Assembly (NCBI GenBank): GCA_013265495.1
Contig: MU057654.1
Coordinates: forward strand, 71,789 to 135,788
DNA: 64,000 nt
Direction of reading: 5' to 3'
Origin: Vicugna vicugna
Taxonomy: Eukaryota
Part shown: positions 1 to 64,000 of the stretch, one piece after another
Numbering within the stretch: position 1 is the first letter of the stretch
Layout: each line of letters starts with the position of its first letter
Translations under genes and position numbers: made by a program
The notes under the pieces: model-generated
Seen by the model: the letters and a program-made list of their open reading frames with translations, nothing else
The model's database searches: none
What the model was told of the DNA's origin: nothing

Positions 1-2470
1 TTTTATTTATCTCCACTCTAAATGACACATATTATTTCCTTTCTTTTTTATTATTATTTTCTTCCTTTTGCTAGCTTTGGATTTAGTTTGTTCTTCTTTT
101 TTCTAGTTCCTTACATTGTAATGTTAGGTTGTTAATTTGAGATCTCTTTCCTGTAAGCATTGACAATTGTACATTTCCACCTCAACACTACTTTGATGTA
201 CCCCATAAGTTTTGGTTGTTGCATTGGTTATTCTTGATTATATTTGTCTCATGGTATTTTCTAAATTCCCTTGTGATTTCTTCTTTGCCCCGTTGATTGC
301 TCAAGAGTATGTTGTTTAATTTCTATACATTTGTGAACCTTCCAGTTTTTCTTCTGTTATTGATTTCCAGTTTTGTTATATTGTGATTTAAAAAGATAAT
401 GTGTATGATTTCAATCTTTTAAAATTTATTAAGACTAGTTTTGTAACCAACATATAGGGTCTATTCTGGAGAATATTCCATGTGCAGCTGAGAACAATGT
501 TATGCTGATATTGTTGGTTGGAGTTTTCTATACATTTTTGTTAGGTCCAATTGGTTTATACTGGTGTCCTCCTCCCACCCACTTTGTGTTAGTGATATCA
601 CCAATTACATCTTTATACATTGTGTACCCATTAAAATAGATTTATTATTTTTGATGTATTTGTCTTTTAAAATTAAAAGTGGATTTATAAATCAAAATTT
701 TAAAAATACTGATTTTTATATTTTCCCATGTATTTTACCTTTACTGGAGATCTTTATAGTTTTATATAGCTACAGATTCCTTTTTAGTGTCCTTTCTTTT
801 CAACTTAAAGGAATCCCTTTAGCCTTTCTTGTAGGGCAGGTCTAGTGCTAATGAATTTTCTCAGCTTGTTTATCTGAGAATGCCTTAATTTCACCCTAAT
901 TTTTGAAGGATTGTTTTCACAGGTATAGAATTCTTATTTGATAGATTGTTTCTTTCAGTACTTTAAATATATTATCCTACCACATTCTGGCCTCTAAATT
1001 TCAGCTGACAGTCTTATTGAGAATCCTTTGTATGTGATGAATTGATTTTCTCTTGCTACTTGAAAGATTCTGTCTTTTCCTATTGACAGTTTGGTTTTAA
1101 TGGGTCTTGGTGTGGAACTGTTTGTGCTTGTTGTACTTGGGGTTTGTTGAGCCTCTTTTACTTGTACATTCACATACTTTGTCAAATTTGGGATGTTTTC
1201 AGTCATTATTTTTTCATACAATCTTTCTGCCACTTTCTGTCTCTCTTCTTCTGTGACTCTCATGATGTGTATCTTTGTCTTCTTGAGGGCATCCCTTAAG
1301 TCCTTCAGGCTCTGTTCACTTTTCTTCATTATTTCTTCTTTCTGCTCCTCAGACTCCATACTTACTAACGTCCTATATTCAAATGCACTGATTCTTTCTT
1401 CTGCTTGATCAAATATATGATTGAACCATTCTAATATACTTTTCAATTTCATTAAAGGATTTTTCAGGTCCAGAATTTGGTCCCTTTTAATAATCTCTGT
1501 CTTTGTTGATATTATCTTGTTCATACTTCTTTTTCCTGATTTCCTTTAGTTCTTTGTCTGTTTTCCTTTAGTTCTTGAGCATATGTGACAGTTGCTTTAA
1601 AATCTGTCTGGAAAGTCCCACGTCAGAGCTTCTTCGGGTGGAGATGTTTCTATCAGTTTATTCTGTGCCTTTGAATAGACTTTATTTTCCTGTTTTTTTG
1701 TATGCTTTGTCATTTTTGGTTGCAGAGTGAACATTTGAAATAACAACTACCCCTATCAGTCTTTGAAGACTTGTTCTCTACAAGGATAGTCCTTTACCAA
1801 TGAGCTGAACTTGCTCTATTTATAGGAATTAGCCCGAAGTGAAAGCTTAAGATCTTCTCAGGCTTTCTCTGCACATGCATGTTGCATGGGCCTGTGTGTG
1901 AATTTCTCGATTCGCTTTTATACATGGCTACTTTTAAATGTCTTAATTTATCAAAGAATCTCACCCCAGATTCTTCTTGGCACCTTAAATAGTCTATTGT
2001 TTGTCTCCACCTATAATCCTTGTCTCAGCTTTCTGTAGGCCTATAGTCTCCTTGCAGCTTTAATAAGCACTGTCTGTCGCCTTTTCCACCTGTGCTCAAA
2101 GTTACGAAAAACAGAGCAGTCCTTCAGGCAGCACTCAGACAAGTTAGAATATTGGAAGTAAGGTCTACTCTACTTCCTCTGGTTTGAAGGAGGGACTGGG
2201 AACTGGGCTGCTACCTCCTCCAGATCAAAACTGCTGCCACACTGGGCAAGTGGTAAGGAAAGGGTAAGTAAAAATGCCTCAAAACCTTTTGTTTCATTTT
2301 TAAAGTGGCCTTTTTCTGATTGGGTGTTCACTTAGTGGCTGTAGACCTTTGACTGTTCTCAGATCTCTTATAAAGTATTTTATCAAGTCTCTAGTTACCT
2401 TTTATAATGTTTTTGTGGGTGAATGAGGACCTGGAGCTTCTTAGTCTGCCATTTTGCTGACATCACTTCT
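1..2470 (-). mobile_element. Old L1 5' portion (5'UTR, ORF1 remnant, start of ORF2)
   Basis: Minus ORF 994..1524 reads as L1 ORF1 (…DQAEERISAFE…IMTENIPNL…TPRPI…GFSIRLSAEI). 1-560 resembles antisense ORF2 endonuclease sequence. The minus-strand 5' end near 2470 has AAAATGGC (YY1-type L1 5' motif). Confidence 0.9.
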
Positions 2471-3339
2471 CTCGTTTTTTAAAACGTATTTTCTTCTCTT
2501 CTCCTCTTATCTTCCATTTTTACACTGGAATAGCACCCACCCATTGAGCCCTAGAAAGAAGAAAGTACAAAATAACAGAAAGAAGGGTCTGCCATATAAC
2601 AAACTGAAATTAGGACACCTGTGTCCTAAATACCAGATCCATCTTTTCCTATAGACCAATGGTAGCCATTTTCCTTATGGTGGCCTCATCTGTAACACAG
2701 GAAACGTTTGTGTATCCCAATGGTTAGCAAAATGGGCTTTGATGTCAGATAAAGTTAGATGTCAGCTGGGCAAATTTAATTACTGATTTCATGATCTTTA
2801 TAGTGAACATTGAACCTCCAGAGATATGAAACCCATATGTAATATATAAGCATTATATGTGTCTACATGGAGAATATGACCAGAGTAAATGCAGAAATAA
2901 CCTACATCATTTTAAAATCACTGAGTGGTAGGTTTCAGGTTATTTACATATTTGTTTCTGGGCTTGACAATGTTTTCCACAATTTCTAAGCTAGTAATAG
3001 ATCATTTAATTAAAAGTAGAATTAAAGCTCAGAGAAGGAGTGCTTGCTATAAATCTTTCATACATAGATTTATAGAAAATAATATAACAGACTTCTATAT
3101 ACTCAGATTAAGAAATAAAATATTACATATGCAGTTGAAACTCACTTTGAAGTCTTCTCTGATTATATTAGCCTCCTTCTTCCCCAGAGGTAATTACTAT
3201 CAAGATTTTGGGTTTTTCATACTTAGGACTTTTCTTTATAGTTTATTACAAATGCATATATATAGTTTTATTACATATGTTTATATCCCTAAGTGAAATA
3301 TGGTACTGTTTTCTTGCATGGTTATATCTATAGGTGCTG

Positions 3340-3590
3340 GCTACCTGATGGAAAGGAGGAAGGAAGAAACATAAGGAGAACAAATACACATTCACATCTC
3401 AACACTGTGACCTGCCATATATGCCTTCCTTACCATGTGTATTCTCTTGCAGAGCTACTAAAATGGACACAGCCTTTTTTTTTTTAGTTTATGTGCTGTA
3501 GGGAGCACTAACACATTCTGCAGATACTATTTTCAGCCTTTTTTTCCCTGATGTCTTCAAAGTCTTAGTTTCCCAAGTGCCATCTAGCTC
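3340..3590 (+). pseudogene. Tentative H2A-like remnant
   Basis: ICLPYHVYSLAELLK vs VYLAAVLEYLTAEILE; downstream ILQIL vs HLQLA and VSQV. Few identities. Confidence 0.2.
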
Positions 3591-4519
3591 AAAATAATTT
3601 CTCAGTATATCCTTAATATAAAATATCTTTCCATTTGTCCAGGCCTCATTTACTGGCTTTCATTCACAATTACTCATGTAAGCCTATGTATCCAGAACCT
3701 AATCTGTAGTATCCTGGTGAAAGTTAGTTCTTCTGTGTCCGTATTATTACCCATATTCATTGATTGGCTTAAGGATGCATCCTATTTTGAACTTGATCTG
3801 ATTTTATATTGCAAGTACTGGCCATGCATATATTTTCCTTTCCTTTTATTGTTTTTAATTGCACAAGAAAGGTAATTCAGTGGTGTTTTAATATGCCTGA
3901 TTGCTTCTGAATGAGCCTGTGACTAAACTTTAACCCTGAATCCCACCACTTAAGGGTTATCCCCTCTGGATGCTGTGGAGCTGAGCTCTGGGCCATCTCA
4001 TGCAGGCCCTCACCCTTTCCCTCCCCTGTGGCATTCACTGCTTGGCTAACTGGGAGGTTAGGCTGATGAGCCTACTTTTAATTTAAGGAGATTTATTTGG
4101 GAGAGTACAGAAAGAAAAATGTTGTGAAACTGCTTTTATCTAAAATCCAGGAAAGTGGAGACCATCTGTTGAATGTAAGGTTTATTTGAGAGACATGCTT
4201 GCCCTTCCCCTAGGCATTTATATTTTCCCTGAAGCTGCTAAATGGGGACTGTCATGTGGATAGATTCATGAATTAGTTTCATAATCACCTTATTAACTAA
4301 TTCCCTTGGTTTAGGTATGTTCTTCAGCTGACACTGACTCACTTTCCTATGGAACACCTGGGGATATTTATTTTTTCTCTTTATCCTTTTCACTTCAAAA
4401 CTCAGGTGTTTTTGTTGTAGATAAAAGTGGGAAATGCAGGAAAGGTAAACAAAAAAACTTAGAAACCCTTAAAAGTCTATTACTCATGGATAAACACGTT
4501 TAATAGTTGAATATAATGT

Positions 4520-7144
4520 TTTTCAGAAAACAAGACCTACCTGTATGTTGTCTACAAGAAACCCACTTTAAATACAAAGATTCATATAGATTAAAGGTAA
4601 ATGGATAAAGAATATTCTAACATGCTAACGCTAACCAAAAGAAAGCAGGAGTAGCTATTTTCATTTCAGACAGAGCATACTTCAAAGCAAGGTAAGTTAT
4701 CAGAGATAAGTAAAGGCATTACACAATGATCAGAGAGGTCAATTCTGCAATACATAACAATCCTTCATGTTTATGTGCCTAACAACAAAGTGTGAGGCAA
4801 AAAAATGTGAGGCAAAAACTAATAGAATTGTGAAGGGAAGATTGATCACATGATCATATCAATACATTTGACAAAAGCATTTAATAAAATGTATCACCCA
4901 TTCATGATTTTAAAAAAACCTCGCAGTAAACTAGTAATAGAGGAGAAATTCCTCACATCGATATTGAATATCTACAAAACCCAATAGCTGGCATCATACT
5001 AATGATGAGAAACTTAAAGTTTCCCCACTAAAATTAGGTACAAAGTAAGGACGTCCTCTCTCACAACGCCTTTTCAGCATCATACCGAAAGTTCTAGCTA
5101 AATAAAAAGAAGAGGAAATAAAAGTATACAGATTAGGAAGGAAGAAATATGATGGTCTTTGTTCACAAATGACATTATCATCTATGTAGAAAATCCAAAA
5201 GAATTAACAACAACAAAAAATACCCCTTTGGAACAAATAAACAGTTATGGCAAGGTTGCAGTATACAAGGTTAATATGCCACTTTCCTATATACCAGCAA
5301 AAAAAGTAGAGTTTGAAGTTGAAAACACAATGCCATTTACATTAGCATCCCCCAAAATGAAGTACTTAGGTATAAATCTAACAAAATATCTATAAGATCT
5401 ATATGAGGAAAACTATAAAACTCTGATGAGTGAAATCAAAGAACTATATAAATAGAGATATTCCAGTTCATGGACAGGAAGACTCAATATTGTCAAGATG
5501 TCAGTTTTTCCCAACTTGGTCTGTAGGATCAATGCAGTACTCCTAAAATCCAAGCAAGTTATTTTGTGGATGTTGAAAAATTGATCCTAAAATTTACAGT
5601 GAGAGGCAAAAGACCCAAAATAGCCAACACAATATTGAAGAGCAAAGTTGGAAGACTGACACTACCCAACTTCAACACTTATTATAAAGCTATAGTAATC
5701 AAGACAGTGTGGTTTTGGCAGAAGAACAAATAGATCAGTGGAACAGAATAAAGAGCATATAAATAGACCCATATTAATATAGTAAACTGATCTTCAACAA
5801 AGGAGCAAAGGCAATAGAATGGAGTGAAGATACCACACATGGGGCTGAAACAACTGGGCATCCACATGCAAAAAAAAAATGAATCTAGACACACACTTTA
5901 CACTCTTCACAAAAAATAACTCAAAACACAGACCTAAATGTGAAACATAAAACTATAAAACTTCTGGAAGATAAAAGAGAAAATCTAGACACCCTTGGTT
6001 ATGGCAATGACTTTTAAGATATAATAGCAAAGACACAATCCATGAAAGAAATAATTGATAAGCTAGAATTTATGAAAATTAGAAAATTCTGCTCTGCAAA
6101 GAACAGTGTCAATAGAAAGAGAAGACAAGTTAAAGACTGGGAGAAAATATTGCAAAAGACATCTGATAAAGTACAGTCATCCAAAATTTATAAAGAATTC
6201 TTAAAACTCAACAATAAGAAAACGAACAACCTAATTTTAAAAAATGAGACAAAGACCTTAACAGACAACTCATCAAAGAAGATATACAGATGGCAAATAA
6301 GCATAGGTAAAGATGCTCCACATCATATGTCATCAGAGAAGTATAAATTAAAACAACAGTGAAATACCACTACACATTTATTAGAATGGCCAAAATTCAG
6401 AACACTGGCAACACCAAGTGCTAGGGAGGATTTGGTGCAAAAGGAGCTCTCATTTATTGCTGATGGGAATGCAGATTGGTTACAGCCACTTTGGAAGACA
6501 GGTTGGTGGTTTCTTACAAAACTAAACATACTCTTACCACACAGTCCAGTAATCACACTCCTTGGTGTTTACCCAAAAGAGTTCAAAACTTATGTCCACA
6601 CAAAAACATCCACACAGATGTTTATAGCAGCTTTATTTATAATTGCTTAAACTTGGAAGCAATAAGATGTCCTTCATTAGGTGAATGGATAAATAAACTG
6701 TGGTACATTCATACACTGGAATATTATTCAGTGTTAAAAAGAAATAATCTATCAAGCCTTGGAAAGACATGGACAAACTTTAAATGCATATTACTAAGTG
6801 AAAGAAGCCAACCAGAAAAAGGCTACAATACCTTTTTGAATTAGTGTTTTCATATGCTTTGGATAAATACGCAGAAGTGGGATAGCTGGATCATATGGTA
6901 GTTTTATTTCTAATTTATTGAAGAATCTCCGTACTGTTTTCCATAGTGGCTGCACCGGTTTACATTCCAACATACACCAACAGTGTATAAGGGTTACTTT
7001 TTCTGTACATCTTTGCCAACACTTGTTATTTCTTACCTTTTTTATAATAGCCATTCTAATAGTGTTCATTGCAGCATTGTTTACAATAGCCAAGATACAG
7101 AAACAATGTAAGCGCCCATCAATGGATGAATGGATAAAGAATAT

Positions 7145-7179
<35 letters not shown>

Positions 7180-7890
7180 ATACTACATAGCCATAAAAAA
7201 GTGAAATCTTGCCATTTGTGACAATATGGATAGACCTTGAGGATAAGTGAAGTAAGTCATATGATAAAAGACAAATACTGTATGATTTCACCCATATTTG
7301 GAATAAAATAAACAAATGAAAAAACCAAACCAGCAAAGGTAGAGAGGGGGAGGGTGAAATATGTAAAGGGGATCAACCGTATGGTGACAGTTGGAAACTA
7401 AGTTTTTGGTGGTGAGAACCGTGTGGTGTACACAGCAGTAGAAATATAATGTTGTGCATGAAACTTATATAATGTTATAAGCCAATGTTACCTCAATAAA
7501 AAAATAAAATAAAAAAGAAAAAGTTACATATTGTATGATTCCAACTATATGACATTCTGAAAACAGCAAAACTATGGAAACAGTGAAAAAAAGATCGGTG
7601 GTTGCTAGGATTTTCAAGGAGAGAGGAGGAGGAGGAATAAGCAGAGTATAGAGCACTTTTACAGCAGTGAATGAGTCCTAAGGTAGACTGTGGACTTTGC
7701 CTGGTTATGATGTGTCCATGCAGGTTCATCCATTGTAACAAATATATCACTCTGCTGGAGGATGTTGATAATGGGGGAGGCTACGCATGTATGGGGACAG
7801 GGGTATATGGGAAATCTCTGTACCTCCCAGTTATTTTTGCTGTGATTGTACAACCATTCTAAAAAAAGTAGTCTTAATGTTTTTTTAAAA
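4520..7890 (+). mobile_element. Old L1 (ORF2 fragments plus 3'UTR), interrupted by a younger L1 at 6828-7515
   Basis: RT motif remnant FTNDIIIYVENPK, KYLGINLTK, C-terminal ORF2 peptides; the 3'UTR resumes after 7516. Confidence 0.92.
6828..7515 (+). mobile_element. Younger 5'-inverted (twin-primed) L1 insertion
   Basis: 6828-7061 is antisense L1 ORF2 end; 7062-7515 is sense 3' end with an A-rich tail. TSD-like AGAAAAAGGCTACA (6814-6827) / AGAAAAAGTTACA (7516-7528). Confidence 0.88.
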
Positions 7891-8016
7891 AGTTAAGGTC
7901 AAGTAGCCATGTCATCTCAGATCTTACCTTTGAGTTTCCCCTCTTACCCTCCTGTTTCTAACGTAGAGTTAATGAGACCCCTCCAATGGAACAGTATGGG
8001 GTTTAACAATGTATAT

Positions 8017-8441
8017 TCAGTTATTAGTGAATGGAAGGATCAATACTTGTGTGTCAAAGAAATAGTAGTAAGTTTTTAGATTTTTGCCTCTCACGGAGGC
8101 AGCAGATGGCTGATGTCCTCGTGTGATGTAGCTGGATGATGCATGATTTTTTTCGAAGACCCCTGCACTGGTGACTATGGAGTGGGTCCCAAATTTCCCT
8201 ATAAATATATTAACATACCAAACAGTCCAGGAGCAGCAGTTAGGCAAACACCACACCTTGCTGCCCTGGTGCCATCTCTCACTGAGCTCACCAGATGAAG
8301 CAAAGACGAACATGTCTTCCCAGCGTGGGGAACTGGATTAGGATCTGCTCAGAGGCACGTTGTTGGACAGCTCTTATGAGCTTCTGAGCCTCCCAAGAAC
8401 CTAGAGATCGTCCTGACTCCAAAACTTTGAACTCAAGGCAT
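8017..8441 (-). pseudogene. Decayed histone H2A-like gene
   Basis: Ordered motifs IQFP, GELSER (vs GNYSER), VCLTAA-LDCL (vs VYLAAVLEYL), KKSCII (vs KKTRII), AIC (vs AIR); ATG at 8441. Confidence 0.6.
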
Positions 8442-8518
8442 ATCAGAGAGATATTTGTTTCCTGTATAAAGATACCTGCCCTCTCATTAGGACAATCTAT
8501 GAGAAATGACTTTTCACA

Positions 8519-8861
8519 GTGCCTGTCTTAGCCCCAAGGCTCAGCCAGCCTCTACTGCTGTGTCACAACTTTTAAAGGGCCCTTGAAATCCCACTAGGTG
8601 TCATATACTCTGGGCAGGCTTTCTCATTCACTCCTCAGGATGCTCTGTGACACAGGTATCACGAGTCCCACATCATAGATGCCCAAGTCAGACTGACAGA
8701 GCCTCAGTCACCTCTCTAGATAAGTGGCAGGATGGGATGAGGTTCCATCCTTCACCCTCCCTGGAGGACACAGAGCAGCCTCCCTTTCAGAAGGTGGGCT
8801 TCCAGGGCTGGAGAAGTGGTCAGATCACATTCGTTACTATTGTGGCCCTATGAGGCCACAA
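8519..8861 (+). pseudogene. Decayed H2B-like gene with 3' hairpin
   Basis: DTGITS at 8649 (vs DTGISS), LPGLEK (vs LPGELAK), hairpin TTGTGGCC-CTATGA-GGCCACAA at 8840-8861. Confidence 0.4.
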
Positions 8862-8999
8862 CTCCTCTGGTGATGAAGATGACAGATGAGATGAAATCCC
8901 ACCCCTTCTTTCAAGAGACCTGGGTGTCGGGGCCACATCCGTTGGCTGATCCCTGAAGAGGGGAGTGAGGCTCAGGCAGAAGCTCAGGTGATTTTGAGG

Positions 9000-9280
9000 G
9001 AAGGAAAGTGATATGTAAGGAAGTGTTTTAAGTAATTGTACTTTCTATTTCATCTCCTTTCATTCCAACAGCTCTTCAAGTTACCCATCATTATGACCAA
9101 CATTCATACCAGGGTACTGACTTCAGGGAAGTTTATGTAAATCAGAGGACACTTTTTGTTGCTCCTTAATCAGCAGCTCACTTTAGAATTACTCTAAAGT
9201 TTTTTCCATTTTGTCTTGATGCTCTGAATGCTCTAATCTTCCTTCAGGCTGGCAATACATGCTCGTTACATTTTCCCCGC
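9000..9280 (-). pseudogene. Decayed H2A-like gene
   Basis: TLE*F*SELL (vs VLEYLTAEIL) at 9200-9171 and VGHNDG*LEELL (vs AIRNDEELNKLL) ending at 9066, at near-canonical spacing. Confidence 0.55.
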
Positions 9281-9683
9281 TTTTTAATAGGACTTTCATT
9301 GTTTTTAAGCCACATTATTGAAATTTAAAATACTTTTCTAAATGGAAAAAAAACAAAGAATTATGTTATTTTTTTGAAGTATAATTGATTTACAATGTTT
9401 TAGTTTCTGGTGTACAGCAAAGTGATTCAGTTACACATATAGATATATAATATACTCTTTTTCATATTATTTTACATTATAAAGAGTCATGTTGAAACAG
9501 AGGAGAAAACATTTGTAAACAATACTTCATACTGGGTTAATATCCATGATTTGTGAAGCATACTCAGTAACAAAATGATTGGCAACCTAATTTCAACAAA
9601 GAATTCATATAAATATATACATATATATAAATATATATACATATATATGTAATAAACATGTTAAAATATGCATAACCCACTAG

Positions 9684-10151
9684 TTTATTATTCAGGGTTC
9701 TCTAGAGAAACTGAAACAGTGAGCTATGTATTTATATATAAAAGGAGAGTCATTACAAGGAATTGGCTCATGCAGTTACGGAGGCTGAGAGGTACCACGG
9801 TTCTTTTGTTTGCAAGCTGGAGACCCAGGAAAGCTGGTGGTGTAATTCAGTCTGAGTCCAAAGGCCTGAAAACCCAGGAAGCAGATGGTTTAAATCCCAG
9901 TGTGAGGGCCAGAAGAATAGGCAGTGTAGCAGGAAGCAAAAGGGGGAGAATTCCTCCTCCCTTTGCTTTTGTTCTATTCAAGCTTTCAGCAAATTGGATG
10001 AGCATCCCCTCCATGGAGGGGGGGACAATCTATTGATCACACCAATTCAAATACTAATTTCATCCAGCAACACCCTTGCAGACACACCCAGAATCATGTT
10101 TAATCTGGGCATCCTGGCCAGTTGAGTTGACACATAAAATTAACCATCACA
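9684..10151 (-). mobile_element. Solo LTR, MLT2-like (ERVL)
   Basis: Minus strand starts TGTGATGGTTAATTTTATGTGTCAACT; 5-bp TSD ACTAG at 9679-9683 and 10152-10156. Confidence 0.85.
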
Positions 10152-10829
10152 ACTAGAACTAACAAGATGAAAATATAAACCTTAAGAAGAACAGTAAGCA
10201 GAGAGGCAAGATGCAAAAGATGAATAATGAGATTCCTCTTTTGGAAAAGACATGTGTTTGTGCAGGTGTTTATGTTTGTGTACCCTCACCTACATAGACA
10301 CGTCTGGGAGGGAAACACCTATCTATGACAATAGATCTTTTTTGGGTCAGGGGGTGGGGGTCAGACCTGTAAGAGAGATGATAAAGTGTACTTTAACATA
10401 TTGTTTGGAATGTATTCAGGAAAAAGCATTTTCATACAAATTTGAAAAGAAAATACCACGAACAGACTGACAAAGGTAATGTGAACGTGTATTTATTACT
10501 TTGGAAAAAGCATTCACTGTATTCAGTTTTCTGGGGAAATGAAGTAAATTTAAAAATAGAATTGACTCTGTGTGTGTGTTTCTGGGTCTCCTCTAGCTCT
10601 ATAACCCCCAATACTCACATGGTTACAAGTGCAGTTTTCTCTTCAGTTCAGACCAGGGCTGGACATCCTATCTCAGGTTTATATATACCAGAAAATGATG
10701 GACACAGATGGATTACTCGCAGTAAATGCCAATTTCCAGAAAATACTGGCTGATATCAGTAAGTAGAGATCAAAATCTCAATCTTTCTCTTCCTCTTGCC
10801 CAGTCCCCTGGTCTGAGCCTCTCATAGCT

Positions 10830-10860
10830 TGCAATTCTGGGTATGACCACCAGATGGCGT
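10830..10860 (+). promoter_or_regulatory. CTCF motif with upstream motif
   Basis: TGCAATTCT-N5-TGACCACCAGATGGCG. Confidence 0.7.
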
Positions 10861-10999
10861 TTATCCTACATTTCTGTTTTAAGGAAAAGGAGTATATTTT
10901 CCAAAAATGTCCAATTATATGAAATAATTTACTATGATACCAGTTCCTTTGGAAAATTCATTTATATATTAAAACAGTTCCACCTGCTTTTGACTACAA

Positions 11000-11300
11000 A
11001 TCTACATTGCGTTCATTGATCCCTCGTCAGTGAAGTGTTTACACTGTAGAAGGTCCCTCCCAGAGAGCACCACATTCACTTTCCATTACCCGACTCCTGT
11101 ACAGGCTTCCCTGACCTTGTCTTACCCCCTGCTGGTTATCCCCCGTCCATGATACTGGACACAGCTGTCCAGACACTGCTCATATATCCCATCCTCTCTC
11201 AGTCACCTAATCCCTGTCCAGCGCTGCCTTCCATCCACCAGCTGCCCACTACCCAGGCACAACTGCCACCTGGTGTTTCACTGCATGTAGGCCCTAGAAT
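11000..11300 (+). pseudogene. Tentative H2B (H2B.W-like) remnant
   Basis: GTC CAT GAT A-- CTG GAC = VHD(I)LD; QLPPG vs LLLPG. The paralogue at 25240-25560 has SQEA, TLD and CLLP. Confidence 0.3.
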
Positions 11301-11399
11301 GTATGTTTTTACAGTCTTCTTTTACACTGATGAGTTTTTTTCAGACAAAATTAGAATCATTCTGTGCATAGGTTCAAAGGCTGACTATTACGGGAGAAT

Positions 11400-11650
11400 A
11401 TTGTAATGTTTTGCTCCTCAAATAGACGTCTTTCTAGAGAAGTTTGATGATAAAGGTAAGTTGGTGCCACCTCGTGACAGAAGCCTGAACTTCAGCTTGA
11501 ACTTTCCAGAATTAGACGGTGGCTGTGGCCAAAACTTACCAGAAAGCTTTCTGGAAGTCTGGGTGGAAAGGAGGGCATTGCTAATGTACAAGGATACTGA
11601 TGAGCTCCAGGCAGAAAATGCAGCCTCTTACTATGCTGAAGAGAAAGTTG
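11400..11650 (-). pseudogene. Tentative H2B-like remnant
   Basis: FHPDFQKA (vs VHPDTGISSKA) and RLLSRG (vs RLLLPG); the latter overlaps a CTCF motif. Confidence 0.35.
11464..11494 (-). promoter_or_regulatory. CTCF motif (reverse) with degenerate upstream motif
   Basis: Minus strand TGAAGTTCA-N6-TGTCACGAGGTGGCAC. Confidence 0.55.
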
Positions 11651-12489
11651 TATGTTAGAATAACAAAAAGATTTTTATTTTAATACTTTGAGACCTATGG
11701 ACAAAAGCTAGAGACCTACATAAGCAAAAATGGATCCGTGCTGTTTATGATCTGCGTGAGCCACTTTTGCACTTATTATGACCATCTTTCCACATATATA
11801 CTTTTATATCATAACATTTCATATCATAAAATAAATTATTTTACAACAAAATTTCAGTTATTTTTTACATCAACCAGGCATGTCTTCATATGGATGCCTC
11901 AAAATTTATTTAACCAATATCCTAGTGATGAAAATTTAGTTCCCTTAGCATATTTTCTATTATGAACAATAGTATACTTAACACTCTTGCTCATACATAT
12001 GCAGATATCTTTGTATGCATTTCTATGTAAGTTCCTGAAATTGTCCTTTCAAAACTATTCCATCTAAAAACTTTTATATTAACACATCACATTCAAAATT
12101 CGGTTACTAACTTATATCCTTTACAATGCAGTATTCCAGTGCCTGTTTTATTTATGTTGGAGATAATTTGAATCATTGCTAATCTAATAGACAACTAATC
12201 ATCTCTCATCATTTGTGTCCCATTATAACTCACTTTTAATCCCTACCTTATGTGACATAATCAATTCTCACAACTTCATGCTATTTGGAATTCAGAATGT
12301 TTCCGATATAACCTGTTATCAACTTTGTGTAGATGGCGTATTTTCACTGACTGTACACTGGTGAAGGCCAAAGTTCAGGCCACTTTCGGGTGGATATTTG
12401 CACTGAAGAGCTGAACTTGTCTTCTTTAATCTCAGCAAGCTATCTTGAGCAAATTCTAGTATTGTTATAAGACAACTTGATGAGTGTCT

Positions 12490-12526
<37 letters not shown>

Positions 12527-12527
12527 T
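12490..12527. repeat. (TG)n(GA)n microsatellite
   Basis: Direct reading. Confidence 0.95.
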
Positions 12528-13198
12528 CTATGAGAGTGTGCTGACAACTACATTTTCCTCTGCTCCCCTGCCCCTTCATGGCTTTGCTTCCCACTTGGTC
12601 ATTTCTTCGGAATTAAAATCTAACCAATCACTCCCCCCCCCAAACAGAGCTGCATTTGTTGCCAAATCCCCCTCCCTTATGCTTGGGCAACTGTGCTGTT
12701 GCAGACACATGGGTTTGGCATATTTAAATGTGCTTTTTGCTGTTGTCCACACTATGTTTAGCTGTTTAGCTGTGTTCAGTAGAATCTCTGTACAGGATTT
12801 CCCCTGGGACTTGATGGATTGTTTCTGGATTTCCATCATGTTGTCTGCACATGTTCCCTCATACATAGTTAGCTCTATCACTTTGGGTTATTTTTGGAGT
12901 GCCTCAGTGGCTTATCAGGTGGGCCCATGATTCCCTTTTCTTTTGCCTCTAATTCATCTCTTTGGCAATTTACTGGAGGTAGGGATTAGTGAAAAGGCAG
13001 GGATGATTCCTGGGCTGCCCTGAGTCCTTTGACCTTGGACCAGAGGCATTCTAATATTTAACGACTGGATCTGACAAAATGTAACTAGTGGTGGTAGCAC
13101 AGTTTGGAACATTTGGAAGGCATTGCATGACAATAGAGATACTTTTAAGTGAAGAATAAAGAGTATTGAGGTCAAAGTACCTAAGTGTCCAAGGGAAT

Positions 13199-13345
13199 TG
13201 TTAAGGGTTGAATTGTGTTCCCCCAAAATATGTTGAAATCCTAACCACCAATACCTGAGAATATGACCTTGTTTGGAAATAGGGTCATTGCAGATGTAAT
13301 TAGTTAAATTAAGATGAAGCCATACTGGAGCATGGTAGGCCCTGT
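13199..13345 (+). mobile_element. MLT1-like MaLR LTR fragment
   Basis: TGTTAAGGGTTGAATTGTGTTCCCC…GGAAATAGGGTCATTGCAGATGTAATTAGTT. Confidence 0.8.
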
Positions 13346-13399
13346 GGCAAGGAAGCAATGCTCAGAAACTCTCCACCAGGTTTCACTTACAATAAATGC

Positions 13400-16300
13400 C
13401 CTTTACCATGTTTGGGAAGCTCATCTCTATTCCTAGTTTGTTGAGATTTTTTTACCATGTAAGGTTGTTGGTTGTTGTCAAATGCTTTTTCTGCAACCTT
13501 TGAGATAATCATTTGTTTTTTCTTTTCTTTTATAAATAAAATGTATTATATTAATTAATTTTTAGATGTTAAGCAAAACTTGCCTTTCTGGGATATGTTC
13601 CTAGACTCAATTTACTGATATTTTATTAAGGAATTTAATGTCTATGTTCATGTGGGATATGGGTCTGTAGATTAATTTTCTTTTGCCACCTTGGTTCAGC
13701 TTTTATATCAATACTGCTATCATTTTCTGAAACCATTTGTAAATGATTTGGTATTATTATTTATTCTTTAAACATTGATTTAATTTTCTGGTGAAGCCAT
13801 CTAGGCCCAGACTTTCCTTTGTTGGAAGATTGGTAATTACTAATTCATTTTCATTACCTGTTGTTGGCCTGTATAGACTCTCATTTCTTATTGAGCTCAT
13901 TTTGATAATTTGTGTCTTTTCTAAGAATTTGTCCATTTTATCTAGGTTGTCAAATCTGTCGACATAAAGTAGTTCATAGTATTCCTTTAAAATCCTTTCA
14001 CTGTCTATGGAGTTGATAATAATATCTTCCTTTCATGATTCATTTTTGTCATTTGTATCTTTTTTCCATGGTCAGTGTAGCTAATAGTTTAGCATTTTTG
14101 CATATATTTTTCAAAATACCAACTTTGATTTCATTGATTTTCTCTATTGTTTTTCTAATGTCCGTTTAATTGATTTCTGCTATATTCTTTCTTGTGTTGT
14201 ACTGGGTTTAGTTTGGTCTTCTAGCAAGTTGTTTTTTTTTTTCAGATGGAAGTTTAGGTTATTGGTTTGAGACTCTTCTTTTCTGATATAGGTGTTTAAA
14301 TGTATAAACTAATCTCTGAACATTGCCTTGATTGCATTCCAAAACTTTGATGTACTACGATTGAGTATTCATTTCAAAATATTTTCTAATTTCCTTTTCT
14401 GCCTTCACCTATTGTTATTTAGAAGTGTGTTAATTTCTGAATGTTTTGAAATTTCACAAATTTGTTTCTCTCTTGATATTTAAATTAATTCTCTTTGGTC
14501 AGAGATAATACATGGCATGGTTTTCATCCTTTTAAAATTATTGAGACATATTGTGGCTTAGTATATTGTCAATCTTAGAGAATGTCCCATCTGCACTTGA
14601 AAAGAATGTGTATTCTGCATTTGTGGAGTGAAGCATTTTATACACACAGACGCATGCACACACACACACACACACACACACGCTTGTCATATTGGTTGAT
14701 AATGCTGTTTGATTCTTCTGTATTTTTGTTAATTTTCTGTTTAGTTGCTCTAGCAGTGACAATAGAGTTTTGAAGTTTACATCTATTCCTTTTTTCAATT
14801 CTGTCCGTTTTTGTTTCATGTATTTTGGGGCTCTACTTTTGGTACATATACATCTATAATTGTTTTATCTTCCTGAGGTATTGGCCCTTTTATCATTGTG
14901 AAGTATTCTCTAATATCCTAGTGATATTTTTTATCTTAAAATCTATTTTTTTCTAAAATTAATTAATTCAGTCCAATATCCTTATAGTTACAGTTTGCTA
15001 GGCATATCTTTTAAGAATCTGTTACTTTCAAATTATTTGTGTCTTTGAATCTAAGGTGTATCTCTTTAAGACAGCGTATAGTTGAATCTTGCTTTGTTAT
15101 CCTGCCTGTCATCTGCTCCCTTTTGATTAATGTAATTATTGATATGTTTAGATTTTTATTTCTCATTTTGGATGTTTTCTATGTGTCTCCTTTCTTTTCT
15201 TCATCTGTTTTTACTGGGCTCCTTTCTTTAGGTTAAAATTATTTTGAGTACCCATTTTAATTCTTTTGTTGATTTTATGTTTTTATGAGAGTTTTTTTGA
15301 GTTTTTTTGTTAGTGATTGCTCTAGGGATTACAACATGCATCTTAATTTATCATAATCTATTTCAGAGTAATGCTAATTCAATTCTAGACAAAGATAATT
15401 TGCTCAAATAAAACTCCATTCCATCTCTCCCTCCTCTGTGCTGTTGTTACTGAGTCCAAGCTTGTACCATTTGCTGCAGGAGAGGCCAATAAATTGAAAC
15501 AAAGTGTTGGGGCAAGAAAAAGCGACTTTATTCAGAAAGCCAGCAAACTGAGAAAATAGCAGACTAATGTCCTAAAGAACCATCCTAATTTGGGGTAGAA
15601 TTCAAGCTTCTTTTATTCTAGGGGAGGAGGAAATAGGGGGAAGTAAGGTCAGGAGATGAGGTATATCTGCAAGCCCCTGGCACTGGGCTAGAGTCTTAGG
15701 GAGGTTATGCAAGTTCTTTGTTCTTGGTCAGTTGACTCTGATTGACATTAATCTGGTCTGATGTTCCTGCAGAATTCGATAAGCCAAATGTTTTTCTTGC
15801 TCATGTTTCCTTATCACTGCAGGAGAGGTTGAGTTTCTTCAAAAGGGGGCTATTATGTACACCCCAAGCTGTAGGCGAAATTCCTTTAGTGAATAACATG
15901 TCCACATGCAGGGCTAAGCAGAGGCTTATAACTCAGAAGTTAAAGCAGCAACAGAGATAGATACAATATGGAGTCAGAGTTCTTCTTCCCTGTTACACTG
16001 TTATTGTCATATACTATATATGTTATAAATCCAACAATACAGAGTTACAATTATAACTTTGTAACATCTTATGCCTTTTAAAGAATTTAAGAAAATAAAT
16101 GAGAACATATAGTGATGAATTCACTTAAATGAACTCATATATTTACAATTTCTGTTGCTATGCATTTCTTCCTGAGGAGTCAGTTACTGTCTGTGTCATT
16201 TCCTTGCAGCCTGAAGGACTTCCTGTAGTATTTCTTGTAATACAGGTATGCACAACAAATTCTGAGTCTTTCTTTTTTGGGGAATGTCTTTATTTAACCT

Positions 16301-17200
16301 TAGCTTTTAAAGGATAATTTGGCTGGATATAGAAATCTTAGTTGACAGGATTTTTCTACAGCATCATTGCCTCTGACCACATTATTTCCGATAAGAAATT
16401 GGCCACTAATCATCCTGTTGATGCTCTGTATGTGCTGAGTCATTTTTCTTTTGCTGTTTTCAAAGTTTTCTCTTTGTCATTCGTTTTCAGTAGTTTAACT
16501 GTGATGTGTCTAGTTGTAGATCTTTCTGTAATTATTATGCTTGAGGTTGGTTGAGCTTCTTATTACTGTGAAGTTTTTCATCAAAATTTGGGAAGTTTTT
16601 AGGCATTGTTCCTTCAAATATATTTCTGCCCCTGCTCCTCCCCTACTGAAACTCCCATTGCTTAGTAAACTTGATGATGTTCCATAGTTCTCTGAGACTA
16701 TTCATTTTTTTTGTCAGTCTTTTTCTCTCTGTTCTTCAGAGTGGATTACTTCTCATGATATATCTTCCTATTCACCCTTTTTTGATATTATTATTGTTGT
16801 TGCTTTTGCCATTTTAAATATGTTATTGAGCCTCTAGTTAAATTTTCATTTCATTTATTATACCTTATGACTTCAAAGAACCAAATGGAAATTTGGTTAT
16901 TTTATTTCTTTCTCTTTACTGGAGATCCCTATTTGTTGATTAATTGTTGCCACACTTTTGTGTAATTATTTTTAAGTGGTTTCTTTAGTTTTTGAATGTA
17001 TTTATAATCATTGCTTTGAAGGCTTTATCTGCTAACTCCAGTATATGGGCACACTCAAAGACAGTTTCTTTTGACTTTTTTCCATGAGAATGTGTCACAC
17101 ATTATTATTTCTTTGCATGTCTTGTAATATTTTGTTGAAAACTGGAAATTTTTGATAATATGTTTTTGAAACTCTGGCAGTTGTTTCTTTCATTGTTTGT
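13400..17200 (-). mobile_element. Old L1 (ORF1-ORF2 remnants), interrupted by an LTR
   Basis: Minus ORF 14538..14819 contains EYTFFSSADGTFSKIDNIL (L1 endonuclease); T-rich antisense L1 character throughout. Confidence 0.88.
15445..15997. mobile_element. Solo ERV1-class LTR
   Basis: TGTTAC…TGTTACA termini; 4-bp TSD CTGT at 15441-15444 and 15998-16001. Confidence 0.85.
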
Positions 17201-17209
17201 TTACTAGCA

Positions 17210-17620
17210 AACCTAGGCTCACAGATACTGAGAACAAATTAGTGGTTACCAGTGGGGAGAGGGTAGGGGGAGTGGAAAGATAAGAGAATGGGATTAAGAG
17301 GTACAAACTACTAAGTGTAAAATAAATAAGATACAAGTTTGTAATAAGATGCCAATTATATGAAGTTCAAAATCAGGCAATCCTAACCTATGGTATTAGA
17401 TGTCAGGACAGTGGTCACCAGTTTAACATGGACCAGTAGTGACTAGGGAGAGAGAGCTCATAAGTGGCTTCTGGATTTGAATATAGTATTCTGTTTTGTG
17501 ATTTGGTTGCTGATTACACAGATGTGTTCACTTTATAAAATTTCCTTTAACTGTACTCCTATGATTTGTGTACTTTTCTATATATATGTGACACATTAAC
17601 AAATTTTTCAAAAAAAAGTC
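17210..17620 (+). mobile_element. L1 3'UTR fragments
   Basis: ACAGATACTGAGAACAAATTAGTGGTTACCAG, then an older L1 3'UTR ending in an A-run. Confidence 0.7.
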
Positions 17621-17969
17621 TGTAAAATAAAGAACGTCTGAATGAATGGAAATCTATATCATGTTTAGAATACATTATTGAGGAGGCATTATTTTGTGCT
17701 GGAACACTTTAGAAACTTGAACTCAAATAGGTAAAATGTTGAGTAAAATGCATTCTTAATTTAAGTTCCTAATACTTACTTTAAATTCCTGTGATATTTA
17801 TAGCATATGAGCTAAAAGAATGGGTGGGTGTGAATTCTAGAAACATCTAAGAAGGAAAACCATATGTAGCAATACATTCTTGTGAGATGTTATTGCTTAC
17901 TTCCTTTCCCTTTTTCTCATTTCCTACCTCTTTTCCAATAGAAAGCTTCAGTGGGGTGTTGTGGCAGGG

Positions 17970-18270
17970 CTAGAAGTAGAAATGCTTGCAGTCAGTGAGT
18001 CATCCTATTGTCTTTAACTCATTGGATAAATTTAGTGTCGCTGGATGGCATGGAAAAATCTTGGAGGATACTCTTCCATCTCAAGAACTGGAGGTAGCTG
18101 CAAGTGGGTCTAGAGAGGCTGAGCAACCAGTCTTGACAATGATTCAACAACCTGGAGTGTGGAACTGAAAGAATCAGATCATGTGACCCAAAGATATTAT
18201 GCCAGCCAGGATGATGTTTATCTCTAAACTATGTGGCAAGACAATCAATAACTGCAGGGAAAGGTACAAG
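17970..18270 (+). pseudogene. Decayed H2A-like gene with C-terminal docking region
   Basis: LQSVSH; ILEDTLPSQELEVAASGSRE (vs VLEYLTAEILELAGNAARD); GVWN (vs AIRN); SQDDV (vs AQGGV). Confidence 0.55.
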
Positions 18271-19513
18271 ATTCATTGCTAGATAAGCTCAACAGTATTG
18301 ACTCAGATCAGATAGCCTATCAGCTTCACAAGAATGAGTCCAGATTGTTTTAGTTCATTTGAAAGACTTCTCTGATCGCTTTGACCCCTACAATTTGGAA
18401 TCAATTGTAATTCTCTTGGTTTTCCCACAGCATTTCATTTGTTGCTATAGAGGATAGGGCATGTTTCCTACTGTGTGGCTAAGGATCCATTTCCATGGCA
18501 TGTGACTATGTGTGTGCACCAGAGTGGGCTTGTGTCTTGCATGTCTCTGTGTGTGTGTGTGTGTATGTGTGTGTGAGTGAGAGAGAGAGAAATATGTGAA
18601 TTAATAAATGTTTTAGATTATATCCTTTGATGGCTTAAGTGGAAAGATAAACCAAGCCAATCAGGTTAAAAATTCTTATACAGATAAAACTTCGGTACAT
18701 TTTTTATTAATAAGCATTTCTATCCATATTTTATCAGTACACTGATGGTAATGCACATAAATTTGTCATTCAGCTGTTTTATTCCTATAGAATATAAGGT
18801 GTGAGAGATGGGTTTGGCACAACATATTCTGATGATTGAGAGCAAAACAGGTGTTGCCCTGTTTTACAGATGAAGACAGCAATGGAGAGACTTACCCAAA
18901 TTCCCAGAGCTAGTGATGGTTCAGGCACTAGCACCAGGTCTCCTGACTCAACTGCAATGCTCTAACCAGAAGCTCAATTATTATGCTTGATTCTTTCACA
19001 GTAACTTCTCATCAAGAGAACATTTGTCTTCCAGGGGCTCAAAATTATTTATAGACATGAAGTTCATGAACTTTTTGATGTCAACCAAAAGCACAACGCA
19101 AATCAGACAAGAAAACACAATGATTAGATGGTAGAGTTATTAAGCAGAGTATCAGGGAAAAAACCACAAAAGTGTTTTCTGCTTTGGGTCCTGGCACTTT
19201 TGGCTACTAACTAATCTAGCCACTTTGAGCTTCAAACTGAGGTTGGTGGATCAGATAACCTCTAAGACAATTACATTTCTTACAATCATAAAGCAGATGA
19301 AAGAGTTGATTACTAAGAAGATTTTGTCATCTATAAGATAAGCGAAAAGTTCCTGGTGCTAATAGAGAGGGAACTTTCTTCACTACACGTTTGAGATTTT
19401 AGGTTGTCCTTGTCAACTCTCTTACATATGGCTTCAGCATTAGTCACAGGCATTCATTCAATCATCTAAATACAATAAACGTAGTTGTGTACTAGTCATC
19501 CTTCTAGTCCTAA

Positions 19514-20017
19514 TGTTATGCCAATGAAAATTCAACTAACTATCAAGTTAAGAAGAAAAAAAGATAATTTTATTCAAGTCAAATGAAGGATTGTAACCCA
19601 TGAAGCAGAGTCTCAGGAATCTCTGATACCTGTTCCACCTCTTGGAAGTTGAAGTCACAGTTGTATACGTTTTCAAAAAAAGGATCGTACATCAAAATGA
19701 CATGCTGATATTTTACATAAGGTTCATCAAGGATGCATAGTCCAGGTAAGCACGTACAAAGTGAGTCACCATGACCCCTTACAGAGCTGGGAAAGAATGC
19801 TAATCTTTTAAGAAGTTACAATGCTAGAGTCATAAGGAAAAAATATATAATCTTTACAGTCGAGAGGGTACTCTCATCTTTGAGGAGTTCTGGTTAATGT
19901 GTAATACAGATGCACACTCCACATTAGGAAGGGAAGGGGGAGGCCCAAACAAGCACAGAGAGAGAATTTTATCTTTAATTTTTCTTGCCCTGCCTTAAAA
20001 TATAAATTTTATTTCAT
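19514..20017. mobile_element. Solo LTR-like element
   Basis: TGTTATG…TTTCA termini, ~500 bp, LTR-like composition; no clear TSD. Confidence 0.6.
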
Positions 20018-20490
20018 TGGTTCAAAGCAGGATGTGAAGTGAGGGGTTACATGAAGTCAGTTGAATGCCCTATGTGGTAAATGCTGTATTGGGCACCCTA
20101 AACTGGTTGTTTCTTTAGCTACTCCAAATACTTCACTGATCTAAGAAAAAAAAAGAATCATTGCTCATATTAAACAAATAAATAAATAGGTACAGAGAGG
20201 CTAAGGGCATTTTTAAGGTAACGAGATTAATAAGAGGCATAATATGAATTCTAATTCACGTTTGACACTCAAGCCTAGACTGTCCCTCTACCACACTGCC
20301 TCTTAGAGTGCATGCAACTGAAATAATTGCACAACTGCTTTTCTTCAAGACATTCATTCTACTGTGAAATACAGCAAAAGCACTTTGTGTATACTTATTC
20401 CATCACACAGAATATTAAAAATACACATCCTCAATAGTTGGGCTCTAATAAAATTAATTTAATTTTAACTGATTCATAGAGAATATTCTT

Positions 20491-20627
20491 TTTTTACTTT
20501 GTGGGTGGTAATTAGATTTGTTTGTTTGTTTGTTTGTTTGTTTTTAGAGGAGGTACTGGGGATTGAACTCAGGACCTTGTTGTGCATGCTAAACATACGC
20601 TCTACCACTTGAGCTATACCCTCCCCC
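20491..20627 (-). mobile_element. tRNA-derived SINE, Vic-1-like
   Basis: Minus GGGGAGGGTATAGCTCAAGTGGTAGAG…GAGTTCAATCCCCAGTACCTCC (A/B boxes); TSD TAGAGAATATTCTT / TAGAGGATGTTCTT. Confidence 0.9.
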
Positions 20628-20702
20628 TATAGAGGATGTTCTTAAGTGAAGTATTTTTTTCTTTTACTATAACTATGTACAGTTGAAGAATTAATGAATG
20701 CT

Positions 20703-20848
20703 GGGGGCAGGGAGGGTATAGCTCAGTGGTAGAGCATATACCTAGCATGCACAAGGTCCTGAGTTCAACCCCCAGTACCTCCATTAAATAAACAAACAAA
20801 CAAACAAACAAACCTAATTACCCCCACAAAAAATATTAAAAAGAAAAA
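20703..20848 (+). mobile_element. tRNA-derived SINE, Vic-1-like
   Basis: GGGAGGGTATAGCTCAGTGGTAGAG…GAGTTCAACCCCCAGTACCTCC, (AAAC)n and A tail; TSD AATTAATGAATG / AATTAATGAACG. Confidence 0.9.
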
Positions 20849-20989
20849 AATTAATGAACGTTAATACAGTGTGGTGCCAGAGCTTTGATTCATGTTCAGA
20901 TATCTTTTCCACTGTTTTGATATTTGCACATTGGTGATGCAAAAGGAATGGTGAGTAAACCTGGAAATCAAGTTGCCAGTAAGTTTAAC

Positions 20990-21260
20990 AATTTATGTAA
21001 AACTGGAAAAGATCCCTTGAAAAACGAAACTATCTAAATGGATCCAAGATGAAACAGAAATTCTGAACAGTCATATTTATTAAAGAAATTGAACCTGTAA
21101 TTAAAAATTTATCCAAAAAGAAACCTCCAGAACCAGACAGGTTCACTGGTGAATTCTTCCAAACATTTCAAAGAGAAATGATACAAATCATACACAAATT
21201 ATTTAAGATAACAGAAAAGATAAAATGCTTCTCAACTTGTTTTGTGAGTCCGGAATATTC
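20990..21260 (+). mobile_element. L1 ORF2 fragment
   Basis: GAAATTGAACCTGTAATTAAAAAT…CCAGACAGGTTCACTGGTGAATTC (PGPDGFTGEF region). Confidence 0.8.
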
Positions 21261-21603
21261 TTTTTGGAGAGCATTTTGCAGTTTTTCCAGCCCCATATTT
21301 TCAACACTATAACTGATGGGAAACACCATCACAGATACTACACACATACATGCAGTACAGTAAATCCACCCATATAATGCTTCCTGGGGGATGGTTGGAA
21401 AGTCTAATAAAAACAGATTGTTAAGTAAGTGAATATTTACTGATCACTTACAAAGTATCAGCTATCCTATTTAGTGTTTTGAAATATTATCTCGTTTACT
21501 CTTCACTATAGGCATAAGGAGTAAGTATCATTCTCATCATCACTTTAGAAATGATAATATGGGGGCTTGGAACAAAAGGAGGTCTTGTTAAATATCATGC
21601 TAC

Positions 21604-22047
21604 TGTCAACTGAAAAAAAATGCACAACCTAAAAGTAGAGAATTATGTTTTATTTGGAGGACTTTCTGAGAACTCAAGCCTGGGAAGCAGCCTCTCAGAT
21701 GGCGCTGAGGGACTGCTCTGAGGAGGTAAGGGAGCAGCCAGGATATATAGAGGGTTTCACAAGAAAAACCAGGTAGTTGGAACATCAAAAGATGACTGTT
21801 AATTAAAGAAAACCAGACATCTCAAGTAAATGAATTGAACACTTTTGTATCTGTGGGAAGATGCAAGAGTCTGAACTTAACTAAATCATTCCGTTGGTAT
21901 GTACCTTAGCTATCTAGGGCCAGTATCCTGTTTTTCTCCATCTTGAATCCCTTCAGGGTGCACAGTTCGGGGAGGCTGCAGTGGCTGATGGCTTGATGGC
22001 CGCAGAATCCTTTGTTTACTGATGCAGCAGGTGACATACTTCCACAC
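21604..22047. mobile_element. Solo ERV LTR (a related partial copy lies at ~34645-34925)
   Basis: TGTCAAC…CCACA termini; shares CAGACATCTCAAGT, GATGCAAGA, CTATCTAGGGC and GCTGCAGTGGCT with 34.7 kb. Confidence 0.75.
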
Positions 22048-22139
22048 AACAACCAGTTGTGCCTAGGTTTAAACTCTAGTTTATCAGATTCCAAATCCCA
22101 CAACCCTGGCCACAAGGTTATAGTGAGTATGACTGTGTT

Positions 22140-22480
22140 AGAGCTGAGGCCAGCATAGGAAAAGTGACTGATCCAAGGTCCTGTGGTCAGTGATGGGTCT
22201 GCTTGGGGCTCTTGGGGCCCAAGTATCCTGGCTTCAATCTGCCCAGCAGACTCTTTATTAGGTGTTTTTCCCATCGAATGTCTCTTCTATCTACAAAGTT
22301 CAATGGGAATCTGCTTTTCTCACATTCAGCCTACAAGGTACAAAAACAAGAAAGGACACAACATGAGATCTATCCTCTTAACACATCCAAAAGAAGATTT
22401 TTCTTTTAAAGAAACAAGGAAAGGATTGCACATAGGATTAAAAAAAAAGCATGATGTTTTTCCTCCATTATTTCAATCAG
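22140..22480 (+). pseudogene. Tentative H2A-like remnant
   Basis: IQGPV (vs LQFPV), frameshifted GA-V-LASI (vs GAPVYLAAV), NKK. Confidence 0.3.
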
Positions 22481-22761
22481 AGAATATATCCTAGAAGACA
22501 AAAATGGCACCAAAGCTCATATGTTATCCAAAACTGTGTGTTTGAGTTTGTGATGCTACATTCTAGATGCCATCTATGACAGCAATGCCCTGTGTTCTGT
22601 GTCCGATTCATCTCTTTCATGAAAGGGAGGAGGCAGAGTGGGGAAAGTACAAGCATTTGTTGAAATCCTATTATATAGCACTCATGATTCCTCAATTTTC
22701 TCCTCACAACGTATCTATGAAGCATGAAACCACATTTGCATTTTACAGATGATGAAGCTCA

Positions 22762-23150
22762 AGCTCTGAAAGGGTCACATCATCCAGGGTCAAACATCTG
22801 TGGGTAACTGGATTGTGTCTCTATCTCTTGTCCACTCCACAGGGCATGCAGGGCCCACAGTTTTAGACAATGAGCTTTCTGGTTTAAGGACTATTAATCA
22901 TAAATACCACCTGGGTGACAAAGGTTATGGTGGAGATGGAATCTTTGCTTAATCTTAACAGCTTATTCATACTACTTATTATTATTCCCATTATTCGGAT
23001 CAGATTATAGCAGTTAGGAGATGGTTAAGTAAATCAGGGAACCAGCCTTGTAAATGCCTGTGCAGTAAAGCTGGAATTACCTAAAGCTTTCCCATTGTGT
23101 TCTGAAGTCTCCAGGGCTCTAAATGCTCTAATCTGGGCAATCGATAATGG
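22762..23150 (-). pseudogene. Decayed H2A-like gene with stem-loop remnant (paralogue of 9000-9280)
   Basis: MNKLL, frameshifted VTQGGI (vs IAQGGV); minus GACCCTTTCAGAGC at ~22777-22764; nucleotide similarity to 9130-9360. Confidence 0.55.
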
Positions 23151-23959
23151 CTCAGTTTCTATTACAATGATTTGTATTGTTTTAAAATCAACAAACTAAT
23201 GAAAAAAATTAAATACTTTCTGTTTGGCAAAATATGTAACAGTTGACTGAAAATCCAAGAGAAAGTATCTGCAGAAAAAGCAGGGTTTATATCAATAGTT
23301 TATGAAGCATGCTTGCTATTAAACAGGGAGAGATGGGCAGATGATAAGAACAGAGTATTCATTTAAGGAAACATCAACATTCATGCCCAATAAATATCTG
23401 AAAGTATTCCAAAACAAATTAGCTAATGAAATGCAAATCAAAATTCTGAGAATATGTATGAGATGCCAATATGGAAAAAGAATATGTGGCTGTGAATACA
23501 TATTTGTATATATGTAAATACAAATTAATACATCATTTACAGAGAACCACAAACATTCTTGGAGAACATGTACCAAATCTACAGACAATAGACAACTTTA
23601 GGTCAGGGATGGAAATTAGGCAGGTGGAGGATACAGGATAATTTCATTTTATAAATATTCATTTCTATATTGTTTAAAATATTGTAATTAGGAAAATTAT
23701 TGAGATAAAAATTCAAAACAAACAAGAAAATACTTTAAAGAAATGTATTCATGATGTTATTGCTTTAGAAATATATTGAAAGTAGATTTTATGGGGAAAA
23801 AAGTAAATTTAGCAAATTTATTTGAAAACAGGTATTTAAGTGCGATTATTTATCCTTGTCTATTTCTATGGTGGAGATTGATCAGTGAATCTGTGTGTCT
23901 GTGCATTTGTGTATGTTTCTATGTCTCAAACTCTTTCACCCCAAATATTAACATGCTCA

Positions 23960-24200
23960 TATATACAGCCTCCTCATCAGGGCTGTAGTTCATGTCTGGA
24001 GTTTAAGCATCAAATATCTTAGAAAGTTATGGATTTACAGGGATTGCTGCCAATGCGTGGAAAATTCCAGAAAACTCTGCTGATGTCATCAAGCACAGAC
24101 CCCCTTCTCTCACTCCCACACCCCTTGCTGGACTCCTGGTCTAAGACTTTCATAGCTGAGATTCTGGCACCATCTGATGTATGGGCTCCATTTTCTACAT
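23960..24200 (+). pseudogene. Decayed H2A-like gene (diverged paralogue of 10600-10860 and 24860-25110)
   Basis: GL*F (vs GLQF) and FIAEIL (vs LTAEIL); shares TTCCAGAAAA and CCTGGTCT with the other two copies. Confidence 0.5.
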
Positions 24201-24399
24201 GTTTTCTCCTCCATCTTCTACATGTCTTTCCTCCAATGAAAAGGCATATTTGGAAAGAGAAACAGAATGATATTTCTGAACCCCAAATTTCAAATAGTAC
24301 TTTCAGTAGAGTTCCCAATTCTTTTTGAACAAGTGCTGACATGTTACTTTCTCTGATGGGATCTCACTCCCAGACAGAGTGGGATGCAGAGTGAAGCGT

Positions 24400-24722
24400 A
24401 AGGCAACTTTTGGAATGCTTTAATTCTTGTTGGTCCTCAATGGCAGTAACAAGAAGTTTTAGATACACTGTCCTTTAGATCTTTGCTGGGTCATGAGTCA
24501 AAGTGGGAGATTTCTGGACTGGTTTTCTGTCTAATCTCAAGAAGAGTGACTCATCCCACTTAGTCTTCCTATTATTCTCTGTGTCTGAATCATAACCCTT
24601 GAAATAGTGTGGAGTTTCTTTTTAATATACCACCTCTTCTAGTTGTGGAGCTCTGGATACAGAAAGATACATAGATGATCATATGCGAGAACAGAAATGA
24701 GAAAGCTCTTATTGGAGCAACA
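24400..24722 (+). pseudogene. Tentative H2B-like remnant with stem-loop-like hairpin
   Basis: VMS…FLDWFSV*S (vs H2B.W VMD…ILDRIATEA); AAAGCTCTTATTGGAGCAAC at 24702-24721. Confidence 0.3.
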
Positions 24723-24879
24723 GCATATTCACTCACCAACCCCTTTGCATGAGGAATATGACAGAGGAGATGAAATCTTGCCCCTTCTGCCTAGAGACCT
24801 GGGTGTCCGGTCACATCTGTTGTATACTCCTGCCCCCACCCCCCCAGGAATCCTCACACACTCATAAGTACAGCTTTCT

Positions 24880-25110
24880 CTTCAGTTAAGAGCAGGGCTG
24901 GACATCCAATCTCAGGTTCAAACATCTCAGAAAATGACGGACACAGAGAGGCTGCTCAGAGTAGGTGCAAAATTCCAGAAAATACTGGCTGATATACCAC
25001 TAAGCCAAGATCCCAACCTCCTCCTCTTCCTACCCCTTGCTGAAGACCCTGGTCGGAGACTCTCAGAACTGTAATCCTGGATCTGGCCACCAGGTGGCAT
25101 CCATACCCAT
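24880..25110 (+). pseudogene. Decayed H2A-like gene
   Basis: RAGL…RVGAKFQKILADI (vs RAGL…RVGAGAPVYLAAV) in one frame from 24889; ILDLA (vs ILELA) at ~25074. The paralogue at 10640-10900 has TRAG. Confidence 0.55.
25070..25100 (+). promoter_or_regulatory. CTCF motif with upstream motif
   Basis: TGTAATCCT-N5-TGGCCACCAGGTGGCA. Confidence 0.75.
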
Positions 25111-25644
25111 TTTTCTTTTTAAGGAGAAAGTAACAAGTGTTTAAGCAAAGAGTAACAAGTGTTATGAAACGGTTTATTTACTATGACACGAATTCTTTAC
25201 AGAAAATTCATATGTATATTAAAGCAGTTTCATTTTCTGTTGACCCCAAGTCTACTTCGCGTTCACTCATGTATCTCTTCCCTCATCAGTGTAGGTTGAC
25301 GTGTCCACACCGTAGAGGGGGTCCCTCCCAGGAAGCAGGGCATTCACCCTCCATTACTCTGCCCCTGTACCACCTCCCTGACATTCTCACACCTGCTGTC
25401 TGTCATCCCCTGTGCAGGACACTGGACACAGCTGCCCAGACCCCTCTCCAGTGCCCCCTCTCTCAGTCACCACCAGCCTGCCCTGCGCTGCCCTTCTCTT
25501 GTCTACTGCCAAGGTGCTACCGTTACCTGGTGTTTCATTGTATGCAGGTCCCAGAGTATATGTTTTTACAGTCTTTTTTTACACCTGTCAGTTTTTTTCC
25601 GACAGAATTAGACTCCTTCTATACATTGGTTCAGAGGCTGGTTT

Positions 25645-25900
25645 TTAATGGTGGGTACTGTATATTTTTTCCTTCTTGAATAAATTCTTTGCAGAGAAAA
25701 TTTTGAATTGAGGTATGTTGGTGCCACCTGGTGACAGAAATCTAAACTGCAGCTTGAACAGGAAGGCAGGAGGGAGCCGCTGTGGCCAAAACCCACCAGT
25801 CAGAGCTTTCTGGAAGTCTGGGTGGAAAGACGGGAGTGGGGTGGGGGACACACTGCCAGTGTGCTGGGCTACTGACAGCTTCCAGACAGAAAGTGCAGCC
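25645..25900 (-). pseudogene. Tentative H2B-like remnant
   Basis: ORF 25645..25851: FHPDFQKAL, RFLSPG, KIYSTHH* (vs VHPD…KAM, RLLLPG, TKYTSSK*). Confidence 0.4.
25721..25751 (-). promoter_or_regulatory. CTCF motif (reverse) with upstream motif
   Basis: Minus strand TGCAGTTTA-N6-TGTCACCAGGTGGCAC. Confidence 0.7.
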
Positions 25901-26239
25901 TGTTATTATGCTGACGAGAAAGCTTTAAGAGCAAAAAGATCATTTATTTTTATCCTTTGAGACCTACGGATACCTATGTAAGCAAAAAATGAATCTCTGC
26001 CACTTATAATCTTTGTAAACTGCACTTGCATTTATTATCACCATCTTTCCATGAAAACACATTTTAAAAATACATTTCTATGATAACATTTTAAATTACT
26101 TTACAACAAAATTTCAGTTTTTTAAAAAAAATGTCGATGTAGTGGTTCATCATTAAGGATACCCTCCAATGTTTTCACTGGCACCATACTGATAAAAATT
26201 TAGTTCCATTACCATATTTCTATTACAAACAAAGATACA

Positions 26240-26443
26240 TGTCTTCTCACTGTGTCTTCACATGGTGGAAGGAGCAAAGGAGCTCTCTAGGGTTCCTTTT
26301 ATATGTCCACTAGTCCCATTCATGAGAACTATACCTCATGACCTAATCTCCTCTCCAAGGCCTTACCTCTTAATACCATCATGTTGGGGATTAGGATTTT
26401 GACATATGAATTTTAAGGGGGACATACACATTCAGTCTATAGC
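26240..26443 (-). mobile_element. MaLR (MLT1-like) LTR fragment
   Basis: CTCATGACCTAATC…AATACCATCATGTTGGGGATTAGG…CATTCAGTCTATAGC. Confidence 0.75.
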
Positions 26444-26746
26444 TGAAGGGTTAATATATTACCTATGTTTTGCCATCATAATTGTCCAAATTGCTCGGCT
26501 TCAAAGATGTTGCATAGAGAGCAGGGAAACCACAAGGTGAGCTTGGAATATCTTGTGTTCTCTGTATAGGTACGATTTGAATTAAAGCAAAGTTCATGCT
26601 TTGGCTAAGGGTAGATTCAGATATTTATGATAGAAAGATCAAACGAACAGTGGTATAATCTTACATAAACAAATCTACAAGCAGGTCATACAGGAATATT
26701 CCATTGGTTCCATGAAGTGGCTGTGATCCAGGCTCCCTGCATTCAC

Positions 26747-27230
26747 TGTTAGGAGGCAATTTTTCATGGAATTTCTACATGTCTTATGACAGATTTTGTC
26801 TAGAAATATCTTTTCAAGGTTGTTTTCAGAGCAAACAGCCTTAGAAGATTGTCTGCCATCTGGTCAGAGGACAGATTTGATTCCTGGACAAGGTAGCAAA
26901 GATAATGCCTCTGCTGGGCAAAGATTGGTCAGATTTGCCAGCAGTCTCTTCATAAAATTGGCATATTCCTTAGCTGTGATGCAGATACACTGGATATACA
27001 GTATCAACCTGGTCGCTCTGCATCCTCCCCATGGGACTTAAGGGGCAAAACAATGGGAACATGAAGCTCATGCTCCCTGCTGTATCATAAGTGAAAAATG
27101 ACAGTTGTCTTGTCTCCTTGTCTTCTTACCTAATATATGAAAGTGTGCTTGGCCAGTGTAGCAGCTACAGTAGCTTCTGCTGTACAGGAATTGCTTGACC
27201 ACTTGAAACTCACTACATTGTCACACATGG
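26747..27230. mobile_element. Old solo LTR-like element
   Basis: TGTTAGGAGGC start and ~480 bp of LTR-like sequence; family not assigned. Confidence 0.5.
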
Positions 27231-28045
27231 TGAGTGGCCCCCAACTTCGTGATTGAAGTGATCTCATCCACTCATAAGGATGGAGGAAAGGGAGAAAAAG
27301 AGGCAGTGGCACATGACACCAAGGGGCTACCTTGAAGCTGACACACAGTGTTTCTGCTTATAAACAACAACTCCAAATTATCTGTATAAATATGCAAACA
27401 GGACACACCAAACTCTTCAAAGTAGTTATCTCTTGAAAGTGAGAATATGGGAGTAGGGTGTGTTTTCTCACTATCTGCATTTTGCATTCTCTCTGTAAAT
27501 TGAAATGTTTTCAGCACACAGGTATAGTGTTACCTTCGTACACTGCAAAAGCTTTGGAGTTAACACCTTTTAAAAGTATTAAGGAAACCTGAGGGAAGGT
27601 AAATGACATCATTGTAAGAATGAATTTCCTAAGCCCTTTTTGTACATACATGTGTCCCTAAGTCTCTACCAGTATGCAGTGGGTGGTAATAGATAATTTC
27701 ATATTCATTTCAAGTTTTTCTCTTCTGGGTTAGAATTACCTAAGGGAAAAACTAAAGGAAGAAAAAGTGAGAAGCCGACAGTAACCTCAGCCCTGGCCTT
27801 GGCGGTTAAGATTGGGTGAAGTGGGCGGGGATGTAGCAGAGTCCTTCCATTAGAAGAGAAGTTGCAGGAACTGATAGGGACCCAGGGACTGAAATCGAGG
27901 CTTCAATACCATTTTCTGTTTCCTCCTCTCCTCCTTCCCCTCCAATAAGAACTTTCTCTTTTCTGTTTTCACATTAGTCTCTGGTTCCAAGAAACAAGAA
28001 TCACTTCATAAGAATTTTCTTTATTCTTAATTTACTCTACTGCAC

Positions 28046-28047
<2 letters not shown>

Positions 28048-28085
<38 letters not shown>
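28048..28085. repeat. (CA)n microsatellite
   Basis: Direct reading. Confidence 0.95.
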
Positions 28086-28087
<2 letters not shown>

Positions 28088-29149
28088 AATGTGCCATGGA
28101 CAATTTTACACAAATTGATTTAATTTTGTTAACTAATGTGGATGAAATTTGATTTATTTTCAGTCCTTAATTTTTCTCTCTCAAGAAGCAGATTCATTTG
28201 TTCAAACCTTTTATATCCCTTTTTAGACTTTAATATTTTCATGAATACACATTTTGCTCCATGGTTTTCATCTGATTTGTATTTAGAGTTGAAGCTGTTA
28301 AACTCTGTGAAGCAATGTTTTATTGGACTGCATCTGTTATTTCTGCTCCCACCCCCTGACCTCAGGGTTTTCTAGGTATGTGGTAGGTTCAGATTGAAAA
28401 TACTCTTTTGTGCCATCATTTTTGAAATTCCTTTTCTTGCCTAGATGCGTTGGTTAATATTCCAGAATAATCACAATCAATATTGGGTGCAGAGAGCTTC
28501 CTTACCTTGCTCCTAATGTCACAGACACTGTTTGTGACCACTGATGTTGGGGCTGCCTTTTCCTTTTAGAACCCATTCAATGAGTTGGAGAATTACTTTA
28601 AAACATCCAGTTTTCTAAAGGTATTTAATTACCATAAAATATTGAATATTAGCAAATAGATTTTTCACAACTGCTGAGATAAACGTACGTTGTTTTCTCT
28701 GACTTATTAAATGCTGAATTTATATTCTTAGGAAGAATCTAAAGCCATTGCCAAATACCTCAACCACAAGGGAGCTGCATACCAACAGATTCCAAAAACC
28801 ATGTTCAAAAACAAAAGAAGTTTCCATAATAAGTTCTGTAGTCAACTTGAGTAATATTATTTTTTCCTTTTTGTGATTTACTGCCTGTGACTTGCCTAAC
28901 AAACCAAAAACCAACTTAGTATCATACAGAATACTTGTCATTTCTATTTCCTGGGCCTGTAGCATGACATTTTTGTAAGCCTAAGCTTATTCTCTGATGA
29001 ACTAGATTTAATATATCTTTTTGAAGCTTATAGAGATGAACTTTATCCTTGTTTAGGGACTGGAGTCAAGCAGGCACTTTTCCTCCAAGTCTCACTTCAT
29101 CAACTTCTGAAGGAGCATTATCTGTGCCACTGCAGCAATTTTATGAGAT

Positions 29150-29440
29150 CTCCGGAGGATTACCATATAGATAGGAATTGAGAATGGCCACAAGGAAGAC
29201 TGATCTTCACAAACAATCAGGTAAAGTATCCCTGACTTGCCCATGTGGGCGTTTCATTGGCAACATTCTTTTTAACATCAGTGCAGCAGCTTTAGGGCTG
29301 AGTCCGCACTTTTGAGAAGAGGCCCAGGCAGTCTCACTCCTGAGATGTAAACAAAGCTCTGAGAATGCACTGAGCTGAGGCCCTTGGCAAGTTGAGCATG
29401 GGAGCGTTATGCCGGCTTTGCTCCATCTCTAGCCAGCTGT
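29150..29440 (+). pseudogene. Decayed H2B-like gene
   Basis: FIGNILFNISAAALGL (vs FVNDIFERIAGEASRL) from 29253; S*DVNKALRMH*AEALGKL in register with SREIQTAVRLLLPGELAKH from 29338. Confidence 0.55.
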
Positions 29441-29997
29441 AGGCCATGAAAAGAAGTTCTTCCCACAGTCCAGACAACTCCAGACAACTCCACTCAAGAT
29501 AAAATCTGGGGATTTGAATCTTAAAATTCAGTAGCAGTGAGAAGTCCCTTTGTGTGTCACAGATGAATGATTTGTTGATGGCAGAGTAATGTATGTGCAG
29601 TCTTGAGTTTCTGCCCCCTCTCTCTAAGACATTCTTATGTTATTTAAGAAATGAACACCAAAGTCTGACAGCCACATTTCTGGCTAGATATCATTATCTT
29701 TATTGATTTACCCTTGGAACAATCGCTCTTCCTTACAGCATTCAAACTTCAACATCACAAACAGCTGCCATTGGTGCTGCCCTAAACATGGCCAAATATC
29801 TCACCCTGCCCCCAAATCCAGCACACTGGCAGGGTTGCAGCCACTGCTGTCTTGTTTGGGCTGTGACACATCACACCAGGCTGAAGTCACTGGCCCCTTC
29901 ACGCAAACACCCTTGTCACCCCACTTAGACTTCAGCATTCTGCTCCTGGTCATCTCTACTCCCACAGGGCCAACCTCTCTGCTCGGTCTCCCCTAAT

Positions 29998-31100
29998 TCT
30001 TTTTTTTAATTAAAATAAGTTTTTATTTTGAAACAATATATTCACAAGAAGTTGCAAAAATAATATAGAGAAGTACTGTGTACCCTGTGTCCTTCTCCCA
30101 GTTTGTCCCAATGGTAACATCTAACTAAATATAGATTCATGTAATCACCACCACAATCGTGATACAGAACTGTTCTATCACTACAAAGATCTCCCATGCT
30201 TTCCCTTTATAGCCACACTCATCGCCCTCTCCTCACACTCCATCTTTTTTTTTACTTAATAAAATATTTTCTTTTATATTTTTATACTACAGTGATTCAG
30301 TATTTTTGCAGTTTCTGCTCCATTATAGGTTATTACAAGATAATGGCTATAATTCCTTGTGCTGTACAATATATCCTTGTTGCTTATCTATTTTTATGTA
30401 TAGTAGTTTGTATCTGTTAATTCCATACCCCTAATTTGTCCCTCCCACCATCCCTCTCCCTTTTGGTATTCACAAGTTTGTTTTCTATATCTATGAGTCT
30501 GTTTCTGTTTTGCATATACATTCATTTGTATTATTTTTTAGATTCCATGTATAAGTGATATCATACATACAGTATTTGTCTTTCTCTGTCAGACTTATTT
30601 CATTTAGCATAATGCCCTCAAGGTCCATCCATGTTGTCATGGGAGGATTTCATTCTTTCTCATGGCTGAATAACATATATACACACACACATACATATGT
30701 ATCTCTATGTACCTCACATCTTCTTTACCCATTCACTGATGAACACTTAGGTTGTTACCATATCTTAGCTATTGTGAATAATGATGTAATGAAAATGTGA
30801 GTGCAGATATCTCTTCGATATCATGTTCTCATTTCTTTTAATATATACTAGAAATAGGATTTCTGCATCATATGGTAGTTCTGTTTTTAAATTTTTGAGA
30901 AACCTTTATACTGTTTTCCATAGTGGCTGAACCAGTTTACATTCCCACCAACAGTGTACAAGGATTCCCTTTTCTCACATCCTTGCCAACATTTGTTACT
31001 GCTTGTCTTTTTGATGATAGCCATTCTAATAGGTGTAAGGTGATATTTCATTGTGGTTTTTATTTCCATTTCCCTGATGATTAGTGATGTTGAACATGAC
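29998..31100 (-). mobile_element. Two L1 3' ends (old 29998-30240, younger 30245-31100)
   Basis: Poly-T starts; minus ORF 30887..31069 [21 protein letters not shown] (ORF2 C-terminus). Confidence 0.9.
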
Positions 31101-31943
31101 GTGTTTTAAAAATGAATGAATATGAACTGTAAATGACTAGAATCAAATTAAAATGAAAAGGTTAGAATATTAATATTAGAATACAGTGAACTTGGAGAGG
31201 ACATTGGTTCTTAGAATATTTGATTTAGATATTTTTGTGCTGTTTTGGGATCCTTGATTACGTATTTAAATAAATTTCTTAATATAGGTCCTGTTGAAAA
31301 TATTTGGGGGTATATTTATCATGTTAGTCTTGTTTTCCTTGGCTTGATGCTGATAATTTTTTTATTTACTGCAGTAAAGCTGTTTTCTTTATTTAATCTT
31401 TTTCCATAAGACACAACATTAGAGCATGATTGTTCACTTAGTCCCTCCTCCATTCATCTACTCTCTATGCTCACTTAATCCCTTCTCTGATTCTCCCACC
31501 AGGTTAACAATCAGATGTGTTAATTTCCCCTTCTTGTCTTCAATGTCAAGCTCCATTTTTCCTTTCTCCTTCTCAGTTTTCATCTGTATCAATCATCCCT
31601 GCACTCCCAGTCTTCATTCCACAGCACAATCATGGTGTATTTTTAAGTTAATGTTCTAATACTTCTATTTTATTTCTGAGTTTGCAAATGGACAACAGCC
31701 AAAAACATACCACGATTGTCCCAATGTATTCAATATGTTAAATTGTCTTCTCATATGACACACTAATGCATGAGAACAGTATACTAAAGTAACATTGGGA
31801 AAACACTTATATGATATTAAATATATGGTATTAAATATATTCCAATGGAAATTAAACTATATTTCAATGAAAATTATACAACTTAGTGAAATGCTACTTT
31901 TGTTTTTTCAAACTTGCCTACAGTTCTTTTTCTGAATACTTGC

Positions 31944-33555
31944 ATGCTCTGAAAACAGCCTTCGGTTTCACAAAATTTTGTTTTGTACGCATAAGGCAAT
32001 CAGGTGGCACCACCTTGGGAACTTATGTGCAGGTGATTTTGAGACAGTTTTTCTTAGTTCCCTTAAGCAGCAATATCCTTTTTCAAATTATTTTTTAAGA
32101 TTTATCTAATATTCCAGAATAATGATAGATAATAGTCCTGATAAGGGAGCTCATTGTCCTGAATCCTGACTCTAATGATGATAATATTATTTCAGCACAA
32201 AACAAATATTATCCAACTCATCATATTAGCAATGGAATTTGAAGCATCTACTGAGATTATCCCCAAATTTTCTTTTTTCTTTTAATGCCACAAAGTGAAT
32301 CATGTTTATATTTTACTGAAAACTGAACCATCACTGTATTCTTAGGTGAATCCCAGTTTACCCTTTAATGTTCATCTTTTAATGAGAAATCCAATTTGAC
32401 TGCTAATATTTTATGTTGGACTTTTTGTGTCCTCATTTATAAATATGACTGCTCAGGATTCTTCTTAGTATGTTTTCCTCAATAGATTTTATCATTATAT
32501 TTTTAAAATACAATTTTGATTTTTTCTTTCATAATTAAGAACATTTAATTAGCAGTTAGAAATACTTAATTCCTAAACTGTCTGACAGAAAATATTCCTG
32601 GAAGCCTGGACATTTGTGATGATAGCTCATTAATTACTTCAATTTCTTCCATTCTTCTTAGTTTTTAAGGGTTTGGGGGGAGTATTAATTTTTACAGTTT
32701 ATTTTATCCACAAATTCATGCATTTTTATTGACATTTTTAGTGTATTACTATAGCTTTTCAGGGAAATATCCCATTAATTTTTAAGTATTATTTATTATT
32801 CTCTTTTCTTCTTAAGGAGATTACTTAGAGTTGTAATTTAATGATTTTTTTTCTGCCAATCATGCTCATGTTTATATATCAATTTCACAGTTTGGGTTTT
32901 TTTTTCCCTAGAACTTAAGCATCATCAAGAAAACAATTTTAAACTTGGTAAATGTTTAAGGATGTATTGCATTTTTATAAATAATTCAATTTTTGTTTGT
33001 GTTATCTCTTTGGAGACAGGATTTTGCCATTTCTACTTTTGCCAATCCAATGAAGTTTTTAAAAGTCTACTTTTTATAACACTTTATTGAGGTATACAAA
33101 CAGCTATACATAATTAGTGTACATACTTTATGAATTTGTAGATAAGTATACACCTGTGAAAACCTTCACCACAATCAAGGCTACAAACATATTCATCACC
33201 TCCAAAAGTTCCCTCCCTTTCTCTTTATTTATTGTTTTTTAAACTTTTTTTTGTGGTAAAAGCACTTAACATAAGATCTATATTCTTAGCAATTATTAAG
33301 TATATAATATAGTATTGTTAACTATAGGCACTTTGGTAAGGCCAGAGGCATTGGATGGTCAGCCAAGTCCCTTGTTTTCCAGAAGCACTTCCCCAAGTCA
33401 GGGAGTTCCTCTTCAAGCCCAGGTAGCCCAAGACCCAGACAACAGTGGAATCTGGATCAGAGGACAAAAGGCCCAGATGTAGCCAGTATCAATCCTCTGG
33501 CATTATGGACTTGGGTTATGGAGGCCAGAATTTTTCAAAGGACTGAAGCTGACAT
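31944..33555 (-). pseudogene. Decayed H2A gene split by L1 sequence, with stem-loop
   Basis: ATG at 33555; QVH, VLGYL and ENK motifs in 33555-33340; C-tail ILLLKGTKKNCLKITCT* at 32076-32023; minus AAGGCTGTTTTCAGAGC at 31962-31946. Confidence 0.65.
32100..33335 (-). mobile_element. L1 fragments inside the H2A pseudogene
   Basis: Degraded antisense ORF2-like sequence, then an L1MA/MB-type 3'UTR at 33070-33335. Confidence 0.7.
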
Positions 33556-33838
33556 CTCTACAGTGTTGGTGCTATAGGAGTATCTTTTCAAAGTACTTGT
33601 GGTGGAGTCCATAGGAAGCACGTAGGTATCTTGCCTCCTAATTGGCCCACGCCAAGTAAGGGAAATATCTAGCCACATCTAATATGGTGTGATTTATTGA
33701 CAGGCTTTCCTGCATTGCGTTTTATCCAACTAAATTATTGAGTTTACCCAAGACCTCATTTGAATGCAGGGCCTTTATATGGGATGCACCGTGTCACTAA
33801 CATTTTTTCCCCCAAGGTACTGGAAAGATGTGTCTGTC
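33556..33838. promoter_or_regulatory. Remnant H2A/H2B bidirectional promoter
   Basis: 283 bp between divergent ATGs; ATTGG at ~33641; octamer-like ATTTGAAT at 33758-33765; TATA-like TTTATAT at 33774-33780. Confidence 0.7.
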
Positions 33839-34224
33839 ATGCCTGAGATCTCTTCTAACTTTTCTATGTTTAGCAGGAAGTGTTCCAAGAAAGCTGCTTC
33901 TAAAATCCAGTAGGTTAAAAAAAAAAAAGAATGAGACACTGCTACTGAGAGTGTTATTCCACCTTTGTCTATAAGGTTCTGAAACAGGTTTGCTCTGACA
34001 TGGGCATTTTATCAAAGGCCATGAGCATCATGAGTTCTTTCCTTGATTGCATGCTCAAGTGCAACTCAGATGAGGCCTCCTACCTGGCCTGTTGCAAAAG
34101 GTGCTCAAACATCACCTCCAGGGAGGTCTAAACAGCCTTGTGCCAGCTGCTGCCCATAAAGGCAGCTGATCACACTGGGTCTGAGGACACCAAGACCATC
34201 ACCAAGTACACAGTCACAAATTAA
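33839..34224 (+). pseudogene. Histone H2B pseudogene, H2B.1/TSH2B-like
   Basis: MPEISSNFSMFSRKCSKKAASKIQ* then YKVLKQVCSDMGILSKAMSIMSSFL…EASYLA…ITSREV*TALCQLLP…SEDTKTITKYT; two in-frame stops plus a disrupted linker. Confidence 0.97.
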
Positions 34225-34254
34225 TTGCCCTTAGGAGGATTTGAGTAGCAAACA

Positions 34255-34278
34255 CCAAAGGCTTTTTTCAGGCCACAT
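34255..34278 (+). terminator. Histone mRNA 3' stem-loop remnant
   Basis: CCAAA GGCTTT TTTC AG-GCC ACAT vs consensus CCAAA GGYYYT TTYC AGRGCC ACC, ~30 nt after the stop. Confidence 0.85.
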
Positions 34279-34966
34279 ACTTTTTTTTATAATAATAACT
34301 GTAGCCCAGTCAAGTCTGATCTGTTTTATTTTTTTAGACTTGTTGCATTCTGCTCATATGAAGATGTCATTCTTATAATGAGTTAAATATTATCTGATCT
34401 CAAGTTGAATGTATCTGTAGTAAAAGTTGTTCAGAACAAAATAGTAAATTATGTCCAATAATATTCTATTTTACTGCTTTACTAAAAGGGCAGTTCTGGT
34501 AGTTATTTTTCTACCCTTAAAGGGTTCTGTGAGGTCAAAGCTATTTTCATAATGATGTTATTGACTTTTCACCCCCATTCTTCCGTGGGTATACAGTGGA
34601 ATTTCCAGAGATACATCATATGTGAGATATCAAAGCATAAACATAAAAAACAGACATCTCAAGTTAATGATTTTACTGCTTTTCTACGTATGGGATGATG
34701 CAAGAATCTGGGCTCATTAAAATGATTCCTTAGATATGCATCTTAACTATCTAGGGCTAGTATCCAGAGCACGGAATGTTTCATTTTTCTCTATCCTGAA
34801 TTCCCCTCAGGGCAAACCCTTTGGGGTCAGCTGCAGTGGCTAATGACTTGGTGGGGGGCAACAATTGTTTACTGGAATGGCAGGCAATATTATTTACTGA
34901 AATGGCAAACAACATTTTTTGTCTGAACATTTTTCATATGAGCTTGGATTTTATGTTATCATGTAA

Positions 34967-35085
34967 TTAGTTTGCCAGATTTAGCAAATAAAAATGCATA
35001 ATACCTAGTGAAATTTGAACTTCAGTAAACAATGAATAATTTTTAGCATTAATATGTTGCATGCAATATTTAAGCCAAATATTTT
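34967..35085. mobile_element. MER53-like DNA transposon fragment
   Basis: TTGCCAGATTTAGCAAATAAAAAT…AAATTTGAA…AAACAATGAATAATTTTT. Confidence 0.6.
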
Positions 35086-35741
35086 TGTTACTGAACCAAA
35101 CTTGGGTCCACTTGCCCATACGCAAGTCTACTGACACCAGGTTGTGGTGAAGGAAAGTGCAACATTTATTGTAAGATGTCAGACAAGAAGTCCGGGGCAA
35201 ATAATGCTCAAAAAACCCTAACTACTCAATGGGTTTCAGGGAAACATTTTTAAATGCAAGGTGAAGGAGGAGAGTTCCAGGGTGGGTGATCAGAATGTGC
35301 ACAATTCTCTGATTGGTTGATGGAGGTAACAGGACGGTGTCACAGGGGTTAACATTCATTCTTAGGCTCCAGTACATCTGGGGGCTGTGGGCTCATAGTC
35401 ATCAAGTAGTTAACTTCTTCCATTTGGTGGGGGTTTTAGCATCTGTAAAATAACTTAGGAAATGTGCACCAGATACAATTATGTAGGTACTTCAGAGAGG
35501 AACAAAAGATTCTGTGACTGCAATATGGCTGATTTACTGTTTAAATTCTTACCTGTTCTCCTGGCCCAATTGCTATTTTTGCTGCTGCATGTTCACATCC
35601 TTTCAATCATTAATTCTTGAGCCAGGCTTTGTGACTCAGGGGAGGCCTGGGAGACAACAGCTTTTCTACAAACCAGAGGCAGGCAGAGGACATGGGAGGG
35701 GTCTGTCACAGGCAGGCCCTGTAGGGTCCTGCTCAGTCACA
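35086..35741. mobile_element. Solo ERV1-class LTR
   Basis: TGTTACTG…CAGTCACA termini; 4-bp TSD TTTT. Confidence 0.8.
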
Positions 35742-36389
35742 TTTTCAGTTGATCCAATTGCATTGCAAGTAAGTAAATTGCTGGAATATTTTTTGTCTTT
35801 CAGGGGTCAAACCTCTTTAAACATTAATTGCCTAATATTTTGTATACTTTCAAATAATTTTAATATAAAACTTTTTTGTCACATTGACTCTAAGAGTGAC
35901 GACATTAGCATTTCTTCAGCAAAAGTGATACTGGGCTTTTATGAAGTCTATGTTCAAAATACCATTTTTGTTTTTCTAAGCATCTTAGTATAAGAAATAT
36001 CAAACATTAACATATGCCCTTTTAGCAACTTTTGAGATGAATTTTTTTTTATATTTTAGTTTATTCAAATAAATTAAACTTATAGTTTCATAATATTAAA
36101 TCATCCTAGCATTCTTGGAAAGAAATCCCTTATTAGGGGGCACTTAAAGAAATGGAAGTATGTTGTGATTGGCTTGTTAATTGGCTGATATCATTTAAGC
36201 CTGCTGTTTTGGAAGTGACTTGGATGTTGCAAGTTTATCTGAGATCTTTCGTTGTTGATTCAATCAACATTCACATCTATTTCTGAACCTCATTTGAATA
36301 TAACCCTACATAAACATCCTACTTCATTGTTCGGCTCATAATTCATTCTCCAACTCATACTTTTTTCTTAAAATGAAGTTACTTTCCTA

Positions 36390-36940
36390 ATGCCTTGAGG
36401 AATTATTTTGTTCCTCCAAAAAAGGGCCTAAAATGCCTGACCAAGAAAAGGAATGTTAATGTGTTTCTTGGAGCCTGCCAGGACAGCCATTCTACCTACC
36501 TGTAGAAGGATCCTGTGCCCTCACCATTCTGTTGAGCTGGTTCATCGAGACTTTTTGCTTTCCCAGGTAAAATAACCTGGGACACAGACCATCTTCCTAA
36601 TCTTTACATATGAGGAAAACAAAGCTCATTAGTGGGAGGAAAGGAACATAGACCCAGGTCCCTAGAACTTAAAATGAATATTCTGGTGGTATCATACCAC
36701 AGAACAATAGGAGAACATCTCCCTCTCCTAGACCTGTAATGGACAGCTAAGGGACTAAGGGGTGGAGACTAGGACAAGCGGAGATTAGAATGAGGGCCTT
36801 GGTACCAATCTCAGGTTTCCCACAGAGGCATCTTAGAAAAGGCTGTAGGATCTTAGAAAAGAACTTCACAGCTCTGACTGTCACAGAATAGAGATGATAT
36901 TTCCACATCCCAAAAGACCATGGTGAAGTATCTGTGGAAA
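36390..36940 (+). pseudogene. Decayed H2B gene with promoter remnant, interrupted by a MIR-like fragment
   Basis: CCTCATTTGAAT (octamer-like, 36288-36299) and two ATTGG upstream; ATG CCT, PPKKG, QDSHSTYL*K (vs KESYSIYVYK), VHRD, KTMVKY. Confidence 0.75.
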
Positions 36941-37164
36941 CCTACATCAGGCACATACTTAGAATTCCCAAGTTTCTGACAAGGCAGGTACCGATAAACA
37001 GCCCCTGTTTTGGAAATTTGCATCAATGGACGTTTATAAAAATAGTCATGATAGTAACATTGATTATGATGATTATTTAGCTTAAGTTTTAGTTAATTTT
37101 TAATTGATGAAAAACATTTAAACAATGATATCTGTATCAATTCATAGTCATTCTTCCCATTTTC

Positions 37165-37765
37165 CTAAATCCCAAATCACGGATTTACTCCTATGGTTCT
37201 TTTTTCTAATAGTTTTATAGTTTTAGCTCTTATATTTAGGTTGTTGATCCATTTTGAGTTAATTTTTCTATATGGTACAGGGTAAGGATCCAACATCATT
37301 ATTTTGCACTTTGGAAGACAGTTTGGCTGTTTCTTACAAAACTAAACATACTCTTACTATATGATCCAGCGATCACACTCTAACATTTACCCAGAGGAGC
37401 TGAAAACGTATGTCTATAAAAAAACCTGCCAAAGAATTTTTATAGCAGCTTTATTCATAATCGCCAAAACTTGGAAGCAACCAAGATGTCCCTCAGTAGG
37501 TAAATAGATAAACTCTGGTACATCCAGATAGAATATTCAGCACTAAAAAAGAAATGAGCTATCAAACCATGAAAAGACATGGAGGAAACTTAAATACATA
37601 TTACTAGTGAAAGGAGCCAATTTGAAAAACTGCATATTGTATGATTACAACTATTATGTTAATAATGGGGAAGACTATGCATGTGTGGGGGCAGGGGTTA
37701 TGCCTCCCACTCAATTTTGTTGTAAACTAAAATCTGCTCTGAAAAATTCTTTTTAAAAAAAGTAC
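37165..37765 (+). mobile_element. Old L1 fragment with inverted 5' part
   Basis: 37165-37308 is antisense ORF2; ~37306-37765 is sense ORF2 end/3'UTR. Confidence 0.75.
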
Positions 37766-37807
37766 AGATGTGAGCTGCAGGCATGCCTAAGAACTATTCT
37801 GTTCTGT

Positions 37808-37963
37808 GGTTTTGTTTTTTTTGTTGTTGTTGTTTTTTGTTGGGGGAGGTGGTAATTAGGTTTATCTATTTGTTTGATTTTTCAGTGGAAGTATTGGGGA
37901 TTGAACCCAGGACCTCAGGTATGCTAGGCATGCAGCCTACCACCTGAGCTACCCCCTCCCCCC
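37808..37963 (-). mobile_element. tRNA-derived SINE, Vic-1-like
   Basis: Minus A/B boxes; TSD CTATTCTGTTCTGT / CTACTTTGTTCTGT. Confidence 0.88.
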
Positions 37964-38072
37964 TACTTTGTTCTGTTGATTTAAGACAGAAGATCCTCTG
38001 TCTTTGGTCTCTGTGAGGCATACTTGGGAAGCACCTATGCTCATGGTAAAAGCTTACCTACTGCATTGTTTC

Positions 38073-38625
38073 TGACAGAATCTGCATAACAGAATTGAAG
38101 GGATTCTCAACCTTGCGGAGCCCATTAAAATTATATTCCTGGGCCCCATTGTATGGTCAGACCACCCAAGATGGCTTTCTTTTGCTCTCTGTCCATCCCT
38201 TGCTGGACCAGTGCCTGCTTCACCTACACCCTACTCACATGACTGACCTTCCTACATACTTGCCCCTGGCCCCAGCTAGTGATCTTTCTAATCTTTAGAT
38301 CTGAACATCTCCACTCTGAAAGCTTATCAAAGGGGTGGTGATGGGCGTGCCCCTCTACAAGTCTCCCTGGTAACCAATGAGTCAACCTGACGTCAATTCC
38401 CCCTATAATTGGTAACCTTCCCTTCCCCACCTGTTAGTGAAAACTACTGCTATGTCCGGTCCACCATCTGCTGCACATGGTGAGGTGTTGCTCCAGGACC
38501 TTGCTTCAGACATGTAAGATACCCCTATTAAATCATTGATGTCTCTGTCGCTGACTCTGAGCTCTTTCTTTAGTCTCTGGCTGGGCAAATACAGTGTTTG
38601 CAAGCCTGCGGGGTACAGCCCAACA
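38073..38625 (+). mobile_element. Solo ERV LTR
   Basis: TG…CCCAACA termini; ATTAAA at 38527; promoter motifs at 38374-38409. Confidence 0.75.
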
Positions 38626-38834
38626 CCCTACACAGCCCCTTTCAGATTATCTGAAGATTCTTTACAGGAATATGGATTCTGCCAAGGATCCTAGATGATT
38701 CTGACTTGGCAAGACTTTCTATATTTGAAAACTATTCATCTAAGCCAGGTCTTCATATGGTAGGGCTTTTGGAGACTTCAAGGGAGCCCAAAAAAGGGCT
38801 GGACATAGTAGGTGTTTATGAAAGACAAATTATT

Positions 38835-40180
38835 GAAGAATAATATTCCATTGTATGGACATACCACATTTTGTTTATCCATTCATCAGTTGATGGACAT
38901 CTGGATTGTTTTTTAATTTTGGATGATTATAAATAAACCATTATAAACTTTTGTGTATAAATTTTTGTTTACAAGTATGTTTTATTTCCTTTGTATCTCC
39001 CTGCCCAGAGAAGTGCCACCACAATTACTGCTAAATTTAAGAGATGCATTGGGAAGAACTTGGTAAAAGAGACAACCCAATAGGGTTACTGATTCTTTCT
39101 CCTAGGCAAAGTTTAAGTAGGTCTAGGTTTAGGATTTTGTGAACTGCCAAAATATTTTCTGAAATGACTGTATCATTTTACATCCCCACTAACAATATGT
39201 AAGGTTTCATTTCTTCCACATCCTTGCCTAAACAAACAATAGTAGTATTTTTTTTATTATAGCCATTCTAGTGGGTGGAAAATGTTATCTCATTGTGGTT
39301 TTGATTTGCATTTCTCTGATGACTAAAGATGTTGAGCATCTTTTTTTATGTGTTCACTGGCCATTTGTATAGATCATTTGAAGCAATGTCTGTTCAAACC
39401 CTTTGCTCATTTTTAAAATGGCTTATTTGTTTTTTATTGTTGAGGTATGAGTTTTTTTAAAATACATTGTGGTTTTTATACATTGTGGTTGCTGTCCCAT
39501 ATCAGATATATCATTTCCAAAATTTGCCCCAATCTGTGGGTTGTCTTTTCTTTTACCTGTGGTGTCCTATGCAAAACAAAATATTTTGACTTTGATGTCC
39601 AATTTAACTATTTTTCTTTTGTTTTTCATGCTTAGTGTCATGGCTTAGAAACCATTCTGGGATTTTTATAGTTGTGGATCTTAAATTTAAGTGTATCAAC
39701 CATTTTAAGTTAATTTTTATTTATGATGTAAGTTCTTTATTATTTAACATGTGGATATCCAATTATCCCAACATCACTTGTTGAAAGACTATTCTTTCCA
39801 ATTCAATAGTCTTGACAGCCTTGTTAGAAAATCAGTTGATCATAAATGTAAGGGTTTATTTCTGGACTCTCAGTTTATCCCATTGATCTATATGTCCATC
39901 CTTATGCCAATACCACAAAGTATTAATGTAGCTTTGTGGTAACTTTTGAAATAGGGAAATGTTAATCCTCCAGCTTTGTTTTTCCTTTTCAATATTGTTT
40001 TGGCTATTCCAGATCCCTTGTATTTCCATGCAAATTTTAGGGTTACCTTGTCAATTTCTGCAAAAACATCACCTGGTATTTTGATAGGGAATGTGATGAA
40101 TCTATAGATTGCTTTGAGTAGTATTGCCATCTTAATATTATGTCCTCCAGTCCATGAACATGGAATTTTTTTCCATTTTT
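38835..40180 (-). mobile_element. L1 ORF2 3' half and 3'UTR
   Basis: Minus ORF 39888..40130 [11 protein letters not shown]…[15 protein letters not shown]. Confidence 0.9.
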
Positions 40181-40289
40181 ATTGAAAGAGAAAGCAAATT
40201 CTTTTTCTCAGCCACCTTTCTGGTGGGAAATTTTAAGATAATAACAGCCACAATCTGTGTGCCAAAGATTATTCTAGGAAATGTATATG

Positions 40290-40480
40290 TATTAATCAAA
40301 TGTATCCTCATGAACTCCTATGAAGTAGAATCATTATTCCCATTTGGCAGATGAAGACTCTGTGGCAAAGGAGATTAAGCAATTTGCCTGAGGTCACACA
40401 GCCAACAAGTGGTAGAGATAGGATTTGAATCCAAGCAGTTTATCTCTAAAGTACATGTTCTTAACCACTATACACTGCTG
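40290..40480. mobile_element. MIR SINE
   Basis: ATTCCCATTTGGCAGATGAAGAC…AATTTGCCTGAGGTCACACAGC…GGATTTGAATCC. Confidence 0.85.
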
Positions 40481-40489
40481 CCTATTGCC

Positions 40490-41300
40490 AAATGTCAGGA
40501 GGTTTTCATGGAAGGCATGTTTCTTTAGAGAGAAAACAGTAAGGCCAAACCACAGAGGTGGAAGATGTAAGAGACTGACAAAGGGAATCCTGACTCCACC
40601 TCTTTCTAAGGGCCGACGGGATCTTTACTTTTCCAGAGTATTACCTCAAGTGTCTGGTTAAGAAACAAATCACTCTGAGATATTTTAGACGAAGAGGGAT
40701 TTAATACAGAGAAATGATTGTAGAGATGTTACAAAGGGCTGTTTTAGTAAAAAAGAGAAAAGAGTGTTACCCAGAGATAAGGAAGCTGTTACTACTCTTT
40801 GTTGTTGAGCTCTGGATGTGTGTTACCACTGCTGCCAGGTAGGAGCTTCCTCTACCAAGTCCCCCATGACCTTATCCCATGACCTTAGTTTTCTGTTGTT
40901 GTTTCACCATAACATGTTTCACTATTTCACACTGTGTAATTTTTTAATACTTATTAGCTTATATCTGTTGTCTATTATTCATTTATTTCTGTTATCTATA
41001 AAAATTGACACAATTTTAGCTTAATTTCCTGTGTCTGTTCTCTACCTCCATCTAGAGTAACACGGATTCCATGAGGACAATGACTTTATCTGTTTTATTT
41101 ACTGCTATATCCCCATGCCTAGAGGAGTCCCGAACATAAAGCAGGCTGTTATAATTTTGAATAAGTGAATGAAAGATTTAATAAAATTGACGTCTGCATT
41201 CCACAATCTGCATTCCACAGCGAGTATGTTAACACAGATCTTGCCTGTAACAATTTAATAAATGATGTGTACTCTTTGTCTTGAAGATTGAAGCCACTGA
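40490..41300 (-). pseudogene. Decayed H2B-like gene split by L2 and other old repeats
   Basis: LKKHAFHEN (vs LAKHAVSEG) at 40528-40502; weaker KEYTSFIKLL (vs KESYSIYVYKVL) near 41270. Confidence 0.4.
40880..41175 (+). mobile_element. L2 3' end
   Basis: TTCCATGAGGACAATGACTTTATCTGTTTTATTTACTGCTATATCCCC…GTGAATGAA. Confidence 0.75.
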
Positions 41301-41449
41301 ACTGAAGAAGTGGATATTCCCTAGTGTCCCTATCACAGGAACTAACAAATGGGTTAGTTGGATGTATTAATTAAGAGTGTTGGTTTCAGGAGACAGAAAC
41401 TAACCTGAGCTGGTGTGATCAGGATATACTCTCTCCACTGACCCAGTGT

Positions 41450-41900
41450 GAGGGGCTCAGCTCTCTGCAATCAAACGTTAAAGGTTCAGAGCTCAGTTGC
41501 ACCACTTTGTCCAGTGTTTAAGTGTCCTTTGTATCTGAGAATTGTCCCAAGGACCCGGAGAAAGTCCTTTTATGAACAACCAGATAGACAGAGGCAAAAG
41601 CATTGGCTGGGCAGGGTACTGGATGCATATGGTGCATTCCTATGAAGTCAGGCAGGGCGTATGTTGCAAACCATGTGAAGTATCCACTCAGGTGAAAACT
41701 AGGAAGTCAGTGGTGGGATTCTGGGTTTAATCCCTAGTACCCCCATTAAATAAATAAAATATAATAAAATAAAATTGTGATTCACTTCCAGAGCTCAAAG
41801 TGACATGTTTTCTCACAACAGATTTGAGCAAGATCTGTATCAGTGTGCAAAGTGCATGGCATTCTCCCTAACTTAATCATGCAGGTCAGAAGGTTCATTA
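41450..41900 (+). pseudogene. Decayed H2A gene interrupted by a truncated Vic-1-like SINE (41718-41776)
   Basis: WLGRVLDAYGAFL*SQAG (vs YLAAVLEYLTAEILELAG); TDLSKICISVQSA (vs EELNKLLGKVTIA); GILPNL (vs GVLPNI) at 41858-41875. Confidence 0.7.
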
Positions 41901-41999
41901 AGAATTTTGAGATCTGAAGATCATGAGATTCAGTAATCATAAATGTGAGTGATTTCTAAGATCTAGAACTTGGGTTACAAGAAGATGTTGTATTAAAGT

Positions 42000-42418
42000 A
42001 AACATGCAGGCTGTCAGATGTGAAGAGCATGTCTGGAATACCAAAAATAACACTCTGCATGATCTCTTCTAACAAATGACCTTGATACAAACGTATTTAG
42101 GAAAGCAAAGACACTCACTGAGAAGACTTGTCTGAAACAAAGTAATGATCCAAGTTAACAGAAGGCAAATAAATAATCACTCTAATGAGTAAATTTAATG
42201 TTTTTCTCTGTAGACATTAGCAAGTTTCTAGTTGTTGGTTTTCAGCATTCATGCCTTAGGAGCACAAATGAATTCTCTGATACTGGTGGAAAGCAGACAG
42301 CATCTAGACTTTTGTGCCCCCAGGATGCTGCTGGAGAACTTAGGAGCAATCCTGTCTCACTAGTGCTCAGTTAAGATCAGATCTGGAAGATAAGGATTCC
42401 TGAGTCTTTTCAGCTCTA
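42000..42418 (+). pseudogene. Decayed H2B gene with stem-loop remnant
   Basis: LKQ, MSKFNVFL (vs MSIMNSFV), QTASRLLCP….GELRSNPVS (vs QTAVRLLLPGELAKHAVS) from 42294; GAGTCTTTTCAGCTC at 42402-42416. Confidence 0.7.
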
Positions 42419-42426
42419 CGGTGCAT

Positions 42427-43540
42427 TTTCTTTTCTTTTTTTCTTTTTTTATTGAAGTATAGTTGATTTACAATGCTGTGTTAGTTTCAGGTGTACAGCA
42501 AAGTGATTCAGTTATATATATATATATATATATATATATTCTTTTTCAGGCTTTTTTCCATTATAGATTATTAGAAGATATTGAATATAGTTCCCTGTGC
42601 TATACAGTAGGGCCTTGTTATTTGTCTATTTTATATATAGTAGTGTGAATATGTTAATCCCAAATTCCTAATTTATCGCTCTCCCCCACCCATTTCCCTT
42701 TTAGTAACCATATTTCTATGTCTGTGAGTCTATTTCTGGCTTGTAAATAAGTTCATTTGTATCTTTTTTTTTAGATTCCACATATAAGTGATGTAGTATT
42801 TGTCTTTCTCTGTCTGACTTACTTCACTTAATATGATAATCTCTAGGTCCATTCATGTTGCTACAAATGGCATTATTTCATTCTTTTTTATGGCTAAGTA
42901 ATATATATATATTACTTAGCCATAAAAATATATATATATATATATATATATATGTTACATCCTCTTATCCATTTATCTGTTGATGGACATTTAGGTTGCT
43001 TCCATGTCTTGGCTATTGTAAAAAGTGCTGCTATGAACATTGAGGTGCAGGTGTCTTTTCGAATTCGAGTTTACTCTGGATATATGCCCAAGAGTGGGAT
43101 TGCTGGATCATATGGTAACTGCATTTTTAGTTTTTAAAGGAACTTCCATACTGTTTTCTATAGTGGCTGCACCAATCTACCCACCAACAGGGTAAGGGGG
43201 TTCCTTTTTATCCATGCCCTTTCCAGTATTTATTATTTGTAGACTTTTTAATGATGGCCATTCTGACTGGTGTGAGGTAATACCTCATTGTAGTTTTGAT
43301 TTGCATTTCTCTAATAATTAGCGATGTTGAGCATCTTTTCATTTTCATGCGACTATTGGCCATCTGGATGTCTTTTTTGGAGAAATGTCTATTTAGACCT
43401 TTTGCCCACTTTTGATTGGGTTATTTGTTTTTTTTTATATTAAGCTGTATGAGCTGTTTGTGTATGTTAGAAATTAACCCTTGTAGGTCTCATCTTTTGC
43501 AAATATTTTCTCCCATACTACAGGTTGCCTTTTCGTTTAG
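42427..43540 (-). mobile_element. Young L1 3' end
   Basis: Poly-T start, conserved 3'UTR and ORF2 C-terminal sequence. Confidence 0.93.
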
Positions 43541-44099
43541 TTTATATTTTGTCTTTTCAGCACTATGCTGCATTTTAAGCAGCTTCCATAACTGCTCTTT
43601 GGGTCTGAAGTCCTAATGTTGTCAATGACAGAGGTACTGTAAGTGTAAGTAAAAATAATTGTGTCTGTTTGTAAAGCACAAATAGATCTTTTGCCCTCTC
43701 CTTCTAAGTGTGTTTCTTTGGGAAACCCAACTCCACCAAAATCCTTACTGTAACCTTTTGGAATGTAAATAACTCTCTTCAAGGCTTTGGATTTCATCCA
43801 CTTCGCAATGAAAACACCTAGCAAAGCCTTCCTAGCACCTTGATAGCTTAACCAGCTACCTGTCTTAGGCTGTAACCATTGGCTTATAGTGGAGATAAGA
43901 GAGGATTTAGTATTCCTGTGGGTGAAGGCAATTAACTAAAACAAATAGCAATCTCAATTCTCAAGTGAATTTAAGATGAACTATATGAAAAAAATATACA
44001 CAAATTGTCATGTTAAGTCCTCTTATAGGAGACTCAAGGATACCACGAAAGCCTGAAGGACATGCGTTATGTATGGCTGCAGACTATTTATATAAATGG

Positions 44100-44400
44100 G
44101 TGTGAAAATGCCCTGACTTTATAGTCTTATGCAAACTACCTATGTGCACATAATTAGGACATGCTTATTCAACAGTAAAGCATTGTTCTTTCCTTTCTAC
44201 ATTTTGTGGGGAATACTTTGCATTGTTAATAGGATTTTTATTTCTGCAATACTACAGACATCCACAGGTTTGAGACATAGTAAAGAATGGACTAAAATTC
44301 AAGTGCACAGGCTATGCAGTGCATGGTTATCCAGGCAGGAAAATAGCTGGAAATTTGAAATCACACCCAAATCAAAGGTCAAGGCAAAGATCAAATCAGA
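44100..44400 (+). pseudogene. Decayed H2B-like gene
   Basis: ORF 44129..44446: TYVHII; GILCIVNRIFISAILQTSTGLRHSKEWT aligns with [29 protein letters not shown], in register from VN onward. Confidence 0.5.
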
Positions 44401-45726
44401 AACCAGGTCTGCAAGCAGAAGACACAGGATTGGTAGATACATGTGATGGGGTAATCCTGAGGACAAGGACAGATTGTCATGCTGGAGAAATTCAAAGAAG
44501 ACCAAAATACAGAAAGATAAGGTAAAGAGAGGGTAGTCAGAAGTTCAGACACAGTCAGGAACTCTATAGAAGCCAAAATAGGTGGGGTGACTTGAAGAGC
44601 AAATATATTGTCCCCTATTTTAAGAGACCTGGCCCCAAAGCAAGCTGTCCTGTCCAGAGGATTCACATATTTTCTGCAAGATGAATGCCAGTGTAGGGCT
44701 GGCCTACAGCAGATAGAAAAAAAATGTGTGGGAAGCTTTTGATTTCCTCTATGAAGTAAGATTGTCTCCATTTTATTGGAGCTAATGTCTACTCTTTTGT
44801 TACTTTTTGGTAGTTTGGGGAGAGTGAACTTACAAAACAATGTGTGCAACAAATCTAAAGATAACTGTTGAGTCTAATTCTAATAAGAAAAAAATGGACA
44901 CAACCAGAGTACTGGTTAAATAAAGTATGCTAACTCCATACAGTGAGAAATGATACAGCTATTAAAAAGTGTAATGTAGATCTCTTATATTGACATGGAA
45001 AATATCTACAATATATATGAATGTATAATTTTTTAAAATTCAAGAAGTACACATTGGTAGGGCTACAAAATGTGAGTTTTTATGACTATTGTCTATTCTG
45101 ACTGGTATCAATCCTGTACTATTTGTTACATATTTAAAATATCATCTCTCTATATATGCATAGAACATTTACCAAAAGTCTAACTGTGACCATCTCTGGG
45201 TAGGGGCAGGTTTGAGAGATTCTCCCTTATTCTCCTTCAGACAAACAAACATGCTAATTCATTTTGCCCACTTGCCATAGAGTGTAGTAAAGTGAATCCC
45301 AAACCTTATAGTGCATCTGAACCACGAGATACTTTTAAAAGCTACGAATGCCACGGTGTCAGAGGTTTGTTTTCACGTGGTCTTGGTGGGGATATGAATA
45401 TATGCTAAAAGCTCTCTGGGTGAGTTTAATGTGTACTCAGGATTGAGAATCAGCCAAGGTTAGGAACATAGGCTAGAAAGCTGGACTGCCTGGGTTTAGA
45501 TCCTTGCTCTGTCACCTACTCTTCCTGTGATAGTGGGCAAAATAATGTACAATTGTTTTCTCACCTGTAAAAAAAAAAACGAAGATTTTAGTAACATCTG
45601 TCTCTTGAGATTACCACAAACACATGCACACACACATTTTTTAATAAAGTAATACAAAGTATGTGTAATAGAGTTAGTTATTATTATGTCAATTTACTTT
45701 TTAAAACATGGTACTGATCATATCTT

Positions 45727-46060
45727 TCAGAAGCCATTCCACATTTCCCTACTGCATACTGGACTAGATGAAAACAACTCACCCTGGCATGCCAGCTTTA
45801 TCTGTCCTTTTACTTCACCTACACTCCATCTATCCAAATAGGAGTAGGGATTTCCAAACCCTTTCAGAGCATTCCCACATGTCAAACAAAATAAGTGCTC
45901 CATGTTATCATGATGCTCAGATATGCTCAAACGAGCATCTGCCCTAAAGCAGTAATAATAGATAAGACTGATGGCTCATCTGGGTTATGAAATTATGTTA
46001 TAAGTGCCTGCTGACACAGGAGCCAGCATTTTCCACCCAAACATCTACATGCTGCACATG
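45727..46060 (-). pseudogene. Decayed H2B gene
   Basis: LSIM; HLFCLTCGNA (vs [10 protein letters not shown]); SVGEVKGQIKLACQGEL (vs TSREIQTAVRLLLPGEL). Confidence 0.65.
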
Positions 46061-46129
46061 TAAGCATAGTTCCTGATGTCTTTTCCTACCTCCAGCCTTT
46101 GAGAAGCTCTCAGAGGGTACCAAAAGGAT

Positions 46130-46518
46130 AATGGATGATTACATATAGGTGGTGATCATAGGCTCTGGAAAGTCATAAGTGTGTCTATCCCAGAGACAGC
46201 AACTACATGGCATTTATATTGCCACTCCTCCTTCTGACAGTCATAGTAGCATCAATAATTGAACATGGTTCTCGGTACCAATGGGCCTTTTTACCACAGT
46301 CCTCTGAACAGCTACACCAAACCAACCAGATAGAATATCAGAAAATATGGCAAACCATCCTTTGTCTCTTCAAAATCTGCAGCTCATCCATCATTTCAGT
46401 AACATCTTCTGTTTGATTTCTTTGAAGTAAGGTTCGGCTTGATTTTAAGGGGTTAGAAAAGTTTCTTCTCTCCTTACCAATCACATAGGAAGCCCTTTCA
46501 TTTTCTAGAGGGCTACAT
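46130..46518 (+). pseudogene. Decayed H2A gene with stem-loop remnant
   Basis: RDSNY (vs RKGNY), VIVASIIEH (vs VYLAAVLEY), NLQL; AGCCCT-N12-AGGGCT-AC at 46491-46516. Confidence 0.55.
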
Positions 46519-46829
46519 AAAGTACATAGTATTTACATAGTATCTACATAAAGTAATAGTATTTTTTGGTTAAAAAATATAAGATGTCAGTCATCAACAG
46601 TTATACATGGTAAAATGCAGCATTCACGCCTTCTCTCTTCTATTTCCCTTTGTTGCATTCTATATTCACACTGGCATGTGAACTTGCCTTCTGGCCAAAT
46701 GTGTAAGTTGATATGAGTAAGTTCATTTCTTTGAGAGGTTATTTGATAAAGATCTAAAAGAAAGCACTACCAAGATGGCACTGAAAAGGTGAAAATACAA
46801 ATCTGTCCCCTCCAAAATCTGACCCATCT

Positions 46830-47470
46830 TTTCTCATAAAGATTTCATCTGAATTTGGAAACAGCATGTTGGAAGCTCTCAGGAGCATCTTAGCGCTCTT
46901 CCTAGAATATTTTCAAGGAAAACAATTGAAATTCAGGAAGAAAAATAGCTTGAGTATCTTTCTCTGGATGGAATTGTGTTTTCATCTTCTCAGCACCAAC
47001 TATGTGATTGAAACAGGATTCAAGTCCTGTCTGGCAGGCTGTAAAGTCCATTCTCTTTCTGTTATAAGACACAGCCTGCTGTTAAAACACACACACCACC
47101 ACCTGACCTGATATATCTCAAAATATTTTCAAGAATGGAAAGATAGAAGGAAAAGAAAAATAAAGCTAACATTTATTAAATGCTTACTAGATGCAGGCTC
47201 TGTAGGAACTGCTTTACATAAAGCACTTTGTAAATAACAAAGCACTTTTCAAATTTTATTCATTATACTAAAAGCTAGGTGAGATTTATCACACCCCAGT
47301 ACTCCTTTTAGTACTTCTTTAGACTTCATCTCTCCAGTTATTCAATATCCGTCTTCTGTCCCATTACTTTTGAGGCTGATACTCCAGTGTCTGCCCTGGT
47401 CTGCCTTTCTCTAGTTGTACATTTTCCCTTCCTTCTTTTTCCTTATCAAAAATGACTTGTCCTATGTCCC
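46830..47470 (-). pseudogene. Decayed H2B gene with promoter remnant
   Basis: Minus CATTTGCAC (47526-47518) and CTATAAAA (~47503-47496); DTGVSASKVMG…TDI…KRST at 47391-47298; HAVS near 46865. Confidence 0.7.
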
Positions 47471-47819
47471 GTCAATCAATGGCTTAGCTAAAAAATTTTA
47501 TAGCAGGCTTTCTCTTTGTGCAAATGAATGATGAAGACAGATGGCTTAACACAAAACCTACATCAAAGAAAGCTATTACTGGTGCAGTAGGCCATTGGAG
47601 GAAATTCCTTGTGGGTGGTAGTGGGATTTTGCTGTTGGAGAGACATGGGTTAGATTCTCAGTTCTGCCACTAAGGAGCTTAATGTTATTGAGTTAGTCCC
47701 TTTTCTTGTAGTAATCTCATTTTCTTTGTCTATAAAAAATGACAAAAAAAGATTGTTACCGTCTATTTTAGTACTAAAATTGTGTGATTTTATTAGTAAT
47801 GGGCCTTCTTAACAAAAAG

Positions 47820-47930
47820 TTAGAAAGAGCATTATAAATGGTATATTACACCGTCTTTTTGCAATCCCCATTAAAAGCAGGTAAAAAAGACACATTTGCA
47901 CAGTGATTTAGGAACTATAACCTGGTTACC
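47820..47930 (+). pseudogene. Tentative H2A-like fragment
   Basis: LQSP…KKDTFAQ*F (vs LQFP…RKGNYAERV). Confidence 0.3.
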
Positions 47931-48239
47931 TGCATGGGAATCTTGGGTCCATCACTTAATAGTGCCTCTTAGCTGTATGGCTTTGGGCAAATTGATCTCT
48001 CAATTTCCAAATCTCAAAAAAATGGGAGTAACATGAGTACTTTTTAATTAAATTGTTGTATGATATAATGCATGGGAAACACCTAACAAATGTAGTTATT
48101 ACTGTCATAAAGCTCTCTATAAATTCTAGTATCTTAATCTGTTACAAGAATTCTTAAGAAAAGTAGAAATAACCATTAGAGAGGGATAGTTTAGAAAAGG
48201 ATGTGTGTTAATGTGTGTGTTGTGGGGGGTCGGATATTA

Positions 48240-48440
48240 AGTAGTAGTAATCCATGAGTTGCAAGTGACAGGGTGAGGATGAGTCCAGATTGATTCTCAT
48301 CCATATCTTGTATGTATTTCATGGACTGCTGATCTTTCCTGTCTTTCACCCATTATCCTTTGCCAGTCTCTGTTTTGATTTGGAATACTCAGAGCCTTGA
48401 CAAACGGGATGGATGATGTCTAATTTCCTCAGATTAGCAT
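48240..48440 (-). pseudogene. Decayed H2B-like 5' half
   Basis: YKIWMRINLD (vs YKVLKQVHPD) at 48312-48283; LQLMD (vs MGIMN). Confidence 0.45.
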
Positions 48441-48569
48441 GGAGTTATTATGAAGGGGTTGTTTTGTGCCATGTAGGGTTTGCTAAGAGTACTGAAATCT
48501 TTTCTAAGTGAGACTTTGGCAGAAATGAGTGGGTGCTCTTCTCAATCTTTGAGGCACTTCATTTTTAAG

Positions 48570-49056
48570 TCTAAGTGTCAAAAATAATTCCAGAAATATC
48601 TCTAGAAGCAAGATATTATCTCCCCACACTCACCCTTTCCACCAACCTATGTGAGTTTTTAAAAATTATATGAGATCTATTGGGACACTTTTCGTATCCA
48701 AGATTGTTCTGGAGACTGCTTTGGATGATTATAGGATCTAATCAGGGGTGAAGCTGAAGGAAAACCTTAGAAGAGCACATGTCTGATGATTAAGGGTGCC
48801 AGTTGAGGCAGCAGAGTTGATTTTCTGATGTTTTATATGATTATATTGCCAGGGTGGTCTTCATCATTTTACCCCATATCATAGGTCTCAAACAAGTTCA
48901 GTGTTGATATTGAACAAATATTACTTCTACATAATTGCTTCCATTGCATTCCTCCCCAATTCTTTCCACCTCTTAAGGAGCTGCTGCTCTTTTTGTTAGA
49001 AGGAATCATCTACTCAGGACCCCTGTACAACTGAGTAAGGATCTTTTCAGAGTTGT
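48570..49056 (+). pseudogene. Decayed H2A gene with stem-loop remnant
   Basis: One frame from 48661: KNYMRSIGTLFVSKIVLETALDDYRI*SGVKLKEN; frameshifted IAQGG at 48845; AAGGATCTTTTCAGAGTT at 49037-49054. Confidence 0.7.
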
Positions 49057-49149
49057 AGCCAATCTCTCCCCATTTCCTGGCAGGCTGGTTTTGCTTCTCT
49101 GTGAGAAGTTAGGGTCTTGGGAATCAATTGGTTCAGTTAACCTGTTACT

Positions 49150-52095
49150 CTAAACTAGAAATTTTTCTGAGACCTTGAAACATTTCAGCAAAGCCTTCTT
49201 CCATCTACTTTTGTATTCTATACCACATGAGATCACACTCGTTCCTGAACTCCATCTAAAATTTTACCTCTGCCCGTAATGTTAACTTTTCCAGTTTCTC
49301 ATACTTTTATACCTGGAATACTTCTCATACTCTGAACCCTGTCCATTGGCTGAAAATACCACTGTAATCTCCATCCTTTGCAAAATGCTTGCCACTGACA
49401 CTCGGCTCTCATCTGAGGACATTTCCTTTTCTTGCGGCTTTTATGGGAAAATTGATAGTCCTTTCAAGCCCCCATACCAGAGTCCTAGAGATGTCTCTGA
49501 GACCCAGTTGCCATCTCCAAATCATAATTTTTATACCCTCATATAAAAACTTCCTCTTGTGCCATCTGACTGTATAAAATTAGCTACCCTTCTTGATCAT
49601 TACTGTCTACCAACCCCCTAGTCATTTCCCTCATATTCATGTCCTTACTACCTATCCTGTCTTTTTCGTCTTCACTGCCTTCAATATCCGTTTATGCAAA
49701 TCACTTAATTCCCTAACTTCATGGATTCTTGGTTGACTCAATTTCAGTTGTCTCCACTTTTCTTTTATACCATGAATACCCTCTCATGACCACATCCTGG
49801 ACACAATCATAATTCATAACTTCAATTTTACTAACATTTTAAACTGTAGTTCTACTTTCTACTTGCCACTTCCTACCTTTTTACTGATGTTTCCTTTCTT
49901 TCCACTAGAATTAGTTTATGGTCTCATAGAGAACTCAATTATTTGACATTCTATTTGCTCTGTCAGCAATCTCCTGTCTTCACGTCCTTCCTTCTCTTGC
50001 CAGTTCATAACTTCAGCCACTTTCTTGCTAATGCACTCAACCCTCTATCCTTCTTGACCATTCTACCCCCTTTCTTGGCAGCATTCAAACCCAATTTATT
50101 TAACTGCTTTTTTCTACTTCACCTGAGGGTGCTAACCACGCTCAGGAAAATAGCATATCTCCAAGTGCATGTGCCTTTATAAGATCCAGTTCTACAGTCT
50201 CAACTTGGCCTTCAGTGCTAGCCAGAATTGCTCCAATGAATTAACTTTTAAAAAAATGCTTCTATGTATCTTTCATTGGCTCCCTTTACCCTTTAACTCA
50301 GTAGTTACTTCGGACATTCACTACTGTCCTTGAGTCCCCTGTTTTCATCATGACCTCATCTACTTGTCAGAGAAAACAGAGTCCAGAACATGGGATTCCC
50401 TAAAGTTCCTCCTCCCACTTTCATGACAGTATCTGTATCTGCACTCATCCTGACAATCTTCCCTAGAAATTTAGTGTAATGGGAAACTTCCTTTTTCAAA
50501 ACTAAATCCTTTATCTGTGTTCTGAAATTATTTTCCCCTCCTGTGACTTCAGGATCTTCTTCCTTAAATTATCCTCTCTCCTCCCTGAATCTTTGGCATT
50601 TCACTATCTACTGGCTTTTTCACATGGCCAGTAAACAAGATGGAGATTCTTTGATCACTGTTTTCACAATCAAGTATTTTTTTAAAGAATTGTCTCTTAT
50701 AGTTATCTACACTTTTCACCTCCCATTGCTTCTTCAACCTACTGTAGACTATAGCCTCCCTATCCCTCCAGTAAAATGACTTTTACCAAGGCTAACTACA
50801 GTAGACACTTTTCAGTCTTTATCTTATTTAAACTCTTTATCAGTTGATACTTCCAACCCTTGATTCTCACTTGCTTGTGATTCTCATCCAATGTGGCTAG
50901 CGCTTCTCAGTCTCTTGCTGTCTTCTTTTCTCTGGCTTTCCCTAATGTATTAGCCTTTCCCATGGTGGGCTTTATTTTTAGCTCAATCTCATTTCACTTT
51001 ATACAAGCTTGTTACATGAGTCCAGTTAGGTCTTTCACCTTAATGGCCACCTATAGGATGATGATTCACAAATCTCAATCTCCTGATCTTGTTCCTAAGC
51101 TGTAGACCCATACATTCTATTGTTTCTAAGACACTCTTCAGGGTTCATCAAACTAGGCATACAAAGTAAAAATCTCCTCCCTTTTCCTTTCCTCTCCTTC
51201 CACTAAATCTGTTTCTCTCTCTCTCTCTTATATTTTCTATCTTAACAAACAACCACATGGTCCAAGTCAGAAATTTGAGAGTCATTTTTGATCACTTCTT
51301 ACTATTCTCCTTCATCCACTTAGCTATCAAGTCCTACCTCCTACTTATCAATTGGATTTGTCCCCTTCTCCTTATTCCTATCATCAGTGCCTTCATTTCA
51401 GCTATTGTTACATCAATAAAACTATGGATTACTGCTAAATTCTTTCAACTGGCCTCTCCCCTTTCTTACTTAAATTGTCCTCAACAGTGCTGTCAAAGTG
51501 ATATATTGCAAATACAAACCTGACTCTATCACTCCTCTGCTTTAAACTCTTCAGCGACTCCCACTGACCAAAGAATAAAGTCCAGACTGCTCGGCATATC
51601 ACCTAAGGCCCTTCATGATTTGACTCCTGCCATTCCCTTCCTTAGTTTCTTCTCTGTGTGCCCTAGACTTCAGCTAAATCCAGTCACCCACTGAGATTTG
51701 AATGGACCATATTCTCTTGTGCCTCTCTGACATCACACATACTCATTTCTTTTGAATTCTGAAATGTTATGTCTAAAATACCCTCAAACTGGTCCTCTCC
51801 TTTTCACCCTTATTTGCCCAGTTTAGAAGTCACTTCTTTGTGAAGGCTCACTGAATCCCCTGTATGCAGTTAATTAGCCAACAGGGATCTCTCCTTTCAT
51901 CCTGGAATATCCTCATAACATTCTTCACATGTATTGTAAGCCTGATTACTTGTCTGTCTACTCCACCAGACTATAAACTCCCTGAGTACAAGGACTATGC
52001 TCTCTTATTTACATTTCTTTCTCCAACATCTAGTACAACTCCTGGAACATAGTAGATATTTAGTAAGTGCATGTTAAATTAATGGATGAATTTGC
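49150..52095 (+). mobile_element. Long L2 LINE remnant
   Basis: ~2.9 kb of CT-rich L2-like sequence ending in the L2 3' signature CCTGGAACATAGTAG…AATGGATGAAT. Confidence 0.85.
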
Positions 52096-52329
52096 TTGTA
52101 TCATAGGAAAAGTCTTTCCCCTGTTTTTGGTTTTTCTCTCCAAAAGACAGAATCCCCCCCCCTTATTTGGTTTTCCTCTCCAAAATAGACAGATTTGTCA
52201 GATTATAATATATTCATTATTTCTCAGAGTTCCCATTTCCTCCTCTTCATCCTCTGCCCTTATTGCTTAAGTGGATGTTTATGTGAAATGGTAGTGGTCT
52301 CCCTTTTCAGATTTGCTGCATTGAATGGT

Positions 52330-52992
52330 ATAGAATGGAGCCTGGGGACAGTGGATGGGAACAGAGGCCTCTGATAAGATTCATCTGGGCATGTGTACCT
52401 GCTTGCCTAGGCAGATTTGAACCAGTTGGAGAAACGACAGCCTATTCCGATTGTTTTGGCTGTTGTGGAGGGTGAATAAACCCTCTTGTTATAGCAACTT
52501 GACTGAGACTTCTATAAAAAAACAAACAAAAAATGAAATTAATGAACAAGTCAAAAAAAACAGAAACAGACATATAGATACAGAGAATAGAATAGCAGTT
52601 ACCAGAGGGGTAGGAGTGGAGAGGGTAAAATGGGTAAAGGGAGTTCAACTATATGGTGTTGGATGGAAACTCAGATTTTGCTGGTGAACACACTGTAGTG
52701 TATACAGAGGTAGAAATATAATGTTGTATACATGAAACTTATGTAATGTTATAAACCAGTGTTACCTCAATAGATAAGTAAATATTTAACAAAATAAAAT
52801 AAAAGATCCCTGCCTGCAAATATTAGGATCATATATCAAAAATCAAGGAGCAGTAATTCTTTGGTACAATCAAAGAAGATGTGTTACTCACATAGGTGAG
52901 GAAATTCTGAGGCAAGACACTAGGAAGATGGCTGTCTGGAAGAAAGTCTGAGAAAGAGAGAGTGCGACAGTGAGAAGTAAGTCCACAGGCAT
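52330..52992 (-). pseudogene. Decayed H2B gene split by an L1 3' end
   Basis: ATG CCT at 52992; QNFLTYV…VP (vs ESYSIYV…HP); YNKR at 52493-52482; LGKQV. Confidence 0.55.
52516..52805 (+). mobile_element. L1 3'UTR fragment
   Basis: AGATACAGAGAATAGAATAGCAGTTACCAGAGG…GTTACCTCAATA plus an A-rich tail. Confidence 0.88.
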
Positions 52993-53199
52993 TTTATAAC
53001 TAGTGGTTAACTGGCTCGTGGGTGATACCTATAAGGACCCTAGTTGGGGTGTGTCGGAGGGTGGCTGAAAGCTTCTGACATGAATCCCGAGCTATCTTTA
53101 AGACTTAAAAGCAAAGTTTTACATTTGAAAAAATATTACAAAAGTGGTTGAACATTTCCTTTTTGCCCCCCTCCCCAAAGGTGCTATGGAGTAATTTCT

Positions 53200-53480
53200 T
53201 AGGGGGAAACTGAACTGATTAAATACTCCAAACAAGTAGGATAAAAAGGAGCCCAAGCAGTTTGGCATTGAGCTGAAGTGGTGGAATCCCACATCCAAAC
53301 CATGAGCCCCTGGTGTGCTGGGAGTGCCTGTTTATTATGATGGAAGTCGCAGGTATTTTCATCCCAGATCCTGTAGAGGCTCCTCATTCGGTATTACTGT
53401 AATGAGATGGATCCAGAGCTGGTATCCTATTTAATAATACTAGCCCAGAGAACTAAACTAAGATCTTTCTTCTTCACTGG
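53200..53480 (+). pseudogene. Decayed H2A gene
   Basis: QF…GVPVY at near-canonical spacing (53258-53335), SQIL* (vs AEILE), DPEL…ILAQ. Confidence 0.55.
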
Positions 53481-54149
53481 AAGATCCACACAGTTGTAAG
53501 TATGGTATCAGTTGTGGAGACTTATATTCCCGGGAAAGAGGAAACTCTAGTTAACCAAACTTTAAAACCATCATATTGGGGCAGGACAGCAGACTTTGGT
53601 GGAAAGCTTCCTTGTGGCATACAGAGTAAATTTGTGGAGGTGGGGCAGACTCAATTTTCAGTGAGTCTCGTTCTATTATTTGCCCTTCATCCAGGCACCA
53701 GTTCAGCATGATTTGTACCAGGATAGAAAACAGATAATAGAATGGGGATGTCATTAAGTTGAAGGTGCTATTACATTTAGGTATTGTATACCTAGACCTA
53801 TAAGTGAGAAGTGCCCATTTATGGCTAGAAAGAGGATGACAAATGGTTAAGGAAACAAATGGCAAATTCTAAAAGAGATTCAGTATATAGAAATATTTAA
53901 TAAAAAACCTGACTTCAAACTTCTTTCTGATTGCATGATAATTGACCAGAGAGTTACATATTTTCCCTAAATATTTATTTCCTCGTCTGTGAGCTAGAAG
54001 TGGATGTACACATCAAATAACAGTGTAGTAAGAGTAAAAGAAAGAATGCACATAACTTAAGCAGCATTGTTCCTGGCATTTAACAAATTCTCAATGTATG
54101 TTAGCTGAACATATAATTACCTGTATTCCTCTCAGCCAACCAGGAAAAG

Positions 54150-54449
54150 AATAAAGATTAGTGGTTGGAGACTGGGGAAGTTAATGCATTTTGTCCAATC
54201 CAGTATTCTCCCCTGGCACTGTTATGTGAACAGACCTGCAGAGATCCTCTGCTGGGAAATGGGCGGTGTGGGAAATTCCTTGCTGGCTGAAATGAAACTG
54301 GTGAGCTCTGGTTGTAGGTAGTTGACATTCTGGCATCCACTGTTTCAGTCTGCATCCAGGCTGCGGTCTTAGGGTTCCTAAGTCCCTGCCCACTGTGGAC
54401 TCTGCTCTGACTTCAGGCCTTTTACATCAACCGACCCTATCAGCACCAT
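54150..54449 (-). pseudogene. Decayed H2A gene
   Basis: RAE..VGRDLGTLR (vs RAG….VGRVHRLLR), SSPVSF, FPAEDL. Confidence 0.5.
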
Positions 54450-54724
54450 GTGATAATGTAAATGTGAAATTGTACTATTTGCAGCCATAATAATAATGTA
54501 AGAGAGAAAAGAGGTTATCACTGAATATGGCTATTAATTATGGGTTTTTTCTATACTTTTCCCAAAACCTTTATTTAAAATAGATTGCAATAGATACTGT
54601 TTTTAGCCATAGGTCAGTGCCATCTGGTGAAGACATCCAATATTATGACAGAGATTTGAGGGGATGTCAGGGGATTTTATGTGTTATAAATATCACATTT
54701 TGTTTTATTTTTTAAAGTTGTGGT

Positions 54725-55095
54725 TTCTTTTCATTTTATTTACTTTAGGGGGGAGGTAACTAGGCTTATTTATTGATTTTTTAAATGGAGGTACTGGGGA
54801 TTGAACCCAGGACCTTGTGCTTGCTAAGCACTGCACTCTATTACCTATTTTATATACAGTAGTGTGTATCTGTTCATCTCAAACTCCTAGTTTATCCCTG
54901 CCCCCCACTTTCCCCTTTGGTAACCTTAAGTTTGTTTTCTATGTCTGTGAGTCTATTTCTGTTTTATAAATTCATTTGTGTCATTTTTTAGATTCCATAT
55001 ATAAATGCTATCTTTCTCTGACCTACTTCACTTAATATGATAATCTCTCCATGTTGCTGCAAATGACATTATGTCATTCTTTTTTTTAACTGAGT

Positions 55096-55139
<44 letters not shown>

Positions 55140-55450
55140 ATACTCTTTATCCATTCATCTGTCAATGGACATTTAGGTTGCTTCCATGTCTTGGCTATTG
55201 TAAATAGTGCTGCTATGAACATTGGGGTGTATGTATCTTCCCTAATTAGAGTTTTCATCTTTTCTGGATATATGTCCTGGCGTGGGATTTCAGGATCATA
55301 TGGTAAGTCTATTTTTAGTTTTTAAAGTAACCTCCCATACTGTTCTCCATAGTGGCTGCACTAATTTACATTCCTACGAACAGTGTAGGAAGGTTCCTTC
55401 TTCTCCACACCCTCTGCAGCATTTATTATCTGTAGACTTTTTAATGATGG
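54725..55450 (-). mobile_element. Young L1 3' region joined to a 5'-truncated Vic-1-like SINE
   Basis: 54843-55450 is L1 ORF2 end/3'UTR lacking its own terminus; 54725-54842 is a SINE lacking its 5' ~20 nt. Confidence 0.85.
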
Positions 55451-55499
55451 TGGCAATAATGAATTTTTAATTTCCCTATATTATTCCCAGCAATGCATA

Positions 55500-55850
55500 T
55501 TATGTTTCACTGTAGAACATAGTGAAAGAACCACTGGTATGGTTATGTTTTTTGACGTATTTCTCAGATATTCAAAGATGTACTCCTTATTTCTTTTTGA
55601 CACCTCTGACTTCTGCCTTAGACGCACTCTCCTGCCTCCTTCTTCTTTCTGTGATTTGGTGAATCAGTAGTTAAAATTCATTTCAGCCAATACTGTCCTC
55701 CTTCCTGTGGCCCAGTGATATAAACAGACCATTTCAGTCAGTAAATTGAAAACCATGGAAAAGTTAATTACAACCATAAGAATGAATGCATTCTTTAAAT
55801 AAGGTTAATGAGTCCAATGTAACATCACTGTTGTGAGAAGATTGGGAAAC
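55500..55850 (+). pseudogene. Decayed H2B-like gene
   Basis: TYF; LVNQ…TISVSKLKTMEKL (vs FVND…TISSREIQTAVRL) in one frame from 55653. Confidence 0.4.
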
Positions 55851-56547
55851 TATGGGAAAAGTCTATCCCATAGCAGGCTTTCATCAGTTGTTACTCTCTG
55901 CCACATTCCACCTCCTCTCTCCTGTGAAAGAAATTACTTTGACATTCACTTAATCGCATTACTGTCATAGAGAGGAAAACAGGAAAGTAGGTGCTTAGTG
56001 TCATAACATATGACTGAGATGACTGAGATTTGGTGGCATTTTTGTGTTATGGCATGTCACCAAATGGAGTTAGGGAATGGGGAGAAAATTAACTAACTAC
56101 TTTCTTTTATTTCATGCATTATCCTCTCTCTTCTTTTTACTGTTTGATTGAACAGCAGACAGAGAATTTTCCATGAAGCCTAAGAGGGAAGAAGTAACTC
56201 CATAATTTAATATATATTTGTTGACTGCTATAGTCCAAAGACAGAAAATTGTAAGTGCCACACAGAGGTCAGCGGGCTGCAGAAAACCACTGCTAATCTT
56301 ACAGGTCCTTCAAAGCCATTGGGTACAAGACTTGCAGAAGAATGTTAAGGCTACCACAAAAACTCATGTTTTATGTCTGTCAGAGTCTATATAAAGAATG
56401 GCTTTTATCTCCATTCTATTTTAAAATGTTTATCGTTGATGGGACCTAAAATATATTCAGAATCCTGCTGGCCACAAAGTCTGGGAAGTGTAATTCATAG
56501 GCTTCCAGATTCTGCAACACAGGGAAGAGCAAAGATAAAGATGGATG

Positions 56548-57100
56548 CCACATAGAAGTGATATCATATGGTATTTTTTGTGGCTTACTTCACTTAGTAT
56601 GATGATCTTCAGGTCTATCCATGTTGCTGCAAATGGCGTTATTTTATTCATTTTTATGGCTGAGTAGTATTCCATTGTATAATTATACCATAACTTCTTT
56701 ATCCAGTCATCTGTTAATGGATATGGTGAAATAAGCCACAAAGAGAAATACTATATGGTATCACATGTAGAATGTAAGAAAAAAAGGACATAAATGAACT
56801 TATTTACAAAACAGACAGACTTACAGACATAGAAAACAAACTTATGGTTACCAGGGTGAAAGGAGGTGGGGAGGGATAAACTGGGAGTTTGGGATTTGCT
56901 GATACTAACTATCATATATAAAATAGACAAACAACAATGTCTCACTGTATAGCACAGGGAACTATAGTCAATACCTTGTAATGGCCTATAATGAAAAAGA
57001 ATATGAAAAGGAAAAGATATATGTATGAATGAATCATTATGCTGTACTCCGGAAGCTAACACAACATTGTAAACTGACTATACTTAAATAAAAAAAAAAG
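56548..57100 (+). mobile_element. Young 5'-inverted L1 insertion
   Basis: 56548-56723 is antisense, 56724-57100 is sense with a poly-A tail. Confidence 0.88.
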
Positions 57101-57379
57101 AAGGGGATGGAAAGGCTTCCCAGGGCTAGCTGACAATATCTGGAAAAGCCCTCTGAGTTTTATTACTCTAACCTTTCTGATTTAAAAACAAATCCCTGAT
57201 TCTCTATATTAACTCTTTTCTGTTTGAAATACCTAGTGCAGTTACTATTTTGCTGACTGAATCCTGAGTGATGCACAGTCCCCAGAGATTCTGATTGAAT
57301 AGTTCTTATACAATGGATTGTGATTCATATTTTGAGGAACAGTGCTTTTGAGGGAGTTCCCCCTCCCATAGTGAAAGGA

Positions 57380-57650
57380 ATAAAATTACACTCCCCTTTT
57401 TATGCTTACCTTGTCCTACTGGCTATTTCAGTGAACTATTTCCTGTCCATGACCTACCAAGTAAGTTCTTTGATGAGTAAAAGCTGCACTAACTTAGAGA
57501 AGGACAGAATAGAAGATTAGAGAAATGACTCAGGTAATAGTGGATCAATTACTAAGCCACAAAAACAACATAAAGATATGTCCTTAAGAGCCCAGCACTC
57601 CAAGTTTCTGAATTTGCTATTTAGCTCCAGCCAGTTGTCGCCAGTCAGGA
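57380..57650 (+). pseudogene. Tentative H2B-like remnant
   Basis: YAYLVLLAI (vs YVYKVLKQV), LMS…DRI. Confidence 0.35.
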
Positions 57651-57899
57651 ATCCACAACTAATACTGCCAATCTTCAAATGACTTTAAGAGATTTTTTTC
57701 CTTTCATGTGAAATGCCTCTTTTAAATGTTGACCAGGAAGTAAATAAATAATTGTGTAGTTAAAACGAAACATATCTGTGGGCCAGATCTGAGGACTTAG
57801 GGACCCAGGCCTAGGGACCACTAGTTTGCAGCCTTTGCCCTAGGACTTTACTGTGCTGGATCATGAGGAGTTAAAATAAAACAAACTACCTTTTGTTAC

Positions 57900-58460
57900 A
57901 AAATGGTCCCAGGCTATGCAGAAGAGAGTCACACAAAAATATGCACGATATAGGTGTAGCACAGAGGAGGGTGTAATTAAGTCTAAGCAAGGACAGAACA
58001 TGTTACCTGGAGGAAGTGATCTATTACTTGGGTTTCAAGGGATATGTAGGGATTCAGTAGGCAGGTGCCTAATGTGGGGGAAGGGGCATTTCAGGAAGAA
58101 GGAGCAACATATACAATAAAATTACATCATGAAATAGCATAGTTTTTATAGGAATCTGTAAAAAGATTTCATATTGCTGAATCATAAACTAAAAGCAGTG
58201 TGGGGAGGTGGGGACTGTGGAAGGGGACAATAGGGAAGTGAAGGGGAGACTAATAGTGTGAAGCTGTGTCCCTTGTCCAACAAGCAGAGGGGGGGCAATG
58301 ATAAATGGCAACAATATGGAAATAGATTGGAAGGATTGAGATCAGAGGAAAGGAGACCAATGGGACAGATTTCACAGTTCTGGTAAGAGATTATGAGAAC
58401 TTGAAATAGGTGAATGGAACTGAGACTGGAAGGGAGAGCATATCCAAGAGAAACTTTTGC
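57900..58460 (-). mobile_element. L2 fragment
   Basis: GA-rich antisense L2-like sequence (GGCATTTCAGG…GGAGACCAAT…GAACTTGAAATAGG). Confidence 0.6.
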
Positions 58461-59049
58461 ACAGATGCACCAGGACACATACTCATCAACAGGGAAATGG
58501 ATGGATATTGTACATCGTTGACAGTAAATTAAACTGTAGTGAGTGAACTACAGCTACATAGATGAATCATAGGAACAAAATTTTAGTGAAAGAAACAAGT
58601 CCCAAAATGCTAGCTAGAAAAATATATCATTTTTTCTGAGATTTTAAAACAAAAAACTGAACAACATTGTGTAGACATACATCTATGTGCTAAGAATTAT
58701 GGAAATAATATAAATCAAGATATTGATTTCTTTGGGAAGTGAAGTTGTGGAAAAGATGATGAAATTTAAATTATCAGTAATATTCTAGTTTTTTTGTTTT
58801 GTTTGTTTTGTTTGGTACTGGATTCCTATGTTTTTATTGTAATTTAGATGGGTAGATCCATAGATAAGCCGTCCTTTAGGGTCCCTGATGAAAATAAGTC
58901 ATGACCAAGGCTTCTGCTTTTTTTTGTTCACTGTACTGAGGGCTGTAAGATAGACAGGAGACGAATTTTTGAGGTATTTTTGAAGTGGAATCAGCTGGTT
59001 TTCAGACATTTTCCCCCCTTTATTTGGTTTTAGATTAGCTCTTCCAACG

Positions 59050-59840
59050 GAGGACGCCTCACTGTGTGAGGCCACGTGCTTTTACATCCCGCGCTTTTTG
59101 CCCTTTGCCCTTGGCCACCGTCGCGTCCCCTCCAAAGGGAGGCGGGTGACGCCACGCTGTGGGGGAAGGGGAAGGGTGGCCCGCGAGTCTGAAGCGTTCC
59201 TATTGGTGGAGAGAAGGAGCGAAAACGAGGCTTGAGCCCAACCGAGGAAAAGAGGGGTGAGGGGGCGGGGCTAAGCGGGAGGCGGGGCTATAGAAGCTTA
59301 ACGGGAGCGAGGCGCAAGTGCAGTTGTCGGCGCGTCGCTGCGATGGCCGCGGCGCCGAGCCCAGTCACACCGCTGGCGGCAGAGTCTTCCCCTCAGGAAG
59401 CTACCGTCTCTGCCGCCTCCTACACCGCCTGCGCAGCGGCGGCGGCGGCGGCGGCAGCGGTTGTGCCTGCCTCCTCCGCCACCACCCCTGCCTGCCCGCC
59501 TGCCGGTGGCTGTGGTGACGGCGGCGGCGGCGGCTCCACTATGGCGGCGGCGGGGCGGGGGGGCAGTAGTTTTAAAGTAGACACCCGCCCTTGCCTCAGA
59601 GAAGGTGAGTTCCCGTCCCGGGGTGTGGGGGCGGCCCCATCTCCTTTGCTGCCTCTCTTCTGCCCGTCCGAGATCGGACTGGGCGCGGTTCGCCTCCGCC
59701 CCACCCCCCACCTGCTGTGGCGCAGTAATGGCCAAGCTTGCCCCGCCCCGCCCCGCCCCACCGTTGTAGCCAGTGTGTCAGCCGGACTGAAGCAGAGAGG
59801 GGCTTTCCTACCTCCACCTCCCCCGAAATGGATCGGAGGG
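59050..59840. promoter_or_regulatory. CpG island promoter
   Basis: Abrupt CpG enrichment; E-box CACGTG 59073-59078, TGACGCCA ~59147, ATTGG ~59202, GC boxes 59261-59287, TATAGAA ~59289. Confidence 0.93.
59343..59604 (+). CDS. ZMAT1: First coding exon of zinc finger matrin-type 1
   Basis: MAAAPSPVTPLAAESSPQEA…GGSTMAAAGRGGSSFKVDTRPCLRE matches the ZMAT1 N-terminus as I recall it; phase-1 donor AAG|GTGAGT at 59604/59605; second in-frame ATG at 59541. Confidence 0.82.
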
Positions 59841-62800
59841 GCACCCCAGGGAAAGGAACTTCAGGTATTCACAAGGCAGAAGTTCGAAGGGAAAAAACAA
59901 TACTACATAATTTCTTTCCCAGCCAGGGCGCTTTAGTATTCTCTAGGAAGCTGAGATGTGATTTGGTGAAAGAGAGGAGGCCAGGTAGTGAAGTGCAGTA
60001 GAACTAGAAGGTCAGGGAAAGGGAAGGGGGACTGACAGAAAAAGGAGACAGAGATGAGAGAGGAAAGGCCAAAGAAATAAGTGGGAGGAAACCTCCCTGT
60101 GGTGAAATTCAGCATCTTGTAGTGTAGAAACTTGCCGTAGGGTATTTAAGGAGAGACCAGATTAGAAATTTGAGGAGGTTAGAGTGTATCCTTGAGCTTT
60201 AAGGTAGGATCGGTTGGATTTTAGGATTTTAGGGTCTGGTGGAGGGGGTTGTATTGAGCAAGAGACTGGCAGAAGCACAGACTTCAGGAACCACTTTGGA
60301 GAATTTTCTTTGGCTATTTGAAGGTGTGACCTTGTAAAGCAAGGTTTACAGGCCCATCTTTAAGGTGGTTTGGGTTTTAAAACATGTTGTTTTACTTACC
60401 AACACTTATTACTCCTAACATAAAAAGATATTTCTTGATTATTTCAGTAGTAGTGGTATTTAGTTCACACAAAGTATTATATTCTTGTAAACAGCCTACT
60501 AATAGCAAACTGTAAAAATTGCCATTGAAATGTGTTTTAAAGCAGTTTTGGAAATGCTTCTTAGATGGTCGAGACCGAGTCCACCACAGAAGATCTCAGT
60601 AAAGCATTTTGCCATTGTAAATTTCGTAGTTAATTTCCAGTATTTTCTGTGTTACCTTGTGCTGCTAATTTGCCTCCAAAGTGAAAGGTCGTGGACACCA
60701 AAATAGAGTAGAATAATCTAAGTTACTTTTTCTTAGGAGGACACCCCATTAAAATTATCCCATAAAAATAATTTTCTCTTCACATTCTTAAATGATCCCA
60801 TAACCTTTGACACCTCTCACTTTGGAGGAATGGCAAAGCAGTGAAAAAAAAATCCCTTACAGTATTTGTCATAGGCACATTACATAAATGGCACTAATTA
60901 AATATGGAAGTTAGAAATACACTGTAATATGATAATGTTTTTTTATTTATTAACTCTCATACTGAAGGCAACCTTTGAAAGACTGTTTTGTGTCTTCAGT
61001 CAGCCTGGAGTTGTACAATTTTTCTGGGATGAAAATATGAAGTCTTCTGAATTTTTTGTTTTTATACCAGAATTTCTGTGTATAACCAGCATGAAGGAGA
61101 AAATAGTTTTATAAGTGGTCAAGATCACAATTCATTCTGGCTCGCATGGCCTTTTCACAGTAAGGTTTAGGACCAACACCTCATAGAAAAATGGCTTTTT
61201 GCCTGGCTCTGTGACTGGCTTGGTTGCAGTATCTTTGAATGTATGCAGTTATTAATGGCTTTAAGAGATATAAATTAAGAAAGCAGCAGCAATACTGTGT
61301 CTATAATGTTGTTAGCTGGTAAAAAATGAGGAGAACGCTAGAATAGGGGTCTGGTGCAGTGAACCTAGGTTAGATTTTTCTGACTGTTAACAGATCCCAA
61401 GCTTCCTGGATTTGGGTTTTGACATTTCTGAAATAGAGGTATTGAACTAACCAGACTCCGAGGTTTATTTCAGATCTGAAAGTATAAACCATGATTTTGC
61501 AGTTCTGCATTGCTATTCCTTCGATGGCATTTCCATGGCTGTGCACTAGAACAGTGATTCATAGGCCATAGAAACCTTGATCAAGAGTTATGACCTGACA
61601 TTCAGTGAGTAATGAAGTCTTTGTTGTTAGTACTGAGACAATTTGCTAGGATATGAGAAACCAAATACAATTGCTACCTAAAAATTACCTCTTGCCATTT
61701 CATTTTCGGTAAGTATCCTTCGTTAACTGTTCAGTCCAAACCAAAACTCTTACCTTTTCACTTAACAAATGGTATAGTACACTGTCCAAAACACTATTGG
61801 GTCTCAAAATATTTTTGTTTAGATATTTATAAAGGCCATAATAAAAGATTACCAGTTATGATAGTGGATAAAGGAGAAGAGAGAAAACCGTTTCTATGTG
61901 GTATGCCAATATCTTATGCTTGTTTGTTTTCCAAGTCCTAGTTAGGAGATGGCTCTAAAAGGTGGCAAAGAATTGTTAAGATTCCGATATTGCAAGTCCA
62001 GTCCAGATAGGACCCTTAAAAGTGATTTGATAAAGCATTTGCTGATCCATTTTCAACTATAATCAATACGCCTGAGGATTTCATCTGTCTTGGGGTTGGT
62101 AATGAGCAATGTCAGTGAAGATTACAAATTGCCAAGCAGGGAAGATTAGCTTTCAAAAGTTAGAAATGGGAAATTGGGCAATCAACTTAAAAACAAATCA
62201 GCAAACAAAAGAAATGCCAAGTGAACACATATGAAAAGACACATACTTACCCCAAATTCATGGTAAGGGGAGTCATGAGATTTTGTAGGACCCTTCATAT
62301 TTCATTCAGTGAAGTTTTTCAAAAATGTTTGATGGCTCAGAAATGAATTTTCACCCACTATTGGTGTTGTGATGTAATCATAGTAAAAATCAACACAAAA
62401 ATAAACAAAATCCCTCTTTTTTTATTTCCCTCTTCCTTTTAAGAAAAAGAAATTATTAAATAGATTATCCTTTAGATTGGAGGACATCCTGGCTAATTTT
62501 ATTTAGTTAATAATCTGCTTACATTGCAATTACCTAACAAGACTTTCCTTTGTCTCAGTAGTATTCAGTAAAGTTTCAAGTACACCATAAGAAAACCTAG
62601 TTAATAGCCTTTCCTTCATGTGTTCAGGAATCATTTATTGAACACGTGTGTGTGTGCACGTGTCCATGTGCCAGGCACTTGGCTCAGTGCCCAGAATATA
62701 CAAATGAGCTAGACCCAGCTATATTATGGAGCTCAATAGTAGTGCTTGATAGTAAAATTATAAAATAAATACAATAATTGTGAAAAATGCAGTCTTAAGT

Positions 62801-64000
62801 ATAACTAGTCAGACTCCTGAACTGTCAAGACTGTTCCATTGTTTATTATAAATCTGTACTCTGCCCATGGTGTCTCAAATACTATACGCACACTTAAACT
62901 CATTATATTATACATCTAATGTTAGTACTAAGGAAAAATAACTAGCCAGCTGTTAGAGTTAATTTGTACTTCTCTGCATTTGTCAGGGTGGGGATCTGTG
63001 GAGAGAGGTTAATAACCATTTCTTAGTTTCTGACCCTCTGTCTTTATTAGGTGTCAGTATGTGAAAATATTGACTAAGCATCTATATTCATCAGCATCTA
63101 CTATATTCATCACATATAACTGTTAGGATATGAACTTTGATTCTTTTTCACCTAAAACCAGTCTTGCAGATCTATCCTTCCATTTACTAACCTGTTGGAA
63201 TGAAGGGCATGGTGGCCTTCTGATGCCATGGGATCAAGTAAGTTAGTGGATTTACACAGGACCCAAATTCAGTTTTTAACTTCACAAGCATTACTCCTGA
63301 GCTGGCTAGCCACAGAGTACTTACGATTATGAAGGTCAAGGACTTAGTTTAAATAAAGACAAAGTAAATATTAAACATGAGTACTCCCAATTATTTTGTT
63401 AATTCCATTGCATTTTGTAATTGTTAATATGCCAGGAGAAAGTCTTCATTATTTTTTGATTGTGATAATCTGTGCAAAATAGCCAGAACTTGCCAAACTC
63501 ATAGGTCAGGTACTAATCTTCACTGAGAAAGTAAGCATACTAGATGGCATTATAGCTATGAGTGTTCATAATGCTGACAGGTACAGATCTACATTTCTGG
63601 TACAATTAATATATCTGAAAACTCCTTAAATGGAGTGAGTGTGACCTTTAAGAGAAAAAACGAGTTAAAACTCCTTGGCAAGGTTAACATGGTCAGTCTC
63701 CTGTAACTTAGTGTTGTGTTCTGCTCATTCTTTCCTAACATTATGATGGTATTAAAAGATTGCAAAGGCCAAATCAGCTATTTAGAAAAATCCTTTTTAA
63801 TCGAGATTGTTTGAGGGAGGTTATCTCTCAAGATACAATCATGGAGAATATAATACATGTGCTCTGTGTAGAACTAAAATGATTATTTCTCAGATTTCTT
63901 AATGTCTCCTGATTTCAAATCTGTGACTAAGAATGACATACATGTTTTTAGTATTGAAGTCAACTCTTTTGAGATTTGTTCCATTCTTGTCACTTTAAAT

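What the first reader, a model, noticed from the sequence alone, without database searches (positions are those of the whole stretch)
3300..57700. Fossil H2A/H2B histone gene array filling the region upstream of ZMAT1
Seen: most non-repeat gaps give ordered histone-fold motifs, about 25-30 remnants in all. Best supported are H2B at 33839, 36390, 42000, 45727 and 46830, and H2A at 8017, 31944-33555, 41450 and 48570. Independent non-coding hallmarks (octamer, TATA, stem-loop) sit at the expected positions. Known: replication-dependent H2A and H2B genes occur as divergent pairs, and germline short-H2A variants and H2B.W are X-linked, with H2B.W at human Xq22.2 near ZMAT1 at Xq22.1. Inference: this is a large, long-dead X-linked cluster of only H2A and H2B (I saw no H3, H4 or H1), possibly a birth-and-death nursery of germline variants. 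Only the 33.8 kb copy would probably be caught by routine annotation. Caveat: by-eye six-frame matching inflates weak hits.
Basis: partly seen in the sequence, partly recalled or inferred. Interest (0 to 1): 0.92.

Follow-up and report, generated by a model that had tools for sequence, protein, structure and literature searches.

The report
One dead H2B.W-related histone unit
Upstream of ZMAT1 there is no fossil array of 25-30 histone genes, only one decayed 3.5-kb histone unit that is an old relative of the loci carrying this genome's testis-type H2B.W genes.

Summary
Partly confirmed.

1. A clear H2B pseudogene lies at 33839-34224(+). It has three stops and two frameshifts, and keeps its promoter, stem-loop and HDE.
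2. An orphan histone 3' end lies at 31916-31974(-), probably the tail of an H2A gene.
3. A weak H2B 5' fragment lies at 36390-36509(+).

The other named sites (8017, 33555, 41450, 42000, 45727, 46830, 48570) score like control DNA. Frameshift-aware searches with nine H2A/H2B proteins from this genome found as many hits in 200 kb of control DNA and in the reversed window. DNA profiles found no fourth site and no H2A coding body.

New result: 31104-34629 is one unit. It is colinear at about 64% identity with a second pseudogene locus (G000:C8919). It also matches, in blocks, the units that carry this genome's H2B.W-type genes. The orphan 3' end is shared by three of these units, and their consensus sharpens it into an H2A-type tail. 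ZMAT1 downstream is confirmed.

So this is one ancient dead relative of the H2B.W lineage, not an array. Copies about 1.5 times more decayed would not be detectable.

The parts
31104..34629 (.). One decayed histone unit. It is colinear with the paralogous locus P (G000:C8919:238707-241798) and matches, in blocks, H2B.W-bearing units A and B on G000:C5769.
   Evidence: blastn of the window against L049: 31104-33060 with E 3e-177 (63.9% over 2004 nt) and 33345-34616 with E 2e-126 (64.1% over 1318 nt). Against L051: three colinear blocks, E 2e-59, 1.5e-12 and 5e-37. Identity table by 250-nt block.
31916..31974 (-). Orphan histone 3' end. The stem-loop GGCTGTTTTCAGAGCA lies at 31945-31960, followed by an HDE-like AAAGAACTGT.
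   Evidence: nhmmer H2B+flank profile: 13.4 bits, E 2e-4. The pattern matches with 2 mismatches. blastn to the 3' flanks of this genome's own histone genes gives E 3.9e-5. The element is present at the homologous place in P and A. Rfam Histone3 did not report it.
31975..32073 (-). Probable last ~16 codons (LLPK.T...K*) and 3' UTR of an H2A gene. The rest of that gene is absent.
   Evidence: The H2A+flank profile aligns model positions 346-494 to 32073-31920, E 0.004, 9.5 bits. On the consensus of three lineages the same hit rises to 25.4 bits, E 3e-9, with high posterior over the coding tail. No H2A body is found by nhmmer, tblastn or Pfam.
33052..33338 (.). Interspersed-repeat insertion, younger than the duplication that separated the window unit from P.
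   Evidence: All 39 other scored genome matches of the query 31850-34400 fall on these bases, at 71-78% identity. P is continuous across the site: L049 5509 is followed by 5521.
33712..33802 (+). H2B-type proximal promoter. It has a decayed CCAAT at 33726-33730, the octamer variant ATTTGAAT at 33758-33765, and a TATA-like TTTATAT at 33774-33780.
   Evidence: An nhmmer profile built from the 200 nt upstream of 8 H2B genes of this genome gives 22.4 bits, E 1.4e-6. The best of 200 shuffles was 11.3 bits. Alignment with P, A and B.
33839..34224 (+). H2B pseudogene coding region. It starts ATGCCTGAG and has 3 in-frame stops and 2 frameshifts.
   Evidence: The frameshift-aware alignment covers H2B residues 1-126, with 64 of 128 identical to canonical H2B and 66 of 128 to TH2B. 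nhmmer CDS profile: 170 bits, E 1.4e-51. Pfam Histone on one 60-aa piece: 20.4 bits, E 6.6e-4, below the cut-off of 26.4.
34255..34307 (+). The pseudogene's own decayed stem-loop (GGCTTTTTTCAG-GCC at 34260-34274) and HDE.
   Evidence: Rfam RF00032: 19.7 bits, below the gathering score of 34; E 0.098 in the 6-kb search. It is included in the nhmmer H2B+flank alignment that runs to 34307.
36390..36509 (+). Possible second H2B 5' fragment: ATGCCTtGAG plus the N-terminal tail up to ..SYS.Y.YK. No remainder of the gene and no stem-loop were found.
   Evidence: nhmmer H2B CDS profile: 10.5 bits, E 0.004; H2B+flank profile: 8.0 bits, E 0.009. 0 of 200 shuffles reached 9.5 bits, and control DNA peaked at 3.2 bits. 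Against it: protein-level score 42, matched by 0.667 of control windows. The promoter profile gives -1.0 bits. There is no match to copy 1, the unit consensus or the unit profile.

Best explanation
The window holds one ancient, dead histone unit at 31.1-34.6 kb, not an array.

CONTENT OF THE UNIT
- An H2B pseudogene of replication-dependent appearance. It has an MPE start, a CCAAT/octamer/TATA promoter, and a 3' stem-loop with HDE.
- About 1.9 kb upstream, in divergent orientation, the truncated 3' end of a second histone gene. This is most likely an H2A tail: its last ~16 codons, 3' UTR, stem-loop and HDE.

ORIGIN
The unit arose by DNA-level duplication, because the promoter came along with the gene. 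It belongs to a small family of paralogous units in this genome:
- P on G000:C8919, also a pseudogene.
- A and B on G000:C5769, which carry the H2B.W-type genes.

SHOWN
- The pseudogene, its promoter and its 3' end.
- The orphan 3' end.
- Colinear paralogy with P, and block paralogy with A and B.
- The orphan 3' end being shared by the window unit (W), P and A.
- Absence of any excess of histone-like hits elsewhere in the window.

INFERRED
- The founder was a divergent H2A-H2B pair whose H2A had lost its body before the units duplicated.
- The window copy died early and kept ancestral features, while A and B evolved into H2B.W.
- The age is of the order of 100 million years. This rests on about 36% nucleotide difference in non-coding parts and an assumed neutral rate.

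The unit has no present function. A short H2B 5' fragment at 36.39-36.51 kb may be a second, truncated relic.
For: H2B PSEUDOGENE
- tblastn 86-88 bits.
- nhmmer 170 and 195 bits.
- Full-length frameshift-aware alignment.

PROMOTER
- 22.4 bits, E 1.4e-6, against a shuffle maximum of 11.3. This excludes a processed copy.

ORPHAN 3' END
-, with real-DNA controls.

UNIT PARALOGY
- W against P: 3.3 kb colinear, E 3e-177 and 2e-126. P has a clean empty site where W carries a repeat.
- W against A: three colinear blocks.
- A genome-wide search with 33345-34650 finds flank matches only at P. The 15 replication-type H2B loci match the coding part only.
- The proteins of A and B are named 'histone H2B type F-M-like' and 'W-T-like' by exact look-up.

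SHARED ORPHAN 3' END
- Aligned in W, P and A.
- A majority consensus of the three lineages, built without reference to any histone model, restores a perfect stem-loop. It raises the H2A+flank score from 9.5 to 25.4 bits and the H2B score from 195 to 266 bits.

PHYLOGENY
- The ML tree of the histone-fold nucleotides gives (W,(P,(A,B))).

NO ARRAY
- Hits of at least 45 per 10 kb, summed over six queries: 8.6 in the finding region, 7.4 in 100 kb of same-contig flanks, 8.2 in 100 kb elsewhere.
- Real DNA gives 46 such hits; the reversed DNA gives 41.
- The unit profile and consensus find nothing else.

POWER
- Simulated copies decayed as far as W (K=0.5) were detected in 38 of 40 (H2A) and 39 of 40 (H2B) trials.
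Against: - Bootstrap support for placing W with P and H2B.W is weak (59 and 56), and all these branches are long.
- In coding sequence W is closer to replication-type H2B and TH2B (62-65% nt) than to A and B (54-55%). At 20 columns that separate canonical H2B from TH2B it scores 9:9:2.
- W keeps TKYTS and QTA where P, A and B have IRYT and QTS.
- Flanks group W with P (60-75%), while the 3' coding half groups P with A (73%). This needs selection or gene conversion to reconcile.
- The H2A reading of the orphan tail rests on about 16 codons. The same H2A profile also gives 27.2 bits on the true H2B 3' end.
- No H2A body is found in W, P, A, B or their consensus.
- Real histone queries give about 1.6-1.7 times more weak hits than reversed or shuffled queries. 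At 40 or more under strict settings the counts are 34 vs 16 vs 19.9. At 45 or more under lenient settings they are 65 vs 38 vs 41.9. The excess disappears only against real control DNA.
Confidence: 0.8

Rival explanations
1. One reading: the whole of 3.3-57.7 kb is a long-dead array of about 25-30 H2A and H2B genes, most of them too decayed for routine annotation.
For: Three histone-derived pieces do cluster within 4.6 kb. Real H2A/H2B queries give somewhat more weak hits than scrambled queries. The short-H2A query has 2.6 hits of at least 45 per 10 kb here, against 0.9 and 1.4 in controls. Copies with K of 0.75 or more would escape detection, so a much older array cannot be excluded.
Against: Hit densities equal those in control genomic DNA and in the reversed window. 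Seven of the ten named sites fall at control-window fractions of 0.08-0.39. The negative-control queries H3 and H4 give equally good or better 'hits'. Octamer count is at chance. The only Rfam stem-loop is the one at 34.26 kb. No further unit is found with a 3.5-kb unit profile. Copies of the same age as the real one would have been found in more than 95% of trials.
Confidence: 0.04
2. The 33.8-kb copy is an ordinary dispersed pseudogene of a replication-dependent or TH2B-type H2B with no special relation to H2B.W. The flank similarity to P, A and B reflects shared old repeats.
For: Coding identity is highest to canonical H2B and TH2B. W has the MPE start, an octamer-type promoter and a TKYTS C-terminus. 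Part of 31.2-32.2 kb matches several places and both orientations in L050, as a repeat would.
Against: W and P are colinear over 3.3 kb through the promoter, gene and downstream DNA, with one clean insertion difference. Fifteen replication-type H2B loci share only the coding part with W. P carries H2B.W-type residues (LARS, QTSV, AMSEGTKAVIRYT). The orphan 3' end sits at the homologous position in W, P and A.
Confidence: 0.1
3. The orphan minus-strand 3' end comes from an H2B or another histone gene rather than from H2A. The unit would then never have been a divergent H2A-H2B pair.
For: The stem-loop and HDE are common to all replication-dependent histone genes. The H2B+flank profile also hits it, at 13.4 bits in W and 16.1 on the consensus. 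The H2A profile scores as well on a true H2B 3' end. No H2A body exists in any copy.
Against: On the consensus the H2A profile aligns 16 coding codons with high posterior and with the right distance to the stop. The H2B profile aligns only the last 4-5 codons. The score is 25.4 bits with the H2A profile against 16.1 with the H2B profile. The divergent orientation fits the usual H2A-H2B pairing seen in this genome's own clusters.
Confidence: 0.25
4. The 33.8-kb copy is a processed (retrotransposed) histone pseudogene.
For: Histone genes lack introns, so intron absence does not settle the question. An A-run lies inside the N-terminal tail region.
Against: About 130 nt of H2B promoter upstream of the ATG is retained, E 1.4e-6. 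Kilobases of flank are co-duplicated. The 3' end is a stem-loop plus HDE without a poly(A) tail.
Confidence: 0.02

Closest known systems
H2B.W (H2BFWT/H2BFM) X-linked testis histone variant family, with its known pseudogenes (human H2BW3P, H2BW4P)
   Same: The window unit is paralogous in its flanks to the units that carry this genome's genes named H2B type F-M-like and W-T-like. It lies next to ZMAT1. The family is described as prone to duplication, pseudogenisation and gene conversion (PMC8857922, passages read).
   Different: H2BW paralogues are reported at one conserved X location, between RAB9B and 'SLC25A3' as printed (PMC9526256, passage read). This copy lies upstream of ZMAT1. Its coding sequence keeps replication-type features (MPE start, TKYTS, octamer promoter) and lacks the H2B.W-type IRYT and QTS residues.
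Replication-dependent divergent H2A-H2B gene pairs, including the TH2A-TH2B pair
   Same: It has H2B with a CCAAT/octamer/TATA promoter, a 3' stem-loop plus HDE, and a second histone 3' end in divergent orientation. Nucleotide identity to these H2B genes is 62-65%.
   Different: The ORF is broken by 3 stops and 2 frameshifts. The partner has lost all but its tail. The spacing is about 1.9 kb, against about 330 nt of intergenic DNA plus the H2A coding sequence in intact pairs of this genome. It stands isolated, not in a histone cluster.
Short H2A variants (H2A.B, H2A.L, H2A.P, H2A.Q), X-linked and eutherian-specific
   Same: According to PMC5880237 (abstract and passages read), these arose on the X chromosome in the eutherian ancestor and show birth-and-death evolution.
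   Different: No short-H2A-like sequence was detected in the window. This genome's H2A-Bbd-type protein gives only background scores.

Membership tests
H2B gene of replication-dependent type (here as a pseudogene) | Coding sequence homologous to H2B over the whole histone fold | tested here: met
   Residues 1-126 aligned, 64 of 128 identical. nhmmer 170 bits. tblastn E 2e-23.
H2B gene of replication-dependent type (here as a pseudogene) | Intact open reading frame | tested here: not met
   3 in-frame stops and 2 frameshifts. It is therefore a pseudogene.
H2B gene of replication-dependent type (here as a pseudogene) | 3' stem-loop and HDE in place of a poly(A) signal | tested here: met
   The nhmmer alignment runs through the stem-loop and HDE to 34307. 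Rfam RF00032 gives only 19.7 bits, below its gathering score of 34, so the element is decayed.
H2B gene of replication-dependent type (here as a pseudogene) | H2B promoter with CCAAT, octamer and TATA | tested here: met
   Promoter profile 22.4 bits, E 1.4e-6. The octamer carries one change (ATTTGAAT) and the CCAAT is decayed.
Divergent H2A-H2B pair | An H2A gene on the opposite strand sharing the intergenic promoter | tested here: inconclusive
   Only an H2A-type tail of ~16 codons, 3' UTR, stem-loop and HDE is present: 9.5 bits in W and 25.4 bits on the consensus. There is no H2A body and no H2A promoter hit.
H2B.W lineage | Descent from the same duplicated genomic unit as H2B.W genes | tested here: met
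   Colinear flank homology to P and to units A and B. The names of the A and B proteins were confirmed by exact look-up.
H2B.W lineage | H2B.W-type residues and grouping with H2B.W in a tree | tested here: inconclusive
   The tree gives (W,(P,(A,B))) with bootstrap 59 and 56. W lacks IRYT and QTS. Its 'CC' codons are two changes from the RS codons seen in P, by my own codon comparison of the outputs.
H2B.W lineage | Location at the conserved X-linked H2BW locus (RAB9B side) | tested here: not met
   The unit lies about 24 kb upstream of the ZMAT1 CpG-rich start region, on the ZMAT1 contig. Its distance to the H2B.W contig G000:C5769 could not be measured.
   No excess over control DNA. No further unit by unit profile or consensus.
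Processed pseudogene | No promoter, a poly(A) tail, and flanks unrelated to the parent locus | tested here: not met
   The promoter and kilobases of flank were co-duplicated.

The most novel reading that the evidence does not exclude
The 31.1-34.6 kb unit is a fossil close to the founder of the X-linked H2B.W family. On this reading, a replication-type divergent H2A-H2B pair was copied as DNA onto the X in early eutherians. The H2A half was truncated before the unit multiplied. The copy upstream of ZMAT1 died early and froze ancestral characters: an MPE start, an octamer promoter and a TKYTS tail. Its sisters lost the octamer, and in A and B a TGACGTCA motif stands near that place, as they became H2B.W. 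This would give a concrete answer to how H2B.W arose from replication-coupled H2B. PMC8857922 states that this question could not be resolved from protein trees (passage read).
Probability: 0.25. Interest if true: 0.6.

Novelty: new member of a known kind. Interest (0 to 1): 0.33.

Why it matters
As stated, the finding would have been a striking new X-linked histone 'graveyard'. It is not one, and this shows how easily by-eye six-frame matching produces histone-like patterns. The negative-control queries H3 and H4 matched just as well.

What remains is modest but useful to people who study germline histone variants.
- It is a dead relative of H2B.W that lies outside the canonical H2BW locus.
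- It keeps replication-type promoter and coding features.
- The H2B.W units of this genome share a truncated H2A-type 3' end.

Together these suggest that H2B.W came from a DNA-level copy of a divergent H2A-H2B pair. That idea can be tested directly by looking at the same places in other mammals. I found no paper that mentions a histone relic at ZMAT1, or an H2A remnant beside H2B.W. Both searches were limited to the held library: 1 paper with all four terms, an unrelated mouse neuroanatomy study seen as a listing only; the 10 of 14 matching papers that were listed show no occurrence of 'H2A-H2B gene pair'; 'bidirectional promoter' occurs only in PMC13396413, a paper on histone H3.4, not opened.

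Tried and rejected
1. H2A body opposite the H2B promoter (33339-33713, minus strand). By eye I found two mutually exclusive 'H2A' alignments. Region-limited frameshift-aware scores were only 27-29. nhmmer gave nothing at E up to 100. Pfam gave 0 families in 3 frames. The consensus gave nothing. Rejected.

2. My by-eye reading of an L1 ORF2 (reverse transcriptase) fragment in 32.05-32.95 kb. Pfam found 0 families in 3 frames. Dropped. The content of that stretch is unexplained, but it is shared with P and A.

3. Assigning copy 1 to TH2B rather than canonical H2B. Diagnostic columns scored 9:9:2, and the TH2B states are mostly A/T, which is the direction of decay. Undecided.

4. Similarity between copy 1 and copy 2. 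None was significant.

5. A promoter or a stem-loop for copy 2. Not significant.

6. Stem-loop-like 16-mers at 26818 and 49039, with 3 mismatches each. There is no coding support upstream of either.

7. The H2A-like hit at 8390-8193(-), which reads QFP.LGR.H.RL..G..SER. It scores 52, equal to the mean maximum of shuffled queries (52.6). A fraction of 0.083 of control windows score as high. Treated as chance.

8. The protein-atlas search on the ZMAT1 exon gave only the zf-met family and no gene name.

9. The search of earlier findings returned nothing for this genome.

The positions of P, A and B relative to ZMAT1 therefore remain open.

11. The supplementary figures of PMC8857922 (synteny figure S8) and of PMC5880237 were not opened. 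They may show H2B or H2A remnants outside the canonical loci.

Full report
CONTEXT

The window is G000:C604:71789-135788 of a 2.03-Gb mammalian assembly. It is AT-rich, with GC of 0.32-0.45, and has one GC-rich stretch at 58-60 kb. Three zf-met exons lie on the + strand 10-21 kb beyond the window's end. One of them is 100% identical over 96% of its 72 residues to a protein named zinc finger matrin-type protein 1. All of the top-listed relatives among 145 hits at E up to 1e-5 carry that name.

QUERIES FROM THE SAME GENOME

A six-frame Pfam Histone search of the whole genome gave 80 matches, none of them on the window's contig. From these places I fetched loci and read out ORFs:
- a canonical divergent H2A/H2B pair;
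- the TH2A/TH2B pairs;
- H2AX;
- two H2B.W-type genes;
- one short H2A;
- one H2B.L-type gene;
- H3 and H4.

Exact look-up later confirmed the source names 'histone H2B type F-M-like' and 'W-T-like' for the H2B.W-type genes, and 'histone H2A-Bbd type 1-like' for the short H2A.

WHAT IS REAL AT THE NAMED SITES

With eleven queries, tblastn finds one significant place, 33839-34215(+). TH2B scores 87.8 bits and canonical H2B scores 86.3 bits at 53% identity. The H2B.W-type queries score 48-50 bits. The next best hit is 27.3 bits on a lysine-rich tail, and the H3 control reaches 24.3 bits.

A frameshift-aware alignment covers H2B residues 1-126, with 3 in-frame stops and 2 frameshifts. DNA profiles built from this genome's own genes give 170 bits for the CDS. 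With the 3' flank added they give 195 bits over 33839-34307, running through a decayed stem-loop and HDE.

A profile of the 200 nt upstream of eight H2B genes hits 33712-33802 at 22.4 bits, E 1.4e-6. The best of 200 shuffled windows was 11.3 bits. The copy therefore took its promoter along and is not a processed pseudogene.

The same profiles find two more pieces.
- A stem-loop plus HDE on the minus strand at 31974-31916: 13.4 bits, E 2e-4.
- H2B nucleotides 29-133 at 36414-36509: 10.5 bits, E 0.004. An ATGCCTtGAG sits at 36390, exactly where the start should be.

In 200 block-wise dinucleotide shuffles of the window no H2B-profile hit reached 9.5 bits. The reversed window gave no H2B-profile hit. 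In 200 kb of real control DNA the best H2B-profile hits were 3.2 and 3.9 bits.

The 36.39-kb fragment is the weakest of the three.
- It is at background in protein space.
- It has no significant promoter or stem-loop.
- It shows no similarity to copy 1 or to the unit consensus.

I rate it about 0.7 likely to be real.

WHAT IS NOT THERE

I wrote a protein-against-DNA local aligner that allows frameshifts. I ran it on 3300-57700 with the real copy masked.

Under strict settings, the nine H2A/H2B queries give 34 peaks of at least 40. Reversed queries give 16, and shuffled queries give a mean of 19.9. Under lenient settings there are 65 peaks of at least 45, against 38 and 41.9. Real queries therefore do give a modest excess over scrambled queries. 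That excess is not special to this region.
- With six queries, real DNA gives 46 peaks of at least 45, the reversed DNA gives 41, and dinucleotide shuffles give 23.1.
- Per 10 kb the region has 8.6 such peaks. The 100 kb of flanks on the same contig has 7.4, and ten other places in the genome have 8.2.
- Top scores in the region (49-59) lie within the control maxima (49-65).

For the seven remaining named sites, the fraction of 420 control windows that score at least as well is 0.08-0.39. One control locus held 1150 N, which the script read as A.

The negative controls behave alike or better. H3 reaches 65 at 10644-10917. The octamer ATTTGCAT occurs 7 times against 5.4 expected. Rfam's histone stem-loop model reports only the 34.26-kb element. 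No H2A coding signal appears with DNA profiles at E up to 3.

A power test shows what this means. H2A and H2B coding sequences decayed in silico to the level of the real copy (0.5 substitutions per site, with indels) were found in 38 of 40 and 39 of 40 trials. At 0.75 they were found in 6 and 5 of 40. At 1.0 or more none were found. Siblings of the same age would have been seen. Much older ones cannot be seen by these methods, and the by-eye matches are no evidence for them.

THE UNIT AND ITS RELATIVES

A search of the genome with 31880-33060 returned a 67%-identical match of about 900 nt on G000:C8919. It also returned a match 2 kb from an H2B.W-type gene on G000:C5769. After fetching these loci, blastn shows the following.
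- Window 31104-33060 and 33345-34616 are colinear with L049 3707-5509 and 5521-6798. Identity is 64%, with E 3e-177 and 2e-126.
- The only interruption is at 33061-33344. That stretch is an interspersed repeat, carrying all 39 other scored genome matches. The paralogue (P) lacks it.
- Unit A, which carries an H2B.W-type gene, matches the window in three colinear blocks at 58-64% identity.
- Unit B matches in three same-orientation blocks, of which the two upstream ones abut in B, so that window 31423-32404, which includes the stem-loop, is missing there. A fourth block matches in the opposite orientation.

P itself holds an H2B pseudogene. Its promoter motifs are intact, its N-terminal half is frameshifted, and its C-terminal half carries H2B.W-like residues: LARS, QTSV and AMSEGTKAVIRYT.

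A genome-wide search with 33345-34650 finds flank homology only at P. Fifteen replication-type H2B loci match the coding part alone.

In non-coding blocks W-P identity is 66-75%, W-A is 50-64% and P-A is 50-62%. In the 3' coding half P-A rises to 73%. An ML tree of the histone-fold nucleotides gives (W,(P,(A,B))), with weak support of 59 and 56.

Using P, A and B as queries, and separately a profile and a consensus of the four units, I found no other unit in the window or in 100 kb of flanks. The exception is one 93-nt piece at 36012-36104, E 9e-5.

THE ORPHAN 3' END

The minus-strand stem-loop lies at the homologous position in W, P and A. I built a majority consensus of the three lineages without reference to any histone model. 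It restores a perfect stem-loop and an HDE.
- The H2B+flank score rises from 195 to 266 bits.
- The H2A+flank score on the minus-strand element rises from 9.5 to 25.4 bits, E 3e-9.
- High posterior probability extends over the last ~16 H2A codons (LLPK.T...K, then stop), and the distance to the stop is right.
- The H2B+flank profile aligns only the last 4-5 codons there, at 16.1 bits.

No H2A body or H2A promoter is found in any copy or in the consensus. The partner was therefore already truncated when the units multiplied.

One caveat applies. The H2A profile also gives 27.2 bits on the genuine H2B 3' end. I put the H2A assignment at about 0.7.

INTERPRETATION

The best reading is a single ancient unit, descended from a divergent H2A-H2B pair copied as DNA. 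It is one of a few paralogues, of which A and B became the H2B.W-type genes of this genome.

The window copy keeps replication-type characters:
- an ATGCCTGAG start;
- an octamer-type promoter;
- TKYTS at the C-terminus.

A and B have a TGACGTCA motif near the place where the octamer stands in W and P, and both carry H2B.W-type residues.

About 36% nucleotide difference between W and P in non-coding DNA suggests a split of the order of 100 million years ago. This is my inference from an assumed neutral rate of about 2e-9 per site per year. It would fit the early-eutherian origin of H2B.W stated in PMC8857922 (passage read).

That paper also states that the branching order of the H2B variant clades, and whether they derive from one or several duplications of replication-coupled H2B, could not be resolved (passage read). 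PMC9526256 places all H2BW paralogues at one conserved X location (passage read). A relic beside ZMAT1 lies outside that description.

VERDICT

The array interpretation is not supported. The suspected kinship with X-linked germline H2B variants is supported for one unit. This is a new member of a known kind, an old histone pseudogene of the H2B.W family in the wide sense. It has some value as a clue to the origin of H2B.W.

Noticed in passing
window 10644-10917 (+): The H3 control query gives the best weak frameshift-aware hit of all queries: score 65, with 26 of 91 residues identical. The maximum for shuffled queries was 54, and the maximum over 190 kb of control DNA was 55. An H3 DNA profile finds nothing there. 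It is probably chance, but it was not explained.
   Followed up: partly
window 20548-20783: Two tRNA-like elements lie in inverted orientation (Rfam tRNA, 42.4 and 34.3 bits). They look like a pair of tRNA-derived SINEs. Similar pieces occur at 37869-37991 and 54769-54831 and in the flanks.
   Followed up: no
window 58000-60000; G000:C604:146184-156905: A GC-rich stretch (GC 0.50) with alanine- and glycine-rich open frames is probably the ZMAT1 CpG-island start. The three zf-met exons of ZMAT1 follow 10-21 kb beyond the window's end.
   Followed up: partly
L049 5900-6480 (G000:C8919:240900-241480): The paralogue P is an H2B pseudogene. Its CCAAT, ATTTGCAT and TATA motifs are intact, its N-terminal half is frameshifted, and its GC-rich C-terminal half is still open and mixes canonical and H2B.W-type residues. 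It may have died recently or been gene-converted. Its genomic neighbours could not be fetched.
   Followed up: partly
L050 and L051 (G000:C5769), promoter block aligned to window 33690-33850: In both H2B.W-type units a TGACGTCA (CRE-like) motif stands just upstream of where W and P have the octamer, and no octamer is present. Unit B has ATA where unit A has the ATG, and its annotated protein starts further downstream. The CRE label is recalled and was not tested.
   Followed up: no
window 26818-26833 (+) and 49039-49054 (+): Two more 16-mers lie within 3 mismatches of the histone stem-loop consensus. In total there are 3 matches against 0.41 expected, and 1 of 100 shuffles had at least 3. Neither has histone coding similarity upstream above background.
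   Followed up: partly
window 32075-33050 (-): About 1 kb between the H2A-type tail and the H2B promoter region is shared with P and A. It has no Pfam match in three frames and no identified origin.
   Followed up: partly

Follow-up and report, generated by a model that had tools for sequence, protein, structure and literature searches.

The unit described here is built around a dead H2B gene and is probably a pseudogene locus of the H2B.W family, one of at least four paralogous loci in this genome. We assign it to that family because the unit matches the non-coding regions of a second dead locus, C8919, and of intact H2B.W genes, and not the flanks of the H2A.1/H2B.1 loci. A unit of about 3.5 kb was copied as DNA together with its promoter, 3'UTR and flanks, subsequently decayed without detectable function, and later received a short repeat insertion. 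The H2B.W family is a testis-specific family of H2B variants and is reported to be X-linked in other mammals.

The H2B pseudogene and its paralogous loci

The window, i.e. the whole 64,000-nt stretch of DNA analysed, corresponds to C604:71789-135788 in an assembly of 2.03 Gb, and this one genome was analysed. The window DNA is AT-rich, CpG-poor and mammalian. The window yielded no marker gene.

Table 1. Features of the duplicated unit (positions in the window; strand given where assigned).
Feature	Position	Strand	Remarks
Far flank of duplicated unit	31104-31916		Aligned to C8919; 31115-31423 also to an H2B.W locus
H2A 3'UTR, histone stem-loop and HDE-like run	31917-32022	-	Stem-loop 31945-31960; purine-rich run about 31922-31933
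H2A C-terminal tail remnant	32023-32073	-	17 codons including stop TAA 32025-32023; reads LLLKGTKKNCLKITCT, then stop
Spacer, ~1 kb	32074-33060		Common to C8919, partly to H2B.W loci
High-copy interspersed repeat piece	33061-33344		Absent from the C8919 paralogue
Stretch taken for H2A 5' half	33345-33555		Aligns to upstream region of C8919 and H2B.W genes
Decayed H2B promoter region	33556-33838		CCAAT-, octamer- and TATA-like motifs
ATTGG	33641-33645		Motif in decayed promoter
CCAAC	33726-33730		Reads CCAAT in paralogues
Octamer-like ATTTGAAT	33758-33765		Decayed promoter
TATA-like TTTATATGG	33774-33782		Decayed promoter
H2B pseudogene coding region	33839-34224	+	3 in-frame stops, 1 frameshift, small indels
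H2B 3'UTR and degenerate histone stem-loop	34225-34298	+	Stem-loop 34255-34298, core 34260-34274
3' flank	34299-34629	+	Homologous to 3' flank of H2B.W genes and C8919 unit

The first-pass annotation had proposed an H2B pseudogene with its start ATG, and this was borne out by tblastn matches to the genome's own H2B.1 and canonical H2B (E about 1e-25) and by a frameshift-aware alignment spanning residues 1-124. One stop follows codon 24, another lies near codon 32 and the third falls at the REIQ position. No CpG remains in the coding region; the living H2B.1 gene has 24 and a canonical gene 37. Its identity to H2B.1 at the first, second and third codon positions is 0.69, 0.73 and 0.52, and dN/dS is 0.27. 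These figures fit neutral decay of a pseudogene, to which the living H2B.1 gene added synonymous change; long constraint of the H2B pseudogene is not required. Among the representatives searched, no protein is more than 57% identical to the pseudogene fragment and no intact close orthologue shows up, although such 50%-identity representatives can hide one. Most likely, the locus today does nothing, and its value is solely as a record of the family's rise.

Two of the paralogous loci are dead, namely the one in the window and C8919:238707-241798, which carries its own H2B pseudogene. The intact loci are on C5769, which has intact H2B genes, and on C7989, which holds an identical fragment. The C5769 gene is 99% identical to the NCBI entry 'histone H2B type F-M-like [Vicugna pacos]', and its other matches are H2B type W-T and F-M. 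Positions 31104-33060 and 33345-34616 of the window are colinear with C8919 at 64% identity (E 1e-177 and 1e-126), and the identity is even along the alignment (58-78%, with 51% in the last block). When only the flanks were used in blastn searches, four segments matched H2B.W loci (31115-31423; 32404-32615, E 9e-30; 32519-33060; 34300-34629, E 2e-10). The four-way alignment begins about 900 bp upstream, takes in the CCAAT box and continues unbroken to the ATG, where the window reads MPE and the other aligned loci read MAE. In addition, both dead copies and H2B.W carry what is plainly one 3'UTR sequence, which is unlike that of H2B.1 or canonical genes.

The flanks gave only two short repeat-like matches against 18 loci of canonical, H2B.1, H2B.K-like, H2B.L-like and pseudogene (L073) type, and neither flanks, 3'UTR nor upstream region matched the H2A.1/H2B.1 loci L052 and L053. 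C2689 carries the genome's own H2A.1/H2B.1 pair together with another intact pair. The unit had been regarded as a relative of the H2A.1/H2B.1 pair or of H2A.R; according to the homology of flanks, 3'UTR and upstream region, its immediate family is H2B.W, and it is not a duplicate of the H2A.1/H2B.1 locus. The proposal that it is a genomic copy and not a retrocopy holds. The paralogous loci have over 3.5 kb in common with it, promoter and both flanks included, which rules out a retrocopy.

The same annotation spoke of an L1 in the unit. We found the high-copy repeat to be limited to the piece listed in Table 1; the remaining ~1 kb is ancestral spacer common to the paralogues, and the spacer is not high-copy, a whole-genome search having placed it in only two other locations. 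Of 1123 first candidates for copies of the repeat, 40 were scored, and all of these matched within 33052-33338. In four of the five other copies examined, the repeat extends at least 220-390 bp further rightward, and therefore the piece in the window is truncated. This continuation is a putative antisense L1; a Pfam search of the ORFs next to the other repeat copies did not confirm L1 ORF2.

The H2A 3' end and the affinities of the H2B sequence

On the minus strand, the unit retains the 3' end of an H2A gene. We compared, ungapped and anchored at the stop, the last 51 nt of 18 H2A-type genes extracted from the genome with every position of the window. The two H2A.1 copies match the tail at 32073-32023 with 31/51 and 28/51 identities, which rank 1 and 3 of 127,900 window positions. 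The best canonical gene reaches 26/51 there, most others 23-24, H2A.J 22 and H2A.X 15, while H2B tails score 22-23/51, which is noise level. A gapped alignment of H2A.1 positions 349-489 (tail, 3'UTR and stem-loop) with 32073-31946 scored 22.5, against 13.1 +/- 2.0 (maximum 20) for shuffles. The tail ranking and the gapped score together indicate that a genuine H2A 3' end is present in the window. The annotation had held that the H2A partner keeps a C-terminal tail and is not a short H2A, and the full-length tail agrees with this; the alignment to H2A expected at 32023-32076 was also obtained, in that the H2A.1 3'-terminal 51 nt have their best fit there.

A stem-loop had been reported after each stop, and both are real, although decayed. 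The minus-strand 16-mer at 31945-31960 departs from the stem-loop consensus at two bases and agrees with it at the other 14. Extended by its 5' context, the sequence shares 23 of 25 positions with the 3' end of H2A.1 in this genome, which none of 200 shuffles equalled. At up to three mismatches, the consensus has three matches in the window versus 0.41 expected. A stem-loop-like 16-mer at 26818-26833 is without histone context and was rejected. The Rfam Histone3 model (RF00032) gave the H2B-side stem-loop 19.7 bits (E 0.098), short of the gathering score of 34, and did not list the H2A-side one at E up to 10. We accept both decayed stem-loops because their sequence context supports them. A second, minus-strand H2B was considered as the source of the H2A-side stem-loop and discarded, as H2B tails are at noise level and no H2B coding match was found.

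The homologous site is also the top match for the H2A tail in C8919 (22/33), together with a partial stem-loop, and in C5769 (20/33), where it is inverted; H2B tails are at noise level in both. All lineages of the family thus carry a remnant of the last H2A codons upstream of H2B, and in both dead copies it lies on the opposite strand with a 3' stem-loop.

The claim that the N-terminus of the H2B fits H2B.1 better than somatic H2B has moderate support. At E <0.05, the N-tail of the window pseudogene has tblastn matches to H2B.1 proteins only, and the pseudogene scores 257 against H2B.1, 238 against canonical H2B, and 147 and 124 against H2B.W. For the N-tail of C8919, nucleotide identities (0.615 vs 0.625) show no preference for H2B.1. 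The motif KAMSIM, cited as pointing to H2B.1, is not diagnostic: a Xenopus H2B has it, as does the H2B.K-like exon of this genome. The window pseudogene has neither the derived fold residues nor the long acidic tail of H2B.W; it keeps a canonical-like sequence, ...VCSDMGILSKAMSIM..., and a basic tail of 36 residues.

Phylogenetic analyses were performed with two data sets. In the HFD protein tree (56 rows, 89 columns), the 25 H2B.W proteins come out as a single clade (100/97) with the C8919 pseudogene as its sister (99/96), and the window pseudogene, on a long branch of 0.9, is without firm placement. AU tests rejected neither its grouping with C8919 and H2B.W (p 0.32) nor that with H2B.1 (p 0.55). 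H2B.W was left out of the full-length tree because its tail is unalignable, and the tree was constructed from 17 H2B.1 sequences, eight of the genome's own canonical H2B and the two pseudogenes. Here a split (92/99.9) separates canonical H2B from H2B.1, and the two pseudogenes are on the side of the latter; a placement with canonical H2B was not rejected (p-AU 0.39), so that the H2B.1 affinity claimed for the N-terminus is moderately supported by the tail matches, the scores and the split, and not to the exclusion of a canonical grouping. Over 625 upstream columns, the K2P distance between the window and C8919 is 0.40, and each is 0.70-0.73 from H2B.W. The branching orders therefore conflict, the flanks pairing the window with C8919 and the coding tree grouping C8919 with H2B.W. 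This conflict could stem from gene conversion, or from constraint retained in the 3' half of C8919, which is GC-rich (GC 0.65).

These data bear on the kind of histone pair from which the family arose. The pseudogene could belong to the H2B.W family and yet trace back to a replication-coupled (canonical) H2A-H2B pair as founder, the likeness to H2B.1 and H2A.1 having come about by chance or convergence. Apart from the AU test that tolerates a canonical grouping, several results are consistent with such a founder: the octamer ATTTGCAT, which is the octamer of canonical H2B promoters, is intact in C8919; canonical and H2A.1 tails tie in C5769; and in the gapped alignment of the H2A 3' end including the stem-loop, the canonical gene L019 ranks top (26 vs 23 for H2A.1), so that the preference for H2A.1 is weak in such alignments. 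However, the tail from LL to the stop comprises 17 codons, which is the length in H2A.1 and not the 16 codons of canonical H2A, and the two H2A.1 copies are first and second of the 18 genes for tail fit. In addition, the H2B N-tail has the length of H2B.1 and its S/T-S motif, and an alignment starting at residue 1 was not obtained with the canonical N-tail. We consider a canonical founder unlikely.

The promoter region and the missing H2A body

The ATTGG, octamer-like and TATA-like motifs noted earlier between the two genes are present in degenerate form (Table 1). The motifs are better kept in C8919, which has CCAAT, ATTTGCAT and TATAAATA. The reported distance between divergent ATGs was also confirmed: the minus-strand ATG at 33555-33553 is 283 nt from the H2B ATG, and the corresponding spacing in the genome's own H2A.1/H2B.1 pair is 284 nt. 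This near-equal spacing, the H2B.1-like N-tail, the H2A.1-like tail and the stem-loop context TGAAACC speak for a view in which the unit is an ancient dispersed copy of the H2A.1/H2B.1 locus that has no tie to H2B.W, both of its genes being dead and its H2A carrying an L1 insertion. However, the paralogues do not conserve the minus-strand ATG. When the intergenic region was aligned globally with the H2A.1/H2B.1 promoter (z 1.1) or with canonical promoters, the scores did not rise above shuffles, and local-alignment scores of the promoter reach motif level only. Together with the flanks, 3'UTR and upstream region, which match H2B.W and not L052/L053, and with the missing H2A body, these results largely refute a duplicate of the H2A.1/H2B.1 locus, which we consider very improbable.

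The H2A body itself could not be recovered. The stretch 33340-33555 had been taken for the 5' half of H2A, but six methods found no likeness to H2A there, and its homology is to the region that lies 5' of H2B.W genes. A Pfam search of 33340-33555 gave no H2A match at E up to 10, and tblastn with canonical H2A, H2A.1, H2A.J and H2A.X gave nothing. A frameshift-aware H2A alignment scored 44 versus 36 +/- 5 for shuffles (maximum 51), and local scores in a DNA Smith-Waterman comparison with H2A equalled those of shuffles. Meanwhile, a whole-genome search with the H2A.1 protein returned no match on the window's contig at E up to 10, and sliding 45-mers of H2A gave no colinear signal anywhere in 32020-33600. 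Only the last 17 H2A codons, the 3'UTR, the stem-loop and the HDE-like run survive. Of the complete H2A/H2B unit that had been described, the H2B pseudogene and the H2A 3' end are thus present, and the H2A body is absent, as it is from all the paralogues. Since the loss of the H2A was structural, the earlier suggestion that the H2B was under constraint for longer than the H2A is unsupported.

That the partner was instead a fast-diverged relative of H2A.R or of the short H2As, with 33340-33555 as its unrecognisable coding region, would account for a stretch unalignable to canonical H2A alongside an H2B about 65% identical to living H2B genes, but it deserves next to no credence, since the genome's own H2A.L-like and H2A.B-like proteins match nothing upstream of H2B in the window or the three paralogous loci, the stretch and the flanks share one evolutionary rate between paralogues, and the surviving tail is long and of canonical or H2A.1 type with no short-H2A end.

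Proposed origin of the H2B.W family and comparison with known loci

With the unit read as an H2B.W-family pseudogene, its two histone tails bear on the origin of the family. The H2B N-tail is most like H2B.1 and the H2A tail most like H2A.1, which suggests a descent of H2B.W from an H2A.1/H2B.1-like pair. In this one genome the sequence comparisons lend such a descent moderate support and suggest it without proving it. The founder of the family would have been a divergent H2A-H2B pair, possibly of the H2A.1/H2B.1 kind, for which the support is moderate, and before the copies went separate ways its H2A would have lost the body (codons 1 to about 115). The window and C8919 copies may then be early-branching fossils that kept the short basic H2B.1-like N-tail, and the living H2B.W genes would have evolved their long acidic N-tail. 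We tentatively propose, as a wider reading, that eutherian H2B.W began as a DNA-level copy of an H2A.1/H2B.1-type bidirectional pair whose H2A was gutted early, and that the copies in the window and on C8919 are surviving intermediates with an H2B.1-like tail, an H2A tail and both stem-loops.

According to the available text of Raman et al. 2022 (PMC8857922), H2B.1 and H2B.W both date to the eutherian ancestor, their mutual relationship and the branching order of the variant clades are unresolved, the turnover of H2B.W is heavy, and stem-loop and poly(A) signals occur in H2B.1 and H2B.W. If the proposed origin is true, H2B.W would be a daughter or a sister of H2B.1, a branching order which that study, as far as its available text goes, could not resolve. 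Taken alone, the window locus is one dead gene in a family whose frequent duplication and loss were known before, and its worth is that of a fossil. The H2A tail and stem-loop remnant beside three H2B.W lineages, together with two H2B.1-like N-tails, makes the origin hypothesis testable across mammalian X chromosomes. Nowhere does the literature searched, in its available text, describe an H2A remnant next to H2B.W loci; these pseudogenes may already appear in the supplementary figures S8 (synteny) and S15 (stem-loops) of Raman et al. 2022.

The H2A.1/H2B.1 (TH2A/TH2B) pair resembles the unit in its divergent layout, its shared promoter region and its stem-loop at each end, and the unit has the N-tail length and residues of H2B.1 and the tail length of H2A.1. 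The pair differs in its location on C2689 and in having no flank or UTR homology to the unit, which itself is without an H2A body. Intact H2B.W genes (H2B type W-T / F-M) have the same 3'UTR and stem-loop as the window pseudogene and occupy a paralogous locus, but the pseudogene has a broken reading frame and shows neither their fold signature (…VH.GLSLS.EAVSVMDS…) nor their long acidic N-tail.

In the available text of PMC9526256, the human X chromosome carries two coding H2B.W genes along with a pair of pseudogenes (H2BW3P, H2BW4P), and other mammals have 1-4 paralogues at the same site. The window locus is a further dead member of this known family, comparable to human H2BW3P and H2BW4P as that text presents them, and is likewise a dead H2B.W locus beside two intact paralogues. 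The comparison with these two is one of family; in the window copy the N-tail is still short and basic, and the fold is canonical-like.

Intact H2A.1/H2B.1 and H2B.W genes

The Vicugna vicugna genome carries two H2A.1/H2B.1 pairs on contig C2689, both intact and separated by about 5 kb, and the protein identity between the copies is 89% for H2A.1 and 93% for H2B.1. Raman et al. 2022 (PMC8857922) describe a local duplication of this pair in several mammals, and the two C2689 pairs are that duplication.

The intact H2B.W genes lie on another contig, C5769. Comparison of the copies L074 and L075 showed that the start codon is ATA in one and the conserved ATG in the other; the database model P0003 has an upstream exon spliced onto the copy with ATA, instead of an ATG start. 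At this intact locus the stretch that carries the H2A tail remnant runs the opposite way round from its counterpart in the two dead units, i.e., the H2B.W-family pseudogene loci, and the colinear position lacks about 1 kb that the dead units have (window 31423-32404). In the window, a spacer of about 1 kb (32074-33060), common to the paralogous units, occupies the expected place of the H2A body.

Coordinates of histone loci and of other features in the window
Feature	Location	Strand	Remark
H2A.1/H2B.1 pairs	C2689:12188454-12189549 and C2689:12194056-12195116		L005, L009, L010, L052, L053
H2B.W copy L074	C5769:31096-31566	-	
Inverted segment with H2A tail remnant	C5769 ~32719-32920		reverse-complement coordinates 2330-2531
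ORF with L1 ORF1 RNA-binding-like domain	window 994-1545	-	Pfam Transposase_22, E 3e-12
tRNA-model match	window 20548-20623	-	34.3 bits, above Rfam gathering score
tRNA-model match	window 20712-20783	+	42.4 bits, above Rfam gathering score
Stem-loop-like 16-mer GGTTGTTTTCAGAGCA	window 26818-26833	+	3 mismatches
CpG island	window 59100-59900		GC boxes; GTGAGT donor at ~59606

Other features in the window

The stem-loop-like 16-mer is almost the same sequence as the H2A-side stem-loop, and its surroundings show no similarity to histone coding or flanking sequences. The two tRNA-model matches, about 90 bp apart on opposite strands, may be tRNA-derived SINEs, not genes. The CpG island, lying in a 56-60 kb bin with a CpG observed/expected ratio of 0.47, is probably the first exon of some gene.
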